Assembly (NCBI GenBank): GCA_964354655.1
Contig: CAYHAL010000004.1
Location: 2,841 to 66,840, forward strand
Direction: 5' to 3'
Source of the DNA: an uncultured Dehalococcoidales bacterium
GTDB taxonomy: Bacteria > Chloroflexota > Dehalococcoidia > Dehalococcoidales > E44-bin46
Length of the DNA stretch: 64,000 nucleotides
In this document: positions 1-64,000 of the stretch, one piece after another
Layout: each line of letters starts with the position of its first letter
Numbering within the stretch: position 1 is the stretch's first letter
Translations under genes and position numbers: made by a program
Notes under the pieces: generated by a model
Told to the model about the DNA's origin: nothing
Databases searched by the model: none
The model's input: only the letters and a program-made list of their open reading frames with translations

Positions 1-762
1 CAGTCATCCAATGTCTTCCGAATGAAACTACTAGATGCTGAGGTGCGCCCCGTATCCTCAGGCAGCCGCACGCTAAAGGACGCCATCAACGAAGCTATTC
101 GGGATTGGGTAACCAACGTCCACAATACCTATTACCTTCTTGGCTCAGTAGTTGGTCCCCACCCCTATCCCATGATTGTCCGCGACTTTCAATCAATAAT
201 CGGACAGGAAACGAAAGCACAGGTCATGACCATGTATCACCGCCTGCCTGACTACTTAGTCGCCTGTGTCGGCGGTGGTAGCAATGCCATGGGTCTGTTC
301 CACCCCTTCTTCCACGACAAAAGTGTCAAATTTATCGGTGTTGAAGCCGCCGGTAAAGGGCTGGAGACTAATCTCCACGCCGCCTCGTTACTAGCCGGGA
401 GAACTGGGGTATTACATGGGACGAAGTCATATCTGTTGCAGGACAAGAACGGCCAGATAATGGCAACCCACAGTATTGCCCCCGGATTGGATTACCCCGG
501 AGTAGGACCTGAGCACAGCTACTATAAAGCTATCGGTCGGGCTACTTATGTGGCAGTCACCGATGCCCAAGCCCTGGACGGCTTCAGGCTCCTGTGCGAC
601 ACCGAGGGGATAATTCCAGCGCTAGAGCCTGCCCATGCTATCTATTATGCAGCTAAATTAGCCGCCGATTCGCCTAGAAACCAGCTTATCGTTATCAATC
701 TTTCCGGTCGAGGCGATAAAGACCTAGACATTGTGGCTAAAGCCATAGGAATGGAATTATGA
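1..762 (+). CDS. trpB: tryptophan synthase beta chain (5' end cut by window edge)
   Basis: Frame 1 is open from base 1. Translation reads ..[12 protein letters not shown].., ..[14 protein letters not shown].., ..[12 protein letters not shown].., typical TrpB blocks. The stop overlaps the trpA start (ATGA). Confidence 0.93.
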
Positions 763-1541
763 GTCGTATTACATCTATTTTTACACCTGGATATAAAGCG
801 CTGATTGCCTATCTCACCGTAGGCTACCCCAGCTTAGAAACAACCTATGAGGTAGCCTCCATCCTAGCCAATAACGGCTGCGATATTATTGAGCTGGGCA
901 TCCCCTTCTCCGACCCTCTAGCTGATGGTGCCACTATCCAGAAGGCAAGCTATCAAGCCCTCCAGCAAGGCATTACCCCGCAAACCTGTTTGGAGGCAGC
1001 CCGAAAGCTACGCCAAAAGATAACTACGCCTCTGGTGTTTATGAGTTATTATAACCCAATACTTAGTTTTGGGCTGGAGGCTTTTTGTGTGGCTTCGGCT
1101 AAAGCCGGCATTGACGGTCTAATAATCCCTGATTTACCCCCAGAAGAAGGGGCTGAGCTAGAAGCAAGCACCAAGAAGCTCAACCTAGACCTCATATATC
1201 TCCTAGCCCCCACCAGCACCGAGGAACGCATCTCCTTGGTAGCCGATAGGTCGCAAGGATTTATCTATTTGGTTTCCCTCACCGGTGTTACTGGAGTCAG
1301 GCAGAGTCTACCACCGGAGCTAGAGGACTTTGTCAACCGAGTTAGGCAGAGGACACGTAAACCGCTCTGCATCGGCTTTGGTGTGGCTAACCCTGAGCAA
1401 GCCAGGCGAGTAGCTAGAATAGCTGACGGGGTCATTGTCGGCAGCCGCCTTATTCAGTTAATTGACGAGGATGCCACCTTCTCTTCCCTACAAACCTTTG
1501 CTCTGAGCCTGCGACAGGCTTTGAATTTGAGGTATAATTAA
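759..1541 (+). CDS. trpA: tryptophan synthase alpha chain
   Basis: 260 aa with the TrpA blocks [13 protein letters not shown] and GFIYLVS..GVTG. It is translationally coupled to trpB by a 4-nt overlap. Confidence 0.92.
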
Positions 1542-2230
1542 AAACTAATAAAAGAAGAACCAAATGGAACGAACAACGTACTTTCTTGACCAAAAGGACA
1601 TGCCAACTAATCTGTGAGTGCACAAAGTGTCTAGCCCCTTTGAAACACAGGCCTGCCCACAGGTTGAGCACCCAAGAGTGCTGGGGCTGTAAATGTGCAT
1701 AGTGACGTCCTCTCCGTGTTCCTCGCTCAGACACCTTTAGGGTATCCGTCTTGTACCGGGATACCTAATGTCTCATCTGCTCTCGGGAGTCTCTCCTGAA
1801 AATCCTTACGTCGTGACCTTGTCGCGACTAGTCGAATTGTATCATAGTGAGCAGAACCGCTATAGATTTCGCCCACCGCTAAACAAAACATCGAATTGTT
1901 CATGCTCAAGTGGCGAATACAAGCGTACGAGGGTGAACTTAGCCTCCGGCTTCCGAGCCGCTATTAACACCGCCTAAGAAAACGCTAACCTTGTACAGCT
2001 AAACAGCTTCAGCTTTGGCCTAGCTACAAGCGTTAGCTATAGGGGTTAGCTATGCCCAGGCCAAGGCTCTTTGGCTATACAATGTCCATCTTTTCATTAA
2101 ACGGGCGTCAAGTCAGCCCCTACAAGCTGCGTAACCAAGCTCACTTCGCGCTTTTGTACTTGCCATGGCGATGATAAGGTGATGGGGAACAGTTTATTGG
2201 AACATGTAGCGGTGTGATTCGAACGCCTAG

Positions 2231-2256
2231 TTTGCCGACATTTTGCCGACAAACTG
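2231..2256 (+). repeat. tandem direct repeat tttgccgaca x2, extending into the 14-mer ttgccgacaaactg (possible recombinase arm-type site)
   Basis: tttgccgaca occurs at 2231-2240 and 2242-2251. The 14-mer at 2243-2256 recurs with one mismatch at 51167-51180. Both copies lie exactly 113 nt before the tRNA-Thr breakpoint cores. Confidence 0.5.
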
Positions 2257-2369
2257 TTTAGCATCCGGTGGGACAGGGCGGGACTGCCAGATATAAACCG
2301 GTGTTTGATGCCGTACTAAACGCATCGTTATGCTATTTGGTGATACTAGGTGGGACATCGGGCTCAGAA

Positions 2370-2411
2370 TTCGTAAACCGCTGGGCGTCGGTTCGAATCC
2401 GACCGCTGGCT
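2370..2411 (+). pseudogene. tRNA-Thr(CGU) 3' half: anticodon loop, 3' anticodon stem, variable loop, T arm, 3' acceptor strand
   Basis: Sequence is ttcgtaa-accgc-tgggc-gtcgg-ttcgaat-ccgac-cgctggc-t, with a perfect T arm (GTCGG/CCGAC). There is no matching 5' half nearby. The exact complement partner is at 51294-51330 on the minus strand. Confidence 0.85.
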
Positions 2412-2495
2412 GTATATATCTAGGGTAAAGGACACGCTTGAGTGCCCCAGCATCTCACACTAACTATCTTGGGGTGGATACCGGCCAGATTTTGA

Positions 2496-2921
2496 CTACA
2501 GGCTTTCTCGTGCTCCGGATCGCCAAACCTTGCACACAATCCAGTACTCAAAACTTGATTCTCCGGTGAGTTCCTTGACTTTCTTACGAAAAGCGCGAGC
2601 CCATTTTGGTGATGTAAGCTCGCGATAGGTCTTCCATCTCTCCCTACCCGCAACCTTTCGAGTGCGGTCGGCTATCGCCTCGATTTCCCATTGTGCCCGA
2701 AAGCCCTCCTGCCAGCTCTTACAGCTTATTGCGACAACCCTGCAAGGAGGTGGCACAAGGGGATTAAGTCCGATGACATCAATATCGCTGTAAACACCGT
2801 CCTCCTTGCCTTTCCACTCTGGGTCACTTTCTGAGGGGCGATATTTTATATTAGTCCGAGTGAAATAACCACATAGGTTCAGGTAGTCGGCTGCTATTTG
2901 TTCAAGAATATCTTCTTTCAT
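2496..2921 (-). CDS. hypothetical protein (141 aa; weak resemblance to a PD-(D/E)xK-type nuclease core, D-I-D..S-C-K)
   Basis: Clean ORF in an AT-richer stretch next to the tRNA half. I recognise no family; the nuclease-like idea rests only on SDIDVIG...VAISCK spacing. Confidence 0.55.
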   Translation of the reverse strand: MKEDILEQIAADYLNLCGYFTRTNIKYRPSESDPEWKGKEDGVYSDIDVIGLNPLVPPPCRVVAISCKSWQEGFRAQWEIEAIADRTRKVAGRERWKTYRELTSPKWARAFRKKVKELTGESSFEYWIVCKVWRSGARESL

Positions 2922-3256
2922 AACCTCGATCGATATTATATGATCACACTTTTTCCCCTAGCAAGAGGAGAACCGAAGAGAAAATACGGCATTGAACTTT
3001 ACGTCAACTTGTTACCACTTATGCCACCAAAGGAAATATCGTACAGCATTTATCAATTGACTCCCAATCTGCTTCATGGCAGCCTCTCTTTGAGTGAAGA
3101 TTGTATCGATTTTGCAAATAGAGCCTCCTTAGTGTATAATGCATTCAGTGGTTACAGTTTAGGTTATCGCATACTTAGTTGAATCACTTCAAGGTTAAAC
3201 TTAAGCGTTGGATGACTGGAACTCTAACCAAGTATTAGAAGAGAGGAGGTCATCCA

Positions 3257-3562
3257 ATGAGTTTTCAGGATAAGTCGATCCAATGTTCCGACTGTGGTAC
3301 TACCTTCACTTTCAGTGCTCAGGAGCAAGAGTTTTTCGCATCTAAAGGCTATACTAATGAGCCCAAGCGCTGTCCCTCATGCCGCGAAGCCAGAAAGTCA
3401 ACACGTTATGGCAGTAGTGGCTATAGCCCAAAGCCCCGACGCCAGATGTTCCCCGCAGTGTGCGCTCAGTGTGGTAAAGACACAGAGGTACCGTTTGAGC
3501 CTCGCGAAGGTAGACCGGTGTACTGTAGTGACTGCTACAGTAAGGTCAGAGTGAGCAGATAA
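3257..3562 (+). CDS. zinc-ribbon protein with duplicated CxxC-x17-CxxC modules
   Basis: 101 aa with CSDCG..CPSC and CAQCG..CSDC pairs. A strong SD (gagaggagg) lies 7 nt upstream of the ATG. Confidence 0.8.
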   Translation: MSFQDKSIQCSDCGTTFTFSAQEQEFFASKGYTNEPKRCPSCREARKSTRYGSSGYSPKPRRQMFPAVCAQCGKDTEVPFEPREGRPVYCSDCYSKVRVSR

Positions 3563-3577
3563 CTCTGTTTTGACCCT

Positions 3578-3621
3578 CACGGCATACATGGGCTGGAGTT
3601 ATCTGGTCTATGTATGCCGTG
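3578..3621 (+). other. perfect 12-bp stem hairpin (cacggcatacat / atgtatgccgtg, 20-nt loop) in the leader of the RRM gene
   Basis: Read directly from the sequence. It lies between the zinc-ribbon stop (3562) and the RRM start (3663). No T-run follows, so it is not a classical terminator. Confidence 0.6.
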
Positions 3622-3662
3622 AAAATATGTTAAGGCCACGCAATTTAACGAAAGGGGGCAAT

Positions 3663-3968
3663 ATGAAGATATATGTTGGCAACTTATCTTATGACGTCAC
3701 TGAGGAGGAATTACGCCAAGAATTCAAGGCTTTTGGAGAGGTTGAATCGGTAAATGTCATAACCGACAAGTATAGTGGACGGCCAAAAGGATTTGCGTTT
3801 GTCGAAATGCCCACGGTGTCTGAGGGGCAGGCCGCAATCACGGCTCTCAACGGGAAGACTCTAAAAGACCGGACGCTCACTGTAAATGCAGCACGGCCTC
3901 GCACTGACGACAGAGGTGGCGGGAGAGGCGGCGGATTCGGTGGCAAAGGAAGACAGAGAAGATACTAA
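3663..3968 (+). CDS. glycine/arginine-rich RNA-binding protein (single RRM)
   Basis: RNP-2 IYVGNL and RNP-1 KGFAFVEM, with an RGG tail. The start is moved to M32 of the tracked ORF (SD aaaggggg 5 nt upstream), because the longer ORF would read through the hairpin. Confidence 0.88.
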   Translation: MKIYVGNLSYDVTEEELRQEFKAFGEVESVNVITDKYSGRPKGFAFVEMPTVSEGQAAITALNGKTLKDRTLTVNAARPRTDDRGGGRGGGFGGKGRQRRY

Positions 3969-4207
3969 ACTAGGTTCATCATCCATACTGCTTAATATGT
4001 AGTTAGATTTACCCTAAGAGCCAATTTGAATAAGCAGTAAGCGATTTTTGTGTAACAATCAGCCATGATGTGTGAGGTCAGCAACAGTCAGGCCACTTCA
4101 GCTTAATCCACCTATTGGATTCGTGCGGAGTAACAGGCATAAGAGCTACCTTAATGGCTTTAAGGGTGCGGAGAAGGGCGAGGCACAGCCATGATATGTC
4201 ATCAGGG

Positions 4208-4504
4208 TTAACCCTTAACCCTTGCCGTGAGTTTTACGAGCTCTTCCATAGGGATTGCAGTCCAGGTCTCTGTCTGCGAAGTCCCTCTGGATGTGAATGA
4301 TAATGGCATACCTGCTGCGACTCTCTCGTTGGGCGCCTCATATATGAACATCAGGTCATAACGTCCTAGCAGGCCATAGGCGCTGATAGTCTTGATTCCC
4401 ATTTGCTCGGCTTTCTTTACGCCTTCTTGCCATGTCTTCCCTAGGTCAGAAGCGGTTTTTTGTCCTTCCGATGTCAGTCTGACTAATGTTACGTACGTGG
4501 GCAT
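4208..4504 (-). CDS. GYD-domain protein
   Basis: MPTYVTLVRLTSEG...YGLLGRYDLMFIYEAP matches the GYD family pattern. The start is set at the internal Met with SD aagggggtgaa upstream. Confidence 0.75.
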   Translation of the reverse strand: MPTYVTLVRLTSEGQKTASDLGKTWQEGVKKAEQMGIKTISAYGLLGRYDLMFIYEAPNERVAAGMPLSFTSRGTSQTETWTAIPMEELVKLTARVKG

Positions 4505-4600
4505 CGATTCACCCCCTTTTCGGCTGTGCCTCACCCCGAGTCTTCCCAGTGCTCCTGTTCGCATGCCGCAACTTGACTTTAGGCTTTATTCTTAGCCTTG

Positions 4601-4795
4601 TCAATGGCTTGAAAAAACCGCTGTGAGTTTTACCAAAGCTTTGTAAACCGTTTCAGAAATATCTAAACCAACTAGTCGCGCAACACTATATTCAAGGAGT
4701 TTTTCACCAACCATACCATTACCTGCACCAACATCGAGGATACGTAATTCCGAGAAAATTGCTAAATGAGGAATTGGCTTTTCCGTCGTGTTTAA
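4601..4795 (-). pseudogene. class I SAM-dependent methyltransferase fragment
   Basis: The minus-strand translation ..ELRILDVGAGNGMVGEKLL..LVGLDISE.. carries MTase motif I and post-I. It has no start codon and ends about 65 aa in. Confidence 0.6.
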
Positions 4796-4977
4796 GGCGA
4801 CCCTATTCTAGGCGAATGTTTAGGCCTTAAAGATTCTGACACCAAAGCTGCCTAGCAATTTCAAACAACGTTTTTGGTGTAAAAGAAGTTCGGCGAAACC
4901 GAATTTGCAAGGAGCAATGCGTGGTTTTCTACGTACCGTTAAGTGAAGTCCTATTGTGAAATTGTTATGTTTGCCGC

Positions 4978-5286
4978 TTACCAAGAACGCCGCCCACCAC
5001 CTCCATAATCTCCAGATGGCCTGCCACCACCTCGACCGCCTTCGGGACGAGGACGAGCCTCACTAACGGTAAGCGTCCTTTCTTTTATCTGCTTGCCGTT
5101 AAGACCGCTGATGGCGGCCTGGGCTTCAGCTTTGGTGGGCATCTCCACAAATCCGAATCCCCTAGGGTGGCCAGTATACCTGTCCTTGATGATGGTTACT
5201 GATGTAACCTGCCCGAAAGCATTAAATGCTTCCTGCAATTCCTGCTCTGTGATCTCGGGCGATAGATTGCCAACATAAATATTCAT
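4978..5286 (-). CDS. glycine/arginine-rich RNA-binding protein (single RRM), paralog of 3663-3968
   Basis: MNIYVGNL (RNP-2) and RGFGFVEM (RNP-1), with a GGRGGG tail. The start is at the internal Met, preceded by ggaggaaggag. Confidence 0.88.
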   Translation of the reverse strand: MNIYVGNLSPEITEQELQEAFNAFGQVTSVTIIKDRYTGHPRGFGFVEMPTKAEAQAAISGLNGKQIKERTLTVSEARPRPEGGRGGGRPSGDYGGGGRRSW

Positions 5287-5480
5287 AACTACACTCCTTC
5301 CTCCGTCTAAAGTATACAGGGGAATGGGATGACTTGCAAGCAAGCGTTGCGAGGTCAGTAGTGAGACACCTACATGGCTAGCAGATCTCTGTGCCACAAG
5401 GAATGGACTCTCCGCTAGGACGAGTCAACAATCCGCCCTGTTGTGCATATTGAACAAACTAAGCTTTCGTCTAGTACTTC

Positions 5481-8210
5481 TTACTGAGTAGCTACTGCCA
5501 GCCGTGCGGCACGGCGTGCATCCACTCTACGGATAACCAGTTTTCCTAGCTCTAGAACGCCAAAAATAGTTGCCGAAGCTAGCACCACGATTGTCCAGTC
5601 AATTAAGCCGAGGGGGTAGGTATGGAAGGTCTTCTGGAGGAAGGGAAAATAGAGTAAGGGTAGGGTCATACCAAGCGAAACTAGGACTGCGGCAATTAGC
5701 CACTTGTTCTTCAACATGCCAATCTTGAGTATGGAAAGTCGGTCAGAGCGGAAGTTGAAGCTCTTGAAGAATTGAATAATAATCAGCGTCATAAAGACAA
5801 GGCACTGGGCTTCAATGAGGCTTTTCCCGTTACCTAGCGCCCAGGAGAAAATGCCGAGGTTGACAATTGCACTCCAGATACCCCCAAGAACCATGAGGGC
5901 AACAACTGGGCGGGTGAAGATGGTCTGGTTACGGGGGCGGGGCTTACGCTTCATGATATCCGGTGCTGCCGGGTCAACAGCAAGAGCAATCGCCGGTAAG
6001 CCATCAGTCGCTAAATTTACCCACAGAATCTGGATAGCAATCAGGGGCAGAGCACCGCCAGTGCCTATAAATGTGCCGAAGAGTATAGCTCCAGCCATAA
6101 CCAGTACCTCACCCAGGTTGGAGGAGAGGAGATACATCAGGTATTTCTTGATGTTGTCAAAAACCCCCCTCCCTTCCTCTACGGCGGCGACAATGGAGGC
6201 AAAGTTATCGTCGGTGAGCACCATATCAGCGGCTTCCTTACTGACATCGGTGCCGGTGATACCCATGGCCACGCCGATATCGGCTTTCTTCAGAGCCGGG
6301 GCGTCGTTAACCCCGTCTCCGGTCATCGCCACGACGTGCCCTCTCTTGGTGAGGGCTTCTACCACCCGCAGCTTATGAGCCGGGGAGACACGGGCATAGA
6401 CCTCAATCTCCTCGACAATCTTCTCAAATTGCTCATCACTTAGAGAGTCCAGCTCCGTCCCGGTTAGCGCCCTACCGCCTTTCAGTAGTCCGAGTTCTTT
6501 AGCGACGGCTATGGCGGTGAGCTTGTGGTCGCCGGTAATCATCACCGACTTTATGCCGGCGCCCTCGCAGACCTTGATGGCAGCTTTGGCTTCCTCCCGC
6601 GGTGGGTCAATCATCCCCATCAGTCCCACAAAGACCATTTCTTGGTCGAAGGCTTCACCCGGCTGGGGGATTGGCTTATAGGCCAGCCCTAGAACCCGCA
6701 GCCCATCGCTGGCCATCTCTTGAGCCGTGGCGAGAATCTCCTCGCGCCGGCTGGCGGTTAAATCCTGCTGGCTATCGTTCTCGTAGATGTAGCGGGAGCG
6801 CTCCAGGATTACCTCGGGGGCGCCTTTGGAATAGGCAACATCACCTCTCGGGGTTTTGTGCACTGTGGTCATCATCTTTGCTTCTGAGGAGAAGGGAATT
6901 TCATTAATGCGGGGGTATTCGTTGTTCTCTTTCTCCCGGTCAATGCCTGCCTTGGCGGCGACCACCACGAGCGCCCCCTCGGTTGGGTCGCCCTTTATTT
7001 CCCAGCGGTTATTTGCCGTAACCAGCCGGGCATCATTACACAGGCCACCGATGCGTAAGAGGGTCTCCAGATGGGGGTCCTTACTTACTTCGTAGGGTGC
7101 ACCGTTAAGGAAGAAGCCCCCCTTCGGCTCATAGCCGATACCGCCCACCTCGAAGAACTTACCGTTGGTGTAGATTCTCTGCACTGTCATCTGGTCCTGG
7201 GTCAGGGTGCCGGTCTTATCCGAGCAGATAACGGTAGTGCAGCCCAGGGTTTCCCCCGCAGGCAGCTTTCTAATCAGGGCGTTGCGCTTGACCATGCGCC
7301 GCACAGCAAGGGCCAGGCTGATGACCACTACCGCTGGCAGGGCTTCAGGGACGGCGGCTACCGCCAAGCTCACACCCCAGATGAGCATTCCCAGTACCGG
7401 GTGACCGTGCGATATCCCTATGCCGGCTAATATAAAACAGAGGACTAGCGCACCAATGGCAATCCACTTTCCCATTTTGTCAAGGTTAACCTGGAGTGGG
7501 GTCTTCTCCTCCTTGACCTCCTGAAGCAGGGTGGCAATCTTGCCGAATTCGGTGTTCATGCCGGTGTCAGTGACCACGGCCATGCCCCGACCATAGACTG
7601 CCGCCGTGCCCATATATACCATGTTCTTCCGGTCACCGATGGGCAATTCCTCAGATAACAGGGAGGTTATCTTATGCACCGGGTTCGATTCTCCAGTGAG
7701 CGAGGCTTCGCTCACCTTCAGGTTCATGGCTTCAATCAGACGGCTGTCGGCGGGAATCTGGTCACCGGTATGGAGCACCACGATATCTCCAGGCACGAGC
7801 GCCTGGGCTTCCACCTCCACCTCTTCGCCGTCCCTGATGACGGTCGCTCTGGGCGCTGCCATTCGTTTCAGGGCTTCCATTGCCCTTTCGGCGCGATACT
7901 CCTGGATAAAGCCTAGTCCAGCAGCAAAAAAGACAATTGCCAGGATGGTAACGGCATCAGCCACCTCACCCAGGACTGCCGAGAGAATTACGGCTACAAG
8001 CAGAATAATGATGAGGAAGTTCTTGAACTGCTCTAAGAAAATGGCCCAGGGCTTGACCTTGTGCTTCTCGACAAGCTCATTAGGGCCAAATCTGATTAGG
8101 CGACGTTTAGCTTCTTCACTACTCAGACCGCCGCGGGCTGAGTCTAAGGAGTTAAGCACCTTATCAACTTCCAGATTATGCCAGAGCGATATTTTTTGAT
8201 TCTGTGTCAT
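5481..8210 (-). CDS. cation-transporting P-type ATPase (type II, Ca2+/Mg2+-like)
   Basis: 909 aa with DKTGTLT, TGES, MITGDH and [11 protein letters not shown] motifs and about 10 predicted TM segments. Confidence 0.92.
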
Positions 8211-8262
8211 ATCAGTCTTCGTGATTACTAAGTTGGGTAACTATCATTTAATCTCACCACTA

Positions 8263-9414
8263 CTATGAAGCTGGGCCAATGCCCATACCGGACATAATGG
8301 CTAGCATGACCGCGGCAGCCATGACCGAACCTATCTGACCACCGGTATTAGCCCCCATGGCATGCCATAAGAGGAAGTTCCTCGGGTTAGCCTTCTGCCC
8401 CTCTTTCTGCACCACTCTGGCTGCCATGGGGAAGGCGGAGAGACCAGCAGCGCCAAGCAGGGGATTTATCTTACCCTTGGTTACCACTCGCATTGCCTTA
8501 CCAATGAGCACCCCGGTTACAGTGTCAAGGGCAATCGCCACCAGCCCCAAGCCAAAGACGAGCAGTGTTTTGACCTGCAGGAAGTTACCACCCAGCATCG
8601 CAGCGCCGATGCAAAGCCCGAGGAAAAGGGTCACGATATTGGCAATGGTGGTTTCGGAGACATCCGCGAGTCTCTTCACCACCCCTGACTCCCTGAGGAG
8701 GTTACCCAGCATTAGCATACCCATCAGCGGTGCACCCATCGGGGCGATGAGTATGGTGATGATTCCCGTCACTATCGGAAAGAGGATTTTCACTCTCTGG
8801 GAGACCTGCTTCTCCGAGGCAGCCATTAGGGTGGCGCGCTCAGCTTTCGTGGTTAAGGCCCGCATAATCGGCGGCTGGATAAGCGGCACCAGGGACATAT
8901 AGGAATAGGCGGCAATAGAGACCGCCGGCAGGAGATGACGGGCAAATTTGGAGGTGACATAGATGGCGGTGGGGCCATCACAAGCCCCGATAATGGCGAT
9001 AGAAACCGCCTCTTGGCGGATAAAACCAAGCTGCAGGGCGAGGAGCAGGGTGAGAAAGATGCCGAACTGACCGGCAGCGCCGAAGAGAAGCACCCTCGGG
9101 TTAGCCAGCATGGGGCTGAAGTCAATCATGGCGCCGAGGCCAAGAAACAGGAGGCAGGGAAAGATCTCGGTGAGGATACCCGCATTATAGATTAAATTAA
9201 TTATGCCGCCTTGGTCGTGTGCCGAAAGACTGGACAGGGGGAGGTTACCCAGGATGATGCCGAAGCCAATGGGGAGCAGTAGAAGCGGCTCAAATTTCTT
9301 GGTGATGCCCAGATAAAGAAAGACACAGCCAATAGTGAGCATCACGCCGCTCTGCCAGGTGAAATTAGTAAAACCCTGTAGTAGGCTGTGAAGGGCGGAT
9401 ATTAAGACTTCCAT
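8263..9414 (-). CDS. sodium ion-translocating decarboxylase, beta subunit (OadB/MmdB/GcdB family)
   Basis: 383-aa polytopic membrane protein with the family block IIGACDGPTAIY and typical N-terminal TM organisation. Confidence 0.85.
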   Translation of the reverse strand: MEVLISALHSLLQGFTNFTWQSGVMLTIGCVFLYLGITKKFEPLLLLPIGFGIILGNLPLSSLSAHDQGGIINLIYNAGILTEIFPCLLFLGLGAMIDFSPMLANPRVLLFGAAGQFGIFLTLLLALQLGFIRQEAVSIAIIGACDGPTAIYVTSKFARHLLPAVSIAAYSYMSLVPLIQPPIMRALTTKAERATLMAASEKQVSQRVKILFPIVTGIITILIAPMGAPLMGMLMLGNLLRESGVVKRLADVSETTIANIVTLFLGLCIGAAMLGGNFLQVKTLLVFGLGLVAIALDTVTGVLIGKAMRVVTKGKINPLLGAAGLSAFPMAARVVQKEGQKANPRNFLLWHAMGANTGGQIGSVMAAAVMLAIMSGMGIGPAS

Positions 9415-9431
9415 TAGAAAGCTCTTACGCT

Positions 9432-9463
9432 AATAAGTAGGCTACTGTGCTAGCCTACTTATT
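9432..9463. other. perfect 13-bp hairpin (aataagtaggcta / tagcctacttatt) between the gamma-like and beta subunit genes
   Basis: Read directly. It overlaps the stop codon of the small upstream ORF and lies 18 nt upstream of the oadB-like start. Confidence 0.6.
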
Positions 9464-9592
9464 GTCCTTCTCTTTCTTGAACGGGAATAATCTGATTAAA
9501 AGACGAATCACCAGGGTCAGCACAAAAAGCGTAGTAATCGTGACTGCCATCCCCATACCGGTCATGGTCAGGCCAAAGGCTAAGTCTCTCAA
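9455..9592 (-). CDS. small membrane protein, OadG-like decarboxylase gamma subunit candidate (45 aa; not in ORF track)
   Basis: Minus strand reads TTG-RDLAFGLTMTGMGMAVTITTLFVLTLVIRLLIRLFPFKKEKDNK, with SD gagga 5 nt upstream. It has one TM helix and the GMG..V..F..L pattern of OadG-type subunits. It sits directly upstream of the beta subunit. An ATG at 9565 is an alternative start. Confidence 0.55.
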   Translation of the reverse strand: MRDLAFGLTMTGMGMAVTITTLFVLTLVIRLLIRLFPFKKEKDNK

Positions 9593-9742
9593 CTTTTATC
9601 CTCGATATCCTTCTATAACTCTAACTAAGCTTCCTCTTTTGGTGCCTCGGTTTACTCCTAAATTCACTATATACTTGTTACATATACGTAGTCAAGAATT
9701 GTTACAACTAGATTGCCGAACCGGGCGCTAATAAGTGCAGCT

Positions 9743-10267
9743 TTACCGGGCTTGGAGCGCATCAATTATTGCCTTACTGAATCTCGGGAGGTCAGCTGGC
9801 TTACGTGAGGTGATTAGATTCCCGTCTTGAACCAAAGGCTCATCAACCCAGCTTGCTCCGGCATTTCTAAGGTCTACCGCCACCGAGGGCCAAGAGGTAA
9901 GGCGATGTCCCCTAACTATATCTGCGGAGATTAGAAGCTGTGGTCCATGGCAAACAGCCGCTATCACCTTACCCAAGTCGTACGCCTTCCTTACCAGGTC
10001 AATCATGGATTGGTGCAACCGCATCTTATCAGGGGCATAGCCTCCAGGGATGATGACAGCATCAAAATCCTTAGCGCTGACCTTATCAGCAGCGACATCC
10101 GCCTTGATTGTTACTGTACCCTTTTTGCCGCGATAGCTTTCCCGAGAGCCACTGCCCACAACTACCACTTCGGCACCTGCGTCTTTCACTGCCCTAAGGG
10201 GTTCAAGAAGCTCGGAATCCTCGAAGTCTTCTTCAACTAAGATGGCAATTCGCTTTCCCTTAAGCAT
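9743..10267 (-). CDS. DJ-1/PfpI family protein (intracellular protease/deglycase-like)
   Basis: KRIAILVEEDFEDSEL.. and the nucleophile elbow AAVCHGPQLL. The start is set at MLKGKR, with SD aaggaggtgg upstream. Confidence 0.88.
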   Translation of the reverse strand: MLKGKRIAILVEEDFEDSELLEPLRAVKDAGAEVVVVGSGSRESYRGKKGTVTIKADVAADKVSAKDFDAVIIPGGYAPDKMRLHQSMIDLVRKAYDLGKVIAAVCHGPQLLISADIVRGHRLTSWPSVAVDLRNAGASWVDEPLVQDGNLITSRKPADLPRFSKAIIDALQAR

Positions 10268-10500
10268 GATGTTAGCCACCTCCTTTCCTGTAGTACATAT
10301 ATCTATCTGTCGGCTGATTTGACAAAAAGGCGCCCTCACTCCAACCGAGGAGTCTCAGCAATGCTCCCTCAAGGGTGCCTTTGGTCACGCCTCAAATCGT
10401 AGTTTAATGAGGCTTTGCTGTCAAGGAATACAAAAAAGTTCAGGCTAAGCTTGTGTCCGGAGGAGTGCTCATCAAGGTCAGTTTGGTGGCCTGGGTCAAG

Positions 10501-10529
10501 TTGACTACTATCTGCTGACAAGGTAGAAT
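10501..10529 (+). promoter_or_regulatory. sigma70-type promoter of the tRNA operon (TTGACT-N17-TAGAAT)
   Basis: Hexamers at 10501-10506 and 10524-10529 with a 17-nt spacer, about 90 nt upstream of tRNA-Leu. Confidence 0.5.
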
Positions 10530-10576
10530 AAAAGCCAGAAAGGAGGCAAGGGGTTCCTGCCTTTTGCCTGGGTTGA

Positions 10577-10618
10577 TTCACACGCAAGAGGTCACTGGTT
10601 CAAATCTGTATCGCTCAC
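10577..10618 (+). pseudogene. degenerate tRNA 3'-half-like segment in the tRNA operon leader
   Basis: It is collinear block by block with a tRNA from the anticodon loop to the discriminator (ttcacac-gcaag-aggtc-actgg-ttcaaat-ctgta-tcgctca-c). The T stem no longer pairs and no 5' half is present. Confidence 0.4.
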
Positions 10619-10620
10619 AT

Positions 10621-10706
10621 GCCGAAGTGGCGGAATGGCAGACGCGCTACGTTCAGGGCGTAGTGCTCGTAAGGGCGTGGGAGTTCAAATCTCCCCTTCG
10701 GCACCA
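10621..10706 (+). tRNA. tRNA-Leu(CAG), CCA encoded
   Basis: Acceptor gccgaag/cttcggc, anticodon loop ttCAGgg, long variable arm, T arm gggag-ttcaaat-ctccc, terminal acca. Confidence 0.93.
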
Positions 10707-10714
10707 ATACTTAG

Positions 10715-10788
10715 GCGCTTGTAGCTCAGTAGGATAGAGCGCAGCCCTGCGGAGGCTGAGGTCGTGGGTTCAAGACCCGCCAAGCGCG
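10715..10788 (+). tRNA. tRNA-Arg(GCG)
   Basis: Acceptor gcgcttg/caagcgc, D arm gctc..gagc, anticodon stem cagcc/ggctg with loop ctGCGga, T arm gtggg-ttcaaga-cccgc. Confidence 0.88.
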
Positions 10789-10795
10789 CATTTAT

Positions 10796-10869
10796 GGGCG
10801 GTTAGCTCAGACGGTTAGAGCGTCTGTCTTACACACAGGAGGTCAGAGGTTCAAGTCCTCTACCGCCCA
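10796..10869 (+). tRNA. tRNA-Val(TAC)
   Basis: Acceptor gggcggt/accgccc, anticodon loop ctTACac, T arm agagg-ttcaagt-cctct. Confidence 0.92.
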
Positions 10870-11160
10870 CTATAGTGTACGGTAGACAGAACTCCCGCTT
10901 TTTCTTCAGATAGTCCTGTTGGCGGCAATGGCATAGTATAGGTTAGCACAACGTCGTCGCCCACTACTTTAACTTCCTTAATGAAGCTGCGGATAAAAGC
11001 TCTTCTCTCCGGTAGGGAACTCTCGTTGAGCAAGTTGCGTAGATCACTAACGTATTCTGCCACTACTTCAGGGCTAGCCAACTCAACTCTTCTTTCAGAC
11101 AATAAGTTCTCAATTTCGGCTTTTCTAATTCGCAACTTCTCTGGAGCCGTCCGTAATGTA
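10860..11160 (-). pseudogene. C-terminal remnant of a large serine recombinase-type integrase, stop codon inside tRNA-Val
   Basis: Only about 95 aa remain (..RRAFIRSFIKEVKVVGDDVVLTY..). This resembles the C-terminal tail of recombinase-family integrases. There is no catalytic N-terminal domain upstream. The last 3 codons and the stop overlap the tRNA-Val 3' acceptor strand. Confidence 0.45.
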
Positions 11161-11666
11161 TGGCGGGGGAGGGGGGAGGGGGCACCTCCCTACATTCGGA
11201 CCGGCCTTTATTCTGAGCTGCGTCTTCCACGAGCGAAACCTCTACGATATCTGCTGCACAAGAGATACCAGCAGTTAGCTGCACTCGTGCCCAGCGGCTA
11301 GGGGGTATTATCTGGGCGAAGAGGCCTGTTTTTGCTGGGTAACAATCACACTTTCCGATGGATTGTGTAGCTTCAAAGGCACCGGATTGTTGGGTGGAGG
11401 GTCTGAAATATTACTTTTGCTAGCTCCAACGAGTCTATCTAAGCGACCGTTGCTGTCCGGTCGAATCAGATTTCCTACGTAGAGTAAAAACTCGACACAC
11501 TCTTAAATTACTGGTTGTATATCTTCACCAAGGCAACTTTCCGTCTTTGTTGACTTTTTAAATAGTTAGGTCTTAAATATTAGTGTACCGCAGCCTCATT
11601 TTGACAGACTTAGCCCAATAGTCCTAATCTCACTAATGATGTGCTGTCGACACGAAGGATAAGGGT

Positions 11667-12605
11667 ATGGTAGAAGACTCAGGTATGGAAAAATTTGATC
11701 ATACCAAACTAACCTACGAAACAGAAAAAGTCTTGGAGGAGCCAGAAGAGCTCAGCTCTCTTTTTGAGGCGAAGCAGGATCTAATCAAAATCGCTGATGA
11801 AGCGCTGGAAAAAACCATCAATATTCCGGAGACCTGTCTCAGACGCAATCGATTTAGCGCATGGTTAACGACATATGAGCTCCTGCTCGCCAATATCATT
11901 AGAGACGACAGTCCCCTTGCCGAGAAAGGCGCTGCTGGATTGAAGGAAACCTTGGAGTCAGTGTGCATTGGTGCGTCACTTAGAGAATTTGTGACCATAA
12001 CTCCAGTTGCGCAAAGGTATCTGCCTTTCATCGATGGTGTCAGCAGACTGAAGATCGCCCAAGATAAGTATAAGTCTGTTATTGCTTCGGCGCCGTCATT
12101 TGCGCCTAATCCCATAAGAATCTGGTCGGGGGCATCTCCAAGATTCAAGAAGTATGGAGTGATACTCGAACTACCAGATGAGCAGGTGGCAGAATTTTTC
12201 AGATTGAACTCGGCACCAATATTCTATGTTAACGGACAGATCACGGGTCTGAGGATAGGAACCGAGGGCGTTTGGGAGGCCGGGCGGATTGTTATGAAGA
12301 ATAGGCCTTTCTCTATCTACATCGAAGACTTTCATCGCAATACAGAAGAAATCCTTGTTCCGGATAAACCAACGATCCTGCAAGTAGATATGCCTGCCGC
12401 CGAGTCGCGACCCTACTTTAACGGCGAACTATTCTATGTCCCACGAGGTGTCGTTATCTATATCAACCGAGAGGTCAAGCACTTTGCCCCCTTACCAGTC
12501 CTAACTGGTGCTACTACTTCACCAGTTATTTTTCGGTTAGGTACCACCGGAGAGGCTAAGGATTTCCACCACAATAAATTCGAATTCGTCCGTCGCATTT
12601 TATGA
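11667..12605 (+). CDS. hypothetical protein (312 aa, no recognisable family)
   Basis: Long clean ORF, acidic N-terminal third, no TM segments. It lies in the gene-poor stretch next to the tRNA/recombinase remnant. Confidence 0.6.
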   Translation: MVEDSGMEKFDHTKLTYETEKVLEEPEELSSLFEAKQDLIKIADEALEKTINIPETCLRRNRFSAWLTTYELLLANIIRDDSPLAEKGAAGLKETLESVCIGASLREFVTITPVAQRYLPFIDGVSRLKIAQDKYKSVIASAPSFAPNPIRIWSGASPRFKKYGVILELPDEQVAEFFRLNSAPIFYVNGQITGLRIGTEGVWEAGRIVMKNRPFSIYIEDFHRNTEEILVPDKPTILQVDMPAAESRPYFNGELFYVPRGVVIYINREVKHFAPLPVLTGATTSPVIFRLGTTGEAKDFHHNKFEFVRRIL

Positions 12606-12885
12606 AAATGAGGAGTTTGACCAAAACTGTCCCTAGAACTTTCCCCTTTGGAACTTGTACCTTCGCGCCTGTTTAGCCAAACCAACAACATGATGAAAAG
12701 TGTGATCAGTGCGAGCTTCGCACCAGTCGGACCGTAGGTCGGGGCGGAAGCCTCCATGCGCAATTTGCCACTGAAAATCTGCATGTGATATAGTCTGACT
12801 AGCTGCTCGCCATAGCACATTTTCGTCGTTTGAGAGACTTCTCTCGCTTAGCCCTTGGTTAACCAGCTTCCGTAGAAAACGCGAT

Positions 12886-14112
12886 ATGCAACAAGACTAT
12901 AATCCCAAAATGCCCTTAGGTACCCTTATCAGTGCCTTCTTGGTCGGCATAGCCATGTGGGGCCCAATCTATTGCATCCCTCCTATGGAGCCCATACTGA
13001 AGGAGGCATTGTCCCTAAGCCACGGCCAAGTAAGTTTCCTGTTCAGTGCACCGGCATTAATGGTGGTGGCGACGGCTATTCCAGCCGGGATTGTGGCCGA
13101 CAAGATAGGTGTTAGAAAGGCTGTTGGCATTGGCCTTGTCGTTATGGTGGCAGGCGCCGTGACGAGAGGTATGGTTAATAGCTACGCAGGCCTACTAGCT
13201 TCCATGTTTATTTTTGGTGGCGGGTTTGCATGGACATTCACTAATCTGCCCAAGATAGTAAGCACATTTGCTGGCAGGGCGAAGGCAGTGGTAACCATGG
13301 GTCTGGTGAATTCTGGCATGCCAGTGGGTACTGCCCTAGGCATGGCACTGACAATACCCGTTATCCTCCAAATAACGCAGTCATACCACGGCGCCTTTCT
13401 TGTTTGGAGTATACCTACCGTAGTCGCGGCAGCATTGTGGTGGGTTATTGTTAGAGAACCAGAGCCCAACAAGCTATTGGGCGGTTTCCCAAAGCCAGCT
13501 AGAACTCAAACTTCTTTCCGAATGGTGGTGAAGAACAGAAATGTAGGTCTGATTTCTGCGTTGATGTTCCTGCACAATTTCTTCATGTGGAGCTGGACCG
13601 GTTGGGCCCCTACGCTTTTGATGTTGAAGGGGGCGTCACCGAGTTTAGCCGGTCTTATCGCTTCAATGACAATCTGGGTCATCATTCCTACCTTCCTTCT
13701 AATGCCCGGACTCTCATACAGGTTGGGGTCAAGAAAACCCTTCCTGTGGATACCATCCATAATTCTGGCGCTCGTTGCTTGGTGGGCTATCCGGGCTAGT
13801 GTATTAGTGAGCTGGTTTGTCATGGCGTTGGCAGGTGTAGCTGCGGCTACCAGATTCACAACCCTGTTCACACTACCGATCGAGATCATGCCGAGAGAAG
13901 ATGTGGGAACAGCAAGCGGGATAATGCTGTCTCTAGGTTATACCGGGGCGGTCATTGGCCCCCTAGTTGGTGGCGGAATTCTGGACTCTTCTCAGAATCT
14001 CGACAAGATGTTGCTGATTCTAGTATTCGCCTCGCTAGCTGCGGCATTTGTAAGTCTAAGGATTCCAGAAACTGGCACAAAACAAATGCTCGGACCAGTG
14101 AGTAGAATATGA
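12886..14112 (+). CDS. MFS transporter
   Basis: 408 aa, about 12 TM helices, with an MFS-type loop 2-3 motif (GIVADKIGVRK). Confidence 0.85.
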   Translation: MQQDYNPKMPLGTLISAFLVGIAMWGPIYCIPPMEPILKEALSLSHGQVSFLFSAPALMVVATAIPAGIVADKIGVRKAVGIGLVVMVAGAVTRGMVNSYAGLLASMFIFGGGFAWTFTNLPKIVSTFAGRAKAVVTMGLVNSGMPVGTALGMALTIPVILQITQSYHGAFLVWSIPTVVAAALWWVIVREPEPNKLLGGFPKPARTQTSFRMVVKNRNVGLISALMFLHNFFMWSWTGWAPTLLMLKGASPSLAGLIASMTIWVIIPTFLLMPGLSYRLGSRKPFLWIPSIILALVAWWAIRASVLVSWFVMALAGVAAATRFTTLFTLPIEIMPREDVGTASGIMLSLGYTGAVIGPLVGGGILDSSQNLDKMLLILVFASLAAAFVSLRIPETGTKQMLGPVSRI

Positions 14113-14518
14113 ACTATCCTTGAAGGCGCAATGTCATTGCACACGATCTGGCTCATTGTTACGTTACTAAAAGATGTCTTAAGCCTTAACGCCCTACTAG
14201 GTCAACAAACGTCCTGCTAAGCGTGAAGTCTTATCGAGAATCTTGCTGCTTCAAATTTGTTGTTTCCGTGGATTGATAATCCTGCTATAATTCATATCAG
14301 GACAAGGGAATATGGCGCGGCTGAATCCTATAAAGAGTTTATCTCTAGACCAGAGACTGAGATTAGGCAGCAAGCAGAAAAAGACATTGAAGAGCTTTGG
14401 GAATAAAGGGAGCCTTGGGAACTAAATCAAGTCTTATTTAATAGGGCATTGCAAGTTAAAAGACATACAATTAGAACTTAGATAGTACACTATAGAATCC
14501 AATCAAAGGAGGTAACAG

Positions 14519-15679
14519 GTGGACTTTCAGTTAAACGAAGAGCAAAAAATGCTAAAGAGTCTGGTGCACGAGGTGGCTGAGAAGGAATTTCGTCCTAAAG
14601 TGGCTGAATGGGAGGCTTCTGGCGAATGGTTTCATGAGGAGCATATCAAGAAACTGGCAGACCTAGGTCTCCTGGGGCTGACCTTGCCTGAGGAATATGG
14701 AGGCCAAGGCAGGAGCGCTTTTGAGGCCGTTCTAGCCATTGAAGAGCTAGCACGAGTATGGCCAGGCTGTGCTTTCCCTGTTTTTGAATCTAGCGTAGGA
14801 CCGGTCAGAGTGATTGAGCAATTTGGCACCGAGGAGCAGAAACGGAAATATATACCTCCTGTATGTCGAGGTGAATCCTCGATTGCCGTTGGTATGACCG
14901 AACCAGATGCAGGCTCAGCCCTGACTGACCTTAGCACAAAAGCAGTACTGGATGGCGATCACTATATTGTCAATGGTAACAAGTGCTTCATTACCGAGGG
15001 AGGTTACGCTGACGTTTATATGGTATACGTGAGGCTAAGCGAACAGAAAGGTGCCAGGGGCATTGGTGGGCTGATTATTGAGAAGGGGGTGCCGGGTTTT
15101 TCCTTCGGCAATCAGGAGCAATTTATGGGCCTCAACGGCATGCCAAGCTGTGACCTAGTTTTTGAAGATTGTCATGTGCCTAAAGAGAACCTGGTGGTCA
15201 AAGAGGGGGATTTCAGGAAGCTAATGGCTGCATTTGACCTTGAGCGATGTGGCAACGCCACTATGTGCCTTGGGATAGCTCAGGAAGCCCTTGAACAAGC
15301 GATGGCGTATTCTCAGCAAAGAAAGCAGTGGGGCAAAGGGATATGTGAATTTCAAGCAATCCAGTTTATGTTAGCCAACATGGCAATAAAGGTTGAGTCA
15401 TCCCGTTTTCTGATATATCGGGCAACAGCCAATGCGGCAATGGGCTTGCCTTCTCCCCTCGAGACCAGCCTTGCTAAATGCCTGGCTAATGAAATGGTGA
15501 GGGAGGTTGCCGGGATGGCCATCCAGATATTCGGTGGCTATGGCTATTCCAAGCAGTACCCCATAGAGCGTATGTTTCGTGATGGCTGGGGCTGGGGAAT
15601 TGCTGGTGGGACTATTGAGATGCAGAAAATTACCATAGCCTCTCAGCTTCTAAACCGCAGATTCGACCAGAGAAGATAG
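14519..15679 (+). CDS. acyl-CoA dehydrogenase
   Basis: 386 aa; GMTEPDAGS, FITEGG and the C-terminal QIFGGYGY blocks. GTG start with SD aaaggagg. Confidence 0.92.
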   Translation: MDFQLNEEQKMLKSLVHEVAEKEFRPKVAEWEASGEWFHEEHIKKLADLGLLGLTLPEEYGGQGRSAFEAVLAIEELARVWPGCAFPVFESSVGPVRVIEQFGTEEQKRKYIPPVCRGESSIAVGMTEPDAGSALTDLSTKAVLDGDHYIVNGNKCFITEGGYADVYMVYVRLSEQKGARGIGGLIIEKGVPGFSFGNQEQFMGLNGMPSCDLVFEDCHVPKENLVVKEGDFRKLMAAFDLERCGNATMCLGIAQEALEQAMAYSQQRKQWGKGICEFQAIQFMLANMAIKVESSRFLIYRATANAAMGLPSPLETSLAKCLANEMVREVAGMAIQIFGGYGYSKQYPIERMFRDGWGWGIAGGTIEMQKITIASQLLNRRFDQRR

Positions 15680-15919
15680 GGGATTGAACTAGATACTCAA
15701 CACCCAATTCTTGAAATAAAAAGATAATAGTTAAACGATACCAAAGGTGTTGAGTTACTTGTTACCGAGTCCGTGACCAATTGTAGCGAGTTAAAAAATT
15801 AACTTGTCAACTTATTGCCCGTATATATAATTGATGCTATTTCCCGTAATCGGGATGACCTGCCCCCTAAAAACTAGTCCAGGTACAATCTTAGTCTAGG
15901 GATTAGAAAGGGGGTACAG

Positions 15920-16198
15920 GTGGTCAGGAAGAATTTTACACCTGAGCAAATCATCAACAAGCTCAGGGAGGTCCAAGTTTTCATCATTCAAGGAGTCACC
16001 GCAACAGAAGCTAGCAGGAAGGCAGGAATTACAGAACAGACCTATTACCGCTGGCGCAAGGAATACGATAGGATGAGGATAGACTAGGCTAAGCGTCTCA
16101 AAGAACTCGAGAAAGAGAACACGCGTCTCAAGAAGTTTGTCGCCGAATTGTCACTTGGTATTTCCATTCTCAAAGAGGTTGCCCGGGGAAACTCCTAA
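15920..16198 (+). pseudogene. IS3-family transposase OrfA with in-frame TAG
   Basis: VVRKNFTPEQIINKLREV..TEQTYYRWRKEY..RID*AKRLKELEKENTRLKK. The in-frame stop is at 16085-16087. Confidence 0.8.
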
Positions 16199-16221
16199 GC
16201 TCGTCGAAGAGACAGAAGGCG

Positions 16222-17033
16222 GTGAGACGTGTTTGTGAGGTTCTTAGTGTCTCGGAGAGGCGGGCATGCAAAGTTCTGGGACAGTGTAGAACTACCCAGC
16301 GGTACAGTTCAGGTATTGGCAATGAGGAAGTTAAGTTGATGGCTCGGATTATTGAATTAGCGACTCAATATGGCAGGTATGGATATCGAAGGATAACAGC
16401 TCTGTTGAAGAGAGAGGGCTTCAAGGTAAATCACAAGAAGGTTGAACGAATCTGGAGGAGTGAAGGATTGAAGGTGCCGCAGAAACAGCCGAAGAGGAGA
16501 AAACTATGGCTTACTGACGACTCTTGTATCAGGCTCAGGCCTGAGTACAAAGACTATGTCTGGATCTACCATTTTGTGACTGCCAGGACATCTGATGGGA
16601 GAGCTTTTCGGATACTGACTATTATTGATGAATACACCCGCGAGTGTCTGGCAATACTGGTTGATCGTCGCATCAGCTCACAGGATGTTATCTATCGGAT
16701 CTTTAACCTGTTTGTCTTCAGAGGCATACCAGAGCATACCCGCTTGGATAATAGCCCTGAGTTTACGGGTAAAGCGATACGAATTTGGTTAAATCATCTT
16801 GGAGTAAAGACGTTATTCATAGAACCGGGGAGCCTCTGGGAGAACGGGTACATAGAGTTATTCAACGGAAAGCTAGAGATGAACTGCTTAACCGGGAGAT
16901 ATTCACTACACGGCTAAAGGCTCAGATATTGATAGATGAGTGGCGGAAGAAGTGCAATTAAGTCCGGCCGCATAGTGCTCTGCATTATCGACCACCTGCT
17001 CCAGAAGCAATCATACCGGTGACACTAACTTAA
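16222..17033 (+). pseudogene. IS3-family transposase OrfB (integrase core), frameshifted near the 3' end
   Basis: rve-type blocks ..IDEYTRECLA.., DNSPEF, PGSLWENGYIELFNGKL. The conserved tail ELLNREIF..RPHSALHYRPPAPE continues in another frame and contains a further stop. Confidence 0.8.
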
Positions 17034-17062
17034 AAGGCGGACTAATTACTGGGGGCAGGACA

Positions 17063-17364
17063 CAGAACTGTTTCGCTATATCTAACTTTTCTTCAACCAG
17101 TAGGTTGTCTACTATTCATCCCTTAATGGTGCTGCCGATAAGATTTAGTGCTTTCTCTTTAGCCTCAGTAGCATTTTCGGCAAATATTATCCCAACAGAC
17201 TTACCCCTGCTTGATACCAATATCTGAGACTTTAATACTACGGGTTTTCCTATCTGCTCGGCTATTATTCCAACCTCCTCTGATTTGCCGACGAGGTCGC
17301 CTCTGGGAATTGGGATACCGTACTTTTTTAAGATGCTTTTGGCTTCAAACTCAAAGAGCTTCAT
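17063..17364 (-). pseudogene. succinyl-CoA synthetase beta-like (ATP-grasp) N-terminal fragment, truncated at the IS3 end
   Basis: MKLFEFEAKSILKKYGIPIP..VVLKSQILVSSRGK.. matches the SucC N-terminus. After an in-frame TGA (17116-17118) the homology (VDNLLVEEKLDIAKQF) runs on exactly to the IS right inverted repeat at 17062. The left IS flank does not continue it. Confidence 0.75.
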
Positions 17365-17385
17365 TCATAATCTCCTTAGCACATC

Positions 17386-18576
17386 TCAAGCTTGAGGCTC
17401 ATATTGGATAGCAATGCCCTTTTCTATTAACTGCTGGATTTCCTGTTCACTATATCCCAGCTCTGCTAGAACTTGGCTGGTGTGCTCACCAAGCTGTGGG
17501 GTTTTCATCCTCGTTTCCGGTAGCTCTCCTGAGATCATAATTGGTGCTCGAACTGTCTTAATTAGCCCTTTGCCAGGATAATCCCATTCCTCAATTAGAT
17601 TCCGAAACTTTATTTGGATGTCCTGGCTAACTTCGCCCACATTTAAAAGCTTACCACATGGTACATTGGCCGCTACCAGCCTGGACTCCAGTTCATCACT
17701 CGTATATTGTTTGCAGACTTCGCTTACTTTACGCACCAGCTCAGTCCGATGTTTACTCCTTTCCTCGATTGTAGAATAACTGGAGTCTCTGGCAAGTTCG
17801 TCTAGTCCAAGTGCTTGACAAAAAGCCACCCAGAATCTATCTGTACTGGCCCCAATCCAGATGGGCCTGTCTTTAGTATCAAAGGCTTGGTAAGGCGTAA
17901 ACACCGCATGCCCTGATCCGGTGCGTGATGGAAGTTTACCAGTGATGGAATGATGGGTTATATAGTAGCTCATCGCTGAAACCGCGGTGTCTAACAGGGC
18001 GATATCTATCCTCTGTCCCTTACCTGTTTTCTCTCGGTCTAGCAAACAGGCAAGGATGGCAGAAACTGCGTATAAGCCGCTTGTCATATCAACAAGGGAG
18101 GTAGCCTGTCTCACCGGAGGTCGATCTGGTTCCCCGGTTATTATCATGATGCCTGACATCGCCTGAGCTACTGGGTCATAAGCCGGGCGCCGACTATAAG
18201 GTCCCTCTTGCCCAAAACCAGATATTGAACAATATATTATTCGGGGGTTTACTTGAACTACCCTATCATAACCTAGGCCAAGTTTATCTATGGTGCCAGG
18301 CATAAAGTTTTCAATGAAAACGTCGGCTGTCTTGACCAATTTTAGAGCTATTTCGTGGCCCTCCTTTGTCCTTAAGTCCAGCGCTATACCTCGTTTGTTA
18401 CGGTTCAAAGCTAGTAAAAATGCGCCATCCATAACGTAGCGTATATGTTCACCTTTGAGCGGCTCAATCTTCACTACGTCGGCGCCCATATCTCCTAGCA
18501 ACATGGTGGCAAAGGGACCAGAAGCCACCGCACTCAAATCAATAACTTTTATTCCTTGTAACAGATTCATGCCCAC
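17386..18576 (-). CDS. CoA-transferase family III protein (CaiB/BaiF/formyl-CoA transferase-like)
   Basis: 396 aa; the N-terminal GIKVIDLS..A.GPFATMLLGDMGADVVKIE block is typical of the family. Confidence 0.88.
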   Translation of the reverse strand: MGMNLLQGIKVIDLSAVASGPFATMLLGDMGADVVKIEPLKGEHIRYVMDGAFLLALNRNKRGIALDLRTKEGHEIALKLVKTADVFIENFMPGTIDKLGLGYDRVVQVNPRIIYCSISGFGQEGPYSRRPAYDPVAQAMSGIMIITGEPDRPPVRQATSLVDMTSGLYAVSAILACLLDREKTGKGQRIDIALLDTAVSAMSYYITHHSITGKLPSRTGSGHAVFTPYQAFDTKDRPIWIGASTDRFWVAFCQALGLDELARDSSYSTIEERSKHRTELVRKVSEVCKQYTSDELESRLVAANVPCGKLLNVGEVSQDIQIKFRNLIEEWDYPGKGLIKTVRAPIMISGELPETRMKTPQLGEHTSQVLAELGYSEQEIQQLIEKGIAIQYEPQA

Positions 18577-18991
18577 CCTGTGATTACAAGTTGTCTAGTA
18601 TAAACTTGCCCTTAGACCATCTAAAAGCCTCAAACTTGATTTACCCTTTTTAGACTGAAGCAACGTATCCTCACCACTTATTTTCTCAGCCTGACCAAAG
18701 CTGACAGTTCTACATTAGGTATAGCTAACTCAGAACGGAAAGACGAGTGAAATATCTTAACTGACATTTCCCATTTCAATTCACAATGAGGTATTCTAAC
18801 CCTCATTGCTCTTATCACCGATAATATATCTATAGTACTTGGTTGTCAATAACCGTCTATGAGCCCTGCAGCACTCAGAATCCTCAATCTATCCACGCCG
18901 GTCAAGCTCTCCGCCCGAAAGGAGGCGATTCTTTCCTATCTTCTTCACCTAACTGCCTGCTTGCCCTCAGGTGTGCTCAACCGGGTGATAG

Positions 18992-19165
18992 TCATAAACG
19001 AGTTATTTGTTCCAGAATGGCAGTAAATGGGTTTCTGGGCACTGCCACTTCAGCTAGCTGGAAGATAATCTGCCGAGCATGGCGCACAATCCAAGCTTTT
19101 TTACTCCGATTGCGCTTTCTCGCGTTACGTCTCCCGTCTAGTGGTAATCTGGTTACAAATTCTGA
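18992..19165 (-). pseudogene. C-terminal remnant of a DDE transposase (IS1380/IS4-like tail)
   Basis: Minus-strand translation ..RLPLDGRRNARKRNRSKKAWIVRHARQIIFQLAEVAVPRNPFTAILEQITRL*. The ..VRHARQ..L.LAE... pattern is typical of such transposase C-termini. It has no start and no upstream domain. Confidence 0.4.
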
Positions 19166-19178
19166 TGATTAATGCAAA

Positions 19179-19862
19179 TCACTTTCTTAGTCTGTTCTGA
19201 ATTGCCTTGCTCTCCAGTTCTCTTAGGGAGTCAGAGGAAATCCAGCGGGCAGCCTTTGAATCTATTTGCTGAATTTCCTTGGCTGTATTAATGGCTGCTT
19301 TGTTCAAGTTCAGGTTCCTTTTACCTATATTCCTCAGCGCCCAATTGACGGCCTTCTTAACGAAATTACGTTCATCTGTGGAACCTCGAATTATCACAGG
19401 TAACAGTTCAGTGAATTCCTCATCTTTCGCCTTTTTGTCATGCCATGCAAGACAAGCTATTAGAGCAAAAGCAGCCCTCTTTACATATTCCTCTTCCCGC
19501 TCCGACCAAGCGATAATCTTCTTCCAAGCCAGAGGAACTTTTTCAAAAAGATTCATACATACTTGGTCACAAACGTCCCAAGAGTTGAAGTCCGTAACCC
19601 AAGCTTCCATCTGCTCTTCTGTTAGCTGCTTAGGGTTGTCGATCATTGAAGCAAGGATCCTAGCTTCATCTATGCCGGTCTTCCATAAATCTAGAGCGAG
19701 CTTGTGGTTACGCCCAAGTTCTTTGGCTAGGTTTCTCATATTGGGCACTGATACACCTAATCTGTGTTCAATGGCCATCCCATATTTAGCCATCCCTTCC
19801 AACTGATTAGGCCTAGCTAATTCTTTAAGTCTTCCTATTACCTCTTCTACTGTTGTCACCAT
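19179..19862 (-). CDS. DNA alkylation repair protein (AlkD-like HEAT-repeat family)
   Basis: ..GMAKYGM..LGVSVPNMRNLAKELG..DLWKTGIDEARILA..WALRNIGKRN. matches the family pattern. The start is chosen at MVTTVEE (SD gggag); the upstream ATG at 19877 is an alternative. Confidence 0.8.
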   Translation of the reverse strand: MVTTVEEVIGRLKELARPNQLEGMAKYGMAIEHRLGVSVPNMRNLAKELGRNHKLALDLWKTGIDEARILASMIDNPKQLTEEQMEAWVTDFNSWDVCDQVCMNLFEKVPLAWKKIIAWSEREEEYVKRAAFALIACLAWHDKKAKDEEFTELLPVIIRGSTDERNFVKKAVNWALRNIGKRNLNLNKAAINTAKEIQQIDSKAARWISSDSLRELESKAIQNRLRK

Positions 19863-20188
19863 TGACTCCCGCAACATTCATTCAAGATATTATTATAATA
19901 TATTTGGAGGCCATACTGTGCTTCATTCACAAATTACTTAAATTGCACAACCCGACGTTTTGTTACCTCGGAGAGAGGAAGGTTCCTTTTCTTGTAACCA
20001 TAGGGTATTGACAAATCGCGAAAACGGGTATATTCTAGACCTCGTAACTTGCAAGGGCCTGAAAACTAAATACAGCATATGGGAGTGATCCAGAGATGGA
20101 GAAGAGGGTACTGGTGACTGCTAAGTGATTAGCTGTTGATGGTACCCTCTTTAATTTGGGCATTGTCGGGGAATTGGTGGGGGGGGAC

Positions 20189-20335
20189 AATGAACTGTTA
20201 GCCGTAACTGGGCACGTGGGTGACATCTTTAGAGGCACCATCCCGTTCATAGCCATGTTTGTAGTTGCTATGGGCTTGGTGATGGCCTTCCCTCAGATTG
20301 CTTTGTGGCTGCCTAGCATGATGTATACTAAATAG
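20189..20335 (+). pseudogene. TRAP transporter large permease (DctM) C-terminal fragment
   Basis: ..DIFRGTIPFIAMFVVAMGLVMAFPQIALWLPSMMYTK* aligns with the C-terminus of the intact DctM in this window (..EIFRGAIPFLAAEAVVMTLLIVFPQISLWLPGMMYR*). Nothing resembling the rest of the gene lies upstream. Confidence 0.75.
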
Positions 20336-20369
20336 TGTAAGGACAAAATTATTAAGGAGGATGAGCAAA

Positions 20370-21233
20370 ATGAGGCAAATAGCGAAAAAGACTATCCTCG
20401 ACTTTTTGGAAATGAAGCGGAGGGGAGACAAGATGACCTTTCTTACCGCTTACGACTTTCATATAGCGTCCATTCAGGAGCAAATAGGCGTCGATATGAT
20501 ACTGGTCGGGGATTCCGTAGGCATGGCAGTGTATGGCTATTCTGGGGGAACCATACCGGTGACGATGGATCAGATGATTTATCACGCGGAAGCAGTCCGC
20601 CGGGGTGCCCCCAACACATTTATCATTGGCGATATGCCCTTTCTCTCTTACCACGAATCGGCGGCCGACGCGGTGCATAATGCCGGCCGCTTTTATAAGG
20701 AGGCTGGCGTGGATGCCATCAAGCTAGAGGGAGGAAAAAGAGTAACCGCGCAGATACGGGCAATTGTTGATGCGGGGATGGTGGTGATGGGCCACATTGG
20801 GCTGACACCGCAAAGCACGGCAGCGCTCGGAGGCTTTAAAACTCAAGGAAACACCGCCGAGACAGCAATGGCACTGCTCGAGGATGCGAAAGCTGTTCAA
20901 GAGGCAGGTGCCGCTCTTACCTTGGTCGAGGCAGTACCAGCAGAGACGGGTAAGCTGATCACGAAAACCCTTCGTATACCGGTGATTGGCATCGGTGCCG
21001 GAGCTGACTGTGATGGGCAAGCTCAAGTATACACTGATGCGATTGGTCTCTTCGAACTCTTCACACCAAAATTCGTAAAGAAATATGCAAATGTAGCCGA
21101 AGTAATAAGAGAGGCCCTCAAAGAATGGAGTAAGGAGGTTCGTGAAGGTACGTTCCCGGCTTCAGAACATTGCTACAAGATGAAAGCGGGTGAGGCAGAA
21201 AAACTAGAGGAGATGGTAAAGCAGATCCTTTAG
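20370..21233 (+). CDS. panB: 3-methyl-2-oxobutanoate hydroxymethyltransferase (ketopantoate hydroxymethyltransferase), copy 1
   Basis: LTAYD..ILVGDS.GM.VYGY..T.PVTMD..HAEAVRRGA..GDMPF.SY..KLEGG blocks. The start is set at the second ATG (9 nt after SD aaggagg); the ATG at 20361 is an alternative. Confidence 0.9.
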   Translation: MRQIAKKTILDFLEMKRRGDKMTFLTAYDFHIASIQEQIGVDMILVGDSVGMAVYGYSGGTIPVTMDQMIYHAEAVRRGAPNTFIIGDMPFLSYHESAADAVHNAGRFYKEAGVDAIKLEGGKRVTAQIRAIVDAGMVVMGHIGLTPQSTAALGGFKTQGNTAETAMALLEDAKAVQEAGAALTLVEAVPAETGKLITKTLRIPVIGIGAGADCDGQAQVYTDAIGLFELFTPKFVKKYANVAEVIREALKEWSKEVREGTFPASEHCYKMKAGEAEKLEEMVKQIL

Positions 21234-21432
21234 CATCCCTATCCTCGTCTCAACATGAGATTATTTACAGTTGATGACCATTATTGGAGGTCCTGGCCAG
21301 AAGTAGATTAAGCGTATGTATCGTGATGAACCCTTAGTCTGCAAGAATGAGAGTAAGAAAGGAGGCGGATCAAGAGGGACAAAATATGTAATTGATTTTC
21401 AGAATCAAAAATATAAAGAAGGGGGAAGAAAA

Positions 21433-22074
21433 ATGAAAAAAATTGATGTCAAAAAAACAGCCATATTAGTATTGCACACTCAGAACGGTATCGTGAAGCC
21501 GGGTAAGTTTGGATATTCCGGGGCACCGGCGCAGGTCCAGAAACATAATCTACTGGAGAAGATACAAAAAGCGCTAGTGGCAAGTAGAGCAGCTGGTGTA
21601 CAGGTTATCTACGTAAATTGGTGCACGAAACCAGGGTACCCAAGGGTAGGTGATCCCATGTTTCAATTTCCCCTGCTTAATGATGCCTACAAAGCCGGCG
21701 TTGACTGTGCGTACACTAATGAAGGTGGTTATAGTAAAAACTACAAGAACCCTGATGAAGTAAAGCCGGTACTATCAAAGGACTACATAGTTGATAACTG
21801 GGGCTGCGATGGTTTTATGTATTCCGATTTAGAATTAATTCTTCGCGCCCGAATGATAACAGATGTAGTTGCAACCGGGGTAGCCACTGATTGGGTGATT
21901 AATAGCACGGTGAGACACGGACAAGAGATAGGTTTTAATATGATAGTCGTCGAGGATTGCTGTCAGTCGTTTGCCGAGGACATGCATCAGCACCAAGTAA
22001 CACGCATACTGCCTCAGATTGCTACTGCGGTTGTTAAGCTAGACGAGTATCTTGCTGCTTTACCCAAAAAGTAA
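21433..22074 (+). CDS. isochorismatase-family cysteine hydrolase
   Basis: 213 aa; TAILVLHTQNG.., ..VATGVATDWVINSTVRHG..VVEDCC pattern of the isochorismatase fold. Start at MKKIDV, with SD gaaggggg upstream. Confidence 0.75.
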   Translation: MKKIDVKKTAILVLHTQNGIVKPGKFGYSGAPAQVQKHNLLEKIQKALVASRAAGVQVIYVNWCTKPGYPRVGDPMFQFPLLNDAYKAGVDCAYTNEGGYSKNYKNPDEVKPVLSKDYIVDNWGCDGFMYSDLELILRARMITDVVATGVATDWVINSTVRHGQEIGFNMIVVEDCCQSFAEDMHQHQVTRILPQIATAVVKLDEYLAALPKK

Positions 22075-22158
22075 AACCAAGTGGGTTATGAAATAGCAAC
22101 ACAGTATTGACAGACTTTGCTACTAGAGGTGCAGCAATTTCTCGTTAGCACGATTTGA

Positions 22159-22476
22159 CTTGCTGATTCATTCTCACTGAAAGACAAGGTAGTCTACGCA
22201 GGCATAGAAGCGGCTGATGACTTTGGGGAGAGGCCCTATATTCAGGGGGAGCAGAAGCTGAGTTTGAGCCTGGCCAGGAATCTCCTTCTTATTAGTGATG
22301 GGGCTAGGTAGATCAGCGACATTGTCGGTGCTGATTACCTCAAAGCCACCTACCAGCTCGACTGGTGGCACTACGAGAAGAAGCTGATGGGTGCCTTACC
22401 CGGTGAGTTGAAGCTCAGGTTATTGAGATATGACCGGAAGGACTGGAAGGCATACTGGCGGTCAAGGATTAACTGA
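22159..22476 (+). pseudogene. ISLre2/UPF0236-like transposase fragment with a Trp-to-stop (TGG to TAG) mutation
   Basis: ..LLLISDGAR*ISDIVGADYLKATYQLDWWHYEKKL.. The DGAxWI and LDxxH blocks of this transposase family are present. TAG at 22309-22311 sits where Trp is expected. The N-terminal two thirds are missing. Confidence 0.45.
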
Positions 22477-22788
22477 CAATCTCGAATCTGAGACAAGTCT
22501 GTAGGAGGAAAGGAAATAGCCCTATAAGGGCTCAAATCTCGTTGGAAAAAGAACACCCACTTGACATGCAGGGAGCAATGTAGTATGTAGTACGTAGTAT
22601 GTTGATACCAAGTTTTTTGAGGTGGGCCAAAAAATTTCACCAACTTTTGAACGCAACCTGGACGAGAACACGCTCTTGACAAATTATGCTATAGTTATAA
22701 TAGAGTTACATGCGTGGCAAATGTAATTTTAAGCGTAGTTTTATTGACGGTAAAGTAGCCTAACAAATGAAGTTGTGAGGTCTATTAT

Positions 22789-23058
22789 ATGGCATATAAG
22801 ATTCGAGAGAATTGCTGTAATCTCTGCGGCTTGTGTGATATAGAGTGTTTAAACCAAGCAATTACTGAGGGCAAGATAAGCTTTGTGATTGACCCTGATA
22901 AGTGCACCGAGTGTGTAGGTAACTACCAATCACCAAAGTGTGCTGAGGTGTGTAACCTAGATTGCCCTGTACCTGATCCCGACCACGTGGAAAGCCACGA
23001 GCAATTGCTTGAAAAGTGGCACCGGTTACACCCAGCTAAAACTCCGATTGTTACTTAA
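22789..23058 (+). CDS. 4Fe-4S dicluster ferredoxin (YfhL-like)
   Basis: CNLCGLCDIEC and CTECVG...C..VC cysteine motifs; 89 aa, directly upstream of the AOR gene. Confidence 0.85.
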   Translation: MAYKIRENCCNLCGLCDIECLNQAITEGKISFVIDPDKCTECVGNYQSPKCAEVCNLDCPVPDPDHVESHEQLLEKWHRLHPAKTPIVT

Positions 23059-23152
23059 AGATTGAGGGGGTGAGATTATGGATAATGGATAGTTGATTGG
23101 TTAATTTAAGTAATGCAAGGTGAGAGGAAAAAGTAAAAAAGGGGGGAAAAGG

Positions 23153-25045
23153 ATGATAAAAGGTGGCTACAGAGGGAAAATATTGCGCGTGGATTTGACC
23201 ACGGGTAGTATCACTGTTGAGGGGTTACCTGACGAAAGCATACTAAGAAAGTATGTGGGCAATTTTGGCTTGGGTCTATGGTATCTGATGAAGGAGTTGC
23301 CTGATGGTGTTGGTCCTTTGGAGCCAGAGAACCCCTTAATTTTCCTGAATGGTCCTCTTGTTGGGACAAGGGTGCCGTGCCCCAATAACTGCACCATCAC
23401 TACATTGAACGCCGATACTGGGTTTACTGCTGGTCGCGCTCACAGCCATGGCTGGTTTGGTCCCTTCCTGGCTATGGCTGGGTATGATGGCATCATATTT
23501 ACCGGCGCCTCGGATAAATGGGTTTATCTCTGGATTGATGATGGTAAAGTTGAGCTCCGGGATGCAGCTAAGTTCGTGGGCTTGGATACTCACGAAACGG
23601 AAGACGCTGTTAAGGAGAACCTCGGCGTTCCTACCGAGGTTGGAGCCGTAGGAGGGGCAAGTGTTGCTGCCATCGGACCGGCGGGCGAACACATATGTGC
23701 TGGGGCGCTGATTGCCAATGACAAGAACCATTCATTTTCCCACTCCGGTGTTGGTGCGGTAATGGGCTCCAAGCGCTTGAAGGCTATAGCGGTTAGGGGA
23801 ACCGGTGAGGTTCCGGTATACGATGCCGAAAAGCTCAAATCAATAACCAGGGAATGGACCAAGAAGGCGACTACGGCAGGGATGTTTCCCATCATTGGTC
23901 AGGCTGGAGTCCCAAGTAGCAACTATAAGGGAGTTATAGGGCTTGTCGGGCTGTCAGCAAAGAACTGGACGGTAAATGTCATCCCCGGCTTCGGTGATGG
24001 CATGACCAAGCATAAGATTACCCCTAAACCATGTTACCGGTGCCCGGTGGCCTGTTCCTATGATGTAGAAGTGGTATCGGGTCCATATAAGGGCTATGTA
24101 GCCTCATTATCCGGTGGTGGAGAGAATCAGGAAGGGGCGTCATCTATTGTTGGCGTTGGTGGCAAAGGCCCTGGCGAGGTATGGTACCTGACAGACCTTA
24201 ATGACCGGCTTGGTTTCGAAACAAGCACCGTGGGCTGTGCCATGGCTGTTGCCTTTGAGGCTTATGAAAAGGGGCTATTGACAAAAGAGGTTACCGATGG
24301 TCTAGAGTTGAAATGGGGGGATGTTAAAGTAGTCGAAACCCTGCTCAGGAAGGTTGCCAACAGAGACGGGTTCGGGGCAATGTTAGCCGAGGGACCAAAG
24401 GTTGCTGCACAGCGTGTTGGCTTACCTAATGCAGCAGTTCACATCAAGGGCTCAGGGATGAACCTCCATGACTGGAGAAGAGCCTGGGGAAACTATTTGG
24501 GGCAAATTGTTAGTGGAGGTTCTGGTTGGCCGGCACCCGGCGCTGATTGCTGGACATCTGAAGCCGATGCTGGTTACCCGGAGAAGCCCGACCCATTAAG
24601 CCCATACGGAAAGGCAAAAGAGGTGGCAAAAACAGGCATTATAAAATTCTGGAATGATTGTATCGGGTGCTGCTGGTTTGGAACCTGGGGCGTTGTTGGC
24701 ATTATGAAACATACCGCAGATGCTATAGCTGACGTCGTCGGCTGGGAGGGCTTCACCGCTGAGGAAGCTTTACTGGTAGGAGAGCGGGTGGTAAGCTTGG
24801 AGAGGATATTTAACATGAAGCACGGGCTAACGGCTGATGATGATATAAAGGTATCACCTCGGCTGACCGAGCCGGCACCAGCCGATGCTGGTCCTGCCGC
24901 TGGTTTAAGTATTGCGCCTTACATTGAAGGCTGGGTGCGAGACTACTACGAGGAGATGGGTTGGGAGCGAAAGACGGGTAGACCGCTGAGGTCAACAATG
25001 AAAAGGTTAGGGCTTGAAGAATTCATAGATGTCGTCTGGGGTTAA
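23153..25045 (+). CDS. aor: aldehyde:ferredoxin oxidoreductase (tungsten/molybdopterin AOR family)
   Basis: N-terminal GYRGKILRVDLTTG.. block and the AOR family organisation over 630 aa, with a ..CYRCPVAC.. Fe-S ligand region. Start at MIKGGY with SD aagggggg. Confidence 0.9.
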   Translation: MIKGGYRGKILRVDLTTGSITVEGLPDESILRKYVGNFGLGLWYLMKELPDGVGPLEPENPLIFLNGPLVGTRVPCPNNCTITTLNADTGFTAGRAHSHGWFGPFLAMAGYDGIIFTGASDKWVYLWIDDGKVELRDAAKFVGLDTHETEDAVKENLGVPTEVGAVGGASVAAIGPAGEHICAGALIANDKNHSFSHSGVGAVMGSKRLKAIAVRGTGEVPVYDAEKLKSITREWTKKATTAGMFPIIGQAGVPSSNYKGVIGLVGLSAKNWTVNVIPGFGDGMTKHKITPKPCYRCPVACSYDVEVVSGPYKGYVASLSGGGENQEGASSIVGVGGKGPGEVWYLTDLNDRLGFETSTVGCAMAVAFEAYEKGLLTKEVTDGLELKWGDVKVVETLLRKVANRDGFGAMLAEGPKVAAQRVGLPNAAVHIKGSGMNLHDWRRAWGNYLGQIVSGGSGWPAPGADCWTSEADAGYPEKPDPLSPYGKAKEVAKTGIIKFWNDCIGCCWFGTWGVVGIMKHTADAIADVVGWEGFTAEEALLVGERVVSLERIFNMKHGLTADDDIKVSPRLTEPAPADAGPAAGLSIAPYIEGWVRDYYEEMGWERKTGRPLRSTMKRLGLEEFIDVVWG

Positions 25046-25150
25046 GTAACCAATTAGCTCCAGGAAAAAGTAAAAAGGGAGGTGGTTGAGATGTTTAGCT
25101 AGTAGAAGGCATTAAAAGGGTTGTTAAGAATCTAAGGAAAGGAGTAAAAA

Positions 25151-26224
25151 ATGAAAAAGATTTTTATACCGTTAATGACGGTAGCCGTGGTAGCTGCCCT
25201 ACTCCTTGGCTGTATGCCAGGAGCGCCAGTAACACCACCAGTAACTCCACCGGAAGAAGAGGTCTATACGTTCGTATACCATTGCCCGTTCCCTCCCAAT
25301 CAGATCCTAGCTGACATCGAGGTATGGTACCTTGACCAGGTTGAGGCGAGGAGTGAAGGCAGGATTAAATTTGACAGGATCTTCGGTGGTACTTTGGGGA
25401 CTCTGTTCGCTCAATCCGAGAACGTAACAGGTCGTGTCTTTGATGTGGGGCAGACAAGCTATGTCTATACTCCCGGGCTATACCCGCTGGGAACTGTGAC
25501 CACCTTGCCTTGCATCGAAGATGTTCCGAGAGTATGGGCTCCTGCCGTCCACGAGCTGATGAAGGACCCGCGATTAGTGGCGGAGTATGAAGCCGTAAAT
25601 CAGAAGTACCTGTTCGTCTGGGCTCTGGAGCCGATGGAGATAATGTCCCACGTACCGATCCATACCTTAGAGGACTTCCAGGGGCTGAGGATTAGGGTTC
25701 ACGGTGGTTCTGCCTTAGCTGCTGAGAAGCTGGGGTGGACCGGGGTAACTGTAGCGTGGGAGGAACTCCCTGTGGCTGCGGCGGAGCATGTCGTTGACGC
25801 TGCCTGCTTCCCTGTCCCCATTACCGGTCGCGACGCCGGCTTGCATACTATCTTCAAGTATTACATTACCCCATTCCCCATCTATCAGTTCCATTTCGCT
25901 ACGACTATGAACCTGGATGCTTGGAATGAGCTACCACCTGACCTTCAGCAGGTGATGCTCGACGTTGCCCCTGACGGAGTAGCGTATGGTCTTGACTACC
26001 TCGACGAGAAGATAGCAGGGGGGTTGCAGGATTTAAGAGATGTGGGTGTCGAATTTATCGACTGGCCAGCTTCAGAGATGGACGAGTTTAGAGCACTGGC
26101 AGGCGCGCCGGTGTGGGAGGATTGGGTTGCTGAGCAGGAGGCTGCCGGTCGCCCCGGACAAGAGATATTAGATGCGTTCCAGGCGCTGCTCGCTCAGTCT
26201 AGGTTAAGTACAGGTTTAAAGTAA
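25151..26224 (+). CDS. dctP: TRAP transporter substrate-binding protein (DctP-type), lipoprotein
   Basis: Signal peptide with lipobox LLLGC. 357 aa, followed by the small and large TRAP permease genes. Confidence 0.8.
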   Translation: MKKIFIPLMTVAVVAALLLGCMPGAPVTPPVTPPEEEVYTFVYHCPFPPNQILADIEVWYLDQVEARSEGRIKFDRIFGGTLGTLFAQSENVTGRVFDVGQTSYVYTPGLYPLGTVTTLPCIEDVPRVWAPAVHELMKDPRLVAEYEAVNQKYLFVWALEPMEIMSHVPIHTLEDFQGLRIRVHGGSALAAEKLGWTGVTVAWEELPVAAAEHVVDAACFPVPITGRDAGLHTIFKYYITPFPIYQFHFATTMNLDAWNELPPDLQQVMLDVAPDGVAYGLDYLDEKIAGGLQDLRDVGVEFIDWPASEMDEFRALAGAPVWEDWVAEQEAAGRPGQEILDAFQALLAQSRLSTGLK

Positions 26225-26312
26225 AGACTGGGCAAGATAGGATTAGGGGGGGTTGTGGGGGAGGGCACCTCACGCCCCCTCTTACTAAATTTAGTTTGGG
26301 AAGAAAACGATA

Positions 26313-26804
26313 TTGGGAAGATTAGGCAGGTTTTCAAACTACCTAGCTAAGGCGGAAGACGGGCTAGCCTTAGGTGCGGCATTTGTTATTGGCTTTATGA
26401 TGGTATACACGGTGGTGGCGGTGGTGACGCGTGCTGCCGGGAGCCCGATAAGGGGTTTCACAGAGTATGTTACCCTGATCTTTGTCTTCGTGGTAATGCT
26501 TACCATTTCCTTTGCCCAGCGCCGGGGGGAGCACCTGGCAATGTCGATTGTGTTTGACCGGCTGTCGCCAAGGGCTCGGCGTCGTGTTCTCTGTGTCCTC
26601 CTTTCGCTGGGGATATTCATCTGTTTTCTCCTCACCTGGTCGAGCCTCCGTATGACCATGTTTGCATATGTGATGGGGGATACACTAGTGGGGGCAATAC
26701 AAGTTAAGACCTGGTGGTCACGGATGGCTATGCCCATTGGCTTGGGCATAACTACCGTGCGGCTCGTCGTCCAGATGGTTCAGACAGTGAGAAGGGAGAT
26801 ATGA
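26313..26804 (+). CDS. dctQ: TRAP transporter small permease (DctQ-type)
   Basis: 163 aa, 4 TM helices, lying between the DctP and DctM genes. Non-ATG (TTG) start as tracked. Confidence 0.8.
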   Translation: MGRLGRFSNYLAKAEDGLALGAAFVIGFMMVYTVVAVVTRAAGSPIRGFTEYVTLIFVFVVMLTISFAQRRGEHLAMSIVFDRLSPRARRRVLCVLLSLGIFICFLLTWSSLRMTMFAYVMGDTLVGAIQVKTWWSRMAMPIGLGITTVRLVVQMVQTVRREI

Positions 26805-26829
26805 TGATTAAGGGGAGAGTTAATAGGAC

Positions 26830-28137
26830 ATGAGCCCATTGACTGTGGGGATTATTCTGATGGGGGTTCTGGCGGCACTGATAGTGCTGAAGTTCCCCAT
26901 CGGTTTTTCCTTTCTCATCGTCGGCTTCTTTGGATTCGCTGCCCTGAGGGGTTTTGACAGCGCTTTTGCCTACCTCGCCAGTAAAGTCTTTTCTGGTACT
27001 GCCTGGTATTTACTCACTGTGGTGCCCCTGTTCGTCCTCATGGGGGAGTTTGCCTTTGCCGCCGGGATTGGCGAAGGCCTTTTCAGGGCAGGGCGGGCTT
27101 GGCTGGGGCAGGTTAGAGGCGGGCTGGTGATGGCTACCACCATGGCTAACGCCGCATTTGGGGCTGCCTGCGGCATGCCCACGGCAGCCGTGGCAGTGTT
27201 TGGTAGGATGGCTCTCCCCGAGATGCTCAAGGCCAAGACCGACCGCTCCCTGGCGGCAGGCACAGTGGCGGCAACGGCAGGGCTGTCGGCGGTAGTCCCT
27301 CCCAGTGTACCCGCCATTATTTATGGCTTCCTCGCCATAGCCCCCATTCACAAGTGCCTTATCGCCGGTCTTTTCCCTGGTTTAGTTACTGCCCTGGTTT
27401 ACGTGGGGATGATATCTATCAGGCTGAGAATCAACCCCACCTTAGCCCCAGTCACCAAAGCCACGGTCACCTGGAGGGAAAGGTTCCGCTCACTTGGAGG
27501 AATCGGGCCAATGTTAGCGATAGTCATACTAGCTATCGGGGGCATTTATGGCGGTATATTTACCCCAACTGAAGCCGGCGCTGTCGGCGCTACCGGTATG
27601 CTCATCATCGGTGTGGCGTTCAGGAGGTTCAACTGGCCCAAACTCCGCGAGGCCCTTCTCATGTCTGCCCGAGACACCAGCGTCATCTTCATTATTATTG
27701 GCGGGATTGTTCTCTTCTCCGGCTTCCTCGCTGTGAGCGGTATCAGTGGGGCAATGACCAATTTTGTCACTGGTCTACCTGTGTCGCCTACCGTGGTTGT
27801 CATCTTCACTGTGTTTATGTATCTCGGCTTGGGTTGCGTTCTTGACCCGTTCTCGATGATGTTCCTGACGGTTCCCTTGCTGGCACCGATTATGAAGACG
27901 CTGGGGGTTGACCTCATCTGGTGGGGTGTGCTGGTGGTGAAGATGGCAACGATTGGTATGATTACTCCCCCGGTGGGTATAAACTGCTATATGCTTAGGA
28001 TTGTGTGCCCCGAATTAGATTTAGGGGAAATCTTTAGAGGCGCTATTCCGTTCTTGGCGGCGGAGGCGGTGGTTATGACTCTGCTGATTGTCTTCCCTCA
28101 GATTAGCCTGTGGCTGCCGGGCATGATGTATCGTTGA
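26830..28137 (+). CDS. dctM: TRAP transporter large permease (DctM-type)
   Basis: 435 aa polytopic membrane protein with typical DctM organisation. Confidence 0.9.
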   Translation: MSPLTVGIILMGVLAALIVLKFPIGFSFLIVGFFGFAALRGFDSAFAYLASKVFSGTAWYLLTVVPLFVLMGEFAFAAGIGEGLFRAGRAWLGQVRGGLVMATTMANAAFGAACGMPTAAVAVFGRMALPEMLKAKTDRSLAAGTVAATAGLSAVVPPSVPAIIYGFLAIAPIHKCLIAGLFPGLVTALVYVGMISIRLRINPTLAPVTKATVTWRERFRSLGGIGPMLAIVILAIGGIYGGIFTPTEAGAVGATGMLIIGVAFRRFNWPKLREALLMSARDTSVIFIIIGGIVLFSGFLAVSGISGAMTNFVTGLPVSPTVVVIFTVFMYLGLGCVLDPFSMMFLTVPLLAPIMKTLGVDLIWWGVLVVKMATIGMITPPVGINCYMLRIVCPELDLGEIFRGAIPFLAAEAVVMTLLIVFPQISLWLPGMMYR

Positions 28138-28232
28138 TGTTTGTTGCTGGCAAAATCCTTAATAAGCCAACGTTGTTTTATTTTTATAAAGGCGGGTTTA
28201 AGGGTAAATAGTAGAGAAGGTGAATATAGCAA

Positions 28233-29435
28233 ATGATGCCACGAACGTCTTTTAGGAAAGGGAAGTCTCTCGATGAGATGTATGAGATTGACAATGCTAA
28301 ATATAAAAGGTTCGATTCATCAAAAGAGGGTTTTGTAACGCTTACGGAAAAGAAGACTGGTAAACCTGTACATAGCATCCAAGACATCGTGAATTTTCTC
28401 ATCGGAGGCTTTGTGCCGGTTATGATGAAAGACATTCAGGGGAACACATCCGGCAAATCGCGGACAGACCACGCTCTTCAGTTTGGAGCCGCTGCAGTAA
28501 ATTACATCTTAGGCATGTACGGCGACCAGAATGCTAACGAGCAATTTCTAAAGTGGAATTCCTTGTTTGTACCAGAAGACCTAAATAAATGGCGGTCAGA
28601 GGCTGACCCGGACAAGCTTACCTCCCTCATAAAAGACGCTGCTAAGCTGTATGGCGCATGCCTTGTTGCCACTACGGAGCTTGACAGCAGATGGGTCTAT
28701 GAGGGAGATGTACATAAACGCTTCATCTTTGATGATGTTGAACAGCCGATGGAGAAAGGCGATACCCTTGTAATTCCCAACTCAATAAATAGAGCGGTAG
28801 TAATGGCTGTTGAAATGAATAAGGAGCTTATTTTACAATCACCCGGAGCAGGTGCAACTGCGGCTACCGATCTTGGATATGCCATGATGGGCTTCATATC
28901 TATATCCTTAGCCGAATGCATACGGGCTCTCGGTTATAACGCGATACCATGCATGAATGATACTGCTCTAAGCATACCGTTAGCGATAAGCGCTGGGCTT
29001 GGTCAACTTGGTAGACATGGTCTTCTAATAACACCTGAATATGGTTCTTGCATTCGCTTGTGCAAGGTTTTGACAGATATGCCCCTTAATGTCGATAAGC
29101 CTATTGATTTTAGACAAACAGAATTTTGCGACCAATGTTTGGTTTGTGCCAAAGAGTGTCCCGCCGATGCTATAAGCTTTAAAGATAGAACAATGAGCGG
29201 ATACAATGAGAACAATAATCCTGGTGTTAAGAAGTGGTATATACAAGCGGAAAAATGCCTCCAATTTTGGCTGGATAATGGCACGCCTTGTGCTGTCTGC
29301 ATAGCTGTATGCCCCTTTACGGAGGGCTTTGCCTCCACAGCAAGACAGTGCTTACAATGCGAGAGATGTGTTGCCCCTGATTGTCCACTACAATCGATGC
29401 CTATACAAGACCGAAGCAAGGACACCTATAAGTGA
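28233..29435 (+). CDS. reductive dehalogenase-superfamily protein (RdhA/QueG-like), cytoplasmic type without TAT signal
   Basis: EIDNAKYKRFD resembles the RdhA mature N-terminal block. Iron-sulfur motifs are CDQCLVCAKECP and C-x10-CAVCIAVCP, plus an extra CLQCERCVAPDCP. There is no RRxFxK leader, and no small membrane-anchor gene lies adjacent. Confidence 0.75.
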   Translation: MMPRTSFRKGKSLDEMYEIDNAKYKRFDSSKEGFVTLTEKKTGKPVHSIQDIVNFLIGGFVPVMMKDIQGNTSGKSRTDHALQFGAAAVNYILGMYGDQNANEQFLKWNSLFVPEDLNKWRSEADPDKLTSLIKDAAKLYGACLVATTELDSRWVYEGDVHKRFIFDDVEQPMEKGDTLVIPNSINRAVVMAVEMNKELILQSPGAGATAATDLGYAMMGFISISLAECIRALGYNAIPCMNDTALSIPLAISAGLGQLGRHGLLITPEYGSCIRLCKVLTDMPLNVDKPIDFRQTEFCDQCLVCAKECPADAISFKDRTMSGYNENNNPGVKKWYIQAEKCLQFWLDNGTPCAVCIAVCPFTEGFASTARQCLQCERCVAPDCPLQSMPIQDRSKDTYK

Positions 29436-29515
29436 GGAAAGGTGGGGATGCTTGGGAGCAATATTTAGTGCCAAATGCCAAGCTATAAAATGATTAACTT
29501 CAGGTTTTAATTGAG

Positions 29516-30835
29516 ATGAAGACTGCTCAGATTGAAAATACAATACCAGATAATATAGAAATCAAATTTAGAGACGGGAAAATAATACACACTGAAACAG
29601 GTAGTTATACCGTTCTACCACCCGATACCATTATAACCGCGGAGAAGGTGTTTGAAATAATTGGTGTGGTTAAAGTAGAGCAAGTTAATCCTAACTTTAC
29701 CGATGGTGTTCCTATTTTTAGACTAAATGAAGCCCCAGTAAAAGCAAAATGTCACCGTCAGGCTTGCCAGTGGGCACTCCCGCCTACTCCCTTGAATAAT
29801 CCTCCCAAGGAAAGCTTTGGTAAGGGGATGACTGTACCGCAATCGAAGGCAAGCGCGATGATGGAAGCAGTAGAGAGATATTGCGGGCAAAGATTTCATC
29901 ACAGTAGGGTTATTAATGCAAATTATGAGGAAGTGCGGGACTACGCTGTTCACCCCTCTGAATTTAATTTGCCGACCTTGCCACCAAAGTGTGAAAACTG
30001 CGTGGAGAGGAATAGGGGATGTTTTCAAGAACTTCAAAACGCTTGCCAGGAATGGAGTTGGGGTTACTCATTGATAACTAAATCACCAGCTCTAATTCCC
30101 TCTGCATTGGTTTATTACCCCTATATATCGAAGAACAATCTATCGTTTATATTTAATGATACTGGCGGTCTCTCAGCAGGAAATACACTGGAGGAGGCAA
30201 TATTGCAAGGGATGGCCGAGGTAATTGAAAGAGATGCGCTATACTATGCTTTTAATCTGGGCAATCTAAGGAGCATGCCAATGGTCACCTTCAAAAATAC
30301 AAAAAATAGACATATTCAAAAATTTATTGCTGAGGTACTGCCCCCAGAGGGTATCTTTGCTTTCCATATACAGAACAAAAATCTTGACCTTAATATTGCT
30401 TCATTTAGTGCCTTTATATGCTACAAGATAGGGAATGAGCGTCATTACTTTGGTGGCTCAGGAACGAACCTTAATCCGGAGACAGCTTTACTAAGAGCAT
30501 TAACTGAGCTGGAGCAGCAGAAAGTTAGGCAAAAAGTCTTTGCTGAATTTGACCCTAATGACTTGGTGTCGCACAGTAGCCTAAAACAAGAGGATGTTAT
30601 TGCTCTTGAAGAAATCCCTAATCAATCCACAGGTGATATAAGAAAAGATGTAGAGTTATATTTAGATAGATTATTAATAAACGACACAAATGTTATCATA
30701 ATTAACTTAACTCACCCCGAGATAGGAATACCAGTTGTTCGGGTTGTAATACCAAAACTGATTTCATATTCGGGGAGCCCTATTAAAGAGTCGCTGTTTC
30801 TTGATACAATTAAGGCTTTTGGTGGGCAGTGCTAA
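29516..30835 (+). CDS. ycaO: YcaO-domain protein (ATP-dependent amide-activating enzyme family)
   Basis: SFGKGMTVPQSKASAMMEAVERYCG and GMAEVIERDA blocks of the YcaO ATP/Mg site; 439 aa. The gene is markedly AT-rich by eye. Confidence 0.85.
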   Translation: MKTAQIENTIPDNIEIKFRDGKIIHTETGSYTVLPPDTIITAEKVFEIIGVVKVEQVNPNFTDGVPIFRLNEAPVKAKCHRQACQWALPPTPLNNPPKESFGKGMTVPQSKASAMMEAVERYCGQRFHHSRVINANYEEVRDYAVHPSEFNLPTLPPKCENCVERNRGCFQELQNACQEWSWGYSLITKSPALIPSALVYYPYISKNNLSFIFNDTGGLSAGNTLEEAILQGMAEVIERDALYYAFNLGNLRSMPMVTFKNTKNRHIQKFIAEVLPPEGIFAFHIQNKNLDLNIASFSAFICYKIGNERHYFGGSGTNLNPETALLRALTELEQQKVRQKVFAEFDPNDLVSHSSLKQEDVIALEEIPNQSTGDIRKDVELYLDRLLINDTNVIIINLTHPEIGIPVVRVVIPKLISYSGSPIKESLFLDTIKAFGGQC

Positions 30836-30944
30836 CTTATCACTCCGTTCACTAATTTGGCTTTTTAGCGATTAGGGGTGATACATTTTCACCCAGTTAC
30901 TGCAATATCTGATACCTAGACTATCCCATCTCCTGTTTCAACTG

Positions 30945-31778
30945 CTATTTCTTGAATCGGATCGACTTGAACTTCTGCATTTGTTCTCTTATTGCGACTT
31001 CGGTCGGCAGGCGTTCCATACTCGATGCGCCATAAAACCCATGTATACCCTTTGTTTTGCTGAGAACATACTCAGCATCTTCAGGCATGGAGATTGGACC
31101 CCCGTGGCACAAGGCAATGATGTCCGGATTTACAGATTTTGCCGCGTCGCATATTTCCTGAACCCTGGCTGGTGCTTCCTCGAGTGACACTGCAGTCGTG
31201 GCTCCGATGGCCCCCTTGGTGGTCAGTCCCATATGCGCGACAATAATGTCAGCACCGGCTTCGGCCATTGCCTTTGCTTCCTTAGCATTAAATGCGTATG
31301 GTGTAGTCAGGAGGTCCAGTTCATGAGCCTTGCGAATCATGTCAACTTCAAGACCATACCCCATACCGGTCTCTTCAAGGTTTTGCCGGAACAAACCATC
31401 GCATAAACCAACCGTTGGAAAGTTCTGGACTCCTGAAAAGCCGATCTCCTTAACCTGCTTAAGGAAAACGTCCATCTGGCGGAAAGGATCCGTGCCGCAC
31501 ACTCCGGCAAGAACCGGCGTGTCCTTGACAATGGGCAGCACTTCGCCAGCCATTTCCATGACGATAGCGTTGGCGTCACCGTAGGGCATCAGGCCGGCAA
31601 GCGAGCCTCTACCTGCCATGCGGAAACGTCCGCTGTTATAAATCACAATCAGGTCAACTCCCCCTGCCTCTTCAAATTTCGCGCTGATACCAGTTCCGGC
31701 GCCGGCACCGATAATCGGAAGACCCGCCTCAATATTCTTCCTCAACCGTTCAAGGACTTCACTACGTGTAAATGCCAT
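30945..31778 (-). CDS. PEP-hydrolase-like TIM-barrel protein (TIM-barrel signal-transduction family, usual partner of UPF0261)
   Basis: 277 aa; [35 protein letters not shown].. is the family N-terminal block. Its start lies 3 nt downstream of the UPF0261 stop. Confidence 0.75.
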
Positions 31779-31780
31779 AA

Positions 31781-33022
31781 TTACCTCCTTTTCTTATTGT
31801 TTGCCTGTTTGATTAGATCTAACATCATCTCAACCGCTTTGGCAGAAAACTGGGGATCATTGATATTGTTATCCATTTCAATTACAGGAATACCCGCCTT
31901 GACGTTGGCCTTGATGGCATCGAACATTGCCCTATCCGCCTCACGGTCACAGAAAGGCTGGCCGTCGCCGTTAAGAATCGATACCCCTTTCAGAGGAATG
32001 AGAAAGGCAACTGGACCTTTGGCAGCGTTTGCTTTCTCAGCGAAAACCTTTCCCATTTTTTCATTCTCCTCATTGTTCGTGCGCATGAGCGTAACTGATG
32101 GGTTCCACTCGTAGAAGGTGCGGTTTGCCTCTTTGTATTTCGCTGGTACCGTGTCCGGTGCCCCGAAATTAGCCATGTCCACGCAGCCTGGAACGATCAG
32201 GTGAGGTATTCCCATTCGGCCGGGGGCATCAAGGCGTTCTGGGCCTGCGTCAAGCACCCCGCCGCAGACGGTATCAGCCCACTCGGTTGTCGTGATGTCA
32301 AGGACAGCGTCCACTAATCCCTCGTTAACCAGGCTCTCCATAGTCTTTCCACCGGTACCGGTGGCGTGGAAGACAAGAACCTCGTAACCCTTTGCCGACA
32401 ATTCCTTTACACAAGCGTTCACGCACTCCGTGGTGTTACCAAACATTGATGCCGTGATAACCGGCTTATCCTCCGTGGCTTCTGGAATATCCGTTTCCAC
32501 CATACCGCAAATTGCTCCCACTGCACGCGAAAAGATAATCCTCGAAACCCGGTTGATGCCGGCAACGTCAACAATTGATGGAATCATCGTGATATCCTTT
32601 GTCCCAACGTAAACCGACACATCCCCTGATGCTACGGTTGATGCACAAACCTTGGGAACACCCACCGGAAGAATACGCATCGCTGAAGTGACCACGGTGG
32701 TCGCAGCACTACCACCCATACCAAAAATCCCGTCAAACTTGCCCTCATCATAAAGTGACTTGATGAGCCTCGCTGCCCCGGCACACATGACCTTCATGGC
32801 TTCACCGCGATCCTTCTTTTTACGAAGCTGCTCCAGGTTCCCCCTACCCGACTCAGCAACCCTGTCCGCTTCAACGTCCACAGGAAAGAGAGCCGTCGTT
32901 CCGAGGACGCCCGTATTAACTGTAAAAACCTTATGTCCACGGCTGAGTATCTGTTCCCGCACAAAGGCATACTCTTCTCCCTTGGTATCAAAAGCACCGA
33001 TTAAACAAATTGTTTTCTGCAT
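31781..33022 (-). CDS. UPF0261 / Tm-1-like ATP-binding protein
   Basis: 413 aa; the pattern ..[12 protein letters not shown]....I...G......D.G. and co-operonic pairing with the TIM-barrel partner. Confidence 0.75.
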
Positions 33023-33154
33023 GCCCCCTTTCTTTTAGTGAACTCGATTCACTTTATTAATCTATTCAACCGAAAATGGCCCCCAATAATACGACGAGAT
33101 TCCTAGTTCGCTGCCCCTAACTATGTATACAGAAGTGCTTCTACATAATATGGT

Positions 33155-33180
33155 AATATACAGAACAAATTCTGTATATT
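33155..33180. promoter_or_regulatory. perfect palindromic operator candidate AATATACAGAA-N4-TTCTGTATATT
   Basis: 11-bp arms read directly. It overlaps the -10 of the predicted promoter of the UPF0261 operon. A partial second copy (gtatacagaag..cttctac) lies at 33125-33146. Confidence 0.5.
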
Positions 33181-33201
33181 TAAATGTTGGTAGCATGTCA
33201 A
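33173..33201 (-). promoter_or_regulatory. sigma70-type promoter (TTGACA-N17-TATACA) for the UPF0261 operon
   Basis: On the minus strand, TTGACA is at 33201-33196 and TATACA at 33178-33173 with a 17-nt spacer, about 150 nt upstream of the start at 33022. Confidence 0.5.
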
Positions 33202-33303
33202 AGAGCTTCATTCTTCCTTTATAACGTTGTATGCGCTATAGTCGCCAGCTCAAGATAACTAGATTAGAGACCAAAAGTTGAGTGAAACACCCCTACACCT
33301 ATA

Positions 33304-34890
33304 TCAAGTTGGCATAATGCCGTGTTTTTTCTCAGGTCTCTGTTCCGCTTTGTTTATTGCCATTTCTAGGGCTTGGATAAGCCTCGGCCTGGTTTCTGCC
33401 GGCTCGATTACGTCGTCAATGTGTAGGTGCTCAGCGGCTCTATATGGGTTGGCGAACGTGTCTCTATACTCCTTTATCTTCTCCTCCAACAGTTTGTCGG
33501 GGTCGTCTGTCTTTTCCAACTCTTTTCTGAATATTATGGCTGCCGCTCCATCCGGTCCCATCACCGCCAGTTCAGTGGTAGGCCAGCAAAATACGGCATC
33601 AGCACCCAGGTCTTTACTGCACATTCCAAGGTAAGAGCCTCCGTAAGCTTTTCTGATAGTGAGGGTAATCTTTGGCACCGTAGCCTCGGAATAAGCGTAA
33701 AGCATCTTAGCTCCGTGTCTAATTATTCCTCTCCATTCCTGTTCCGTTCCTGGTAGATATCCAGGCACATCAACCAAGTTGACGATCGGAATATTAAAGG
33801 CGTCGCAGAACCGGATGAACCGGGAGGCCTTATCACAGACATCGATATCCAGAGCTCCCGCTTTTGACATCGGTTGTTGAGCTATTATGCCCACCGACCA
33901 TCCATTGAGTCTAGCAAAACAGGTGATAATGTTAGTGGCAAATATGGGGAATATCTCGAAGTAATTTTTCTTCCCATCCTGCCTCTGGTCAAATACCCTC
34001 TCAATTATCTTGTGCATGTCATATGGACTGCTTGGATTCGCCGGGACAATATCAAACAGGGTTGTGTCGGTACGGGTTGGCTTGTCTCCCCAATCAACCC
34101 TTTTAGGAGATTCTCTATAGCTTGATGGCAAATAGCTTAGCAGCTCCTTTATACTTTGCAGGCACTCCTCCTCACTGTTTTCCGAGCGGCAAGCAACTCC
34201 CGCCTTCTTTTGAGCGACAATAGCACCACCCAGTTCCTCATGGCTAATCTCTTCTCCCATAATAGCCTTAACCACCTGCGGTCCGGTTATATAGGCATAA
34301 CTTATGTCTTTAACCATAAATATGAAGTCCGTGAGCGCTGGGGAATATACGCCGCCCCCAGCACAAGGACCAAGGATAGCGCATATTTGAGGGATTACAC
34401 CAGAATAGATTGAGTTTCGATAGAAAATCTGTCCATATCCAGACAAAGCATCAACGCCGTCCTGAATCCTTGCCCCTCCGGAATCATTTATTCCTATGAT
34501 AGGACACCCCGCTCTTGCGGCGCTATCCATTATTCGGCAAATCTTTGCGGCATGTATTTCTGATAGGGTTCCACCTATGCTGGTGAAATCTTGGGCATAA
34601 ACATACACCTTTCTGCCGTCAATCTTTCCATACCCAGTGATTACCCCGTCCGCTGGCACCTGTATTCTATCCATACCAAAAGCGGTACCTCTATTTGTAG
34701 CAAACATTCCAATCTCGCAAAATGTCCCCTCATCCAGTAACTTCTGAATTCGCTCACGTGCTGTTAGCTTACCTCGCTTTCTCTGTTTTTCCACATTCTC
34801 GCTGCCCCCCATCTCCTCAACCTTTTGTCTACGCTTTTGTAGCTCAGCTAGCAATTTCTTCTTTATTTGCTTATCTTCATTTGTCGTCAT
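33304..34890 (-). CDS. methylmalonyl-CoA carboxyltransferase / propionyl-CoA carboxylase beta-type carboxyltransferase
   Basis: Two-domain carboxyltransferase blocks (..GGARIQDGV..SGYGQIF.., ..GIIRHGAK..YA..EATVPKIT...RKAYGG.Y.). The start is set at MTTNED (SD gagggg), abutting the epimerase stop. Confidence 0.9.
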   Translation of the reverse strand: MTTNEDKQIKKKLLAELQKRRQKVEEMGGSENVEKQRKRGKLTARERIQKLLDEGTFCEIGMFATNRGTAFGMDRIQVPADGVITGYGKIDGRKVYVYAQDFTSIGGTLSEIHAAKICRIMDSAARAGCPIIGINDSGGARIQDGVDALSGYGQIFYRNSIYSGVIPQICAILGPCAGGGVYSPALTDFIFMVKDISYAYITGPQVVKAIMGEEISHEELGGAIVAQKKAGVACRSENSEEECLQSIKELLSYLPSSYRESPKRVDWGDKPTRTDTTLFDIVPANPSSPYDMHKIIERVFDQRQDGKKNYFEIFPIFATNIITCFARLNGWSVGIIAQQPMSKAGALDIDVCDKASRFIRFCDAFNIPIVNLVDVPGYLPGTEQEWRGIIRHGAKMLYAYSEATVPKITLTIRKAYGGSYLGMCSKDLGADAVFCWPTTELAVMGPDGAAAIIFRKELEKTDDPDKLLEEKIKEYRDTFANPYRAAEHLHIDDVIEPAETRPRLIQALEMAINKAEQRPEKKHGIMPT

Positions 34891-34891
34891 G

Positions 34892-35293
34892 TTATCCCCT
34901 CGGCTCAACTAGTTCGATTAATACCTTCGTTTCTTTAGGATGCAGAAAGGCTATCCTAGTGCCTTTAACACCGCTTCTTGGCGTCTCATCGATGAACTGA
35001 ATCCCTTTTTCTCTCAGCGTGTCTAGCGCCTGTTGAATATCACTTACTTCCAGAGCCAAGTGATGTAGTCCCTCCCCCCTTTTTTCAATGTACTTAGCAA
35101 TAACTCCTTCGGGATCGGTTGACTCTAGTAACTCAATCTTACCCTCACCCACCGGGATAATGGCAGTCCTCACCTTCTGCGCTTCCACAATCTCTATATC
35201 TTTAACCTTTAGCCCTAGGGCATCGGTATATAGCTTTAGTGCATCTTCGATACTATTTACCGCAATCCCTATATGGTTAATCTTTTTAATCAA
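34892..35293 (-). CDS. mce: methylmalonyl-CoA epimerase (VOC/glyoxalase fold)
   Basis: [12 protein letters not shown]...Y...LG......E......V..A......IELLE....[22 protein letters not shown] favour a TTG start at 35293 (SD ggagggga), giving the typical ~133 aa. Confidence 0.85.
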
Positions 35294-35696
35294 TGCTCCC
35301 CTCCGGTAGGTTTTCTTCAATGAACTTGACAATTTCGGCAATGGGTGTGCCTGGGCCGAAGATTTGGGCGATCCCAGCCTCTTTTAACTTGGGGATATCT
35401 TTCTTTGGTATGATTCCGCCCCCAATAAACAGGATATCCCTGCCACCCCTTTCTCTGACCAGACTCACTGTTTTCGGGAATAAAGATAGGTGAGCGCCAG
35501 ACAGGCAACTCAGACCAACCACATCTACATCCTCTTGAATAGCCGCCTCGGCAATTTGCTCTGGCGTTAGACGTAACCCAAGATAGATTACCTCCATCCC
35601 GGCATCTCTTAAACCTCGAGCTACTACTTTGATTCCCCTATCATGCCCGTCTAGCCCAGGTTTAGCTATTAAGACTCGTATTTTTCTATTCTGCAC
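35286..35696 (-). CDS. methylmalonyl-CoA mutase, B12-binding small subunit
   Basis: 136 aa with the cobalamin motif DGHDRG and a GG..P fingerprint. Confidence 0.9.
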
Positions 35697-35713
35697 AGCA
35701 AATACCTCTCGGC

Positions 35714-37330
35714 TTAGAGTATATTTGGCTCTCGGTATTCCCCAAACACATCTCTCAGGGCATTACTTATCTCTCCTACGGTGGCATAAGCCTTAACTGC
35801 CTCAATTAGTGCCGGCATAATGTTCTCGTCACTCCTAGCTACGTCACATACTTCATCTAGCACTTTGCTTACTTTTTGGTTATCCCTTTCCTGCTTTAAT
35901 CTTTTTAATCCCTCTATTTGTCTTTTCTCAACTTCTTCGCCAATCTCTAGAACCTTTGGTGCCTGCTCCTCCCTTACTGTGAACTTATTCACACCGACAA
36001 CGACTTGTTCACCAGAATCTACCGCCCTTTGATAGTTGTAGGCTGAAGTTGCAATTTCTCTCTGAATATATCCCTTCTCTATTGCTTTTAAGGCACCGCC
36101 CATTTTATCAATTTCAGTGATATATCTCATTGCCTTATCTTCTATTTGGTTGGTTAAGCATTCTATATAGTATGAACCACCTAGCGGGTCAACAGTGTCG
36201 GCGACACCGCTCTCATAGGCAATGATTTGCTGGGTTCTCAGGGCAACTTGCACTGCTTCCTCACTGGGCAAAGCCAGTGCCTCGTCAAATGAGTTAGTGT
36301 GTAAAGATTGGCAGCTCCCCAATACAGCGGCTAGTGCCTGCAAGGTTACTCTCACGATGTTATTAAGTGGTTGTTGCTCGGTGAGCGTGAACCCGTCGGT
36401 TTGAACATGATATCTTAGCATCATCGACCCTGGGTTCTTGGCGCCAAATCTTTCCTTCATTATCTTAGCCCATATCCGGCGTAATGCCCTAAACTTGGCG
36501 ACTTCCTCAAGAAGGTTGGTGTAGGCAGCAAAAAAGAATGAGAATCGTGGGGCAAAAGAGTCAACATCCATTCCTTTGTCTATCATCGCTTGAACATAGG
36601 CAATTCCATTAGCTAGAGTAAAGCCAGCTTCTTGAGCGGCAGTAGCCCCAGCCTCCCGCATATGATAGCCACTGATGCTTATTGAGTTCCATAGTGGCAT
36701 ATTTTGGGCGCAATAGGAGCAAATATCAGTAACCAATCGCATAGATGGAGTCGGACCAAAGATATACGTGTTTCTGGCTATATATTCCTTCAATATATCG
36801 TTTTGCACAGTCCCTCTGAGCTTATCAGCAGTTGTTCCCTGCTTTTCGGCAGCAGCAATATATAAGGCCAATAAAATTGGTGCCGTGGAGTTAATTGTCA
36901 TTGATGTGCTTACCTCGGCTAATGGAATACCGTCCCAAAGCCTCTCCATATCTTTAAGCGAGTCTATGGCAACACCACACTTGCCAACCTCTCCAGCGGA
37001 AAGTGGGTGGTCTGAATCATATCCCTCTTGAGTAGGTAAATGGAAGGCGACACTAAACCCAGTTTGCCCTTGCTCGTACAGATATTTGTACCGCTTATTT
37101 GTCTCTTCTACACTGGCAAAGCCAGCATATTGGCGCATAGTCCATAGCCTGCTCCTGTAGCCGGTGGGCATTATATGCCTAGTATATGGATACTCACCAG
37201 GAACACCAATGTCCTCCTGCTTACACCCCTCCAAATCGGCCAGTGTATATACCCTATTGACTACAATTCCATCAACGGTAGTCCTGAACTCCTTCTTTCT
37301 TTCGGTTATTTCTTTTTTCTTCTCAGGCAT
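35714..37330 (-). CDS. methylmalonyl-CoA mutase, large (substrate-binding TIM-barrel) subunit
   Basis: 538 aa; PG.YPYTRH...[29 protein letters not shown] blocks. Confidence 0.92.
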
Positions 37331-37350
37331 TCCCCTCTCCCTAAGTGCAT

Positions 37351-38100
37351 TTAATGGTTTTTACGCCGCTTGTCTATTATTTTATAGAGCTCCTCGATTC
37401 CCACACCGTTTATGGCTTGAGTAGTCATAATTGATGGTTCGGATTTTCCAGGTTTGGCTCCCAATGTAGCTCTAAGCTCAGCTGCTAGCGTTTCAGCCCC
37501 CACATGGTCTGCCTTATTGACTACAACTATATCAGCAATTTCTAGTAGACCTGCTTTCATAGCTTGCATGTCGTCTCCAGACTCTGGTACTAGAATTAGG
37601 ACAACGATATCTGCTATCCCTCTAATACTTAGTTCAGTTTGCCCAACACCGACGGTTTCTATTATGATAACATCCTTACCAAAAGCGTCCAATAGATTTA
37701 CTGTAGCCTCGACTGCTTCGGATAGACCACCGTAGCTACCTCTACTGGCCATACTACGAATAAATACCCCGCTATCCAAGTAGTGCCGCTGCATTCTTAT
37801 CCTGTCACCTAACACAGCGCCACCGGTAATAGGGCTACTTGGGTCCACGGCTATGATCCCTACAGATAATCCCTTGCTTCTAATCGTGCTAGTCAGTTTG
37901 TCCACCAAGGTGCTCTTGCCCCCGCCCGGGGGACCAGTAATACCTATACGGTAAGCTTTACCTAAGTGTGGGCGGATAACTTCTATCATTTCAGAGAAAG
38001 CTGGACTATCATTTTCAACAAGCGAGATTAATTGTGCCAGGGACTTCTTTTCACCAGCAAGCATACTGTTTACTAATTCCGCTATTTTCGAGGTCATCAA
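37351..38100 (-). CDS. meaB: methylmalonyl-CoA mutase-associated G3E GTPase (MeaB/ArgK-like, short form)
   Basis: P-loop [21 protein letters not shown]. It is the first gene of the mutase operon. At 249 aa it is shorter than typical MeaB. Confidence 0.85.
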
Positions 38101-38410
38101 TCCAGGAATATACTCCTTAGGCTATTCAAAAAATCTTCCCAGTGTCCCTACCCTGCGAACAATTGAGTGTTTGGCCTTTATATATAACTCTTAATGACTT
38201 AAACTCTGTTCTATATTTTACCGCATTCCACTTCCTCAGTAAAGATTTTGAATCAAATCGTCTTATATATTATGTAACCAAAGACCTGTGCTGAATCACA
38301 CAAAAGTTGCTGTAGTGTCTGCATCACGGACAAGGTGGCCTCTCCAAATCAATGTCGCCCCAGCGCAGCCCAGTGTAGGCTTTAGTGTGGTCGCACATTA
38401 AAACGCAGCA

Positions 38411-38439
38411 TTGAGCAACTTGTTTAAATAGTGTAAAAT
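38411..38439 (+). promoter_or_regulatory. candidate promoter TTGAGC-N17-TAAAAT for the crotonase-hbd-abfD operon
   Basis: Hexamers read directly, 55 nt upstream of the start at 38495, in the divergent intergenic region. Confidence 0.35.
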
Positions 38440-38494
38440 TTAAAACACGACTTTATAGAACTGACCTATGATGGATAGCTAAGGAGGTCACTAA

Positions 38495-39265
38495 ATGGCG
38501 ATTGAATATGTAAAAGAAGGCAGACTGGCTATCTTCACCATTAATCGTCCTGAAGTAGGTAATGCACTTAATATGGCCGCCATCCATGAACTGCACGATA
38601 AGATGGTGGAATTCCAGGACGACCCAGAAGTATTAGTTGGTATCATTACTGGGGCTGGTGAAAAAGCTTTTTGTACCGGGGCTGATATCAGAGATACCCT
38701 ACCCTTTATTAAAGAGCATCGGGATACGCCTGATGCCTTCCCGCCAACTTTTATGCGTGGGCTTAGCATCTGGAAACCGCTAATTGCCGCCATTAATGGC
38801 CTAGCCCTTGGTGGCGGATTGGAACTAGCTCTGGCCTGTGACCTCAGGATAGCCTCAAATAATGCCCGTTTTGGCTTTCCGGAGGTAAGTCGCGGATTGA
38901 TGCCTGGTTGGGGGGGTACCCAGAGGCTGCCCCGGACGATATCCTTAGCCAGAGCAGTCGAACTAATAATTATGGGAAGAATCATCGATGCCGAGGAAGC
39001 CTGTCGCATCGGTTTAGTGAACAAGGTCGTCTCTTATGAAGAACTCATGCCCACAGTCAAGGAGTGGGCAGCAACTATCTGCGAAAAGGCACCCTTAGCC
39101 ACGCAGGCTGCCAAACAAGCGCTGGTAAGGGGTCTTGGTATGACGCTAGAGGATGGGCTGAAGCTAGAGCAATCGCTGCTCAGCTATCTTATGGGTACGG
39201 CTGACTTTGATGAGGGGATTCGAGCTTTCTCGGAGAAGAGAAAACCAGTCTACAGAGGGAAATAG
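38495..39265 (+). CDS. enoyl-CoA hydratase/isomerase (crotonase family)
   Basis: 256 aa; ..ITGAGEKAFC.GADI.., INGLALGGGLELALACD.R, FG.PE...G..PG.GGTQRL. Confidence 0.9.
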   Translation: MAIEYVKEGRLAIFTINRPEVGNALNMAAIHELHDKMVEFQDDPEVLVGIITGAGEKAFCTGADIRDTLPFIKEHRDTPDAFPPTFMRGLSIWKPLIAAINGLALGGGLELALACDLRIASNNARFGFPEVSRGLMPGWGGTQRLPRTISLARAVELIIMGRIIDAEEACRIGLVNKVVSYEELMPTVKEWAATICEKAPLATQAAKQALVRGLGMTLEDGLKLEQSLLSYLMGTADFDEGIRAFSEKRKPVYRGK

Positions 39266-39313
39266 CCTGCCTCTGGATAGTTTGTCAATACTATAAGAAA
39301 GTGAAGGTGATGA

Positions 39314-40165
39314 ATGGAAATAAAGAAGGTTGGTGTTATCGGCTGTGGGGTTATGGGTAGTGGTATCACCCAAACGTGTGCTCAAGCCGGCTGCGAGGTA
39401 ACAGTCCTGGAAATAAGTGACGAGCTCCTGAATAAAGGGCTCTCAGTGATCAAATCGGCACTGTCTAGGAGTGTGAATAAAGGCCAGCTTTCGCCACAGG
39501 ACATGGAAGCGATAATCGGACGTATCAGAGGCACTACTAGTGCCCGCGATTTTGCCAGTTGCGACCTAGTCATAGAAGCGGTTAGTGAAAATATGGTGCT
39601 AAAGAAACGAGTTTTCTCCGAGATGGATAAGATATGCCCCAAGCATGCTATTCTAGCGACCAATACCTCATGTCTTTCCGTAATTGATATGGCGATGGCA
39701 ACCTCCAGGCCAGATAAGGTTTTGGGGTTACACTTTTTCAATCCGGCACCGGTTATGAAGCTACTGGAAATCATCCAGACTATGGCCACTAGCCAAGAAA
39801 CCCTGGAACTTAGCCAGCGCTTTGGGGAATCCCTGGGCAAGGTCATCGTCGTTGTTCCGGACTCTCCGGGTTTCATTGTTAACCGCCTCTTGATTCCCTT
39901 CTTGCTCCACGCCATCTCACTATTGGAGGCCGGCACATCTAAGAGAGAGGACATTGATGCCGCCGTCAATCTTGGCCTTGGTCACCCGATGGGTCCCCTA
40001 AAGCTAGCTGATTTAATTGGTCTTGATGTTGTGCTGGAGGTAGCTGAGGCTATTTACGACGAGCTCAAAGACCCACGATATGCTCCGCCAATTCTGTTGA
40101 AAAAGATGGTTACCACCGGCTGGCTGGGGCGTAAAACGGGTAAGGGGTTCTACGAATACCACTAA
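39314..40165 (+). CDS. hbd: 3-hydroxyacyl-CoA (3-hydroxybutyryl-CoA) dehydrogenase
   Basis: VGVIGCGVMGSGI Rossmann motif, ..TNTS.LS.., HFFNPAP.MKL.E; 283 aa. Confidence 0.9.
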   Translation: MEIKKVGVIGCGVMGSGITQTCAQAGCEVTVLEISDELLNKGLSVIKSALSRSVNKGQLSPQDMEAIIGRIRGTTSARDFASCDLVIEAVSENMVLKKRVFSEMDKICPKHAILATNTSCLSVIDMAMATSRPDKVLGLHFFNPAPVMKLLEIIQTMATSQETLELSQRFGESLGKVIVVVPDSPGFIVNRLLIPFLLHAISLLEAGTSKREDIDAAVNLGLGHPMGPLKLADLIGLDVVLEVAEAIYDELKDPRYAPPILLKKMVTTGWLGRKTGKGFYEYH

Positions 40166-40234
40166 TAGTTAGCCGAAAGGCTTCAAATAGAGCTACAAAG
40201 TATCTACCATACGGGATTAGGAAAGGAGAATACT

Positions 40235-41716
40235 ATGAGGACTTCGGCAGAATACATTTCGGATTTAATGAAGTTAAAGCCCAACCTATATATCGGGGGG
40301 CAGAGAGTGGGCAGAGATGACCTTAGGATTAAACCGGGCATAAATGTTATGTCCGTGACTTTTGACTTGGCACAAGACCCGAAGTGGGAAGGGCTTCTGA
40401 CCGCTACCTCATCTCTTACCAGTAAAAAGATTAATCGCTTTACCCATTTGCCGCAAAATGCCTACGACCTCATTCAGAAACAGAAGATGATTCGACTGCT
40501 CTGCCAGAGAGTTGGCGGTTGCACGCAGCGATGCATGGGTATGGATGCTATAATCGCCATTTCCGTCGCCACTAAAGAAATGGACGATAAATACCAAACC
40601 GAGTATCACCACCGCTTCATGGACTACCTAAGGGTCTACCAAGGGAAGGATTTGACCGGTGCCTGCGCTCAAACCGACACCAAGGGGGATAGAATTAAAA
40701 GACCGTCTGAGCAAGCCGACCCTGATGCCTATGTTCATATCACTGAAGTGAGAGAGGATGGGATTGTGGTTAGAGGAGCCAAACTCTCCATCGCCATGGC
40801 CGCTTATGCCGATGAGATATTTGTAATCCCAACCCGCGCCCTAAGAGAAGAGGACAAAGACTATGCGGTGGCATTCGCTATCCCGGCTGACTGGGAGGGC
40901 ATCCATCTAATCACCCGACCGGTTTCGGTGAGAGAGAGAAAGGAATGTAAATGTCCCTTTGCGGAAATGGGAGTCTCTGATTCAATTGTCGTTTTTGACA
41001 ACACCTTCATCCCTAAGGAGAGGGTATTCATGTGCCGAGAGTGGGAGTTCGGTCGCCGACTGGCCCTGCTTTTTGCTGACTCCCATCGGCACAGCTATTC
41101 TGGATGCAAACCGGCGGTATCGGACATACTCTGCGGGGCTGCCTGCCTTGTTGCCGAGGCTAACAACATTGAGAAAGCATCTCATGTGAGGGAAAAACTA
41201 TCTCAATACGCCGGGGCGGCGGAACTATCTTATGCTGCGGGCATCGCCAGTGCCATCTACGGCGAGAAGACCTCTTCAGACACCTTCTTCCCTAACAGTA
41301 TCTATGCCAATGTAGGTAGAAGGCTCACCGGAGAGACCATATACCACGAGTTTAACTTGCTGGCTGAGATAGCCGGCGGTTTAGCCGTAACCCTACCCTA
41401 TGAAGACGACTTTAATAGTGAAGAAACCAAAGCTTGGTTAGAAAAGTATATAATGAGAAACCCCAAAATCCCGCCTGATGTTGCTCACCGTATCTGGAGG
41501 CTGGTAGAGAATCTAACGGCTTCATCCATGGCTAGCTGGTATCAGATTGCCGGGGTTCATGGTGGTGGTTCCCCCATCATGGAAACAATTGCTCTGAACC
41601 AAGAGTATGATTACGAAGCCAAGAAGAATATTGCCAAATACTTGGCTGGTATTAATAAGGAATTGGACCAGTCAAAGGACCTAAACCAGGCACCAACTAA
41701 ATTAGTCCCAAAGTAA
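40235..41716 (+). CDS. abfD: 4-hydroxybutyryl-CoA dehydratase / vinylacetyl-CoA isomerase family (HpaB-fold)
   Basis: 493 aa. The cluster-ligand pattern CQRVGGCTQRC and HRHSYSGC matches the C-x3-C...H-x6-C ligands known for AbfD. The context is crotonase and hbd. Confidence 0.75.
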   Translation: MRTSAEYISDLMKLKPNLYIGGQRVGRDDLRIKPGINVMSVTFDLAQDPKWEGLLTATSSLTSKKINRFTHLPQNAYDLIQKQKMIRLLCQRVGGCTQRCMGMDAIIAISVATKEMDDKYQTEYHHRFMDYLRVYQGKDLTGACAQTDTKGDRIKRPSEQADPDAYVHITEVREDGIVVRGAKLSIAMAAYADEIFVIPTRALREEDKDYAVAFAIPADWEGIHLITRPVSVRERKECKCPFAEMGVSDSIVVFDNTFIPKERVFMCREWEFGRRLALLFADSHRHSYSGCKPAVSDILCGAACLVAEANNIEKASHVREKLSQYAGAAELSYAAGIASAIYGEKTSSDTFFPNSIYANVGRRLTGETIYHEFNLLAEIAGGLAVTLPYEDDFNSEETKAWLEKYIMRNPKIPPDVAHRIWRLVENLTASSMASWYQIAGVHGGGSPIMETIALNQEYDYEAKKNIAKYLAGINKELDQSKDLNQAPTKLVPK

Positions 41717-41814
41717 TTTGTCTCAAGCGTAATAGGTTCATGGTTAGGAACCTAAAGTACTAGTGAACCGCCATGCCCGCCACCCAGAGATCGTAACTGA
41801 AACTGTTCTGAATA

Positions 41815-41836
41815 ATATCTCCCGAAAGGGGGATAT
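41815..41836 (+). terminator. hairpin atatctccc-gaaa-gggggatat followed by TTT (weak terminator candidate)
   Basis: 9-bp stem (one G-U pair) with a GAAA loop, about 100 nt downstream of the abfD stop. Confidence 0.35.
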
Positions 41837-42045
41837 TTGGTCTGTTCCTCCCTTAGCTCTTGCTTGCTTTACTTGCATATTGCTATAATAGTTTGATTCC
41901 CACGCGCTATGATTTTGCGACGTTCTCTTGGTTTAAAAAAGCCAAGTTTGGAAAATGTCAGCAAAAGAAAGATAGGAAGGGGTATTTTAGCTGGTAAAGC
42001 TAGCCGTTTAGTAGCACCGATTTATAGCTGAGGCAGAATAAGAAT

Positions 42046-43305
42046 ATGACTCAAAGATTAAACAGACGGGTAGCCATAGCGGGTACCGGAGCGTCGAAAT
42101 TTGGTGCCTTCAAGGATAAGCTAGGGCGAGAGCTCTTTACCGAAGCCTTTCTTGACATGATAGCTTCTGCAGAGAGAGGCGTCGATATTAAAGATATTGA
42201 GGCATTCTATCTGGGCAGTGCTGCCCCCCTGTCCTTTGAGGGGCAAGCGCACCTTGCGCCGATCATCGCTGACCAGGTGGGCTTGGTCAATAGACCAGCT
42301 ACCAGGGTTGAAGGCGCCTGTGCCAGTGGCGGACTAGCGCTGCGCGAGGGCATTATCGCTATTGCTTCTGGATTATATGATATCGTCTTAGTTGGTGGTG
42401 TGGAGAAGATGACTAACTTGCCAACATCCGAGGTTACCGATGTTCTAGCCGCTTTTTCTGACACACCCTATGAGTCACGTGCCGGCATTACCTTCCCCGG
42501 AGCCTATGCCCTAATGGCTACTGCCTACAGGCATAAATACGGGCTCACCGACGAACAGCTTATGGCGGTCACCATCAAGAACCACCAGAATGGGGCGCTT
42601 AATCCCAAGGCACAGTTTAACTGCTCTATCAGGGACATCATGACTAGCCGGATGGCCAAGATGAGGGAAAAGGGGCAACCGGTTCCCGATTGGTCTAGTG
42701 AGATGGATTTCCTAAAAGACCCCCAAGCTAACCCGGTCGTTTCCTGGCCGTTAAAATTATTTGACTGCTCGCCGATAACCGATGGCGCAGCTTGCGTCCT
42801 TCTGGTAGTAGAACATCTAGCCAAAAGCTTTACCGAAACACCGGTATATGTTATCGGCTCCGGCCAGGCAAGCGATTACTCACTACATGGCCGAAAAGAC
42901 TTTACCACACTGAGTGGCGCCAGAGAGGCAGCCCGCCAAGCCTATGATATGGCTGGAGTTTGCCCCGGAGATATCCAGATGGCAGAGGTGCACGACTGCT
43001 TTACCATAGCTGAGATTATTGCTACTGAGGATCTCGGCTTTTTTAGGCCGGGAGAGGGAGGCAGGGCAGCGGAACAGGGACTAACCGCTCGTCATGGCAC
43101 CAAGCCGGTGAACCCCTCAGGGGGACTGAAGGCTAAGGGACACCCCGTTGGCGCTAGCGGTGTCGCCCAGGTGGTTGAGGTCTGGCAGCAGATGCGGGGT
43201 GAAGCTGGAGCCAGACAGATAAATCGGGATGTTCATCTGGCTCTAACCCACAATGTAGGCGCGCACGGGGCTACCTGCGTCGTTCACATTTATGAGAGGA
43301 GATAA
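42046..43305 (+). CDS. thiolase-like protein (SCP-x/archaeal-type acetyl-CoA C-acyltransferase)
   Basis: 419 aa; active-site region ..VEGACASGG.A.. and C-terminal ..NPSGGL.AKGHP.GASG. It is followed by its usual DUF35 partner. Confidence 0.85.
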   Translation: MTQRLNRRVAIAGTGASKFGAFKDKLGRELFTEAFLDMIASAERGVDIKDIEAFYLGSAAPLSFEGQAHLAPIIADQVGLVNRPATRVEGACASGGLALREGIIAIASGLYDIVLVGGVEKMTNLPTSEVTDVLAAFSDTPYESRAGITFPGAYALMATAYRHKYGLTDEQLMAVTIKNHQNGALNPKAQFNCSIRDIMTSRMAKMREKGQPVPDWSSEMDFLKDPQANPVVSWPLKLFDCSPITDGAACVLLVVEHLAKSFTETPVYVIGSGQASDYSLHGRKDFTTLSGAREAARQAYDMAGVCPGDIQMAEVHDCFTIAEIIATEDLGFFRPGEGGRAAEQGLTARHGTKPVNPSGGLKAKGHPVGASGVAQVVEVWQQMRGEAGARQINRDVHLALTHNVGAHGATCVVHIYERR

Positions 43306-43313
43306 CTTTTCTG

Positions 43314-43730
43314 ATGACAGAGGCTGAATTTACCTGCGCCTCATTCTATAGCGCTCTTCATGAGAAGAGGCTTATGGGAACAAGATGCAAGGAATGCGGA
43401 GACCTATATTTGCCACCACGTCAGATTTGTCTCAAATGCCAGAGCACTGACGTGGAGTGGGTTCCAATGAAGGGGGAGGGCAAACTCATCACCTTCACGA
43501 CCATCGCTGTCGGGACTAGTTCAATGGTTGCGGAGGGCTATGACAGATACCGGCACTACTGTTGCGGCATTGTGGAGCTAGATGAGGGTCTCAGAGTTAG
43601 CGCCCGAATAGTGGGGGTAGACTCTCAAAATCCGGAGAGCATTGAGATTGGGACTCCAATGACAGTAGAGTTCCCAGAAGCGGAAGACAAGTCAGGTATT
43701 CTGACATTTAGAGCCAGACAGGCTTGTTAA
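43314..43730 (+). CDS. DUF35 OB-fold / zinc-ribbon protein (thiolase partner)
   Basis: 138 aa; rubredoxin-like C..C..C..C (CKECGDLYLPPRQICLKC) followed by an OB-fold region. Confidence 0.8.
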   Translation: MTEAEFTCASFYSALHEKRLMGTRCKECGDLYLPPRQICLKCQSTDVEWVPMKGEGKLITFTTIAVGTSSMVAEGYDRYRHYCCGIVELDEGLRVSARIVGVDSQNPESIEIGTPMTVEFPEAEDKSGILTFRARQAC

Positions 43731-43751
43731 CAAGATAAGGTACATTCGAGC

Positions 43752-44622
43752 TTATCTAAGGGTCAACCAGCGATGCGTGACAAGTTTGGTTGCCTCTTCG
43801 CGGGTCATCTGATGATAAAGCTCCCTTATTTTCTCCTTCGCCCAATAAAACCCCTTGAGACCGGGATACCTGTCCAGCAGCTCATCTACCCTCTGCCTTT
43901 TCTCCTCACTCAGCTTGTCCCTGCCAATCAAGAATACCTTCTTGGGTATCTGGGCCTTCCGCTTCCGGTATACATCTTGCTCGATTCTTCTGGCTTCGTC
44001 CATCCTTTTATTGGAATCAGCAATTACGTGGAATGGGTCAACGACTACCTTTGCTAGGGGAAACATCTTCTCTGCTAGCTTCCTTAAGGCCTCCTTCATG
44101 TCGATACAGACTTCTTTGACTTTATCTCCGGCTATCTTGGCCAGGAATTCCTCTAAGGTGGCTATACGATCGTCCCTAAGAATTCCCAACACCCTCCCCT
44201 GCTTAACCTCAGTTATAGTCTACACCATCTCCTGATGCCTGAAACTATGCTCGTCGATGCCGAGGTGCACATTGTCCTCTCCCTGTATGAAGCCCAGTGC
44301 TTCCTCGTCTATCTCCCTCTCCATAAGACGGCGTAGCGTGCCGTAGCCCACTCCCAGCTCCTTGGTCACCTGGCTGAAGCTTCTGTCTCTGAGCCGCCAC
44401 AATGCCTCAGTCTGTTTGGTAAGCCTCGACCGGTCGCGGACCAATTCCTTGCCCTCGGTGAAGGTCAAGGTAGGCCTTTTTGCCGTTCGTCCAAGTGTGA
44501 AGTACGTGTCGTGGGTCACACATACCATGCCCATACAGCTTGGCCGCGCCACAATAGGGGCATTTCTCCCGGCCTCCGTTAATTGTAATCTTCACCACCA
44601 CCCTCTCATCACTCCCCACCAC
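43752..44622 (-). pseudogene. ISL3-family transposase, multiply frameshifted and 3'-truncated
   Basis: There are three overlapping minus-strand ORF pieces. One is an N-terminal zinc finger (CPYCG), one an HTH piece (..FSQVTKELGVGYGTLRR..), and one a DDE piece with VDPFHVI. No single frame is intact. Confidence 0.75.
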
Positions 44623-44687
44623 CTCCCCAGCCCTGCAGTCTTTAAGTCCAAGTAGAGTTGTGGTACAATTTTCGAGGTGATTAACAT

Positions 44688-46778
44688 ATGCTGGAGAAAG
44701 ACTTTTTTACACCGAACTCAGTAGCTGTGATTGGAGCGTCAAGCAGCCCTAACAAGATCGGACACGTTATAGTCAAGAACATCCTAGATAGCGGTTACCC
44801 CGGCAGGGTGTACCCCGTAAACCCGACGGAGGGTGAAATTTTGTCATTACCATGCTATCCAAGGGTTACAGATATACCAGAAAAGGTGGACATGGCTCTC
44901 ATCGCTGTGACCTGGCAAGCGGTGTTAACCGTCTTAAATGATTGCGCGGAGAAGGGAATCAAGAGAGTCGTGATGATTAGCGCCGGCTTCAAAGAGACCG
45001 GAGAGCAGGGTTCTAATCTAGAAAAGGAGTTGCTGAAACTAGCTAGGCATCACGGAATGAGGCTGTTGGGGCCAAACTGCCTCGGCTTTATCAACACTTC
45101 GTTACCAATCAATGCATCTTTCGCATCCGGGATGCCCCTCAGCGGCAACATGTCGTTAGTGGCCCAGTCAGGAGCTATGCGCCAGTCCTTTTGGGATTGG
45201 TCGAAGGAAAGCAGTGTCGGCCTAAGCAAATTCATTAGCCTGGGAAACGAGGCCGATATCACTGAAGCAGATGTTATCGAAATGCTGAAAGACGATGACC
45301 AGACTAAGGTGGTCATGGCCTATCTCGAAGGAATCGCCAATGGCGACCGATTCAGAAAGGTAGCTAGTTCACTGACCATGATTAAGCCACTTATAGTGGT
45401 GAAGTCAGGAATCACCACAGCGGGGTCAAGAGCGACCATCACACACACTGGATCGATGGCTGGAGCCAATGAGATTTACGACGCCGCATTCAAGCAAACT
45501 GGCGTGATAAGAGCCCAATCACCGGAGCAACTCTTTGACTTTGCCTTCGGTTTATCCTGCCAACCCCTGTTACGAGATGAGAGGTTGGCTATCGTCACAA
45601 ATGCTGGTGGTCCCGGTGTCATGGCTTCAGACGCTGTAGAAAGGTCTGGACTCAAGCTGGCTTATTTTACTGAACATACTACCTCAAGGCTCGGCAGTGA
45701 GCTCCCCTCATTTGCGAGCCTGTCTAACCCGGTAGACCTTACGGGAGGGGCCACACCTGATAACTATGAAAAGGTTTTATATATGGTGCTTTCTGACCCC
45801 AATGTGGATGGTGCTCTAGTTATTTTATGCCCACAGGGACCAGTGGATGTCGCTAAGACCGCTGAGTCAGTCGTAAGAGTTTCCCTGGGATGTGGAAAAC
45901 CAGTATTCGCCAATTTTATGGGCGCAAGGGACTATCACCAAGAGCTGGTGAGTCTCCGAATGAACGGCATTCCGAATTACCCTTCTCCGGAGAGGGCCGT
46001 GGATGGTTTCAAAGCCATGAACCAATACCGTTTATGGGTTCAAAGAAGACGGGAGGCACCAGAAGTCCTTACCTACCACCGTGACTCAGTACAAGCCATC
46101 TTGCATGAAGTAAGAAGGCAGGGGGTGAAAGCCACAGTTGGATTGGAGGCGATGGGGGTATTGGAAGCGTATGGCTTTAAGTTGGCTAAGGCTGGTTTAG
46201 CTAAGAACGCTGAGCAAGCCGTCGAACTCGCTATGGAGATAGGCTACCCGGTGGTGATGAAGGCTGTCTCTCTAGATATCATCCATAAAACCGAATTTGG
46301 GGGTGTCAAGGTAGGTCTAAATACTGCCGAAGCCGTGCGTAACTCCTATGCGGAGATTGTAGAAAATATCAGGCAGCATGAGCCAAAGGCACGGATAACC
46401 AGCGTTATGGTGCAAGCCATGGCTAGAGGCCAGGAGGTGATTCTCGGACTTAAGCGGGACTCCCAGTTCGGTGCTGCCATCATGTTTGGACTGGGTGGCA
46501 TATATACTGAAGTGCTGAAAGATGTGAGTTTTCGAGTAGCACCTATAACGCGTCAGGATGCCATGGATATGATTCACGAGATTCGCAGCTTTCCACTTCT
46601 CTCCGGCGCCAGGGGTTCGAAAATAGCTGATATCGACGCCATAGCTAGATACTTGGTGCAGCTTTCTCAGCTGGCTCTAGACTTTCCCGAGTTTTTGGAG
46701 CTCGATATCAACCCACTTATGGTAGACGAGCCAGGCAAGGGAGCGATGGCAGTAGACTGCCGCATCGTTATCGATTAG
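44688..46778 (+). CDS. acetyl-CoA synthetase (ADP-forming), fused alpha-beta type
   Basis: 696 aa; N-terminal CoA-binding block F.P.SVAVIGAS......G......L...G, ..GPNC.G.., and a C-terminal ATP-grasp domain. Confidence 0.9.
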   Translation: MLEKDFFTPNSVAVIGASSSPNKIGHVIVKNILDSGYPGRVYPVNPTEGEILSLPCYPRVTDIPEKVDMALIAVTWQAVLTVLNDCAEKGIKRVVMISAGFKETGEQGSNLEKELLKLARHHGMRLLGPNCLGFINTSLPINASFASGMPLSGNMSLVAQSGAMRQSFWDWSKESSVGLSKFISLGNEADITEADVIEMLKDDDQTKVVMAYLEGIANGDRFRKVASSLTMIKPLIVVKSGITTAGSRATITHTGSMAGANEIYDAAFKQTGVIRAQSPEQLFDFAFGLSCQPLLRDERLAIVTNAGGPGVMASDAVERSGLKLAYFTEHTTSRLGSELPSFASLSNPVDLTGGATPDNYEKVLYMVLSDPNVDGALVILCPQGPVDVAKTAESVVRVSLGCGKPVFANFMGARDYHQELVSLRMNGIPNYPSPERAVDGFKAMNQYRLWVQRRREAPEVLTYHRDSVQAILHEVRRQGVKATVGLEAMGVLEAYGFKLAKAGLAKNAEQAVELAMEIGYPVVMKAVSLDIIHKTEFGGVKVGLNTAEAVRNSYAEIVENIRQHEPKARITSVMVQAMARGQEVILGLKRDSQFGAAIMFGLGGIYTEVLKDVSFRVAPITRQDAMDMIHEIRSFPLLSGARGSKIADIDAIARYLVQLSQLALDFPEFLELDINPLMVDEPGKGAMAVDCRIVID

Positions 46779-46923
46779 TCAGCTAATCTTATTAGATACG
46801 TCGAAATACGAATAGCGTCTCGTGTCTCAACAAAAGCTTGATTTGTTCAGCGTAAGACGACGACCCACGGGGCTAGAACGCAGAACTTCTCGCCAAGGAA
46901 TCCGTGGACGACCGTAGCTTCTC

Positions 46924-47106
46924 TTATCCAGGCTCTTTGTCTCGTTTTGCCTTCATCTCATGGTAGCACCGCACCATCCGCTCAAACTGCTCATCAAGCC
47001 ACTGCCGAGCATCCAGTTCCTCCACACTTTTCGGCTCAAAATCTTTTCGCACCTTCTTATCGTGTCGCTTGCGTCTCTTTGGTCGTCCTTTGGTATCCTC
47101 TTTCAT
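46924..47106 (-). CDS. hypothetical basic protein (60 aa)
   Basis: Lys/Arg-rich ORF. It is in the same frame as the small ORF upstream, separated by a single TAA and 16 sense codons. Confidence 0.35.
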   Translation of the reverse strand: MKEDTKGRPKRRKRHDKKVRKDFEPKSVEELDARQWLDEQFERMVRCYHEMKAKRDKEPG

Positions 47107-47154
47107 CCTAGCCTGCTTTGCCCTTTGTGCCGCTAGCTCATTACGGCTTATCGC

Positions 47155-47292
47155 TTAATACACCCGCTTTACCCAGCGTATCCCTGTCTCCCCATCTTCC
47201 ATTATGACGTAGCAAGAGTCCTGAAAAGGATGCTCCTCGACTACCTTTCCCCGTTTTAGCATTTCCACAGAGACGGGATAGGTGGTTTTCAT
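47155..47292 (-). CDS. hypothetical small protein (45 aa; not in ORF track)
   Basis: Minus strand reads MKTTYPVSVEMLKRGKVVEEHPFQDSCYVIMEDGETGIRWVKRVY*. No family recognised. Confidence 0.3.
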   Translation of the reverse strand: MKTTYPVSVEMLKRGKVVEEHPFQDSCYVIMEDGETGIRWVKRVY

Positions 47293-47418
47293 TTCAGGGT
47301 CATCAACACGCCAGCCTTTGGTTACTCTGTAACGGTCTCAAAGTCAATCCGAACTATTAGCTGCTTTCCGGGCGAGCCACTGTGGTTATCAATAGTTGTT
47401 CCACACTTAAGTAGGCTT

Positions 47419-47763
47419 TTGACTAGACCAAATGTCACAAGAATAATCCTGCCGTCAGTCTTTATCGTCTCTATTACCTCCTATATGCTGAGTTGGCTCA
47501 GTAGCTTATCTAAGCTTCAAGGTTCCATGTTCTTGCTAGCCTTCTGGTTTGGTTTTGCCTGGATTGTAGTATATGCAATAATACTGGTAAGCCGAGCTAT
47601 CCGACCAGTAGGTATTATAGTATCTCTTGCACTATTGATAGTTGGAATTCTGTATCTTGCTAATGGCCTCATTGCCCAAGGCACGGGCTTGTTAGTCTTA
47701 GGTGCAATACTAATGTTGGCAGCTACGAACAGAATAAGGGTCTGGAACCAGATTCACATGTAG
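47419..47763 (+). CDS. hypothetical membrane protein (114 aa, 3-4 TM)
   Basis: Hydrophobic ORF with a non-ATG start as tracked; no family recognised. Confidence 0.5.
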   Translation: MTRPNVTRIILPSVFIVSITSYMLSWLSSLSKLQGSMFLLAFWFGFAWIVVYAIILVSRAIRPVGIIVSLALLIVGILYLANGLIAQGTGLLVLGAILMLAATNRIRVWNQIHM

Positions 47764-48090
47764 TAACCATCCTTAGTAAATGTGAGCACCGTCCAGTTGT
47801 ATCACCTTTTTCTCACTTCCGTAGAAGTAGCTCTCCGTGATGTAACAATCAGCCATAAAGTGTTGCGGATAGCATGAGAGCCCACTAGTGGAAAGTAAAC
47901 ACCCTAGAAAAAGTTCTACCTTTTATCCTGCACGGTCTGCAAAGACTAATATAGACTATTCCTATCGAAGAGTTCTCAAAATAATCAGTATGAAGTCCCC
48001 GTGAGGTCACCTGCATCAAAAAGCGCCATAACTAAATAACTTCATAACTTCACAGGGGCCTTATCAATTAGCATAAGTGCTTGAGGCAAG

Positions 48091-48948
48091 TCATACTAAT
48101 TTTTTCTTCACTAATTCCATCATTTTCTCAAATTCGCCTTCGATCATTCCGTAGCAATGTTCTTTCTGAGGGAATTTTGATTCCTTAACCTCTTTAGCAT
48201 AGTCTTCAAAGGCCTTAACCATATTTTCAGCAAGGTTCGCATATTTTTTAACGAATTTTGGTGTAAACGCTTCAAATACGCCTAACATGTCGTGCATGAT
48301 AAGCACTTGTCCATCAACGTAAGGGCCAGCACCTATGCCATAAACTGGGATTTTCAGGTGCTCTGTAATAAACTTACCAACCTCGGGCGGTATTGCCTCC
48401 AGGAGTAAAAATGACGCCCCCGCCTCCTGAACGGCTCTGGCGTCAAGGATAAGTTCATATGCGCTTTCTGCCGTACGTCCCTGAGCTTTGAAACCACCAA
48501 GCTGCCCAGAACTCTGCGGTGTTAAACCAATATGACCGCAGACAACCATTCCCGCATCCACTATCGCCTTTATCATTTTTACAACGCGGCGTCCACCTTC
48601 GAGCTTGACGGCATCCACGCCAGCCTCCTTATAGAACCTTCCGGCATTTCTAACTGCATCTTCAGGTGTAGTTTGATAAGATAAGAATGGCATGTCACCC
48701 ATCACAAAGATGTTTGGAGCTCCCCGACGTACAGCTTCAGTATGTACTATGCATTGGTCCATAGTTACAGGCACAGTGCCTCCAGCGTATCCGTAAACTA
48801 CCATGCCCATGGAGTCTCCCACCAAAATCATCTCTATACCAGCCTGCTCCATCAATCGAGCGGTAGGATTATCATAACATGTTAGCCAGACAACCTTTTC
48901 ACCGCTCTTTTTCATATTTTGAAAATCTAGTACAGTTTTCTTTGCCAT
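48091..48948 (-). CDS. panB: 3-methyl-2-oxobutanoate hydroxymethyltransferase, copy 2
   Basis: 285 aa, collinear with copy 1 along the full length (same GDS.GM.VYGY, VTMDQ, AVRRGAPN, GDMPFLSY, KLEGG, TPKFVKKYAN blocks). Confidence 0.9.
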   Translation of the reverse strand: MAKKTVLDFQNMKKSGEKVVWLTCYDNPTARLMEQAGIEMILVGDSMGMVVYGYAGGTVPVTMDQCIVHTEAVRRGAPNIFVMGDMPFLSYQTTPEDAVRNAGRFYKEAGVDAVKLEGGRRVVKMIKAIVDAGMVVCGHIGLTPQSSGQLGGFKAQGRTAESAYELILDARAVQEAGASFLLLEAIPPEVGKFITEHLKIPVYGIGAGPYVDGQVLIMHDMLGVFEAFTPKFVKKYANLAENMVKAFEDYAKEVKESKFPQKEHCYGMIEGEFEKMMELVKKKLV

Positions 48949-48972
48949 TTTTGACCTCCTTTATATGTATTT

Positions 48973-49908
48973 TTATTTTGGCATCGGGATTTTCAGATCT
49001 GCTGCCCCTTGCTTTGACAACTTTAAGTCGGGATGGATCTCACTAATCAATTCAATGATATTCTTAGCTAGGCGAATCTTCTCTCTCCCTAACCGAGCCA
49101 GCTCTTCTTCTGATGAGCCCCAAGGTAGGAATGTGCCTATGTGTTGACCCTGCTCTAGCTTGAAGTAGCAGGGAGAAGCAACTCTTGCAATTTCTGGGGT
49201 CTCATAGATGCGGTTGAACCCGCCCATAGAAGCCCATAGCGTGATGTGAATGTCAAAGGGAATGTTTGCTACGCTTCTTATTGCTGCTAACATCGGCAGT
49301 GTAAGGTCAGCCACTGGATTGCAGGTTCCTGCCCCGAGGGATTCTAGCAACTTAATCCCTGGAGGGTTAGCATGTCCAGCGAATATCGAGACTTTAAAAA
49401 GTACATCCTCGGGCAAGTCACCATTCCTTTTCATTTGAGTGAGCAGGGATAAAAGCCCTTCATCCCAAACCAGAAACGCCCTAAAACCAATATCAATGCA
49501 TCTCTGGATGTCCATTATGCAGTGTTTGACTGCATCCATTCCCCTGTGTCTGAACCCGGAGATAGCCCCCTCAGGGGTAGCCACCTGCCGACCGATATAC
49601 CAGCTCGGTCTTGGCCCCGGAGTTATGACAACTTCTACTTTAGCTTCATTAGCTATTCCAGCGAATTCTCTCAATTCCTCCCGCGTAAGGAGGGTGGCAC
49701 CACGTACCACAGAGATGGCTCGGTGGAAGGGAACCCCTTGCTTTTGAGCTTCATCAATCGTTGCTTCTAGGACTTTTACCGTCTCTATAGGTGAAATCTC
49801 AATCCTATAATTGGCGCCATCGGGGAAGGTTTTCGGAGATGTAGGTAATTCATACAGGTCTCCTTTAGGCATTCCCAGTTTTTCCAGAGCTTTTGCGATT
49901 CTATCCAT
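48973..49908 (-). CDS. hypothetical protein (311 aa, alternating beta/alpha pattern suggests a TIM-barrel-like fold; family not recognised)
   Basis: Clean ORF immediately upstream of, and co-oriented with, panB copy 2. The start is set at MDRIAK, with SD aaaggagg upstream. Confidence 0.6.
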   Translation of the reverse strand: MDRIAKALEKLGMPKGDLYELPTSPKTFPDGANYRIEISPIETVKVLEATIDEAQKQGVPFHRAISVVRGATLLTREELREFAGIANEAKVEVVITPGPRPSWYIGRQVATPEGAISGFRHRGMDAVKHCIMDIQRCIDIGFRAFLVWDEGLLSLLTQMKRNGDLPEDVLFKVSIFAGHANPPGIKLLESLGAGTCNPVADLTLPMLAAIRSVANIPFDIHITLWASMGGFNRIYETPEIARVASPCYFKLEQGQHIGTFLPWGSSEEELARLGREKIRLAKNIIELISEIHPDLKLSKQGAADLKIPMPK

Positions 49909-50111
49909 TAATTTATTCCTCCTTTTCGGTTGATTTAATGATTTATCTTCGACCACTGTTTTAATATTATGCATAAAATTAAAGCACTATGATTATACAA
50001 CAAACTGGCTTAGAAATCTGCGAGAAATAGGATGTCATCCTCGTCTTTTCGAGTTGCATATTCAGCCAGAAAGTTCGATGGTTCTAAACAAGCATAAGTC
50101 TCACATTACTA

Positions 50112-50495
50112 TTAAAGCCGTCTTACTTCTTCCAGCCACCTGTTGAGCTCATTGTAAAACTTCATTGATTTTTCATCGTAATAACGGGCTTGTCTAAAGG
50201 ACGCTTCGGAGGGATGATAAAGCTGTTCTTCGCCGCAAGGATTTATCGGCAGTAGGGTATTGCCAACGCCATCCCACGTCCTGTTCACCGGCAGGCCCAA
50301 TTTCTCCAGTGCCTGATCTAGTGTTGCATCGACCAGAACGAGTTCTCCATCTATATCTACCAGGTAAGCAAGATGGTAATTTATTGAGAGCTCTTTAGCC
50401 AGCCTCCCTAAGTGAGGTGGATAGTCGATTTTAACCTCGTCCCATCTGAAGGGGAAGACCGCGTATAATATCAGCAGCCCTAGCCTTTCATACAT
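50112..50495 (-). pseudogene. possible transglutaminase-like cysteine peptidase C-terminal fragment
   Basis: ..INYHLAYLVDIDGELVLVDAT.. resembles the His/Asp half of the transglutaminase-core triad. The Cys-bearing N-terminal part is absent. The ORF abuts another truncated gene head to head. Confidence 0.3.
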
Positions 50496-50967
50496 ATGGC
50501 AAAGAAGAAAGTGCTTTGCCAGGAAAGGGGGATTCAGTTCGAGTTTGGTCCCCTAGAAAATCTAGTTGTAAAAGGAGATAAGCTAAAGCTCAAGCAACTG
50601 TTCCTCAACCTTCTGGATAATGCCGTCAGATATACTCCGAGCGGTGGAAGTATATCAGCTTCCGTTGTCAGGAAAGGAGAAACCGCGGTAGTGGCAATCA
50701 GAGATTCAGGTATTGGCATCCCCGAAGAGCATATACCGCATATCTTTGAGCGCTTCTATCGGGTGGATAAGGCACCGCTCCCGGGCTGAAGGAGGTGCAG
50801 GGCTGGGCCTCTCAATTCGTCAGCATATCGCTGAGATGCACAGCGGTAGAATTGAAGTTGAAAGCCAGGTAGGGAGAGGGAGTACCTTTTCAGTAATACT
50901 ACCCATTCTTCAACAGGGAGGTTTCCGTTCTCATACTGGGATAATCACGTCCAGCAGTCAAACCTAA
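50496..50967 (+). pseudogene. sensor histidine kinase fragment (HATPase_c only), frameshifted
   Basis: N box LFLNLLDNAVRYTP, G1 IRDSGIGIP, then [10 protein letters not shown]. One extra base near 50775 shifts the frame to [27 protein letters not shown]. The HisKA and sensor parts are missing. Confidence 0.8.
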
Positions 50968-51035
50968 TTCGCCTTCGATACCCAGTACGTAAATCATCGA
51001 GTTTCTTGAGGAGTAACTCCCAACAAAACATCGGA

Positions 51036-51058
51036 AAGTGTGATGGTGTCACACTTTT
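51036..51058 (+). terminator. hairpin aagtgtga-tggtg-tcacactt followed by TT
   Basis: 8-bp perfect stem with a T-run (cacactttta), downstream of the kinase remnant. Confidence 0.35.
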
Positions 51059-51166
51059 ACGGTTGCAATGTCTCAGGCCTTTACCTCCTAATCAGGGAAT
51101 AGCCGGCACGGCCCACACCCGTATAGGCTACCACACGGCAGGCGATTGATAAAGGGGGCACAAAAG

Positions 51167-51180
51167 TTGGCGACAAACTG
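51167..51180 (+). repeat. 14-mer ttggcgacaaactg, partner of 2243-2256
   Basis: 13/14 identical to the copy at 2243-2256 and at the identical distance (113 nt) from the breakpoint core. The 10-mer cacaaaagtt also repeats at 51159-51168 and 51240-51249. Confidence 0.5.
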
Positions 51181-51293
51181 AAAAGGACAGGATTTCACCA
51201 AAAGGCACTTTAGCCTCAAAACGGGATTTTAGCAACTGACACAAAAGTTCTATTTTGTATCTAACAGCACCCAGCAGCATACCTGCCCTAGAA

Positions 51294-51330
51294 TTACGAA
51301 ACCGCTGCTCTACCTCTGAGCTACGCTGGC
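51294..51330 (-). pseudogene. tRNA-Thr(CGU) 5' half: acceptor 5' strand, D arm, 5' anticodon stem, anticodon loop
   Basis: Minus strand reads gccagcg-ta-gctc-agaggta-gagc-a-gcggt-ttcgtaa, followed by unrelated sequence. It pairs perfectly (7/7 acceptor, 5/5 anticodon stem) with the 3' half at 2370-2411. Confidence 0.85.
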
Positions 51331-51338
51331 TTTACCTA

Positions 51339-51347
51339 AGTATAGCA
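51339..51347 (-). promoter_or_regulatory. extended -10 element TGcTATACT upstream of the tRNA-Thr 5' half
   Basis: Read on the minus strand, ending 8 nt before the first tRNA base. The -35 is poor. Confidence 0.3.
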
Positions 51348-51514
51348 CAAAGTTAAGTCGCCGATGAACCATTACCTAATACCTCGCCGGCTACCTCATA
51401 ATTGACGCTTAGATTGGCTTATGATAGTATTTTTAAAATACTTTGGCTATGGCTTAGTGGGTGGCTATGTAAGGCTATACTTTTTTGCAATAATCCTACT
51501 CAGGGGGAAGCACT

Positions 51515-52447
51515 ATGCAAGTAGATAAGGAGTTAGCCAAATTACAACCTGAAAAAGATACCTTGCTAACCATCGGCGTTTTTGATGGAGTTCATCTGGG
51601 GCATAAATACCTGCTATCACAGCTAACAAAGCAGGCGAGGGAGCAGAATTTGCTTAGTGGAGTGGTAACTTTTAACCGGCACCCCCACGAAGTGCTGTCG
51701 CCCCAGTCCAAGCTACCATTCCTGACCGACCTTACCCAGAGAATTAACCTCCTCAAAAATGAAGGCGTTGAAGCCATCTTTACCCTGTCCTTCACCAGGG
51801 AGTTGGCTCGGCTCAGCGCCCGCCGATTCGTCAGCCTCCTAAAGAAATACCTCAGAATGCGCGGGATGGTAATTGGAGCCGACTTTGTCTTAGGTCAAAA
51901 TCGGGAAGGCAACACCGATATCCTTCGCTCATTAGGACAAGATATGAAATTCAGTGTCACCGTAATACCTCCGGTAATGATAAATGGCGAGGTGGTAAGT
52001 AGCACCGCCATCAGAAATGCCCTAGCTGATGGAGATATGAAAAAGGTGCTCAACCTGGTAGGCCGCTCTTTTAGCCTAAATGGACGTGTAACCAGCGGGG
52101 CGGGTAGAGGTGTGGAGTTGGGTTTCCCCACTGCCAATCTTGATATTGACCCAGGGCAGGCCCTTCCCGCTGAGGGAGTTTACGCTACCTGGGCCTACAT
52201 TAATGCTCAAGCCTATCAATCAATGACCAACATTGGCAGACAACCTACCTTCGGTGGCAGCCAGCGTGTTGTCGAGGTTTATATCCTTGACTACCATAGT
52301 AACCTGTATGGGCGCGAGCTAAAAATTGACCTCATAGAAAGACTCCGCGGCGAGAAACAATTTGACACTCCAGAGGAACTGAAGAAACAAATAACTGAAG
52401 ACATAAAAAGGGGCAGGGCTATACTAAACTTCCGAGGTAGAGGTTAA
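51515..52447 (+). CDS. ribF: bifunctional riboflavin kinase / FAD synthetase
   Basis: 310 aa; G.FDG.H.GH, ..PTAN.. and riboflavin kinase C-terminal blocks. Confidence 0.92.
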   Translation: MQVDKELAKLQPEKDTLLTIGVFDGVHLGHKYLLSQLTKQAREQNLLSGVVTFNRHPHEVLSPQSKLPFLTDLTQRINLLKNEGVEAIFTLSFTRELARLSARRFVSLLKKYLRMRGMVIGADFVLGQNREGNTDILRSLGQDMKFSVTVIPPVMINGEVVSSTAIRNALADGDMKKVLNLVGRSFSLNGRVTSGAGRGVELGFPTANLDIDPGQALPAEGVYATWAYINAQAYQSMTNIGRQPTFGGSQRVVEVYILDYHSNLYGRELKIDLIERLRGEKQFDTPEELKKQITEDIKRGRAILNFRGRG

Positions 52448-52449
52448 GT

Positions 52450-53640
52450 ATGGAGACCAGTGAGAAAGCTATTAACGATATTGGCTATTTGCTAAAGCGA
52501 GGGGTAGCTGAAATCATAATTGAAGAAGAGATGGTGAAACTACTCCACTCGGGCAAAAAATTACGGCTAAAGGAAGGCTTTGACTCCAGTTTTCCTGACA
52601 TCCACCTAGGTCATATGGTAACCCTGAGAAAGCTACGCCAATTTCAGGACCTGGGGCATCAGGTTATTCTTATTGTTGGTGATTGGACGGCACAGATTGG
52701 TGACCCAAGCGGTGCCTCCGTCACCCGACCTATGCTGTCTAAAGAACAGGTTGAGGCCAATGCTGAAACCTATATGAAGCAGTTCTTCAAGGTCGTTGAT
52801 AAGAAACGAACCGAGGTGAGGTGGCAGAGTGAGTGGTTTGGCAAATTTACCCTCAGTGACATCATTCAGCTCACCAGCAAGTTTACCGTAGCCCAGCTAA
52901 TGGCTAGAGAGGACTTTAGTAGTAGATATAGTGCCGGACGACCCATAGCTATGACCGAACTACTCTACCCATTGCTTCAAGCCTATGACTCAGTAGCCAT
53001 TCAGGCTGATGTTGAATTCGGCGGCACCGACCAGAAGTTTAACCTACTGGTGGGCAGGGAGCTTCAATCCATGGTCGGTCAGCGCCCCCAGCAGGTCTTT
53101 TTAGCCCCTCTCCTCATTGGCACCGATGGCAGTAAAAAGATGAGCAAAAGCCTGGGCAACTATATTGGTATTGCTGAGCCACCTGAAGAGATATATGACA
53201 AGGTGATGTCTATCCCTGATAGCCTTATCCTGCAATACTTTGAATTAGTAACCGATGTCCCCGACGAGGAACTGGAGGAGTTTAGGCAGGGGCTTAGCCG
53301 CCAAACCGTCAATCCCATGACGCTTAAGAAACGGCTGGCTAGGGAAATTGTGACCCAACTCTACAGTCAAAAGGCAGCCAGTGACGCCGAGGAGCATTTT
53401 GTAAAAGTATTTCAGGCAAGAGAAACTCCAGAGGAAATAACCTTGGGGACTAAGTCAGGCAGCAGACTTCAGGATTATCTGGTGGAAAATCATTTAGCCA
53501 AAAGTAAGAGCGAAGCCAAGCGCCTCATTGAACAGGGTGCTGTATATGTTAATGGTAAAAGAATCGAAGACGTCAATTTTACTTTCCCTAAAGGTACAAT
53601 AATAAGAGTGGGTAGGCGGCGTTTCATTGAATCTACTTAA
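52450..53640 (+). CDS. tyrS: tyrosine--tRNA ligase
   Basis: HIGH-type motif (DIHLGH), KMSKS, and a C-terminal S4-like domain; 396 aa. Confidence 0.92.
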   Translation: METSEKAINDIGYLLKRGVAEIIIEEEMVKLLHSGKKLRLKEGFDSSFPDIHLGHMVTLRKLRQFQDLGHQVILIVGDWTAQIGDPSGASVTRPMLSKEQVEANAETYMKQFFKVVDKKRTEVRWQSEWFGKFTLSDIIQLTSKFTVAQLMAREDFSSRYSAGRPIAMTELLYPLLQAYDSVAIQADVEFGGTDQKFNLLVGRELQSMVGQRPQQVFLAPLLIGTDGSKKMSKSLGNYIGIAEPPEEIYDKVMSIPDSLILQYFELVTDVPDEELEEFRQGLSRQTVNPMTLKKRLAREIVTQLYSQKAASDAEEHFVKVFQARETPEEITLGTKSGSRLQDYLVENHLAKSKSEAKRLIEQGAVYVNGKRIEDVNFTFPKGTIIRVGRRRFIEST

Positions 53641-53711
53641 AATTGACGAGAGAAAAAACGCTGCTTTGCTAAAGTCGTTAATTCGGATATACTAAATAGT
53701 AAAGGAGACAG

Positions 53712-54800
53712 ATGGAACAGTTACGCATCCCAGGACCCACCCCCTGCCCTAGCGAGGTGCTTCAAGTAATGGCCAGGCAGATGATAAATCACCGGGGCGG
53801 GGAGTTTGGGCAGATACTAAACAAGGTAACGGCTAACCTAAAACAGCTGTTTCAGACCAAGGGGGACGTTTTTCTGCTTACCGGCTCAGGAACCGGCGGC
53901 TTGGAGACAGTTATCGTTAATACCCTATCCCCGGGTGATAAAGTACTATCGGTCTCTATTGGCTTCTTCGGCGAGCGCTTTGCTGTTATCGCCAAGCAAT
54001 TTGGGGCTGAGGTAATCCCGCTTAACTTTGAATGGGGCAAAGCGGCTGATGTTGACGCAGTGCGCCAAGCTCTTAAGGCTGAACCAAAAATCAAAGCGGT
54101 GCTGGTCACCCATAATGAAACCTCCACCGGCGTTACCAATGACCTGGCTTCTATTAGCTCGGTAGTCAAGGAATTTGATAAGTTACTGCTGGTTGATGCC
54201 ATCAGTAGTCTGGGTTCAATTGACTTGCCAGTAGATGACTGGCACTGCGATGTTGCAGTCACTGGTTCCCAGAAGGGATGGATGGTTCCCCCCGGTCTGG
54301 CTATGGTCAGTGTCAGCCAAGAGGCGTGGCAGGCGCACTCAAAAGCTAAGATGCCCCGCTTCTACTGGGACTTTGCTCACGCTAAGAGCTACTTAGAAAA
54401 GGGGCAAACGCCATGGACACCAGCTATTTCCATCGTATTTGCTCTGTCGGTCTCGCTGGAAATGATGCTAAAGGAAGGCTTGCCTAACATCATCGCCCGG
54501 CACGCTCGAGTGGGTAAAGCGGCTCGAGCTGGGGTAAAATCGCTAGGACTATCGCTTTTTGCTGACGAAAATTATGCCTCCAACACAGTTACTGCCGTAG
54601 CCTCTTCAGACGGGCTTGATACCAAAAAGATGCTCAAGATTTTACGAGAGGAACACCAGATTATACTCAGTGGTGGACAGCAGAGATTAGACGGCAAAAT
54701 ATTCCGCATCGGGCACCTTGGCTGGGTGACCGAGGGCGACATTGAAACCGTAATATCAGCGCTGAAGATAGTATTACCACAGGCTGGATTCAGGAGTTAG
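53712..54800 (+). CDS. class V aminotransferase (serine-pyruvate/phosphoserine aminotransferase-like)
   Basis: 362 aa; ..HNETSTGV.., DA.SS.G, PLP-lysine block TGSQKG. It lies immediately upstream of serA, suggesting a role in serine biosynthesis (inference). Confidence 0.85.
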   Translation: MEQLRIPGPTPCPSEVLQVMARQMINHRGGEFGQILNKVTANLKQLFQTKGDVFLLTGSGTGGLETVIVNTLSPGDKVLSVSIGFFGERFAVIAKQFGAEVIPLNFEWGKAADVDAVRQALKAEPKIKAVLVTHNETSTGVTNDLASISSVVKEFDKLLLVDAISSLGSIDLPVDDWHCDVAVTGSQKGWMVPPGLAMVSVSQEAWQAHSKAKMPRFYWDFAHAKSYLEKGQTPWTPAISIVFALSVSLEMMLKEGLPNIIARHARVGKAARAGVKSLGLSLFADENYASNTVTAVASSDGLDTKKMLKILREEHQIILSGGQQRLDGKIFRIGHLGWVTEGDIETVISALKIVLPQAGFRS

Positions 54801-54805
54801 CTAAA

Positions 54806-56380
54806 ATGAAGGTCTTAATCACCGAGCCTATTTTTGACGAGGGAATAGATATTCTGCGTAATTATGCCCAGGTGGATATTAAATTAGGGCTAACGCCAGA
54901 GGAAATGATATCCATAATTGGCGATTATGAGGCACTGGTGGTACGCAGTCAGACTAAAGTCCCGGCTGAGGTTATGCAAGCTGGGAAAAAATTACAGGTC
55001 ATCGCCCGGGCTGGTGCCGGTATAGACAATATTGATGTCGAAGAAGCCACCCGGCGCGGCATTGTAGTAGTTAATGCCCCCACCAGCAACACTGTCTCGG
55101 CTGCTGAGCATACCATTGCCCTTATGCTCGCCTTAGCCCGCCATATCCCTCAGGCTAACGCCACACTCAAATCCGGGGTATGGCGACGGACTGAATTCAT
55201 GGGTACCGAGGTTAAAGGTAAAACATTAGGTATTATCGGCTTAGGCAGCGTGGGTTCAGAGGTAGCCAGACGGGCTAGAGCGCTGGAAATGAAGCTTATC
55301 GCTTACGACCCCTTCATCTCTATTGACCATGCCCATAGCCTCCATGTAGAGCTTGTTTCCCTAGAGCAGTTGCTCAAGGAATCAGACTTTATCACCCTTC
55401 ACTTGCCATTAACCGCAACGACAAAGAAACTGATTGGAGCCAAAGAGCTGTCTTCGGTCAAACCAACGGTTCGTATTATTAACACCGCCCGCGGCGGATT
55501 AATTGACGAAAAGGCGCTGGCTAAGGCAGTAAAGGAGAAGCGAGTAGCTGGTGCCGCCATTGATGTCTTTGCTACAGAACCGACTACCAAGAGCACCCTT
55601 TTTGAAAGTGATAACATCGTTGTTACCCCCCATTTAGGCGCTTCAACTACTGAAGCTCAAGCCACGGTAGCTAAGGACGTAGCCAACCAGATTATTGACG
55701 TATTTAAAGGTCAGCCAGCTAGATACTCGGTTAATGCTCCCTTTATTCCTGCTGAGACTCTAGCTATGCTAGCCCCGTTCATAAAGCTGGCTGCCACAGT
55801 AGGCAAACTGGTCAGCCAACTAGCTGAGGGACAAATGAATGCCATCAAGATTAGATATGATGGTGAGATCTCTAATTATGATACTAATGTTCTCAAGGCA
55901 TCTGTCCTAGGTGGGTTACTTAATGAGATAAGTGAAGAACGGGTTAACCTGGTCAATGCTAATATAGTAGCTGCCCGGCGTGGTCTAACTGTGGTAGAAC
56001 AGAAGGAAGCTACCTGTGAAAACTATGCCAGCCTTATTAGTATTGAAGCCACTACCAGCGCCGGGGTTACCATTGTTGCCGGAACGGTAATACGTGGGGA
56101 ATCACACATTGTCCGGGTTAATAATTATTGGCTTGATATCGTGCCCACCGGGGGTTACTTCCTGTTTAGCGACCACCTAGACCGTCCCGGGCTCATCAGC
56201 GCCGTCAGTAAGGTAACCGGCGATGCTGATGTAAATATCAGTGCCATGCATGTTGGTCGCCTTAAACCCAGAGGGCAAGCATTGATGGTCTTAGCCTTAG
56301 ACGAGCCCCTGTCCGAGGAACACCTGCAGAAGATACTATCCATCCCCGATGTCTACACCGCCAAACTGGTAAAGTTATAA
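54806..56380 (+). CDS. serA: D-3-phosphoglycerate dehydrogenase (long form with ASB and ACT domains)
   Basis: 524 aa; GIIGLGSVG NAD motif, ..NTARGG.ID.., HLGAST, and a C-terminal ACT region. Confidence 0.92.
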   Translation: MKVLITEPIFDEGIDILRNYAQVDIKLGLTPEEMISIIGDYEALVVRSQTKVPAEVMQAGKKLQVIARAGAGIDNIDVEEATRRGIVVVNAPTSNTVSAAEHTIALMLALARHIPQANATLKSGVWRRTEFMGTEVKGKTLGIIGLGSVGSEVARRARALEMKLIAYDPFISIDHAHSLHVELVSLEQLLKESDFITLHLPLTATTKKLIGAKELSSVKPTVRIINTARGGLIDEKALAKAVKEKRVAGAAIDVFATEPTTKSTLFESDNIVVTPHLGASTTEAQATVAKDVANQIIDVFKGQPARYSVNAPFIPAETLAMLAPFIKLAATVGKLVSQLAEGQMNAIKIRYDGEISNYDTNVLKASVLGGLLNEISEERVNLVNANIVAARRGLTVVEQKEATCENYASLISIEATTSAGVTIVAGTVIRGESHIVRVNNYWLDIVPTGGYFLFSDHLDRPGLISAVSKVTGDADVNISAMHVGRLKPRGQALMVLALDEPLSEEHLQKILSIPDVYTAKLVKL

Positions 56381-56398
56381 TGAAAAGGAGGCTATACC

Positions 56399-56692
56399 AT
56401 GTTTGCACGTCTAACCATAGTTCAAGTCAAGGTTGACAAGCTAGATGAAACCAGAAAGATCTTTGAGGAGAGTGTTATCCCTGCGGCTAAATCACAGAAG
56501 GGCTATCGTGGTGCCTATCTCCTCACCGACCGCAAAACAGGCAAAGGCATTTCCATCGTCCTTTGGGATAGCGAAAAGGATGCCATCGCCACTGTAAAGA
56601 GCGGCTTCTACCAAGAACAGCTAAACAAGTTCAAGGGCCTCTTCACAGCACCGTCGGTTCGCGAAGGATATGAGGTTAGTCTCCAAGACTAA
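56399..56692 (+). CDS. ABM/Dabb-fold small protein (antibiotic-biosynthesis-monooxygenase-like)
   Basis: 97 aa; the size and beta-alpha-beta pattern are typical of the ferredoxin-like ABM fold. The assignment is weak. Confidence 0.55.
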   Translation: MFARLTIVQVKVDKLDETRKIFEESVIPAAKSQKGYRGAYLLTDRKTGKGISIVLWDSEKDAIATVKSGFYQEQLNKFKGLFTAPSVREGYEVSLQD

Positions 56693-56702
56693 GTCAACGC
56701 AC

Positions 56703-58016
56703 CTACACCAATCGGTGAAAGACTAGTCCGGCTGGCAGTTTGGGATAGAAGTAGGTTGATTTCCGGGGCATCCGGTCACCGGCATCAGCAATGGCTTTGA
56801 CCACTTCCACCCTAACCGGACTTAATAGAAAGGCTAGTTGATATTCCTGGTTTAGCACCCTGTTTACTGCATCCAGCTTATCATAACTATAATTAAGGAA
56901 CGCTTCCTCGCTACCCCCGCCCAGCCCTAGTAACTTCTCCAGTATAATATGGTCAAGAATACTAACCGCTAACCGCTTATATAGCTGACAGTGAAAGTAA
57001 GGTATCATATGGCTAGTAGCAGCAAAGTCGCGCAACCTTAGTAAATAAAGGCGCTCTGGGGCTAAACCAAAAAGTATTAATCTGACCTGGTCGGTATCCC
57101 CAACCAATAAATCCTCGACCCGCTGCCAAATACCGGGGGTACTTAGTGGCATCTCTTCCACTTCAAAGAATAAACTCAACTTAGCCAGCAGCCCACCTAA
57201 GCTAGCTCTTGCTATACCGCGAACCAGCCGGTGAGGCGGTAGAATAATAAGCCCTGGGTCGGCGAAGCTTACCAGGGTCATCATCACAAAATTAAACCCC
57301 TCGTCTCCCGATAATGATGCGGCACAAGCCTGTCTTTCCCGCTGATGGGTAAGAGCACTCTCGTAGCGATGATGTCCATCAGCAATATAAAGCGGCTTAC
57401 GAGCCAAGCTGGCGCATATCTGACTTATAACCCCGGGCTCAGTGATAGCCAAAATACGGTGGCTCTCTCCGGTAGCCGTGCTCAGACTAATCATCGGCTG
57501 GCTTCGTTCCGCTAAAGCTAACAATGAAGCGATGCGCTTTCCTTGGTCTTCATATAGAGCTAAAATCGGGCTGGTATTGGCTTGGAGCGCCCATAATAGG
57601 CTTAGCCGGTCATTCCCTGGCACAGCTAACGTGCCCTCATGGGGGCGAATTACCTTCTTATCCCATTCCTCCAACCTAACACAAACGATTATCCCCCGGC
57701 GTCTATATTGCTTTTCCTGATGCACAAAATAGTGGTCATGGAGATAAATGGCAGGCGCCTCATCAACCTTAAGAATACCTAGCTTCAGCCACTGCTCCAG
57801 GGTAGCTGCCGAACGAGTATACTTATTGTCCATAATCGTGTCCTGCGGTAACTGCCGACCCTGCTCCAATCGGACAAAGTTATACTCGCTTAGGTGATAA
57901 AGCTCTTGCCCTAGCTGAGGGGTAATGACGTCATAAGGGGGACAGATAACAGATGACAGGTCGTTAACCAACTGTTGATTATAACGGACGCCCCGGAAGG
58001 AGCGAATCTCAGCCAT
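56703..58016 (-). CDS. DUF1015-family protein
   Basis: 437 aa. The N-terminus (I..FRG.RYN......V..PPYDVI) and the IADGHHR block are characteristic of DUF1015. Confidence 0.8.
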   Translation of the reverse strand: MAEIRSFRGVRYNQQLVNDLSSVICPPYDVITPQLGQELYHLSEYNFVRLEQGRQLPQDTIMDNKYTRSAATLEQWLKLGILKVDEAPAIYLHDHYFVHQEKQYRRRGIIVCVRLEEWDKKVIRPHEGTLAVPGNDRLSLLWALQANTSPILALYEDQGKRIASLLALAERSQPMISLSTATGESHRILAITEPGVISQICASLARKPLYIADGHHRYESALTHQRERQACAASLSGDEGFNFVMMTLVSFADPGLIILPPHRLVRGIARASLGGLLAKLSLFFEVEEMPLSTPGIWQRVEDLLVGDTDQVRLILFGLAPERLYLLRLRDFAATSHMIPYFHCQLYKRLAVSILDHIILEKLLGLGGGSEEAFLNYSYDKLDAVNRVLNQEYQLAFLLSPVRVEVVKAIADAGDRMPRKSTYFYPKLPAGLVFHRLV

Positions 58017-58089
58017 GCTTTACCTAATCCTCTTCTAACTGAATCCAGGCAGGTGATTCTTCCCTGACCTAGTTTACTGTATGCCCTAG

Positions 58090-60219
<2,130 letters not shown>

Positions 60220-60253
60220 CTTGACATGGAAAATGAAGTTTATCAAGGGTAGA

Positions 60254-60276
60254 TTGAAGGGGCGAAGCCCCTTCAA
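60254..60276. repeat. hairpin ttgaaggggc-gaa-gccccttcaa
   Basis: 10-bp perfect stem, 35 nt after the ligA stop. Confidence 0.7.
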
Positions 60277-60280
60277 ATCC

Positions 60281-60328
60281 TATACTCCCCCTCTCCTTTG
60301 AAGGAGAGGGGGAGTATAGGGGGTGAGG
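60281..60328. repeat. composite element, left copy: long hairpin (tatactccccctctcc..ggagagggggagtata) plus 10-mer gggggtgagg
   Basis: 16-bp perfect stem. The blocks ccccctctcc / ggagaggggg / gggggtgagg are repeated in inverted order at 60935-60976. Confidence 0.75.
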
Positions 60329-60343
60329 TAGGAAGTAGTCTTA

Positions 60344-60922
60344 ATGAAGTTAATTGTAGGACTAGGTAACCCGGGACGCGGTTATGCCAATAACCGCCAT
60401 AATGTAGGATTTGCCTGCCTTAACCATTTTGCCAGGACAGAGGGCATACGATTTGATAAAAAGCAAGGCAAAGCCCGGATTGGCATCGGTGAGGTAGCTG
60501 GCAGCAAAGTAGTCTTAGCCAAACCCCAGACCTATGTGAACCTGAGTGGTCAGTCAGTTAGCCGTCTGATAAAGAGATTTAACATCAACCTTAACGACCT
60601 TATAGTTATCCATGATGACCTTGACCTCCCGTTGGGCAAAATCCGCATCCGCCAGGGTAGTAGCTCTGGTGGGCATAAAGGAATTGATTCTATTATCTCT
60701 TCCCTGGGAAGCCAGGATTTTACCCGCCTCCGGGTAGGTATTGGACGACCAACCACCGAAGGCTTTGCCGAAACCAGCGAAACTGATATTGTTGCTTATG
60801 TACTTAGTAATTTCACCCCTGACGAAAAACAAATTATAGTCCAAGTCATCCCCGGGGTGAGTGAAGCCATTTACTGCCTCCTCAGCGAAGGTCTAGCAGT
60901 AGCTATGAACAAATATAACTAG
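60344..60922 (+). CDS. pth: peptidyl-tRNA hydrolase
   Basis: 192 aa; LIVGLGNPG..Y..NRHN.GF, ..HDDLDLP.GK.R....GS.GGHKG blocks. Confidence 0.93.
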   Translation: MKLIVGLGNPGRGYANNRHNVGFACLNHFARTEGIRFDKKQGKARIGIGEVAGSKVVLAKPQTYVNLSGQSVSRLIKRFNINLNDLIVIHDDLDLPLGKIRIRQGSSSGGHKGIDSIISSLGSQDFTRLRVGIGRPTTEGFAETSETDIVAYVLSNFTPDEKQIIVQVIPGVSEAIYCLLSEGLAVAMNKYN

Positions 60923-60934
60923 AATATTTATTAA

Positions 60935-60976
60935 CCTCACCCCCTTAATCCCCCTCTCCTTGAAAAGGAGAGGGGG
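60935..60976. repeat. composite element, right copy (inverted): cctcaccccc plus hairpin ccccctctcc-ttgaaaa-ggagaggggg
   Basis: All three 10-nt blocks are identical to the reverse complement of the left copy; only the spacers differ. Confidence 0.75.
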
Positions 60977-61065
60977 AGGAAAAGAAAGAGGGGTTATAAC
61001 CCATCTAAAACTCCCTAATAGTTAGCCTATCCAGAGAGAGTTTCAGCCTATCTAAGGAACGTTAA

Positions 61066-61247
61066 AGAGAGGCAAAGCCTCTCCTATAAAGCTAATCCCC
61101 CCCCCCATAATAGGGAGATGTATTCTTAGCATGAGGGGGAGGAGATTTTAGAGAGGGGCGAAGCTCCTCTCTTACCTACACTCCCCCTTCCCTTAATAAG
61201 GGAATGGGGTCAGGCGGGTTCCCAGAAAAATCTATGATTTTTCTGGG
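61066..61247. repeat. array of four further dissimilar GC-rich hairpins
   Basis: The hairpins are gagagg-caaag-cctctc (61067-61083), agagagggg-cgaag-ctcctctct (61150-61172) and ccccttccctta/taagggaatgggg (61184-61209). The fourth is a perfect 12-bp stem, cccagaaaaatc-tat-gatttttctggg (61221-61247). Confidence 0.65.
61097..61106. repeat. C10 homopolymer tract
   Basis: Ten consecutive C residues counted in the intergenic hairpin region. Confidence 0.8.
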
Positions 61248-61279
61248 TGCTGGGGGGATAGGTTACTAAACAACCTCTC

Positions 61280-61309
61280 TTGGCTAAGGTTTAGTTCAGG
61301 TGATATAAT
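61280..61309 (+). promoter_or_regulatory. promoter candidate TTGGCT-N18-TGaTATAAT (extended -10)
   Basis: Read directly, 25 nt upstream of the GTG start at 61334. Confidence 0.45.
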
Positions 61310-61333
61310 CCATAAAAGAAAGAGAGTTACCGA

Positions 61334-61816
61334 GTGGGAAGTAACCAGAAATTTATTGCCGTTATTGGTGGTAGCCAACCTTCGTCAGAGGAAGCCAAGT
61401 TGGCTGAAGCGGTAGGGCGTGAGCTGGCTAAACGTGGGGCTATCTTGGTCTGCGGCGGCTTAGGTGGGGTTATGGAGGCAGCCTGCAAAGGCGCCAGCTC
61501 TGAGGGTGGGATAACCGTCGGCATTCTCCCCGGGGATAGTCGTCAGGCAGCAAACCCCTATGTCCAAATCCCTATCGTTACCGGAATAGGCTATGCTAGA
61601 AATGTTGCCGTGGTTAGAACAGCTCAGGCAGTTATCGCCATTGGTGGCAACTATGGCACCCTTTCTGAGATAAGCCACGCTTTACAAAGCGGCATCCCGG
61701 TTATCGGTCTAAATACCTGGACACTATCCAAAAATGACCGACAGGATAACTCAATTATTATAGTTCAAAGCCCCGCTGAAGCAGTGGACAAAGCTCTTAG
61801 CTCAATCACAGATTAG
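61334..61816 (+). CDS. TIGR00725-type Rossmann-fold protein (LOG/lysine-decarboxylase-like family)
   Basis: 160 aa; IAVIGG......A..LG..LA..G..LVCGG.GGVMEA...GA...GG..VGILPG and the GT..E blocks. Confidence 0.8.
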   Translation: MGSNQKFIAVIGGSQPSSEEAKLAEAVGRELAKRGAILVCGGLGGVMEAACKGASSEGGITVGILPGDSRQAANPYVQIPIVTGIGYARNVAVVRTAQAVIAIGGNYGTLSEISHALQSGIPVIGLNTWTLSKNDRQDNSIIIVQSPAEAVDKALSSITD

Positions 61817-61842
61817 TGCTCAAAAAGGTAAAGGAGGCTGCG

Positions 61843-64000
<2,158 letters not shown>

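Follow-up and report, generated by a model that had tools for sequence, protein, structure and literature searches.

Related flanks of the separated tRNA-Thr(CGU) halves in an uncultured Dehalococcoidales bacterium are probable att-site relics of two sister lineages of integrase elements

The two flanks which adjoin the separated halves of a tRNA-Thr(CGU) gene in the DNA analysed here, a stretch of 64,000 nucleotides (64 kb, hereafter called the window), are very probably homologous attP-derived arms from two sister lineages of integrase elements that insert into the anticodon loop of this tRNA gene. The arms are homologous to each other, they recur at the same loop in numerous metagenome contigs, tyrosine integrases adjoin them, and complete elements of the same kind are found elsewhere. 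Both sites in the window are orphan relics and not the ends of a current element, since the 64 kb contain no intact tRNA-Thr gene and the two fragments lie on opposite strands. The first-pass annotation of this region, which regarded the flanks as related and the breakpoints as a defined recombination site, was right in kind, the site being one of a tyrosine recombinase, and wrong in detail, as the flanks do not belong together as a pair of arms of a single site.

The features of the window on which the analysis is based are the following.

1542..2230, no strand: non-coding stretch from the trpA stop codon to the A arm, with a synteny break at 1541/1542
2231..2256, plus strand: tandem repeat TTTGCCGACA / TTTTGCCGACA followed by AACTG, which contains the 14-mer at 2243-2256; candidate arm-type integrase-binding sites
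2231..2369, plus strand: A arm, to which the tRNA 3' half is joined; probable P-type (element-side) arm of an attP-derived site (nhmmer)
2370..2376, plus strand: core TTCGTAA, the 7-nt anticodon loop of tRNA-Thr(CGU) and presumed strand-exchange (overlap) region
2377..2411, plus strand: tRNA-Thr(CGU) 3' half, from reconstruction against the intact genes of relatives
2409..2530, minus strand: C-terminal pseudogene remnant of a tyrosine integrase (catalytic region), frameshifted and abutting the tRNA half (tblastn)
51164..51293, plus strand: B arm, to which the tRNA 5' half is joined and which contains the 14-mer at 51167-51180; probable element-side arm of an attP-derived site (nhmmer)
51294..51300, minus strand: core, TTCGTAA on the minus strand (TTACGAA on the plus strand being its reverse complement)
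51301..51330, minus strand: tRNA-Thr(CGU) 5' half at its native locus, upstream of ribF
51339-51344, minus strand: TATACT, putative -10-like box of a promoter predicted from the sequence

The host is an uncultured member of the Dehalococcoidia/Dehalococcoidales, the nearest genome found being the MAG CP070810.1, the RibF of which is 89% identical. The anticodon loop together with the attached tRNA half occupies 2370-2411 on the plus strand (3' side) and 51330-51294 on the minus strand (5' side). The 3' half comprises the 3' strand of the anticodon stem, the variable loop, the T arm, the 3' strand of the acceptor and the discriminator, with CCA not encoded. Joined together, the halves form a tRNA-Thr(CGU) that hardly differs from the intact gene found in six relatives, and neither ARAGORN nor Rfam identified an intact tRNA-Thr in the 64-kb window. 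The intact gene of the six relatives is located upstream of ribF, on the same ribF side as the 5' half of the window, at a distance of approximately 200-460 nt (directly upstream) in four of them and of 4-6.6 kb in L021 and L023. The sequence upstream of these intact genes is of the same CTATACT...AAA type as in the window, in which TATACT is the putative native promoter of the 5' half. In L024, an integrase remnant adjoins the 3' end of the intact tRNA-Thr(CGU).

Both junctions are also found in other assemblies. Junction A is present in independent assemblies, the JGI contig L008 and the Logan contigs L009/L010. Junction B is present in the close relative L047, which is 96% identical over 51169-51368 and has ribF next to this stretch, and in the more distant L025 (RibF 69% identical), whose closer relatives keep the intact gene. 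Logan contigs break at 2231-2260 and at 51301. A second copy or heterogeneity of the population may be the cause of these breaks, but 30-mers common to the many arm- and tRNA-bearing elements of the community explain them equally well.

The 14-mers TTGCCGACAAACTG (2243-2256) and TTGGCGACAAACTG (51167-51180), on which the first-pass annotation had built, were recovered together with both 7-nt cores. They differ from each other at one base, and with one mismatch allowed the motif occurs at these two sites only within the window. The distance between motif and core, claimed to be equal, is exactly 113 nt at both junctions. Without gaps, the two 113-nt stretches are identical at 48 positions (42%), for which about 47 identities (approximately 42%) had been claimed. 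Dinucleotide shuffles of the same stretches gave 27.9 ± 4.5 identities, none of 5000 reaching 48, and when 113-nt segments of the 64 kb are paired at random, 48 identities are reached at a frequency of 2e-4. The alignment with shuffling statistics that had been proposed as a check gave the same result, with z = 4.5 for the global alignment of the 139-nt arms (none of 2000 shuffles reaching the observed score) and z = 3.3 for the local alignment of 2200-2376 with 51130-51300 (21/2000). The short direct repeats on the two sides, previously likened to recombinase arm sites, are both present; tttgccgaca x2 is half of a tandem motif found throughout the arm family, but cacaaaagtt x2, although present in the window, is not conserved across the family.

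The resemblance extends along the full length of the flanks. The A profile, constructed from 41 metagenome A arms including that of the window itself, matched 2231-2369 with an E-value of 1.9e-35 (nhmmer), and the B profile, from 63 B arms likewise including that of the window, matched 51164-51293 with an E-value of 2.8e-32. The B profile also matched the A arm of the window (2232-2369, E 3.5e-6). The B arms of L025 and L047 are orthologous to the B arm of the window.

Because L025 carries the same flank-core-5'-half junction as the window, a metagenome scan was undertaken with one degenerate pattern which fits either junction type and never an intact tRNA. In at least 120 metagenome contigs a fragment of tRNA-Thr(CGU) is preceded, directly at its anticodon loop, by a flank of approximately 135 nt. 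The breakpoints, as had been proposed, reflect a defined site-specific recombination and not random breakage. Among the matches listed there are 45 A-type junctions (flank-AGAA-TTCGTAA-3' half) and 75 B-type junctions (flank-AGAA-TTACGAA-reverse complement of the 5' half), and the tRNA identity starts at the 7-nt loop in all 120 of them. The core TTCGTAA was found in 45/45 of the A-type and 72/75 of the B-type junctions listed, the central triplet being altered in the remaining three; the pattern admitted only eight 7-mers, TT[AC][CG][GT]AA, at this position, and the uniformity of the core is thus weak evidence of constraint.

For each junction type the flanks form a conserved family of approximately 135 nt (arms of approximately 130-140 bp), and homology between loci extends from the outer edge of the arm (2229-2231 and 51164-51169 in the window) to the end of the tRNA gene. 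The two families are themselves related: the A profile matched B arms (E down to 8.8e-11) and the B profile A arms (E down to 4.4e-10) over the full 140 positions. Arms of the two families are 38-64% identical, some B arms being 64% identical to the A arm of the window, and no difference in base composition was found between the families. A 9-mer, TTGSCNNNA, ends 118 nt from the core in 22/44 A arms and 30/69 B arms, and 129 nt from the core in 18/44 and 25/69, respectively. The 113-nt spacing is identical at the two junctions of the window because the 14-mer is part of these tandem 9-mers at a fixed distance from the core; judged from the sequences compared, the equal spacing is a conserved design feature and no coincidence of this genome. 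The tandem 9-mers, which are one helical turn apart, are most likely arm-type binding sites for the integrase, and GGNAC-type repeats nearer to the core may be further binding sites for the integrase, perhaps for an accessory protein. L119 and L077 contain arrays of arm remnants. When the ORFs from approximately 120 loci were clustered, no recurrent gene family was found on the arm side of the junctions, and a search of viral contigs with the motif-N113-core pattern gave 0 matches.

A recombinase beside the same motifs, for which a search had been recommended, was found in related loci with jackhmmer and tblastn. In at least 16 loci, of both types, a tyrosine integrase or a C-terminal remnant of one lies approximately 20-120 nt from the tRNA half, always with the same relative strand. 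The integrase (PF00589) beside the tRNA half is full-length or partial in L148, L104, L076 and L084, and at least 12 further loci have a remnant in this place. The integrases match the Pfam families PF00589, PF14659 and PF22022, and no separate arm-binding domain was reported by Pfam at E <= 0.001. Integrases of the A and the B lineage were 61% identical over 178 residues in the one pair compared. The 7-bp overlap coinciding with the anticodon loop, the repeated sites at a fixed distance in the arm and the integrase neighbours all point to a tyrosine recombinase, one of the possibilities suggested earlier.

In the window itself, the 3' half abuts an integrase remnant that can be followed in two parts. 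The first, RFGDPEHEKACSQNLAGIHPKIVS (2530-2459), aligns with RFHDLRHTFASLMLLAGIHPKVVS of the L084 integrase, and the second, EMLGHSSVSFTLDIYS (2456-2409), aligns with EALGHASVAFTMDVYS of the L148 integrase, with 11/16 residues identical. The best E-value of the remnant, 2e-8, is helped by conserved tRNA sequence, the independent evidence amounting to approximately 40 residues. There is no full integrase gene in the 64-kb window.

In L104 and L084 a complete attP-type unit was found, consisting of one arm, the core, one tRNA half and an integrase gene. L148 contains a complete element. It begins with an intact tRNA-Thr(CGU), followed by genes for an integrase of 432 aa, a D5/DUF5906 primase-like protein and an HTH_17 protein of the excisionase type, and it ends with arm B, the core and the 5' half; an exact direct repeat of 41 bp flanks it, the copies being 9.7 kb apart. 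The same layout is found in L054 (5.1 kb) and L151 (3.0 kb), and all three elements have an intact tRNA-Thr at one end and a single arm-bearing fragment at the other. In L057 and L086 an A-type junction (arm A, core, 3' half) is preceded by an intact tRNA-Thr at a distance of approximately 4.2 kb. These examples of complete elements of the A lineage are weaker than those of the B lineage, since L057 and L086 lack an integrase and the sequence of their displaced 3' half does not agree with that of the intact gene. An intact tRNA and a co-oriented displaced fragment thus bound the element in L148, L054 and L151, and less cleanly in L057/L086, an arrangement not present in the window. In L166, an IMG/VR contig, a gene for a major head protein (phrog_10, E 1.5e-47) lies approximately 1.7 kb from the B arm.

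Tyrosine integrases exchange strands within a short overlap, and the partial tRNA copy carried by an element rebuilds the target gene while the far end of the island is recognised by the displaced fragment. The elements described here would be small prophage- or satellite-like islands with tyrosine integrases, common in genomes of the Dehalococcoidia type, and the 7-bp anticodon loop of tRNA-Thr(CGU) would be the place of recombination for both lineages. A free or tandem unit would consist of the arm, the core, one tRNA half and the 3' end of the integrase gene. An element of the A lineage would bring the tRNA 3' half, in the usual orientation; once it is integrated, the far end of the island would consist of arm A and the core, followed by the 3' half that was displaced. 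An element of the B lineage would bring the 5' half, in the rare reversed orientation, and the displaced half, next to the core and arm B, would then be the 5' one. Apart from the three anticodon bases, the anticodon stem-loop (CAGCGGT-TTCGTAA-ACCGCTG) is a palindrome, and for this reason the two junction types look alike: on the arm-to-core strand both read arm, TTNNNAA, ACCGCTG. From the palindrome we infer that one kind of arm and integrase could be adapted to either orientation. The two lineages may then have diverged by a change of the central triplet of the overlap (CGT or ACG), which would reverse the direction of integration.

As in other att sites, identity in the window starts at a defined sublocation, the anticodon loop, and the two cores are exact 7-bp copies, here inverted, with the tRNA fragments approximately 49 kb apart on opposite strands. 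The native upstream part, that is ribF, the promoter and the 5' half, is joined to arm B, and the 3' half with the old integrase remnant is joined to arm A. Between the junctions are ordinary metabolic genes, three tRNAs and, as the only trace of recombinases in the 49-kb segment, IS3-like and ISL3 fragments (16222-16917 and 43752-44552), far from both junctions. No homology of the window to the other loci was found beyond the arms, and the ORFs adjoining the arms had no Pfam or PHROG matches, so that the arm-adjacent DNA of the window is not recognisable as element DNA. In relatives whose TrpA is 89-95% identical, the gene immediately after trpA encodes a PALP protein of 453 aa, and the genes for HtrA and IleRS come next; the window has none of the three. 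The genes on the side of the 3' half (ORF141, zf, RRM) were beside an intact tRNA and ribF in none of L020-L034, and L048 alone shares zf and RRM beside an A-type junction.

Simple integration of an A element, a B element or both would leave all cores co-oriented and always one intact tRNA, and the opposite orientation in the window hence requires at least one further rearrangement. For the order of events that left the halves inverted, as we infer it, two-step histories such as a tandem A + B integration with subsequent inversion and deletion would fit equally well as a one-step inversion. The latter would be a single site-specific inversion of approximately 49 kb, in which the native tRNA-Thr loop recombined with an already existing site that had two arms, flank A on one side of the core and the reverse complement of flank B on the other. 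This two-armed site could have been a symmetric attP or a hybrid from recombination of A-type with B-type sites; the integrase could flip the segment back, restoring the tRNA. Such an inversion would produce both junctions in one event between exact inverted cores, as a tyrosine recombinase requires. Reversal of 2377-51293 indeed yields a near-identical tRNA-Thr(CGU) at the native position upstream of ribF, and the integrase remnant adjoins the 3' half of the window as one does beside the intact tRNA of L024. We nevertheless consider this history unlikely. The 23-mer expected of the two-armed site, GCTCAGAATTCGTAATTCTAGGG, had 0 matches in the metagenome collection, although the species is present there (L008), and an A arm followed by an inverted B arm was found in no locus among approximately 120 searched with the arm profiles. 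Every informative locus has as its site a single arm with a tRNA half and an integrase, the window is without a recombinase gene, and the synteny break after trpA (1541/1542) implies that more than one rearrangement has occurred here anyway. There is also a stronger reading, in which the sole tRNA-Thr(CGU) of this genome was truly split by the integrase acting on A- and B-type sites, or on the tRNA and a hybrid two-armed site, in opposite orientation, with the junctions staying competent so that the 49 kb can be flipped back and the tRNA rebuilt. This would be a mobile-element-derived inversion switching a tRNA gene off and on, and it appears quite improbable. Invertible switches of the Hin/Gin, Fim and shufflon kind occur in both orientations within populations and have a dedicated recombinase beside the inverted repeats; here the other-orientation junction had 0 matches in the metagenome collection, and no recombinase gene was found in the window. 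A modester version, in which the arm families are one integrase/att system re-oriented by the three anticodon bases of the overlap alone, may hold.

The absence of the un-inverted site from the metagenome collection, together with the single arm per unit (L104, L084) and per element (L148, L054, L151), also speaks against the earlier proposal of two symmetric arms of one attP. Its alternative, a single element with terminal inverted repeats and a duplication of 7 bp, is not supported by the complete elements either, which are one-armed and bounded by a tRNA repeat of 37-41 bp. The same repeat and the single arm argue against a DDE-type transposon whose terminal inverted repeats entered the anticodon loop with a 7-bp target duplication and underwent intramolecular transposition or inversion thereafter, a reading that retains hardly any credibility. 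Intramolecular transposition yields an inverted orientation of the duplicated target sequence, with which the inverted 7-mers of the window agree, and both ends have several repeated sub-terminal motifs and end with AGAA beside the duplicated 7 bp. No transposase is associated with the arms, however, the only recurrent neighbour being the tyrosine integrase, and the IS fragments of the window are distant from both junctions. A functional split tRNA, in which the 5' half has the reverse complement of flank B as its trailer, this trailer pairs with the flank A leader and the halves are joined as in Nanoarchaeum, is likewise extremely unlikely. As the flanks are direct homologues, trailer and leader are complementary, the pair in the window having 61 Watson-Crick and 21 G.U pairs over 127 positions, with 6 transitions of the A.C type; the native promoter is retained upstream of the 5' half, and the window is without an intact gene. 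The complementarity is not specific to the partner, however, as the A arm of the window is identical with the B arm of L119 at 81/127 positions and with its own at 61/127, and transitions compatible with wobble pairing are nearly balanced by incompatible ones (16.0 vs 13.5, over 3150 A x B pairs). The junction, as predicted from sequence, is a 3x3 internal loop and not a bulge-helix-bulge, Rfam has no intron or other RNA family there, and integrase adjacency and complete elements account for the arms without an RNA role. Known RNAs at the junctions, group I introns among them, were rejected as well: the Rfam search was blank both at the gathering threshold and at E <= 10, and wherever the duplicated 7-mer is placed, a 5' exon with a final U is never combined with a terminal G.

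With the flanks read as arms of two sister element lineages, an apparent split tRNA with related flanks becomes an ordinary feature, the att-site scars of integrase-driven elements. This genome region may have lost its tRNA-Thr(CGU), or the gene may be split in this genome. Although an integrase att site in a tRNA gene is a well-known kind of feature, the elements represent an abundant and apparently undescribed family targeting tRNA-Thr(CGU) in uncultured Dehalococcoidia, with a capsid gene on one IMG/VR contig. A full-text literature search found neither these uncultured Dehalococcoidia/Dehalococcoidales hosts nor this arm family, which is a weak negative. The two junction types offer a clean natural pair of sister att sites in the same anticodon loop in opposite orientations, usable for testing the role of the overlap in determining the direction of integration. 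Annotators should be aware that tRNA fragments at such scars mimic a split gene.

The split tRNAs of Nanoarchaeum equitans and other archaea resemble the window in that the halves are encoded apart, the break lies in the anticodon loop, and leader and trailer are complementary. They differ in that the host here is a bacterium, neither a bulge-helix-bulge nor partner-specific complementarity is present, and the flanks are explained as DNA recombination sites. In the tRNA-dependent lysogeny of mycobacteriophages, a tyrosine integrase acts on an attP without tRNA sequence, and a tRNA gene comes separately with the phage (PMC10865867). The window is similar in having a short common core in a tRNA gene and in that its junctions alone do not rebuild the tRNA; in contrast to that system, the related elements L148, L054 and L151 carry a tRNA half and rebuild the gene, and no replacement tRNA-Thr was seen in the window.

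A 5'-fragment-displacing element was reportedly described in Mesorhizobium by Zhao and Williams in 2002. Islands in tRNA genes restore their target and leave a displaced fragment, and in the Islander set 3760 islands have a 3' fragment and 159 a 5' fragment (159/3919), with an anticodon-centred attP in 2083 (PMC4383910). The elements described here are most like the class 'A' islands of that set: the crossover lies in the 7-nt anticodon loop flanked by the symmetric stem, the element holds a partial tRNA copy, an integrase gene adjoins the att site, a displaced tRNA fragment lies at the far end of the island, and arm remnants form arrays (L119, L077). Unlike in that class, neither fragment of the window has an intact partner or an integrase of its own, and as the fragments are oppositely oriented an Islander-type search, with its orientation filter (PMC4383910), would reject them. 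The B lineage (L148, L054, L151 and junction B) resembles the 5'-fragment islands (PMC4383910) in that its 5' half lies beside the integrase and the host 5' half is displaced together with its promoter, and it differs from the others of that kind in having a homologous sister of the usual orientation at the same anticodon loop.

In the window, synteny with relatives is broken at 1541/1542, immediately past the trpA stop codon. In relatives whose TrpA is 89-95 % identical, the next genes are a 453-aa PALP gene, HtrA, IleRS, Jag, YidC and RnpA, a stretch which in those genomes is the origin-proximal region. In the window, trpA is instead separated by 690 non-coding nt from the A arm, the flank joined to the 3' half of tRNA-Thr(CGU). 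The B arm, the homologous flank joined to the 5' half, lies 200 nt from a histidine-kinase gene fragment, which is frameshifted near 50713-50789. This fragment and the features identified between the two junctions are as follows (window positions).

10621-10870 (+), tight cluster of tRNA-Leu(CAG), tRNA-Arg(GCG) and tRNA-Val(UAC), within the inter-junction segment
16222-16917 (+), IS remnant, IS3-type transposase fragment (HTH_21 and rve)
20361-21233 (+), panB (ketopantoate hydroxymethyltransferase), paralogue 1
28233-29435 (+), reductive-dehalogenase-like protein
29516-30835 (+), adjoining YcaO-domain protein
43752-44552 (-), IS remnant, two ORFs with ISL3 HTH and DDE domains
48091-48948 (-), panB (ketopantoate hydroxymethyltransferase), paralogue 2
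50496-50967 (+), histidine-kinase gene fragment, HATPase_c domain only, N-terminal part absent

Both panB paralogues are inside the 49-kb segment between the junctions, and they have a 57-nt stretch in common with 86 % identity. The reductive-dehalogenase-like protein was assigned on the basis of a weak PF13486 match plus 4Fe-4S domains.

The Logan contigs (L001-L019, from up to seven sequencing runs) have three common break points, at window positions 2231-2260, 51058 and 51301. At the first lies the 30-mer that is best conserved among A arms, and the last is the 30-nt 5' half of the tRNA.

Full or partial B-like arms were also found as sets, each set in one orientation and spanning a few kb, at two further loci.

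L119: 427-560, 751-885, 2942-3030 and 5015-5085
L077: 19-158 and 1130-1267

A tRNA half is attached to only one arm in these sets, which look like arrays of decayed attachment sites, with repeated integrations as their source.

The B-arm profile also matched the reverse complement of B arms (E 6e-5 to 1e-3, profile positions ~36-134; for example L143:5864-5962 and L157:11454-11540), and the B arms therefore have internal dyad symmetry. Small A/T-rich palindromes, such as ACAAAAGTTCTATTTTGT, are present inside them. The tandem motif of the arms was also found, as TTGCCAACATTTTGCCAAA, approximately 20 nt past an intact tRNA-Thr in L057:620-660 and L086:1550-1590, where the attachment site may have an arm-type site on its other (P') side.

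Among the matches listed, the central triplet of the 7-nt core was altered in three B-type junctions, L136, L140 (core TTAGGAA) and L071 (core TTCCGAA), at which the anticodon of the displaced 5' half would become CCU or CGG. No core variation was seen among the A-type junctions listed, a constancy which carries little weight because the scan pattern, TT[AC][CG][GT]AA, admitted just eight 7-mers. The second B-like arm of the L136 locus (577-682 (-) and ~70 nt downstream) has the 7-nt loop CTTCGGA at its joint. The tRNA half there is the 5' half of a tRNA different from tRNA-Thr(CGU), apparently tRNA-Arg(UCG), suggesting that other anticodon loops are also targeted by this arm/integrase family.

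Follow-up and report, generated by a model that had tools for sequence, protein, structure and literature searches.

The two halves of a tRNA-Thr(CGU) gene in the window (the whole 64-kb stretch of DNA analyzed here) are probably displaced fragments at hybrid attachment (att) sites of tyrosine-integrase islands. On this reading, both junctions are decayed island att scars, of a kind already known, and do not represent a novel type of split gene. The 5′ half (GCCAGCG...GCGGT followed by TTCGTAA) lies on the minus strand at 51330-51294 and the 3′ half (TTCGTAA followed by ACCGC...CGCTGGCT) on the plus strand at 2370-2411; the 5′ fragment ends, and the 3′ fragment begins, with a complete 7-nt anticodon loop (Table 1). 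Beyond this loop, the 3′ fragment comprises the anticodon-stem 3′ strand, variable loop, T arm, acceptor 3′ strand, and discriminator. The window's halves show the diagnostic D-loop A and the variable loop UGGGC. Each half is single copy in the 64-kb window with up to 3 mismatches allowed, and 0/100 shuffles gave a match. Neither ARAGORN nor Rfam called a tRNA-Thr in the unmodified 64 kb, where the sole tRNAs are Leu CAG, Arg GCG, and Val UAC. After in silico inversion of 2377-51293, ARAGORN called a tRNA-Thr(cgt) at ~51258-51331 on the minus strand, and the rejoined 72-mer of both halves folded as a full cloverleaf. These results bear out the first-pass annotation of this DNA, which had described two real and joinable halves, neither with its partner nearby, and a break exactly at the anticodon loop; the 7-nt duplication corresponds to a tyrosine-integrase crossover core, with att-type arms on both flanks. 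A separate observation, which runs counter to reading the junctions as island scars, is that the halves fit perfectly with an identical core; a single recombination event would also explain this fit.

Table 1. Features at and around the two tRNA-Thr(CGU) junctions, in window coordinates
Feature	Position	Strand	Basis
First 15 codons of PALP-453 gene (3′ of trpA in relatives); breakpoint 1608/1609	1564..1608	+	Comparison with relatives
620 nt of noncoding DNA between trpA-side breakpoint and arm B; possibly island residue	1609..2230	.	No convincing ORF
Arm B, P-type arm	2231..2369	+	Iterons and core-proximal motif mirrored from arm A
Crossover core, left copy, TTCGTAA	2370..2376	+	Sequence
tRNA-Thr(CGU) 3′ fragment	2377..2411	+	Independent contigs L027-L029 span fragment
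Tyrosine-integrase pseudogene remnant (…HPKIVS / EMLGHSSVSFTLDIYS, one frameshift)	2412..2498	-	tblastn E=0.012; reading frames
NERD-type nuclease gene, 3′-truncated (ORF141); breakpoint 2498/2499	2499..2921	-	Homologues ~196 aa
Histidine-kinase C terminus (HATPase_c), 5′-truncated, frameshifted, by outer end of arm A unit	50496..50967	+	ORF translations; HATPase_c annotation of Logan contigs
Distal extension of arm A, ending in terminator-like hairpin (51057-51035)	51029..51153	-	Sharp outer boundary at 51029
Arm A, attL P′-type arm	51154..51293	-	75-95% identical over ~134 nt in most of 43 metagenome loci and L017
Crossover core, right copy, 7-nt anticodon loop TTCGTAA	51294..51300	-	Arm directly after loop in 41/43 related loci
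tRNA-Thr(CGU) 5′ fragment (acceptor 5′ strand, D arm, anticodon-stem 5′ strand)	51301..51330	-	Intact orthologues at same position in L012-L016 and L018
Native tRNA promoter element TTTGTGCTATACT, extended -10	51339..51351	-	Upstream flank alignment; kept upstream of intact tRNA-Thr in relatives

The 5′ fragment occupies its native chromosomal position, divergent from ribF. The promoter element ahead of it was missed by a consensus scan, in which no -35 match was found. Because this native promoter is conserved, transcription of the 5′ half, which had been raised earlier as a possibility, is plausible; a terminator-like hairpin lies ~265 nt downstream. Arm A, which follows the core, consists of a core-proximal motif (AGGTATGC), an invariant palindromic 28-mer (TTAGATACAAAATAGAACTTTTGTGTCA, 51264-51237), and an iteron region (CAGTTTGTCGCCAA CTTTTGTGCC, 51180-51154). 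The exact 28-mer is present in 43 metagenome contigs, and in 41 of these the arm comes after a tRNA 5′ half that ends in its full 7-nt anticodon loop; arm identity across loci is mostly 80 to 90%. The linked 5′ halves derive from at least 10 tRNAs, including Thr CGU, Met CAU, Arg UCU/CCU/UCG, Leu UAA, Trp CCA, Ser CGA, Phe GAA, and Lys CUU, and most of these orphan halves have a native chromosomal upstream context. Six Met-CAU contigs share one upstream context. Both observations match the expectation for attL. Beyond the arm, however, DNA at many loci resembles ordinary chromosomal genes (sbcCD, glycosyltransferases) more than island cargo, which counts against an island origin.

Arm B has two tandem iterons (TTTGCCGACA TTTTGCCGACA AAC, 2231-2254), inverted relative to those of arm A and at an equal distance from the core. 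The arms are equal in length and carry the same 14-mer 121 to 134 nt from the core in inverted orientation, along with two to three tandem ~11-bp iterons that lie 121 to 146 nt from the core and fall into three sequence classes. An arm of the same architecture as arm B accompanies a Lys-UUU 3′ half (L043), and a mirrored arm in L061 carries the 28-mer. Outside the 7-nt loop and TTCT/AGAA, the arms share no identity with the missing tRNA halves. Judged from sequence, both arms have the attP layout of tyrosine integrases, with a 7-bp core that coincides with the anticodon loop, a core-proximal motif, and iterons; the latter are putative arm-type sites that an integrase would bind.

Integrase genes are associated with these arms. 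The remnant beside the 3′ half retains 29 codons, and its catalytic-Tyr codon abuts the tRNA 3′ end; the frame reads on, antisense to the 3′ half and core, as far as a TGA stop in arm B (2367-2369). The frameshifted remnant aligns to positions 143-170 of 172 in Pfam PF00589 at E=0.0097, below the curated cutoff, and a BLASTP comparison with the integrase fragment in L047 gave 48% identity over 40 aa (E=3e-11). In L075 (E=1e-23), L047, L083, and L016, clear PF00589 genes or gene fragments lie directly beside the same type of arm or a tRNA half, and at these four loci the iterons coincide with integrase stop-codon regions. In L075 and L047, int reads into a 5′ half with its arm; in L083, it reads into a complete tRNA-Arg(UCG); and in L016, it lies tail-to-tail with the intact tRNA-Thr beside ribF. 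No intact recombinase of the arm-linked integrase family was found in the 64-kb window. The earlier statement that the window lacks an intact integrase thus applies to intact genes but not to remnants, given the decayed C terminus at 2412-2498.

The arms could alternatively serve an RNA-level purpose, as pairing or ribozyme sequences through which separately transcribed halves are joined or assembled into a functional split tRNA. Consistent with this, for essential tRNAs (Trp, Phe, Met), orphan 5′ halves occur widely with their native promoters retained, a terminator-like hairpin closes the unit of 5′ half plus arm, and the distal 14-mers and TTCT/AGAA ends would be complementary as RNA. However, both halves contain the whole 7-nt loop, which is unusable by simple joining, and neither arm-arm duplex energy nor cofold gain was better than in shuffles (p ~0.18 and ~0.34, respectively). 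Furthermore, RNAalifold analysis of 20 arms gave one invariant hairpin with 0 compensatory changes, and neither arm region matched any intron or ribozyme family at E values up to 10. A DNA-level function is indicated instead by the tandem iterons and by the association with integrase genes, and we regard a functional split tRNA here as scarcely credible.

Comparison with relatives places the intact gene beside ribF. The closest relative has an intact tRNA-Thr(CGU) there, and nearly identical intact copies occupy the same place upstream of ribF in L012-L016 and L018; L017, a genome whose RibF is 69% identical, has the same ribF-5′ half-arm junction as the window. An MBL hydrolase gene follows the tRNA in the closest relative and is without an adjoining tRNA in this organism, and the ancestral 3′ flank of tRNA-Thr is now apart from the tRNA. 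In relatives, trpA is followed by the PALP-453 gene, htrA, and ileS; the window retains 15 codons only. The left side of the window is a patchwork of truncated genes, with further breakpoints at the junction flanks (1608/1609 and 2498/2499) and with the 3′ half wedged between the 29-codon frameshifted integrase remnant and a truncated nuclease gene. Homologues of ORF141 match residues 1-130 only, and at the DNA level the window is homologous to its 95% relatives L087 and L088 between 3000 and 2499, where the homology ends. When compared with all fetched loci, the noncoding DNA at 1609..2230 matched same-strain contigs only, and no promoter or terminator was called in it.

We therefore favor a history of island insertion in Dehalococcoidia by elements whose tyrosine integrase would cross over within the 7-bp anticodon loop. 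The ribF-side piece (native promoter, 5′ half, core, arm A with iterons, and terminator) would be an attL-type junction, and the island attP would take the form int, iterons, promoter, target tRNA 5′ half, core, arm A. Integration would orphan the chromosomal 5′ half, and the tRNA should be rebuilt at the other end of the island. The left piece (iterons and arm B, core, 3′ half, and an integrase remnant reading into the 3′ half) would be its mirror image, in the classical arrangement where the 3′ half belongs to the element, and now lies amid truncated genes. The two pieces do not have to be opposite ends of a single recently broken gene; islands inserting, decaying, and being rearranged in several steps would account for their inverted orientation and 48.9-kb spacing, and one of these steps may have been an integrase-mediated inversion between identical cores. 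We infer this direction of events, and a functional tRNA-Thr(CGU) would be expected elsewhere in the genome. Against this history, an intact tRNA-Thr(CGU) at the other end in the same orientation is absent from the 64-kb window, in which the fragments lie on opposite strands; an intact integrase is likewise absent there, and the integrase remnant is short, with a Pfam match below the curated cutoff. None of the contigs contains a complete island of the arm A family, from displaced fragment to rebuilt tRNA, and the rebuilt-tRNA step therefore rests on L083 and analogy.

The first-pass annotation had instead preferred a single inversion of 2377-51293, in which the intact tRNA-Thr(CGU) by ribF would have recombined with an inverted arm B-core-arm A site near trpA, ~49 kb off, so that the only copy of the gene is truly split. 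Undoing this inversion in silico restores a perfect tRNA where relatives have tRNA-Thr, the cores are identical, and att-type arms occur at both. Downstream of the intact tRNA-Thr in L016 and L012 lies an integrase gene or iteron remnant that matches the window's remnant by the 3′ half, and integrase-catalyzed chromosomal inversions are documented in Thermococcales (PMC5495485). However, the inversion, once undone, would place an arm B-core-arm A site by trpA, and a free site of this kind occurs in 0/43 arm-bearing loci. The synteny comparison that the annotation had suggested supports an original tRNA-Thr by ribF, but undoing the inversion restores neither the trpA-PALP453-htrA order of relatives nor the tRNA-MBL adjacency. 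Moreover, L043 contains head-to-head halves from different tRNAs (Leu UAA and Lys UUU); since their cores differ, this layout does not depend on recombination between cores. The assembly-graph break at 51301 also suggests that the 5′ part has a second copy. One inversion is thus possible but neither established nor required, and we consider it rather unlikely.

Independent assemblies reproduce the left junction (JGI contig L027, 99.4% identical, and Logan contigs L028 and L029). At the right junction, the Logan contigs with ribF all begin at 51301 (7/7). Logan contigs are built with k=31, at which such a start is expected if the tRNA 5′ part has a second context in the samples; this points to another copy of the 5′ part within those samples. 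The distal extension and last iteron of arm A form a ~150-nt stretch (51029-51178) that is 100% identical in L076, and segment-side Logan contigs all end at 51058, 30 nt into this repeat. The connection of the right junction to the 49-kb segment passes through this 150-bp exact repeat, where a mis-join would leave both junctions real and make the 48.9-kb distance and the orientation meaningless. Such a mis-join would fit the perfect identity of the repeat with the Arg-CCU locus L076, the Logan breaks at 51058 and 51301, the two edges of the region, and our finding no independent contig for 51059-51300. Nevertheless, repeats of 150 bp are normally resolved by paired-end or long reads, and there is no positive sign of a chimera. 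We judge a mis-join improbable.

The assemblies also bear on whether the 49-kb segment flips back and forth as a programmed on-off switch for tRNA-Thr(CGU). The two 7-bp cores are identical, inverted relative to each other, and flanked by recombinase-type sites, as a switch would need, but the only nearby integrase sequence is the 29-codon frameshifted remnant, and independent assemblies show the window's arrangement alone at the left junction. The ribF contigs begin at 51301, not at 51294, whereas a mixture of two orientations predicts otherwise. Because there is no functional recombinase nearby and the surroundings are decayed, the earlier speculation that the segment is reversible is unlikely to hold, and a programmed switch seems very improbable.

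Two other candidates were rejected. Insertion of a transposon with terminal inverted repeats (TIR) and a 7-bp target duplication, also proposed in the first reading, is not supported: the arms lie 49 kb apart with chromosomal metabolic genes between them, their terminal similarity is limited to TTCT, and no IS-like repeat occurs at the junctions. For a group I intron, including a trans-splicing one, neither arm region gave an Intron_gpI or ribozyme match at the gathering score or at E values up to 10.

It is possible, though we offer it tentatively and doubt it on balance, that the arms mark a widespread and so far undescribed family of integrative elements in Dehalococcoidia, whose attP is modular and retargeted and whose scattered cores drive gene-splitting inversions. 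If so, a swappable tRNA half (a 5′ half and promoter, or a 3′ half) and its matching 7-bp core would join one conserved arm and one integrase lineage, and the same machinery would have been retargeted to at least 10 tRNA anticodon loops in either polarity. Scattered identical cores could then drive inversions that split nonessential isoacceptors such as tRNA-Thr(CGU) and tRNA-Arg(CCU), leaving promoter-driven RNAs of ~300 nt composed of a tRNA 5′ half and arm.

Several known systems share features with these junctions. As with Nanoarchaeum equitans split tRNAs and group I introns in bacterial tRNA anticodon loops, the gene is broken at or beside the anticodon loop, with its halves encoded at distant sites; unlike in those systems, leader/trailer complementarity does not exceed chance, both halves carry the loop in full, signatures of introns or ribozymes are missing, and integrase-type DNA features mark the flanks. 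Large chromosomal inversions in Thermococcales reportedly also involve tRNA-related recombining sites. Those inversions are archaeal, with a pTN3 integrase and homology segments of ~100 bp or more, whereas the window has a 7-bp core only and its inversion is hypothetical. Their catalysis by a mobile-element integrase has been proposed (Cossu et al. 2017, PMC5495485). Other parallels come from the Islander/Williams framework, which includes anticodon-centered attP sites in 2083 islands and displaced tDNA fragments that are 3′ in 3760 islands versus 5′ in 159 (PMC4383910). Like tyrosine-integrase islands and prophages at tRNA genes, the window shows an anticodon-loop ("A" sublocation) crossover for which the symmetric anticodon stem provides the core-site context, junctions marked by displaced tRNA fragments, a probable integrase gene end by att, and arm-type repeats flanking the core. 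Unlike catalogued islands, it has 5′ and 3′ fragments of the same tRNA in opposite orientation with no intact gene within 64 kb, which the Islander filters on configuration and orientation would reject; one conserved arm is common to elements at ≥10 tRNAs, and the window's integrase is a remnant only. In the tRNA-dependent lysogeny of actinobacteriophages, short-core integration proceeds without rebuilding the tRNA (Guerrero-Bustamante & Hatfull 2024, PMC10865867). That system and the window share arm-tRNA identity confined to a very short core near the anticodon (8 to 10 bp there, 7 nt here), arm-type sites flanking this core, a nonfunctional tRNA at the arm junction, and probably the involvement of a tyrosine integrase. 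Phage Gaia, like L083, has a complete tRNA gene just downstream of int, and L083 shows that this arrangement occurs in the family. The window differs in having no element-borne replacement tRNA-Thr, the hosts are Dehalococcoidia, and the elements are not recognizable phages, with 0 hits in viral contigs; in L075 and L047, the element seems to carry half a tRNA within its attP and not a separate tRNA gene.

The two tRNA-Thr(CGU) halves of the window are probably displaced fragments of tRNA-encoding DNA at the junctions of tyrosine-integrase islands, a kind of fragment that is already known. As a by-product, the analysis brought out an att arm that is conserved and widespread in Dehalococcoidia; it serves at least 10 tRNA targets, in both polarities. 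The underlying observation is confirmed. Both half sequences read exactly as the first-pass annotation had given them, each occurs a single time in the window with three mismatches tolerated (shuffled sequences returned 0 matches), and joined they form a 72-mer that folds as a full cloverleaf. ARAGORN and Rfam call only tRNA-Leu(CAG), tRNA-Arg(GCG), and tRNA-Val(UAC) in the window; with positions 2377 to 51293 inverted in silico, ARAGORN calls tRNA-Thr(cgt). The annotation was also right, in our judgment, to propose site-specific recombination within the anticodon loop. Its further proposal, that a single gene was split by one, perhaps reversible, inversion, goes beyond what the evidence requires, and part of the evidence contradicts it.

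Features of the window, in window coordinates
Feature	Position	Strand	Remark
PALP-453 remnant	1564-1608		15 codons
Arm B	2231-2369		flank of 3′ half
tRNA-Thr(CGU) 3′ half	2370-2411	+
Integrase remnant	2498-2412	−	29 codons
NERD nuclease gene (ORF141)	2499		point of truncation
tRNA-Leu/Arg/Val cluster	10621-10870
Arm-like motif	11342-11366	+	ATCACACTTTCCGATGGATTGTGTAG
IS3-family transposase ORF	16222-16917	+	HTH_21 and rve domains
panB paralogue	20361-21233	+
Reductive-dehalogenase-like gene	28233-29435	+	weak Dehalogenase domain, 4Fe-4S domains
ISL3 transposase fragments	43752-44552	−	two fragments
panB paralogue	48091-48948	−
Histidine-kinase C terminus	50496-50967	+	HATPase_c; 5′-truncated, frameshifted
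Hairpin of arm A extension	51057-51035		terminator-like
Arm A	51293-51154	−	flank of 5′ half; extension to 51029
28-mer of arm A	51237-51264		TTAGATACAAANTAGAACTTTTGTGTCA
tRNA-Thr(CGU) 5′ half	51330-51294	−
ribF	51515-52447
Palindromic repeats	60258-61194		CCTATACTCCCCCTCTCCTT / AAGGAGAGGGGGAGTATAGG
ORF between the repeats	60344-60922

The source of the window is a Dehalococcoidia bacterium, and its RibF is closest, at 89% identity, to that of L012, a complete chromosome (CP070810). In L012 the strand opposite ribF carries, ~210 bp upstream of it, an intact and nearly identical tRNA-Thr(CGU) gene at the place where the window has the 5′ half alone; the gene is also intact at ribF in five further loci (L013 to L016 and L018). 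Since relatives carry the intact gene in this position, the 5′ half stands at its native locus, and it retains a conserved promoter element, TTTGTG(C/T)TATACT. At the ribF locus of another species (L017, RibF 69% identical), the same 5′ half with its loop is followed by sequence ~80% identical to window positions 51293 to 51176, and the flanks upstream of the tRNA are not alignable. In L012, tRNA-Thr is followed by an MBL hydrolase gene; a search of the samples whose contigs match the window, for an intact tRNA-Thr beside an MBL orthologue, found the MBL gene (L084 to L086) with no adjoining tRNA.

Independent contigs from Logan, which was built with k=31, bear on both junctions. The left junction, on the trpA side, is contiguous in independent contigs. 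On the ribF side, all seven contigs that include ribF begin at 51301, at a distance of 30 nt from the 5′ end of the tRNA; given this k, such a start suggests that the samples contain the 30-nt 5′ part in another context too. Because the D-loop variant of the window (CAGAGG) is unique among the Thr-CGU sequences compared, this second copy of the 5′ part is probably that of the same organism. Coexisting orientations of an inverting segment were rejected as the cause of the 51301 starts, since they would break contigs at 51294. GC skew was uninformative for dating an inversion, as it tracks local gene orientation. The 5′ half and arm A unit is linked to the 49-kb segment through a 150-bp exact repeat, and Logan contigs break on either side of it (at 51058 and 51301); we regard a mis-join there as improbable. 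A search by way of a 50-aa ORF contained in arm A found no contig on record that spans the right junction.

The 49-kb segment between the halves carries accessory metabolism genes, an IS3 transposase, and ISL3 fragments, and no further integrase was found in it. The two panB genes (ketopantoate hydroxymethyltransferase) in the segment are inverted paralogues with a 57-nt stretch that is 86% identical, a possible substrate for homologous inversion. The reductive-dehalogenase-like gene, also inside the segment, adjoins a YcaO gene. Elsewhere in the window, a family of palindromic repeats lies on both sides of an ORF; similar sequence occurs in intergenic regions of comparison locus L089, and the family may be a REP- or MITE-like element.

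The left junction is a series of scars. Downstream of trpA come a few codons of PALP-453, the gene that follows trpA in relatives, then 620 nt of DNA, arm B, the core (the shared 7-nt anticodon loop), the 3′ half, the integrase codons, and a truncated NERD nuclease gene. Homologues of the latter, through which the ancestral neighbors of the 3′ half were sought, stand in mutS-NERD or REase-NERD contexts, none with an integrase gene or tRNA-Thr. The integrase remnant encodes …HPKIVS / EMLGHSSVSFTLDIYS with one frameshift; its catalytic-tyrosine codon lies immediately next to the tRNA 3′ end. The frame crosses the 3′ half and core in reverse complement and stops at a TGA within arm B. BLASTP matched the remnant to an integrase fragment in metagenome contig L047 (48% over 40 aa, E=3e-11), tblastn gave E=0.012, and the Pfam match (E=0.0097) was under the curated cut-off.

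In L047 and in a second metagenome contig, L075 (309 aa or more, PF00589 E=1e-23), homologous integrase sequence lies directly upstream of a 5′ half and arm A; in L016 it stands tail-to-tail with the intact tRNA-Thr beside ribF, and in contig L053 it is near tRNA-Arg(CCU). L075 has a 20-nt iteron block at the int stop codon and a nearly identical block where its own arm A ends distally. In L083, whose TrpA is 91% identical to that of the window, synteny is broken just past trpA (positions 3060 to 4420), where PALP-453 is cut after 103 codons and followed by a C-terminal integrase fragment (PF00589) and tRNA-Arg(UCG). The order there runs from an iteron pair in the int stop-codon region through a promoter and the intact tRNA-Arg(UCG) to iterons of the window's arm B class. 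Rearrangements tied to these elements seem to recur in the region downstream of trpA, as at a hot spot.

The exact 28-mer of arm A was found in 43 metagenome contigs (L035 to L077), 41 of which have it 29 nt beyond a tRNA 5′ half that ends in its complete 7-nt anticodon loop. Such arms adjoin at least 10 tRNA species (Thr CGU, Met CAU, Arg UCU/CCU/UCG, Leu UAA, Trp CCA, Ser CGA, Phe GAA, and Lys CUU), and at none of these loci was the corresponding 3′ half found within up to 9 kb. The arm comprises a core-proximal motif (C.GGT[AG]T[GC]CC), the invariant palindromic 28-mer, and two to three tandem ~11-bp iterons (classes TGTCGCC, TAACGCC, and TTAGC) ~121 to 146 nt from the loop start; in the window's subfamily it extends up to a terminator-like hairpin, with an abrupt end at 51029. 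The ~150 nt between the last iteron and this end (51029-51178) match L076, an Arg-CCU locus, at 100% identity; beyond the end the sequences are unrelated. A second orphaned tRNA 5′ half, that of Arg CCU, is probably present in the same genome or a very close one. In L076 this half and its arm are followed by sbcCD. An IS or TIR element was rejected, as the junctions are without repeats and no neighbor gene recurs universally beside the arm; a phage origin of arm A was rejected because its 28-mer had 0 matches in viral contigs.

Several other sequences touch on the arm. The histidine-kinase C terminus adjoins the outer boundary of the window's arm A unit. In contigs L057 and L066 the sequence directly before the arm is GGAAAGGCTTTTAAATTTCATTGGTAGCGCATACCGGA, whose fold is not that of a standard tRNA 5′ half; in L012, L014, and L086 the MBL gene has a similar motif, TTTAAATTTCATTAAAATCTCA, upstream of it. 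The arm-like motif ~470 nt downstream of the window's tRNA cluster occurs also in contig L065, upstream of its Lys-UUU 3′ half; it resembles the hairpin end of the arm A extension (51023-51047, 88% over 25 nt) and may be another arm remnant.

Arm B mirrors arm A. It is of the same length, has the same 14-mer exactly 121 to 134 nt from the core in inverted orientation, and contains a tandem pair of iterons (TTTGCCGACA TTTTGCCGACA); its core-proximal motif is mirrored. A 3′ half is likewise joined to a mirrored arm, 28-mer included, in contig L061, and the Lys-UUU 3′ half of contig L043 has an arm of arm B architecture. In L043 (raw positions ~2600 to 4400) an orphan tRNA-Leu(UAA) 5′ half with arm A lies head-to-head with this tRNA-Lys(UUU) unit, 1.4 kb off. 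Judged from sequence, the 7-bp core, symmetric core context, two-sided arm-type repeats, and int 3′ end at the att site make up the anatomy of a λ-type tRNA-gene att.

All loci could be explained by two mirror-image configurations. In the 3′-type, which is the classical one, attP would consist of iterons/arm B, core, 3′ half, and iterons, with int reading toward them; integration would rebuild the tRNA with int tail-to-tail (as in L016 and, decayed, in L012) and displace an arm B-core-3′ fragment. In the 5′-type, attP would run from int through iterons, promoter, 5′ half, core, and arm A to iterons (as in L075 and L047); integration would leave the 5′ half in the chromosome orphaned in a 5′ half-core-arm A unit and rebuild the tRNA behind int (as in L083). 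Most of the 41 loci fit an orphaned half of the 5′-type, with native promoters or upstream tRNAs. The terminal hairpin of arm A might keep transcription that starts at the promoter of the orphaned tRNA from running on into the island. The right junction of the window would be a 5′-type attL at the native ribF locus, and the left junction a 3′-type unit set among scars.

One inversion between the two identical cores could also have split tRNA-Thr, and inverting between them does restore the tRNA. However, undoing the inversion leaves synteny unrestored on both outer flanks, the event needs a free arm B-core-arm A site, which was never observed at the 43 arm-bearing loci, and L043 has the topology of the window with halves of two different tRNAs whose cores differ. 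A single inversion is therefore possible but not needed, and we consider it unlikely. That the halves form a functional split tRNA joined as RNA is very unlikely, given that both retain the whole loop. No relevant group I/II intron or ribozyme was found by Rfam, in the window at the gathering score or in both arm regions at E up to 10; RNAalifold of 20 diverse arm A sequences gave one invariant hairpin and no covariation, and arm-arm RNA pairing was no better than in shuffles.

Displaced fragments at island junctions have consequences for annotation. What looks like a perfect tRNA half can be the scar of an island, and a cell whose MAG lacks a called tRNA-Thr(CGU) for this reason may still have that tRNA. 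Island-borne genes such as those for reductive dehalogenases matter in Dehalococcoidia, and the att module, common in this group and hitherto unannotated, could be used for mapping islands and rearrangement hot spots in their small genomes, with the 28-mer as a possible junction probe. If the idea of a modular attP is true, the family would show in nature how an integrase can be retargeted through a swapped tRNA-half cassette.

Both polarities have counterparts among known elements. Islander lists 2083 islands with an anticodon-centered attP, and its displaced fragments are 5′ in 159 islands, a known minority, versus 3′ in 3760 (PMC4383910). In actinophages, integration through an 8- to 10-bp core that does not rebuild the tRNA has been demonstrated experimentally, and an element-borne tRNA, at times encoded just downstream of int, compensates (PMC10865867). 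The order in L083, int and then a complete tRNA, would equally fit compensation of the actinophage type.

Follow-up and report, generated by a model that had tools for sequence, protein, structure and literature searches.

What do a ferredoxin, a tungsten enzyme, a TRAP transporter, a reductive dehalogenase homologue, and a YcaO protein have to do with one another? In a 64,000-nt stretch of DNA from an uncultured Dehalococcoidia bacterium (the window), seven intact ORFs for such proteins stand in a row on the plus strand, in the order ferredoxin, AOR-family enzyme, DctP, DctQ, DctM, RdhA-like protein, and YcaO. The intergenic gaps through this array are, from 5' to 3', 94, 105, 88, 25, 95, and 80 nt, and no terminator-like sites exceeding the chance level lie inside it. 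A first-pass annotation had described seven co-oriented genes with short gaps and read them as a module for the import and reductive processing of a possibly halogenated carboxylic acid. Layout and coordinates are as it gave them, and profile matches uphold all of its family calls (ferredoxin, AOR, DctPQM, RdhA, and YcaO). The features are as follows.

22075..22788, gene-poor leader 5' of the ferredoxin gene, 714 bp
22789..23058, plus strand, YfhL-type 2x[4Fe-4S] ferredoxin, 89 aa (NF033683, 88.6 bits, cutoff 86)
23153..25045, plus strand, AOR-family tungstopterin/[4Fe-4S] oxidoreductase of a non-canonical subfamily, 630 aa (AFOR_N, AFOR_C)
25151..26224, plus strand, TRAP solute-binding lipoprotein DctP, 357 aa (PF03480; lipobox LLLG-C21)
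26313..26804, plus strand, TRAP small permease DctQ (PF04290, E 4e-22)
26830..28137, plus strand, TRAP large permease DctM (PF06808, E 4e-74; TIGR00786, 266.5 bits)
28189..29530, 1.3-kb presence/absence segment holding the rdhA-like gene only (from alignment to the related loci L101, L112, and L121)
28233..29435, plus strand, cytoplasmic PceA-like RdhA-family protein, 400 aa (TIGR02486)
29516..30835, plus strand, stand-alone YcaO of a small private clade, 439 aa (PF02624, TIGR00702)

Which of these genes belong together? The comparison set comprised about 130 related loci, with counts for the YcaO clade taken over 19 dereplicated lineages. Genes for AOR, RdhA-like, and YcaO proteins are adjacent in Atribacterota, Clostridia/Clostridiales, Bacillota/Peptococcaceae, Desulfobacterota, Dehalococcoidia, Bathyarchaeia, and further metagenome contigs, with identities across those loci of 69 to 80% for AOR, 50 to 62% for the RdhA-like protein, and 38 to 72% for YcaO; at one locus (L127) the order of the core genes is permuted. 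Of the 19 lineages, 14 carry an AOR gene no more than 5 kb from ycaO, 14 have an RdhA-like gene next to it, and 11 show both. The conserved core is an AOR-family enzyme, an RdhA-like protein, and YcaO, sometimes joined by a ferredoxin, and YcaO is its hub. This grouping goes beyond chance, since the same gene families recur as neighbors across phyla. Even in the wider RdhA-like family, distant paralogues included, the AOR family is the commonest neighbor (12 of 46 loci). Partial sets also occur: RdhA and YcaO without a nearby AOR gene (L102, L103, and L136), AOR and YcaO without RdhA (L101, L107, and L119), and the closest RdhA, 73% identical, with both partners absent (L015). The link is asymmetric as well, YcaO being present at only one of four informative AOR-clade loci picked irrespective of it. 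YcaO is flanked in most lineages by genes for a CoA-transferase, an AMP-ligase/acyl-CoA ligase, or an acyl-CoA dehydrogenase, and regulators called substrate-responsive (IclR, TetR, and a two-component system) stand alongside related loci. No paper connecting YcaO to RdhA or AOR turned up in the literature searched, where the combination is undescribed.

Where does the transporter fit? Conservation of the array had been proposed as a check on the first reading; AOR-RdhA-YcaO is indeed conserved, but TRAP genes occur in just 2 of the 19 lineages, which belong to two phyla and carry them at differing positions. The second case is a Desulfobacteraceae contig (L132) with the TRAP genes upstream of the AOR gene. 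Other loci have a DASS anion symporter (L025, Bathyarchaeia), DUF1097 (L107, L109, and L117), or EamA (L129) as their transporter. TRAP is a lineage-specific add-on, and transporters are swappable between lineages. The window's system is complete, with a lipoprotein as its binding protein, as first described, on the evidence of three Pfam matches and the lipobox. When DctP is set against characterized binding proteins, another check proposed at the outset, R182 (GLRIRVHGG) aligns with the arginine of LEVRASG/MEIRGAG in 4N6D/4NAP. From general knowledge of the TRAP family, we take this conserved arginine to be the carboxylate binder. The suggested link to carboxylate uptake is borne out by three independent transporter associations, namely, the TRAP systems of the window and L132 and the DASS symporter of L025.

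What can be said of the redox enzymes? The ferredoxin has 10 cysteines, and L019, L101, L107, L109, and L129 have orthologues with 65 to 96% identity 5' of their AOR genes. The AOR gene most likely starts at ATG 23153 rather than at the listed GTG 23120; the 630-aa product of the former is identical to a database entry. This protein belongs to the AOR family, with both domains (AFOR_N, PF02730, E 8e-64; AFOR_C, PF01314, E 2e-70), the pterin-binding motifs, and the four [4Fe-4S] cysteines (C294/C297/C301/C507, aligned with C288/C291/C295/C494 of P. furiosus AOR [PfAOR]). PfAOR is its top PDB match (1AOR, 289 bits), and the two share domain architecture and pairing with a ferredoxin. They differ in the active site. 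The window enzyme lacks an equivalent of His448, because GGSGWPAPGADCW stands where NNRGGCH448IKG (PfAOR, 9G7J) and SNRGACHLRG (WOR83) align, and its Glu313 region is altered to GGGENQEGA, with ENQE for the EYE(313) of PfAOR in an ambiguous alignment. It falls outside the canonical aldehyde-oxidizing AORs, defined by Glu313 plus His448 (PfAOR numbering), and within a large uncharacterized subfamily. The first-pass annotation had AOR enzymes interconverting acids and aldehydes; in a clade without the canonical catalytic histidine, neither aldehyde oxidation nor that interconversion is assured, and it is not to be assumed here.

The second redox enzyme belongs to the RdhA family by profile (TIGR02486, 190.1 bits, cutoff 160.35) and by two canonical Fe-S motifs (CxxCxxCxxxCP and C...CxxCxxxCP; C299/302/305/309 and C342/353/356/360) that are invariant in 28 relatives. 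It resembles PceA of Sulfurospirillum multivorans (4UQU; E 2e-59, 204 bits) in its cobamide-binding core, in both Fe-S motifs, and in the catalytic Tyr246, Asn272, and Arg305, which align with its invariant Y216, N242, and R275. A Foldseek search with the AF2 model gave a TM of 0.79 to PceA (4UQU/4UR3), 0.62 to NpRdhA, and 0.38 to QueG. Unlike PceA, it ends in an extra, invariant CxxCxxCx4C. Grouping with QueG (tRNA modification), named beforehand as the outcome that would undo the first reading, is not what is seen: respiratory PceA is closest, with the Tyr/Asn/Arg set kept, and QueG was rejected on the TIGR00276 score (50.3 bits, cutoff 200, from the Fe-S region only) and matches of 29 to 33 bits to QueG entries in the PDB.

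Is it, then, a catabolic dehalogenase of the NpRdhA/BhbA type? Those proteins are likewise cytoplasmic RdhA family members with no Tat signal or RdhB, found in a catabolic, organic-acid context, and the bhb cluster reportedly has TRAP genes too. The window protein, however, is far nearer PceA and has 400 rather than ~700 aa, with neither the duplicated (vestigial) second cobalamin-binding domain nor an NAD(P)H reductase module. NpRdhA scores 86 bits, with alignment only of residues 187 to 367 to NpRdhA 395 to 575. The window's host is also anaerobic, ferredoxin is the likely electron supply, and the C-terminal cysteine motif is extra here as well. By description, the protein may be likened to the "simplified cytosolic" RdhA-like proteins of cold-seep Desulfobacterota and Chloroflexota (PMC12219181), which have ~395 aa, come from like phyla, and also lack the Tat signal and the vestigial domain; the main text of that paper does not mention "gene cluster," "neighbo," or "aldehyde."

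How might these parts work together? The reading that we favor, although tentatively, takes the array, from its gene content and neighborhood, for a composite: a mobile cassette of cytoplasmic enzymes that would process an imported carboxylic acid in a ferredoxin-linked manner. The horizontally mobile core would consist of an AOR-family tungsten enzyme (usually accompanied by a YfhL-type ferredoxin of its own), a PceA-like cobamide reductase lacking a signal, and a YcaO of a private clade. The Dehalococcoidia lineage of the window would have gained a TRAP importer for carboxylates between the AOR gene and the RdhA and YcaO genes. Processing is envisaged in five steps. (i) The TRAP system, with its conserved arginine, would import a carboxylate-bearing organic compound. 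(ii) The tungsten enzyme, judging by its family, would oxidize aldehyde-level carbon and reduce ferredoxin, a step made less secure by the altered active site. (iii) Ferredoxin may pass electrons to the three Fe-S sites of the RdhA-like protein, which would use a cobamide to eliminate a substituent reductively. (iv) YcaO, in what is the least certain step, might activate an amide carbonyl, of either the substrate or a partner protein, at the cost of ATP. (v) The acid product would proceed through CoA-transferases or ligases to beta-oxidation enzymes, as the recurrent neighbors suggest. The rdhA step would be dispensable, given sister strains without the gene. Halide is the default guess for the eliminated substituent because the Tyr/Asn/Arg set is intact; no halogen-specific motif was found in the protein, and a halogenated substrate is pure conjecture. 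Read in this way, the original idea of import plus reductive processing of a carboxylic acid survives in part: the gene calls and the uptake link stand, but the conserved unit is AOR-RdhA-YcaO and not the whole array. A bolder proposal unites YcaO, the tungsten enzyme, and the PceA-like reductase in a single new ATP-assisted, ferredoxin-coupled system whose substrate is a small organic acid. The part of YcaO would be either to phosphorylate a metabolite at a carbonyl or amide oxygen or to hydrolyze a stable amide at the expense of ATP, while the tungsten and B12 enzymes together would perform an oxidation and a reductive elimination in redox balance. We think this unlikely; if true, this would be the first catabolic YcaO to act on something other than a peptide, and the RdhA family would gain a new function.

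What of YcaO itself? The first-pass annotation assigned it no role, though the association centers on it. The protein is a member of the YcaO superfamily (PF02624, E 7e-60; TIGR00702, 118 bits, cutoff 76), in a clade of ~75 clusters beyond which scores fall sharply and whose hosts are bacteria and non-methanogen archaea. The glutamates of SAMMEAVER and EVIERD, conserved at the nucleotide site, are invariant, and the AF2 model (pLDDT 92.7) matches the ATP-bound YcaO structures 6PE3 and 6CIB. Three known types were rejected: azoline-forming (TOMM) YcaOs (TIGR03604, 139.5 bits, cutoff 219; no E1-like/Ocin-ThiF partner or precursor peptide gene in the array or related loci), McrA thioamidation YcaOs (methanogenesis marker 1; TIGR03266, 138 bits, cutoff 365), and the E. 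coli-type RimO accessory (NF040716, 25 bits, cutoff 700; TM 0.46 to 0.50 to 4Q84-86).

Methanogen YcaO installs a backbone modification in McrA, and the window YcaO might correspondingly be a maturase that places a thioamide, azoline, or amidine in the backbone of the tungsten enzyme or the RdhA-like protein, leaving the remaining genes as an ordinary ferredoxin-linked redox pair. Its nearest full-length relatives outside the clade are McrA-glycine thioamidation YcaOs (30 to 31% identity, 90% coverage). The peptide-bound M. jannaschii enzyme (MJ1094, 6PEU/6PE3) is both the top fold match (6PEU; TMt 0.74 to 0.77) and the nearest characterized full-length relative, and each of the two is minimal and stands alone, with no E1/ThiF fusion. 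Identity to MJ1094 is only 22 to 31%, however, and the window YcaO differs in its Cys-rich insertions and in its non-methanogen hosts, which have no McrA. The protein has no precursor peptide gene near it, four invariant cysteines (C79/C159/C162/C169) suggest a metal- or sulfur-handling site, and YcaO relies on the presence of AOR and RdhA more than the reverse, all of which would suit a maturase. We nevertheless consider this role doubtful, as two YcaO loci (L104 and L114) lack both AOR and RdhA genes in their vicinity, no TfuA gene was seen, no motif distinguishes YcaO-linked from YcaO-free AORs, and YcaO tracks CoA-transferases and ligases no less tightly than it does the metalloenzymes. 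To our knowledge, all characterized YcaOs modify peptide or protein backbones and not small molecules; therefore, action on a small molecule and maturation of a tungsten or B12 enzyme would both be new.

Could there be no functional unit at all, just an aldehyde-detoxifying ferredoxin-AOR pair, a housekeeping TRAP system, and unrelated rdhA and ycaO genes side by side? The window aligns to L101, L112, and L121 over 22505-28188 and 29531-31881, whereas 28189-29530 does not align. L101 has 42 bp in place of the 1.3-kb rdhA segment, and L112 retains the rdhA leader and RBS without the gene. The closest relatives (YcaO 92 to 97% identical) have Fd-AOR-TRAP-YcaO with a clean 1.3-kb gap at the rdhA position. 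The sole variable gene, judging from these alignments, is rdhA, and its absence from sister strains probably reflects a deletion there, not an insertion into the window. Its dispensability there speaks for unrelated neighbors, as do the TRAP genes, far more diverged than their flanks (DctP is only 63 to 69% identical to those same relatives), the occurrence of AOR-clade genes in other contexts, and GC3 values that are unequal between gene blocks (RdhA, 0.43; YcaO, 0.36; AOR, 0.51; TRAP genes, 0.57 to 0.64; window GC, 0.484). The last two genes are thus AT-rich, as first reported, but the later addition suggested for them does not hold for YcaO, the most constant member. That the genes form no unit is nonetheless improbable: six or more phylum-level groups show the three families as neighbors, with order permuted and flanks differing, and the YcaO clade is tiny and nearly always in such company. 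The pairwise identities of AOR, RdhA-like protein, and YcaO also co-vary (Mantel r 0.79 to 0.90, p<=0.0005), which shared ancestry could partly explain.

The host class, Dehalococcoidia, includes obligate organohalide respirers, and PceA is closest to the RdhA-like protein by both sequence and fold. Might that protein be a respiratory reductase and the array a support for organohalide respiration? We regard this as very improbable. Its N terminus, MMPRTSFRKGKSLDEMYEID, has no RR motif, twin-arginine signal, hydrophobic region, or transmembrane helix, in keeping with the cytoplasmic location first proposed. No rdhB-like gene lies beside its gene, which is flanked by dctM and ycaO, so the Tat signal plus adjacent rdhB of respiratory RdhAs is missing, as is the membrane complex of PceA, and the neighbors are cytoplasmic enzymes. 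Least probable of all is a RiPP natural-product cluster marked by YcaO: YcaO does resemble the TruD, LynD, and MusD cyclodehydratase domains at the family level, but the search for a conserved short ORF found none (the spaces between AOR and RdhA genes contain DUF1097 genes or what remains of them, not peptides), an E1/ThiF/RRE partner, dehydrogenase, protease, and dedicated exporter are all absent, and the context is catabolic.

Why does the proposed composite cassette matter? In anoxic sediments, RdhA homologues with no signal are both plentiful and transcribed (Dehalococcoidia, Atribacterota, Bathyarchaeia, and Asgard archaea). The array offers them a testable set of partners, namely, a dedicated ferredoxin, a tungsten oxidoreductase, and YcaO. 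It also places YcaO within a putative catabolic, acyl-CoA-linked operon and draws attention to a large AOR subfamily whose active site departs from the canonical one, while sister strains with and without rdhA make a natural comparison pair. Cytoplasmic RdhA genes of sediment Atribacteria are abundantly transcribed (PMC6469976).

Upstream of the ferredoxin gene, the ORFs of the leader have no Pfam match, and the leader matches no Rfam family. Within it lies an ~85-bp element (22503-22587) that is found again in relatives, with one copy in the window and two in L101.

The array comprises seven + strand ORFs at 22789-30835, separated by gaps of 94, 105, 88, 25, 95, and 80 nt, and profile searches upheld every gene-family call made in the first-pass annotation:

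First gene of the 22789-30835 array, + strand: ferredoxin (YfhL-type 2x[4Fe-4S] profile)
23153-25045, + strand: AOR-family protein (AFOR_N plus AFOR_C)
Between the AOR-family and RdhA-like genes, + strand: TRAP transporter DctP, DctQ, and DctM (profile searches)
28233-29435, + strand: RdhA-like protein (TIGR02486, above the curated cutoff)
29516-30835, + strand: YcaO (YcaO domain profiles)

The AOR-family gene most likely starts at the ATG at 23153, which yields a 630-aa product present verbatim in databases. Database searches also placed exact copies of several window proteins on NCBI, Logan, and JGI contigs, and the close relatives of the window proteins are named proteins of Dehalococcoidia MAGs. 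The TRAP genes have GC3 values of 0.57-0.64, against 0.43 for rdhA and 0.36 for ycaO, which bears out the remark that the last two genes are AT-rich. Are the seven genes expressed together? Co-transcription is plausible. Promoter and terminator consensus scans gave no excess over the shuffled expectation, and folding of five intergenic spacers of the array gave no significant structure (z of -1.4 to +0.7). No riboswitch or other regulatory RNA was detected by Rfam, either across the whole window at the gathering threshold or across 22000-31000 at E<=1, the sole matches being three tRNAs elsewhere in the window and a chance snoRNA.

What might these genes do? The best-supported reading, to which we give somewhat less than an even chance, makes the core of the array a mobile cytoplasmic cassette for processing a carboxylic acid that the cell has imported. 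Electrons would pass by way of the ferredoxin between the tungsten enzyme and the RdhA-like reductase, while YcaO would supply an ATP-dependent activation step, and the product would undergo CoA activation followed by beta-oxidation. In this scheme we infer which way electrons flow, what the substrate is and whether it is halogenated, and the whole of the YcaO reaction.

The AOR-family enzyme most resembles P. furiosus AOR, with both the cluster cysteines and the pterin motifs retained. At residues 455-467, it carries GGSGWPAPGADCW in place of the canonical NNRGGCH(448), with no histidine, and the Glu313 region also differs from canonical AORs. Because the His448 motif is absent and the Glu313 region is altered, the label aldehyde oxidoreductase is best treated as an assumption. 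The GGSGWPAPGADCW motif reaches a large sister clade of 54-59% identity, and the subfamily and this clade together make up a large AOR-family branch that is uncharacterised. The idea that YcaO-linked AORs have a private motif was refuted, since GWPAPGADCW and SGGGENxEG extend into the same sister clade.

The YcaO model (pLDDT 92.7) finds its best fold match in the peptide-bound thioamidation YcaO of M. jannaschii; LynD comes next, and E. coli YcaO is far from it. Four cysteines, C79, C159, C162, and C169, are invariant in 34 clade members and lie in insertions outside the Pfam core, a pattern that suggests a metal site. By analogy with McrA thioamidation, YcaO could instead mature one of the metalloenzymes; the fold match points that way, and this is the leading alternative, although we consider it unlikely. 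No TfuA gene was found beside YcaO. That the locus is a RiPP cluster is poorly supported: E1/ThiF and precursor peptide genes are likewise missing beside YcaO, and six-frame reading of the AOR-RdhA gaps of relatives, which hold intact DUF1097 membrane genes or decayed remnants, yielded no conserved short peptide. An ORF of 71-80 aa between rdhA and ycaO (loci L018 and L095) was considered as a precursor and set aside, being confined to one species-level lineage.

For the RdhA-like protein, the best solved relative is the respiratory PceA (E 2e-59). The catalytic set is intact: PceA Tyr246, Asn272, and Arg305 correspond to Y216, N242, and R275, and these residues and both Fe-S motifs are invariant in 28 relatives. 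The kinship with PceA might recommend respiratory dehalogenation, which is nonetheless poorly supported, the N-terminus having no twin-arginine motif or hydrophobic stretch. An AlphaFold model (pLDDT 81) gives TM scores of 0.79 to PceA, 0.62 to NpRdhA, and 0.38 to QueG; the protein also scores far below the QueG cutoff and does not group with QueG, leaving a QueG-like function poorly supported. Beyond the two canonical RdhA clusters, the family has an additional invariant C-terminal CxxCxxCx4C (C373, C376, C379, and C384). This tail may form a third Fe-S or Zn site, perhaps a third cluster that docks a soluble donor.

How widely does the arrangement occur? The 400-aa RdhA-like protein has >1,300 relatives in a database search, nearly all of them 390-420 aa and signal-less. 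Scanning one genome per species with the alignment of 28 relatives yielded 80 loci, with which the other window proteins were compared by tblastn. AOR (69-78% identical), RdhA-like (50-61%), and YcaO (38-70%) genes were found directly adjacent, in the same order as in the window and without TRAP genes, in Atribacterota, a Clostridiales MAG, a deltaproteobacterial MAG (with the ferredoxin as well), a Bacillota MAG, Peptococcaceae, and Bathyarchaeia. All-against-all neighbour clustering revealed no further conserved neighbours across these trio loci, and in one organism the three genes stand by themselves, with a shikimate operon on one side and unrelated genes on the other. Across the whole RdhA-like family, an AOR-family gene is the commonest neighbour (12 of 46 loci, including 31-32%-identical paralogues), and distant RdhA relatives in Dethiobacter, Alkalibacter, and Asgard archaea are without YcaO. 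In the wider family, an ArsR regulator and an ArsP_1-type permease adjoin the gene in five Clostridia loci (L031, L034, L045, L047, and L048), and glyoxalase-family, GCV_H, and OsmC genes occur at others. The ArsR/ArsP_1 neighbourhood was discarded as a functional clue for the YcaO-linked members, whose context differs.

Viewed from YcaO, the clade is small and sharply bounded, with about 75 clusters scoring from 963 down to 281 bits. Next come ThiF-fused cyclodehydratases at 195 bits with partial coverage and then, at about 145 bits, the Methanobrevibacter McrA-glycine thioamidation YcaOs (30-31% identical across 90% of the length). Seven clade members were used to scan metagenomes; together with contig look-ups, this produced 19 dereplicated lineages whose flanks were long enough to read. 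An AOR-family gene lies <=5 kb from YcaO in 14 of them and an RdhA-like gene is adjacent in 14, one an IS-disrupted pseudogene (L132); both are nearby in 11/19 and neither in 2/19. Gene order is permuted to AOR-YcaO-RdhA in L127, the RdhA-YcaO pair occurs without AOR in L102, L103, and L136, and other genes fill the middle slot in L107 (for a DUF1097 membrane protein and MoaA) and in L119 (for a cupin and an OYE-type reductase). Over ten trio loci, the pairwise identities of the three proteins co-vary (Mantel r of 0.79-0.90, p<=0.0005), a correlation to which shared ancestry contributes and which fits inheritance or transfer of the trio as a block. Loci L019 and L127, with different gene orders, share 93% identity in RdhA-like, 59% in YcaO, and 81% in AOR, which is evidence of recombination inside the module. 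Among four informative AOR-clade loci picked regardless of YcaO, YcaO is present in one (L132) and missing from L131, L134, and L135; the AOR-YcaO link is weaker seen from the AOR side. This last sample leans toward the genes being neighbours independently of one another, a reading that is poorly supported beside the conserved neighbourhood and the co-variation.

The closest relatives of the window, sister strains L100, L101, L112, and L121, have YcaO proteins 92-97% identical and the order Fd-AOR-DctPQM-YcaO, without rdhA. It had been proposed that RdhA and YcaO were later additions together, a suggestion left unsupported by these strains, which keep ycaO and lack rdhA only. Was rdhA lost by them or gained by the window lineage? 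The 1,342 bp between aligned blocks hold rdhA only, and L101 has 42 bp instead. Loss in the sister strains is more likely than insertion in the window lineage because L112 keeps the rdhA leader and ribosome-binding site with the gene gone, RdhA-YcaO adjacency is widespread, and, of the nearest rdhA-bearing relatives (L103 and L136, with adjacent genes, RdhA 77% and YcaO 72-76% identical), L136 shows an RdhA identity of 77% that parallels its YcaO identity of 76%. rdhA is dispensable; it is also maintained in nature, as six contigs from four samples encode the identical protein. Contigs from the source samples are present in ERR4334731-36 and ERR3804377-78. Across the indel, identity to sister contigs rises abruptly from ~87% to ~95% (for L101, about 87% of DNA positions over 22505-28188 and about 95% over 29531-31881), and the TRAP proteins are far more diverged than AOR and YcaO (DctP 63-69% versus YcaO 92-97%). 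Together, these patterns indicate a recombination breakpoint or cassette replacement.

A transporter slot adjoins the AOR gene, and its occupant varies by lineage:

Window lineage: TRAP, between the AOR and rdhA/ycaO genes
Desulfobacteraceae contig (L132): TRAP, upstream of the AOR gene, 39/36/49% identical to window DctP/Q/M
Bathyarchaeia: DASS anion symporter
Three lineages: DUF1097, with remnants in Atribacterota
One further lineage: EamA

The Desulfobacteraceae contig combines a decayed rdhA with an intact ycaO. Regulators also vary by locus (IclR; TetR; a PAS kinase with a GerE regulator). YcaO is adjoined nearly always by a carboxylate-activating enzyme, namely, a family I or III CoA-transferase or an AMP-forming ligase, and often by an acyl-CoA dehydrogenase, and the window itself is rich in acyl-CoA metabolism genes. 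Of the proposed module for uptake and reduction of a possibly halogenated carboxylic acid, organic-acid uptake and processing is thus backed by the transporter and CoA-enzyme associations; the TRAP system, however, is an interchangeable accessory outside the core. DctP has a lipobox (LLLG-C21) and retains an arginine at the position of the Arg conserved among solved TRAP binding proteins. The best PDB relatives of DctP, among them 4NAP, which binds a D-amino acid, score only 81-89 bits, too distant for the nearest solved protein to name the substrate; one DctP-family member has indole-3-acetate as ligand. The bhb cluster (BhbA) reportedly includes TRAP genes, which a review leaves unmentioned. 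At 33304-46778, the window has a dense acyl-CoA block encoding propionyl-CoA carboxyltransferase, methylmalonyl-CoA mutase with MeaB, enoyl-CoA hydratase, 3-hydroxyacyl-CoA dehydrogenase, an HpaB/4-hydroxybutyryl-CoA-dehydratase-like protein, thiolase, and an ADP-forming acyl-CoA synthetase.

Full-text literature searching found no paper that places YcaO with a reductive dehalogenase or with an AOR. A 2025 survey describes "simplified cytosolic" RdhA-like proteins of about 395 aa from Desulfobacterota and Chloroflexota; the terms "gene cluster," "neighbo," and "aldehyde" do not appear in its main text (PMC12219181). High transcription in Baltic sediments is reported for cytoplasmic RdhA genes of Atribacteria (PMC6469976). 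The locus belongs with the cytoplasmic RdhA gene clusters, as a variant, and we doubt that the trio is a genuinely new enzyme system.

Several features surround the array. At 22503-22587, the window has its one copy of an ~85-bp element that contains a hairpin (AGCCCTATAAGGGCT). L101 has two copies, one of them at a rearrangement junction truncating the UPF0261 gene, and the element may be a mobile repeat or one involved in recombination. In sister contigs L005 (8409-9026) and L011 (3346-3963), a gene for DarT, a DNA ADP-ribosyltransferase toxin, directly precedes the identical ferredoxin gene, so what lies upstream of the Fd-AOR unit takes at least two forms. About 6 kb upstream of the array, 16222-16917 is an rve-type integrase ORF (HTH_21 plus rve). 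Converging on ycaO, a PEP_hydrolase-like (PF09370) and UPF0261 pair (30945-33022, - strand) is kept in sister contigs, with UPF0261 truncated in L100 and L101. Two PanB (ketopantoate hydroxymethyltransferase) paralogues are encoded at 20361-21233 and 48091-48948, the first followed by an isochorismatase-family amidohydrolase, an arrangement repeated upstream of the AOR gene in L133. Three tRNA genes cluster at 10621-10869.

What the first reader, a model, noticed from the sequence alone, without database searches (positions are those of the whole stretch)
29516..30835. Stand-alone YcaO next to the RdhA-like gene, with no TfuA, E1-like or precursor gene in sight
The protein has the YcaO ATP/Mg-binding blocks (..KASAMMEAVERY.., ..GMAEVIERDA..). 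The flanks contain no TfuA-like gene, no ThiF/E1-like or dehydrogenase partner, and no convincing small precursor ORF (29436-29515 and 30836-30944 inspected on both strands). It also carries a CENCVERNRGC cysteine cluster. It is the most AT-rich gene in the window by eye (for example the stretch at about 30290-30340). YcaO enzymes install thioamides or azolines on peptide or protein backbones, and a protein substrate is precedented (the methyl-coenzyme M reductase thioglycine). A YcaO linked to a corrinoid/Fe-S reductase has not, to my knowledge, been described. The neighbour could be its substrate, or the pair may simply have been co-transferred.
Basis: partly seen in the sequence, partly recalled or inferred. 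Interest (0 to 1): 0.6.

Follow-up and report, generated by a model that had tools for sequence, protein, structure and literature searches.

The report
Metal-site YcaO tied to tungsten-enzyme cluster
This stand-alone YcaO belongs to a small, previously undescribed clade that anaerobic bacteria and archaea keep beside a tungsten-type aldehyde oxidoreductase, and often a cytoplasmic dehalogenase-like enzyme, so it probably modifies one of those proteins rather than a peptide antibiotic.

Summary
Positions 29516-30835(+) encode a 439-aa YcaO with intact ATP/Mg motifs. It is the lowest-GC gene in the window, and the 64 kb hold no TfuA, ThiF/E1, SagB or ThiS. No small ORF is conserved near it.

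The interpretation needs re-centring. The YcaO belongs to a small, sharply bounded clade. It is defined by two insertions that supply invariant Cys79/His80 and Cys159-x2-Cys162-x6-Cys169.

Of 16 lineages with at least 3.5 kb upstream, 13 carry a highly conserved aldehyde:ferredoxin oxidoreductase (AFOR; window 23120-25045). Ten carry the TAT-less RdhA-like gene directly upstream. Five have AFOR and no RdhA gene called, though one of these keeps an RdhA pseudogene.

Related Dehalococcoidales show three states at this one site: no cassette, YcaO alone, or RdhA+YcaO. The AFOR and RdhA families also occur without the YcaO.

The nearest relatives are RiPP cyclodehydratases and the McrA thioamidating YcaO. 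The best reading (about 0.4) is a TfuA-independent enzyme that modifies a protein backbone amide, probably to a thioamide. AFOR is the likeliest target and RdhA the second. No paper in the searched library links YcaO with these enzymes.

The parts
22789..23058 (+). 89-aa YfhL-family 2x[4Fe-4S] ferredoxin directly upstream of the AFOR. It is the likely electron acceptor or donor of the module.
   Evidence: NCBIfam NF033683 scores 88.6 bits against a cut-off of 86. The same small gene precedes the AFOR in L047, L053 and L055 (cluster c18).
23120..25045 (+). Aldehyde:ferredoxin oxidoreductase (tungstopterin AOR family). By homologue N-termini the true start is probably the ATG at 23153. It is the most constant neighbour of the YcaO clade.
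   Evidence: Pfam AFOR_N matches at 8e-64 and AFOR_C at 2e-70. The nearest solved structure is P. furiosus AOR 1aor, E 8e-85. It is 61-90% identical in 34 of the 57 clade loci surveyed and is present in 13 of 16 lineages with at least 3.5 kb upstream.
25151..28137 (+). TRAP transporter DctP/DctQ/DctM (25151-26224, 26313-26804, 26830-28137). In this lineage it lies between the AFOR and the cassette.
   Evidence: Pfam DctP, DctQ and DctM. The same AFOR-DctPQM order occurs in L047, L060, L084 and L012.
28195..30940 (.). Low-GC accessory cassette (RdhA-like plus YcaO), bounded by indel junctions relative to related Dehalococcoidales contigs.
   Evidence: The window, L047 (YcaO only) and L084 (neither gene) share the DctM 3' end plus about 55 nt and then diverge. 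They rejoin at the 3' end of the PEP-hydrolase-like gene.
28233..29435 (+). 400-aa cytoplasmic RdhA-like corrinoid/2x[4Fe-4S] protein with no twin-arginine signal.
   Evidence: TIGR02486 scores 190 against a cut-off of 160. PceA 4uqu matches at E 2e-59, with the Tyr246, Asn272 and Arg305 equivalents aligned as identical residues (read by eye). The N-terminus 'MMPRTSFRK' has no RR pair.
29349..29384 (+). Extra C-terminal C373-x2-C376-x2-C379-x4-C384 motif of the RdhA-like protein, beyond the two standard Fe-S motifs.
   Evidence: It is conserved in 11 of 12 aligned clade RdhA sequences. The alignment to PceA ends before it.
29516..30835 (+). 439-aa stand-alone YcaO of the AFOR/RdhA-associated clade.
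   Evidence: The model has pLDDT 90.8 and pTM 0.92. The best structural match is the thioamide-forming MJ1094, 6pe3.
29843..29881 (+). YcaO ATP/Mg motif 1 (S110-Y122, with E117 and E120).
   Evidence: Invariant in A1 and shared with the McrA-type and fused YcaOs.
30209..30238 (+). YcaO ATP/Mg motif 2 (G232-A241, with E235 and E238).
   Evidence: Invariant in A1 and aligned to outgroups.
29723..29785 (+). Clade-specific insertion 1 (residues 70-90), carrying invariant C79-H80-R81 (nt 29750-29758).
   Evidence: It is absent from the fused ThiF-YcaO and McrA-type relatives. C79, H80 and R81 are invariant.
29990..30022 (+). C159-x2-C162-x6-C169. C162 and C169 lie in clade-specific insertion 2. With C79/H80 this forms a putative metal (Zn or Fe-S) site.
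   Evidence: The three Cys are invariant in 23 sequences. The 13-residue insertion is absent from all outgroups. Spatial clustering could not be checked because no model coordinates were available.
17386..18576 (-). Family III CoA-transferase, a recurrent member of the wider neighbourhood in other lineages. Here it lies 10 kb away.
   Evidence: Pfam CoA_transf_3 matches at 5e-125. Cluster c3 occurs in 19 clade loci.
14519..15679 (+). Acyl-CoA dehydrogenase, a recurrent member of the wider neighbourhood.
   Evidence: Pfam ACAD domains. Cluster c4 occurs in 18 clade loci.

Best explanation
The gene encodes a catalytically competent, partner-less YcaO of a distinct clade. I propose that it is an accessory maturation enzyme for the redox module it travels with.

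Proposed mechanism: it uses ATP to O-phosphorylate one backbone amide of a folded or nascent protein and replaces the oxygen, most likely with sulfur to give a thioamide. This is what the TfuA-independent McrA enzymes of M. jannaschii and M. kandleri do with free sulfide.

The most probable client is the co-encoded tungsten-type AFOR. The cytoplasmic RdhA-like protein is a second or alternative client.

The clade-specific Cys4/His site may bind Zn or an Fe-S cluster. It may position or carry the sulfide, standing in for TfuA/ThiS.

Shown here: the fold, the ATP/Mg motifs, the absence of partners and of a precursor gene, the conserved gene linkage, and the cassette behaviour. Inferred: the substrate class, the identity of the client, the O-to-S chemistry, and the role of the Cys site.
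For: - **Competent enzyme.** The YcaO domain and all Mg/ATP residues are intact and invariant.
- **Relatives act on backbones.** Both nearest relative groups act on peptide or protein backbones. The fused ThiF-YcaO P0076 (37-39% identity) sits in a canonical RiPP cluster with PqqD and radical SAM genes. The methanogen McrA-Gly thioamidation YcaOs are 30-31% identical. The best structural match is the TfuA-independent thioamide enzyme MJ1094.
- **No RiPP machinery.** The 64 kb hold no E1/ThiF, RRE/PqqD, SagB, TfuA or ThiS. The tail lacks the Pro-rich segment seen in the fused outgroup. No small ORF is conserved.
- **Linkage.** AFOR is present in 13 of 16 lineages and RdhA in 10 of 16, plus one IS-disrupted pseudogene. 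These span Chloroflexota, Synergistota, Bacillota, Atribacterota, Desulfobacterota, Sumerlaeota, Bathyarchaeia and Methanomethylicia, plus a Jordarchaeaceae clade YcaO and AFOR that appear to share one 7,379-bp contig by matching contig length.
- **Gene order.** YcaO lies directly after AFOR in L014, L017, L066, L068 and L069.
- **Co-divergence.** Pairwise distances correlate: YcaO-AFOR r 0.73, YcaO-RdhA r 0.82.
- **Cofactor genes nearby.** MoaA adjoins the YcaO in L014 and L053. In two AFOR-less lineages (L058, L063) a DMSO-reductase-family molybdopterin enzyme is the neighbour.
- **Precedent.** Optional protein thioamidation by YcaO without TfuA is known for E. coli uL16 (PMC13063428) and for McrA (PMC5589413).
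Against: - No direct evidence exists for any modification or for a protein substrate.
- Four of four other AFORs of the same subfamily (70-81% identity), sampled on long contigs, have no YcaO within 10 kb. The enzyme family therefore works without it.
- No AFOR position separates YcaO-linked from unlinked AFORs.
- In L009/L050 the YcaO has no Mo/W-pterin enzyme within the sequence available and sits among acyl-CoA genes. In L058 and L063 it has no AFOR, and a DMSO-reductase-family molybdopterin enzyme is the neighbour instead.
- Sequence scores do not separate thioamide from azoline chemistry: TIGR03604 scores 139.5 bits and TIGR03266 scores 138.3 bits.
- Charge complementarity is absent.
- All hosts are MAGs or metagenome contigs. 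Many contigs are short, so absences are soft.
Confidence: 0.4

Rival explanations
1. Small-molecule or cofactor enzyme. The YcaO ATP-activates an amide, lactam or enol oxygen of a metabolite in an organic-acid catabolic pathway. Alternatively it acts on a cofactor such as the pterin lactam. The AFOR, RdhA-like protein, CoA-transferases and acyl-CoA dehydrogenases would run that pathway.
For: The YcaO is always embedded in catabolic genes. These include family III CoA-transferase (19 loci), ACAD (18 loci), CoA_trans A/B, acyl-CoA ligases, an OYE/FadH-type reductase, IclR, and TRAP or DASS transporters. This holds even where AFOR and RdhA are absent, as in L009/L050 and L063. No peptide precursor is encoded. 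MoaA and molybdopterin enzymes recur nearby.
Against: To my knowledge no YcaO is known to act on a non-peptide substrate. Both nearest relative groups are peptide or protein enzymes. Maturation factors are commonly encoded inside catabolic operons, so the context does not discriminate.
Confidence: 0.2
2. The RdhA-like protein specifically is the YcaO's substrate, and AFOR only supplies low-potential electrons through the ferredoxin.
For: Where present, RdhA is always the gene immediately upstream of the YcaO, with a gap of 6 to about 225 nt. L048 and L049 have RdhA-YcaO with no AFOR in 3.3-5.3 kb upstream. The YcaO-RdhA distance correlation of 0.82 is higher than that with AFOR. In the MAG of L008, a 73% RdhA homologue exists elsewhere in the genome.
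Against: Of 16 lineages, 5 have AFOR plus YcaO with no RdhA gene called, though L012 among them keeps an RdhA pseudogene. L047 and L060, from the 95-97% identical sister lineage, have YcaO at the same site without RdhA. In L012 the RdhA is split by an IS while the YcaO stays intact. Related TAT-less RdhAs in Heliomicrobium and Contubernalis stand alone.
Confidence: 0.12
3. Assembly or redox-accessory role. The Cys4/His site is an Fe-S cluster, and the protein acts as an ATP-dependent subunit or chaperone. Possible roles are cofactor insertion, cluster repair or electron gating for the W or corrinoid enzymes. It would not modify an amide.
For: Two clade-specific insertions create an invariant Cys-rich site. 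The protein is constantly associated with Fe-S, W-pterin or corrinoid enzymes, a ferredoxin and MoaA.
Against: The full catalytic YcaO motif set is invariant. No YcaO is known with such a role. The metal site is unverified.
Confidence: 0.1
4. RiPP maturase whose precursor is encoded elsewhere or was overlooked.
For: The nearest outgroup is a RiPP cyclodehydratase. Stand-alone YcaOs exist in bottromycin-type pathways (my knowledge).
Against: No conserved small ORF occurs in the 57 clade loci surveyed. No RRE, protease or exporter genes are present. The neighbours are catabolic and redox genes throughout.
Confidence: 0.08
5. No functional link. The cassette is selfish or hitch-hiking DNA that happens to sit here.
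For: The GC is low and the cassette is an indel polymorphism. IS fragments lie in the neighbourhood.
Against: The same gene order is kept across at least eight phyla and two domains, with co-diverging sequences and invariant catalytic residues.
Confidence: 0.05

Closest known systems
TfuA-independent McrA-glycine thioamidating YcaO (methanogenesis marker 1; MJ1094 6pe3/6peu, M. kandleri 6ci7)
   Same: Stand-alone enzyme of about 400-440 aa with no E1 partner. It shares the N-terminal roughly 75-residue region, the short non-Pro-rich C-terminus and the ATP/Mg motifs. It is the best structural match, has a protein substrate and lives in sulfidic anaerobic hosts.
   Different: Only 30-31% identical. 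It scores 138 bits against the family cut-off of 365. It carries two Cys/His insertions and lacks a roughly 12-residue segment of the McrA type. Most hosts are bacteria without MCR, and the neighbours are AFOR and RdhA rather than mcr genes.
E. coli YcaO, the uL16 backbone thioamidase (PMC13063428)
   Same: A partner-less YcaO acting on a full-length protein with no TfuA encoded. The modification is optional for the protein family.
   Different: A very distant subfamily. NF040716 scores 25 bits against a cut-off of 700, and the PDB profile E-value is 2e-4. It has a different size (586 aa) and no acidic pI signature.
Fused E1-like-YcaO azoline cyclodehydratases (LynD/TruD; outgroup P0075/P0076)
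   Same: The closest sequence relatives outside the clade, at 37-39% identity. The YcaO core is shared.
   Different: The clade has no ThiF/E1 domain, no PqqD/RRE neighbour, no Pro-rich C-terminus and no precursor gene. TIGR03604 scores 139.5 bits against a cut-off of 219.
[4Fe-4S]-dependent ATP-driven thiolases (TtuA/NcsA type; from my own knowledge, not tested)
   Same: A possible mechanistic analogy: ATP activation of a carbonyl, followed by attack of a sulfide held on a Cys-ligated cluster.
   Different: An unrelated fold (PP-loop) with tRNA substrates. Whether the YcaO Cys site binds any cluster is unknown.
'Simplified cytosolic' RdhA-like proteins of sediment Desulfobacterota and Chloroflexota (PMC12219181)
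   Same: The neighbour gene fits the description: about 395 aa, no TAT signal, no RdhB, and IclR and beta-oxidation neighbours.
   Different: That study mentions neither YcaO nor aldehyde oxidoreductases. The window protein is closer to PceA (2e-59) than to NpRdhA (2e-23) and has an extra C-terminal Cys4 motif.

Membership tests
YcaO superfamily (PF02624 / TIGR00702) | YcaO domain above the curated cut-off | tested here: met
   PF02624 scores 203 bits against a cut-off of 25.7. TIGR00702 scores 118 against 75.65.
YcaO superfamily (PF02624 / TIGR00702) | Conserved Glu/Arg ATP-Mg binding residues | tested here: met
   E117, E120, R121, E235, E238, R239, R327 and E331 are invariant in 23 clade members and aligned with outgroups.
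Azoline-forming TOMM cyclodehydratase (SagD / TIGR03604) | Score above the family cut-off | tested here: not met
   139.5 bits against a cut-off of 219.25.
Azoline-forming TOMM cyclodehydratase (SagD / TIGR03604) | E1-like/Ocin-ThiF partner or fusion, and an RRE | tested here: not met
   No PF00899 or PqqD in the 64 kb, nor in the annotated homologue loci. The outgroup P0076 has both.
Azoline-forming TOMM cyclodehydratase (SagD / TIGR03604) | Pro-rich (PxPxP) C-terminus and a nearby Cys/Ser/Thr-rich precursor gene | tested here: not met
   The C-terminus 'YSGSPIKESLFLDTIKAFGGQC' has no Pro-rich tail. No small ORF is conserved.
McrA-glycine thioamidation YcaO (TIGR03266) | Equivalog score above the cut-off | tested here: not met
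   138.3 bits against a cut-off of 365.
McrA-glycine thioamidation YcaO (TIGR03266) | Host encodes methyl-coenzyme M reductase | not testable with these tools
   No mcr genes occur in the window. Most hosts are bacterial MAGs. Whole genomes were not available.
TfuA-dependent thioamide RiPP YcaO | Adjacent TfuA | tested here: not met
   No TfuA domain in the window or in L002-L007.
E. coli-type YcaO (NF040716; uL16 / S12-RimO accessory) | Equivalog score and the roughly 580-aa architecture | tested here: not met
   25 bits against a cut-off of 700. The protein is 439 aa. Foldseek TM-score is about 0.5.
Thioamide-forming activity in general | ATP- and sulfide-dependent O-to-S exchange on a backbone amide | not testable with these tools
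   This requires biochemistry or mass spectrometry.
Reductive dehalogenase RdhA (TIGR02486), the neighbour gene | Family score, two Fe-S motifs, and the catalytic Tyr/Arg/Asn of PceA | tested here: met
   190 bits against a cut-off of 160. Fer4_7 and Fer4_16 match. The Tyr246, Asn272 and Arg305 equivalents are identical in the 4uqu alignment (by eye).
Respiratory RdhA, the neighbour gene | Twin-arginine signal and an RdhB anchor gene | tested here: not met
   The N-terminus 'MMPRTSFRK' lacks an RR pair. No RdhB-like gene is present. Only the Acetomicrobium lineage has a small TM ORF.
AFOR (PF02730 + PF01314), the upstream gene | Both AFOR domains | tested here: met
   215 and 238 bits. 1aor matches at E 8e-85.

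The most novel reading that the evidence does not exclude
This clade is a third class of protein-targeting YcaO. It installs a backbone thioamide, or another amide-derived modification, in a tungsten aldehyde oxidoreductase and/or a cytoplasmic corrinoid reductive dehalogenase. It uses its own inserted Cys4/His metal centre, possibly an Fe-S cluster carrying sulfide, in place of TfuA/ThiS.
Probability: 0.22. Interest if true: 0.8.

Novelty: new variant of a known kind. Interest (0 to 1): 0.62.

Why it matters
Only two proteins are known to receive YcaO-made thioamides: McrA, and since 2026 ribosomal uL16. A third client among tungsten or corrinoid redox enzymes would show that backbone thioamidation is a wider way of tuning metalloenzymes in anaerobes.

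AORs and RdhAs are notoriously hard to produce in active form, so an overlooked maturation factor would have practical value.

The clade-specific Cys site offers a testable answer to how TfuA-less YcaOs obtain sulfur.

The cluster is widespread in abundant uncultured sediment lineages (Dehalococcoidia, Atribacterota, Bathyarchaeia). It therefore also bears on how their 'cytosolic RdhA' and AOR genes are interpreted in metagenomic studies.

Tried and rejected
1. **E. coli-type housekeeping YcaO.** Rejected.
2. **Canonical TOMM or TfuA systems.** Rejected by scores below the cut-offs and by a partner search of all ORFs of about 100 aa or more in the 64 kb.
3. **Conserved precursor peptide.** ORFs of 18-99 aa within -4.5 to +2 kb of the YcaO were clustered across the 57 clade loci. 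None was shared beyond two related lineages. The 71/80-aa ORF between RdhA and YcaO in Acetomicrobium is a lineage-specific single-TM protein.
4. **AFOR residues diagnostic of YcaO linkage.** None found.
5. **Reverse association.** AFOR to YcaO was 0 of 4 and RdhA to YcaO was 0 of 3. Neither family depends on a cis YcaO.
6. **Charge complementarity**, as used for EcYcaO/uL16. Uninformative.
7. **Riboswitch or other RNA elements.** Only three tRNAs were found, at 10621-10870.
8. **Promoter and terminator scan.** Not above shuffled expectation.
10. **Literature.** No paper holds YcaO together with 'aldehyde ferredoxin oxidoreductase' or 'reductive dehalogenase'. None holds thioamide together with tungsten and ferredoxin oxidoreductase. 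The five papers holding both YcaO and tungsten are unrelated by title.
Full report
**Observation.**

The ORF 29516-30835(+) encodes 439 aa. It matches Pfam YcaO at E 7e-60. It passes only the generic YcaO model TIGR00702. It falls well below the cut-offs of the SagD/TOMM model (139.5 against 219), the McrA-thioamidation model (138 against 365) and the E. coli S12-accessory model (25 against 700).

The upstream gene 28233-29435 is a true RdhA-family protein. It scores 190 against 160 for TIGR02486 and E 2e-59 to the PceA core, with the catalytic Tyr/Asn/Arg equivalents aligned. It has no twin-arginine signal.

A Pfam scan of every ORF of about 100 aa or more in the 64 kb found no TfuA, ThiF/E1, SagB-type nitroreductase, PqqD or ThiS.

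The YcaO is the lowest-GC gene of 43 genes: GC 0.402 (z -2.9) and GC3 0.361. The RdhA-like gene has GC 0.447 and the flanking genes 0.52-0.56.

**The clade.**

Homologues fall into a tight group of about 74 clusters at 90% identity, 39-97% identical to the query and about 410-465 aa long. Similarity then drops abruptly to fused ThiF-YcaO proteins (37-39%) and methanogen McrA-type YcaOs (30-31%).

In a library of 1.84 billion 50%-identity representatives, the clade collapses to three full-length representatives (753, 555 and 509 bits). The next hit scores 253 bits. In all, 9,421 YcaO-like proteins were detected at E <= 0.001.

Against its nearest relatives the clade has two private insertions. 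Residues 70-90 carry invariant C79-H80-R81. Residues 160-172 carry C162 and C169 next to C159. Together they give an invariant Cys4/His set.

The N-terminal roughly 75 residues and the short tail, which lacks the outgroup's Pro-rich segment, resemble the McrA-type enzymes. The fused outgroup has a Pro-rich tail.

The AlphaFold model is confident (pLDDT 90.8, pTM 0.92). Its best PDB matches are the TfuA-independent thioamide enzyme MJ1094, then LynD and the M. kandleri YcaO. E. coli YcaO is far behind. I could not test whether the Cys residues cluster in space, because no coordinates were available.

**Genomic context.**

I gathered 57 clade loci, counting this window, from look-ups of homologue-encoding contigs, a genome scan and a metagenome scan. 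I annotated them by tblastn and by clustering of ORFs.

RdhA-like then YcaO recurs in the following groups:
- Acetomicrobium (Synergistota)
- Peptococcaceae BRH_c8a
- Atribacterota
- Bacillota
- Deltaproteobacteria
- Sumerlaeota
- Bathyarchaeia

The more constant neighbour is an AFOR. In the window it lies 4.4 kb upstream (23120-25045), separated by a TRAP transporter operon.

Collapsing to 28 lineages, 16 have at least 3.5 kb upstream:

| Content of the upstream region | Lineages (of 16) |
|---|---|
| AFOR present | 13 |
| RdhA present | 10 (plus an IS-disrupted pseudogene in L012) |
| Both | 8 |
| AFOR only | 5 (includes L012, which keeps the RdhA pseudogene) |
| RdhA only | 2 |
| Neither | 1 |

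In L014 and in Methanomethylicia-type archaeal contigs (L017, L066, L068, L069) the YcaO directly follows the AFOR.

Other recurrent neighbours are:
- a YfhL-type ferredoxin before the AFOR (window 22789-23058)
- MoaA (L014, L053)
- family III CoA-transferase and acyl-CoA dehydrogenase (19 and 18 loci)
- CoA_trans A/B and IclR
- TRAP or DASS transporters
- an OYE/FadH-type reductase

In two AFOR-less lineages (L058, L063) a DMSO-reductase-family molybdopterin enzyme is adjacent.

Pairwise distances of the three proteins correlate across lineages: YcaO-AFOR 0.73, YcaO-RdhA 0.82 and AFOR-RdhA 0.91. The module has therefore largely moved and diverged as a unit across phyla and domains.

**A natural experiment at this site.**

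Related Dehalococcoidales contigs share the AFOR-DctPQM ... PEP-hydrolase-like/UPF0261 backbone but differ between DctM and the PEP-hydrolase-like gene:
- L084 has nothing there. Its AFOR is 81% identical.
- L047, L008, L046 and L060 have the YcaO alone. Their YcaO is 95-97% identical.
- The window and L001 have RdhA plus YcaO.

DNA alignments show shared sequence up to about 55 nt after the DctM stop and again from the 3' end of the PEP-hydrolase-like gene. This bounds the cassette at about 28195-30940.

The YcaO's GC is below its locus GC in 28 of 38 loci, while the AFOR's GC is above its locus GC in every locus where it is present.

In the MAG that carries L008, a 73% RdhA homologue sits elsewhere in the genome. 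The AFOR P0123 is probably on the same 51,303-bp contig as the L009 YcaO, more than 10 kb away.

**Reverse association.**

The dependence is one-sided. Four AFORs of the same subfamily (70-81% identity) on other long contigs have no YcaO or RdhA within 10 kb. One AFOR of the 56% tier also has none.

TAT-less RdhAs of Heliomicrobium and Ca. Contubernalis (49-51% identity) stand alone. No AFOR position distinguishes linked from unlinked enzymes. The YcaO is therefore an accessory of a subset of these modules, not a universal maturase.

**Mechanism.**

Every characterised YcaO activates a peptide or protein backbone amide with ATP. This is established knowledge, and the solved relatives appear.

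Both outgroups of this clade do so. P0076 lies in a textbook RiPP cluster with a 52-aa ORF, two radical SAM enzymes, two PqqD genes and a peptidase. The other outgroup thioamidates McrA (PMC5589413).

The clade has lost the E1 domain, and its loci encode neither an RRE/PqqD partner nor a conserved precursor gene. It has gained a Cys/His site and now travels with large redox enzymes.

The most economical reading is a protein-directed, TfuA-independent amide modification, probably a thioamide. This fits the MJ1094-like architecture and the sulfidic habitats of the hosts. AFOR is the likeliest client and RdhA the second. E. coli YcaO/uL16 now gives a second precedent for an optional, TfuA-less protein thioamide (PMC13063428).

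The Cys site could bind Zn or an Fe-S cluster that presents sulfide. The analogy with TtuA-type thiolases is from my own knowledge and is untested. I put this reading at about 0.4.

The rivals are as follows:
- A small-molecule or cofactor substrate, favoured by the pervasive acyl-CoA and transporter context (0.2).
- RdhA as the sole client (0.12).
- An ATP-dependent assembly or redox accessory (0.1).
- A RiPP with an unlinked precursor (0.08).
- Hitch-hiking (0.05).

Independently of the YcaO, the ferredoxin-AFOR-RdhA trio makes sense as a cytoplasmic electron path from aldehyde oxidation to the corrinoid enzyme. That link is inference.

**Comparison and novelty.**

The protein is a member of the YcaO superfamily. 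It fails the tested membership criteria of the TOMM, TfuA-dependent, McrA and E. coli subfamilies.

Full-text searches found no paper that holds YcaO together with 'aldehyde ferredoxin oxidoreductase' or 'reductive dehalogenase'. None holds thioamide together with tungsten and ferredoxin oxidoreductase. The five papers holding both YcaO and tungsten are unrelated by title.

A 2025 survey of sediment RdhAs describes 'simplified cytosolic' RdhA-like proteins with IclR and beta-oxidation neighbours. It mentions neither YcaO nor AOR.

I rate the finding a new variant of a known kind: a new YcaO clade with a new insertion and a new, conserved genomic partnership.

**Caveats.**

- All hosts are MAGs or metagenome contigs.
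- Many contigs are short, so absences are soft.
- The lineage collapsing is approximate.
- No experiment bears on the chemistry.

Noticed in passing
window 29349-29384 (RdhA-like residues 373-384): The RdhA-like clade carries an extra C-terminal CxxCxxCx3-5C motif after the two canonical Fe-S motifs. It is conserved in 11 of 12 aligned members and lies beyond the region that aligns to PceA. It may be a third metal or Fe-S site for electron entry.
   Followed up: partly
window 30945-33022 (- strand): A PEP-hydrolase-like (PF09370) and UPF0261 gene pair lies directly downstream of the cassette. The pair is conserved with or without the YcaO (L084, L047). Its function is unknown and it was not pursued.
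   Followed up: no
window 33304-38100 (- strand) and 38495-43730 (+): A full methylmalonyl-CoA pathway block: carboxyltransferase, glyoxalase-type epimerase, B12-binding subunit, mutase and MeaB. It is followed by enoyl-CoA hydratase, 3-hydroxyacyl-CoA dehydrogenase, an HpaB/4-hydroxybutyryl-CoA-dehydratase-like protein, thiolase and a ChsH2-type OB protein. This suggests an organic-acid fermentation island around the module.
   Followed up: partly
window 16222-16917 and 43752-44192: An rve-type integrase/transposase ORF and an ISL3 transposase fragment flank the catabolic region. This fits mosaic, horizontally assembled content.
   Followed up: no
window 20361-21233 and 48091-48948: Two ketopantoate hydroxymethyltransferase (PanB) paralogues occur within 28 kb, on opposite strands.
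   Followed up: no
window 10621-10870: A cluster of three tRNA genes: Leu-CAG, Arg-GCG and Val-TAC.
   Followed up: yes
L012 8296-9979: In a Desulfobacteraceae MAG the RdhA-like gene between the AFOR and the YcaO is split by an IS element (rve-like fragments on the minus strand). The YcaO and AFOR stay intact.
   Followed up: yes
L090 (same MAG as L008), 1-7359: The unlinked 73% RdhA homologue sits divergently next to an Rrf2 regulator, a ThiF-family protein, cysteine desulfurase-like and cysteine-synthase-like genes. A sulfur-mobilisation neighbourhood could be relevant if the YcaO needs a sulfur donor.
   Followed up: no
L058 2638-4143 and L063 6154-8998: In two lineages without a nearby AFOR, the YcaO neighbours a cytoplasmic DMSO-reductase-family molybdopterin oxidoreductase, with a 4Fe-4S subunit in L063. 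This hints that the link may be to Mo/W-pterin enzymes in general.
   Followed up: partly
L002 7778-7993 (Acetomicrobium): A lineage-specific 71-80 aa single-TM ORF lies between the RdhA and the YcaO. It is not found in other lineages. It could be an RdhB-like anchor remnant or spurious.
   Followed up: partly
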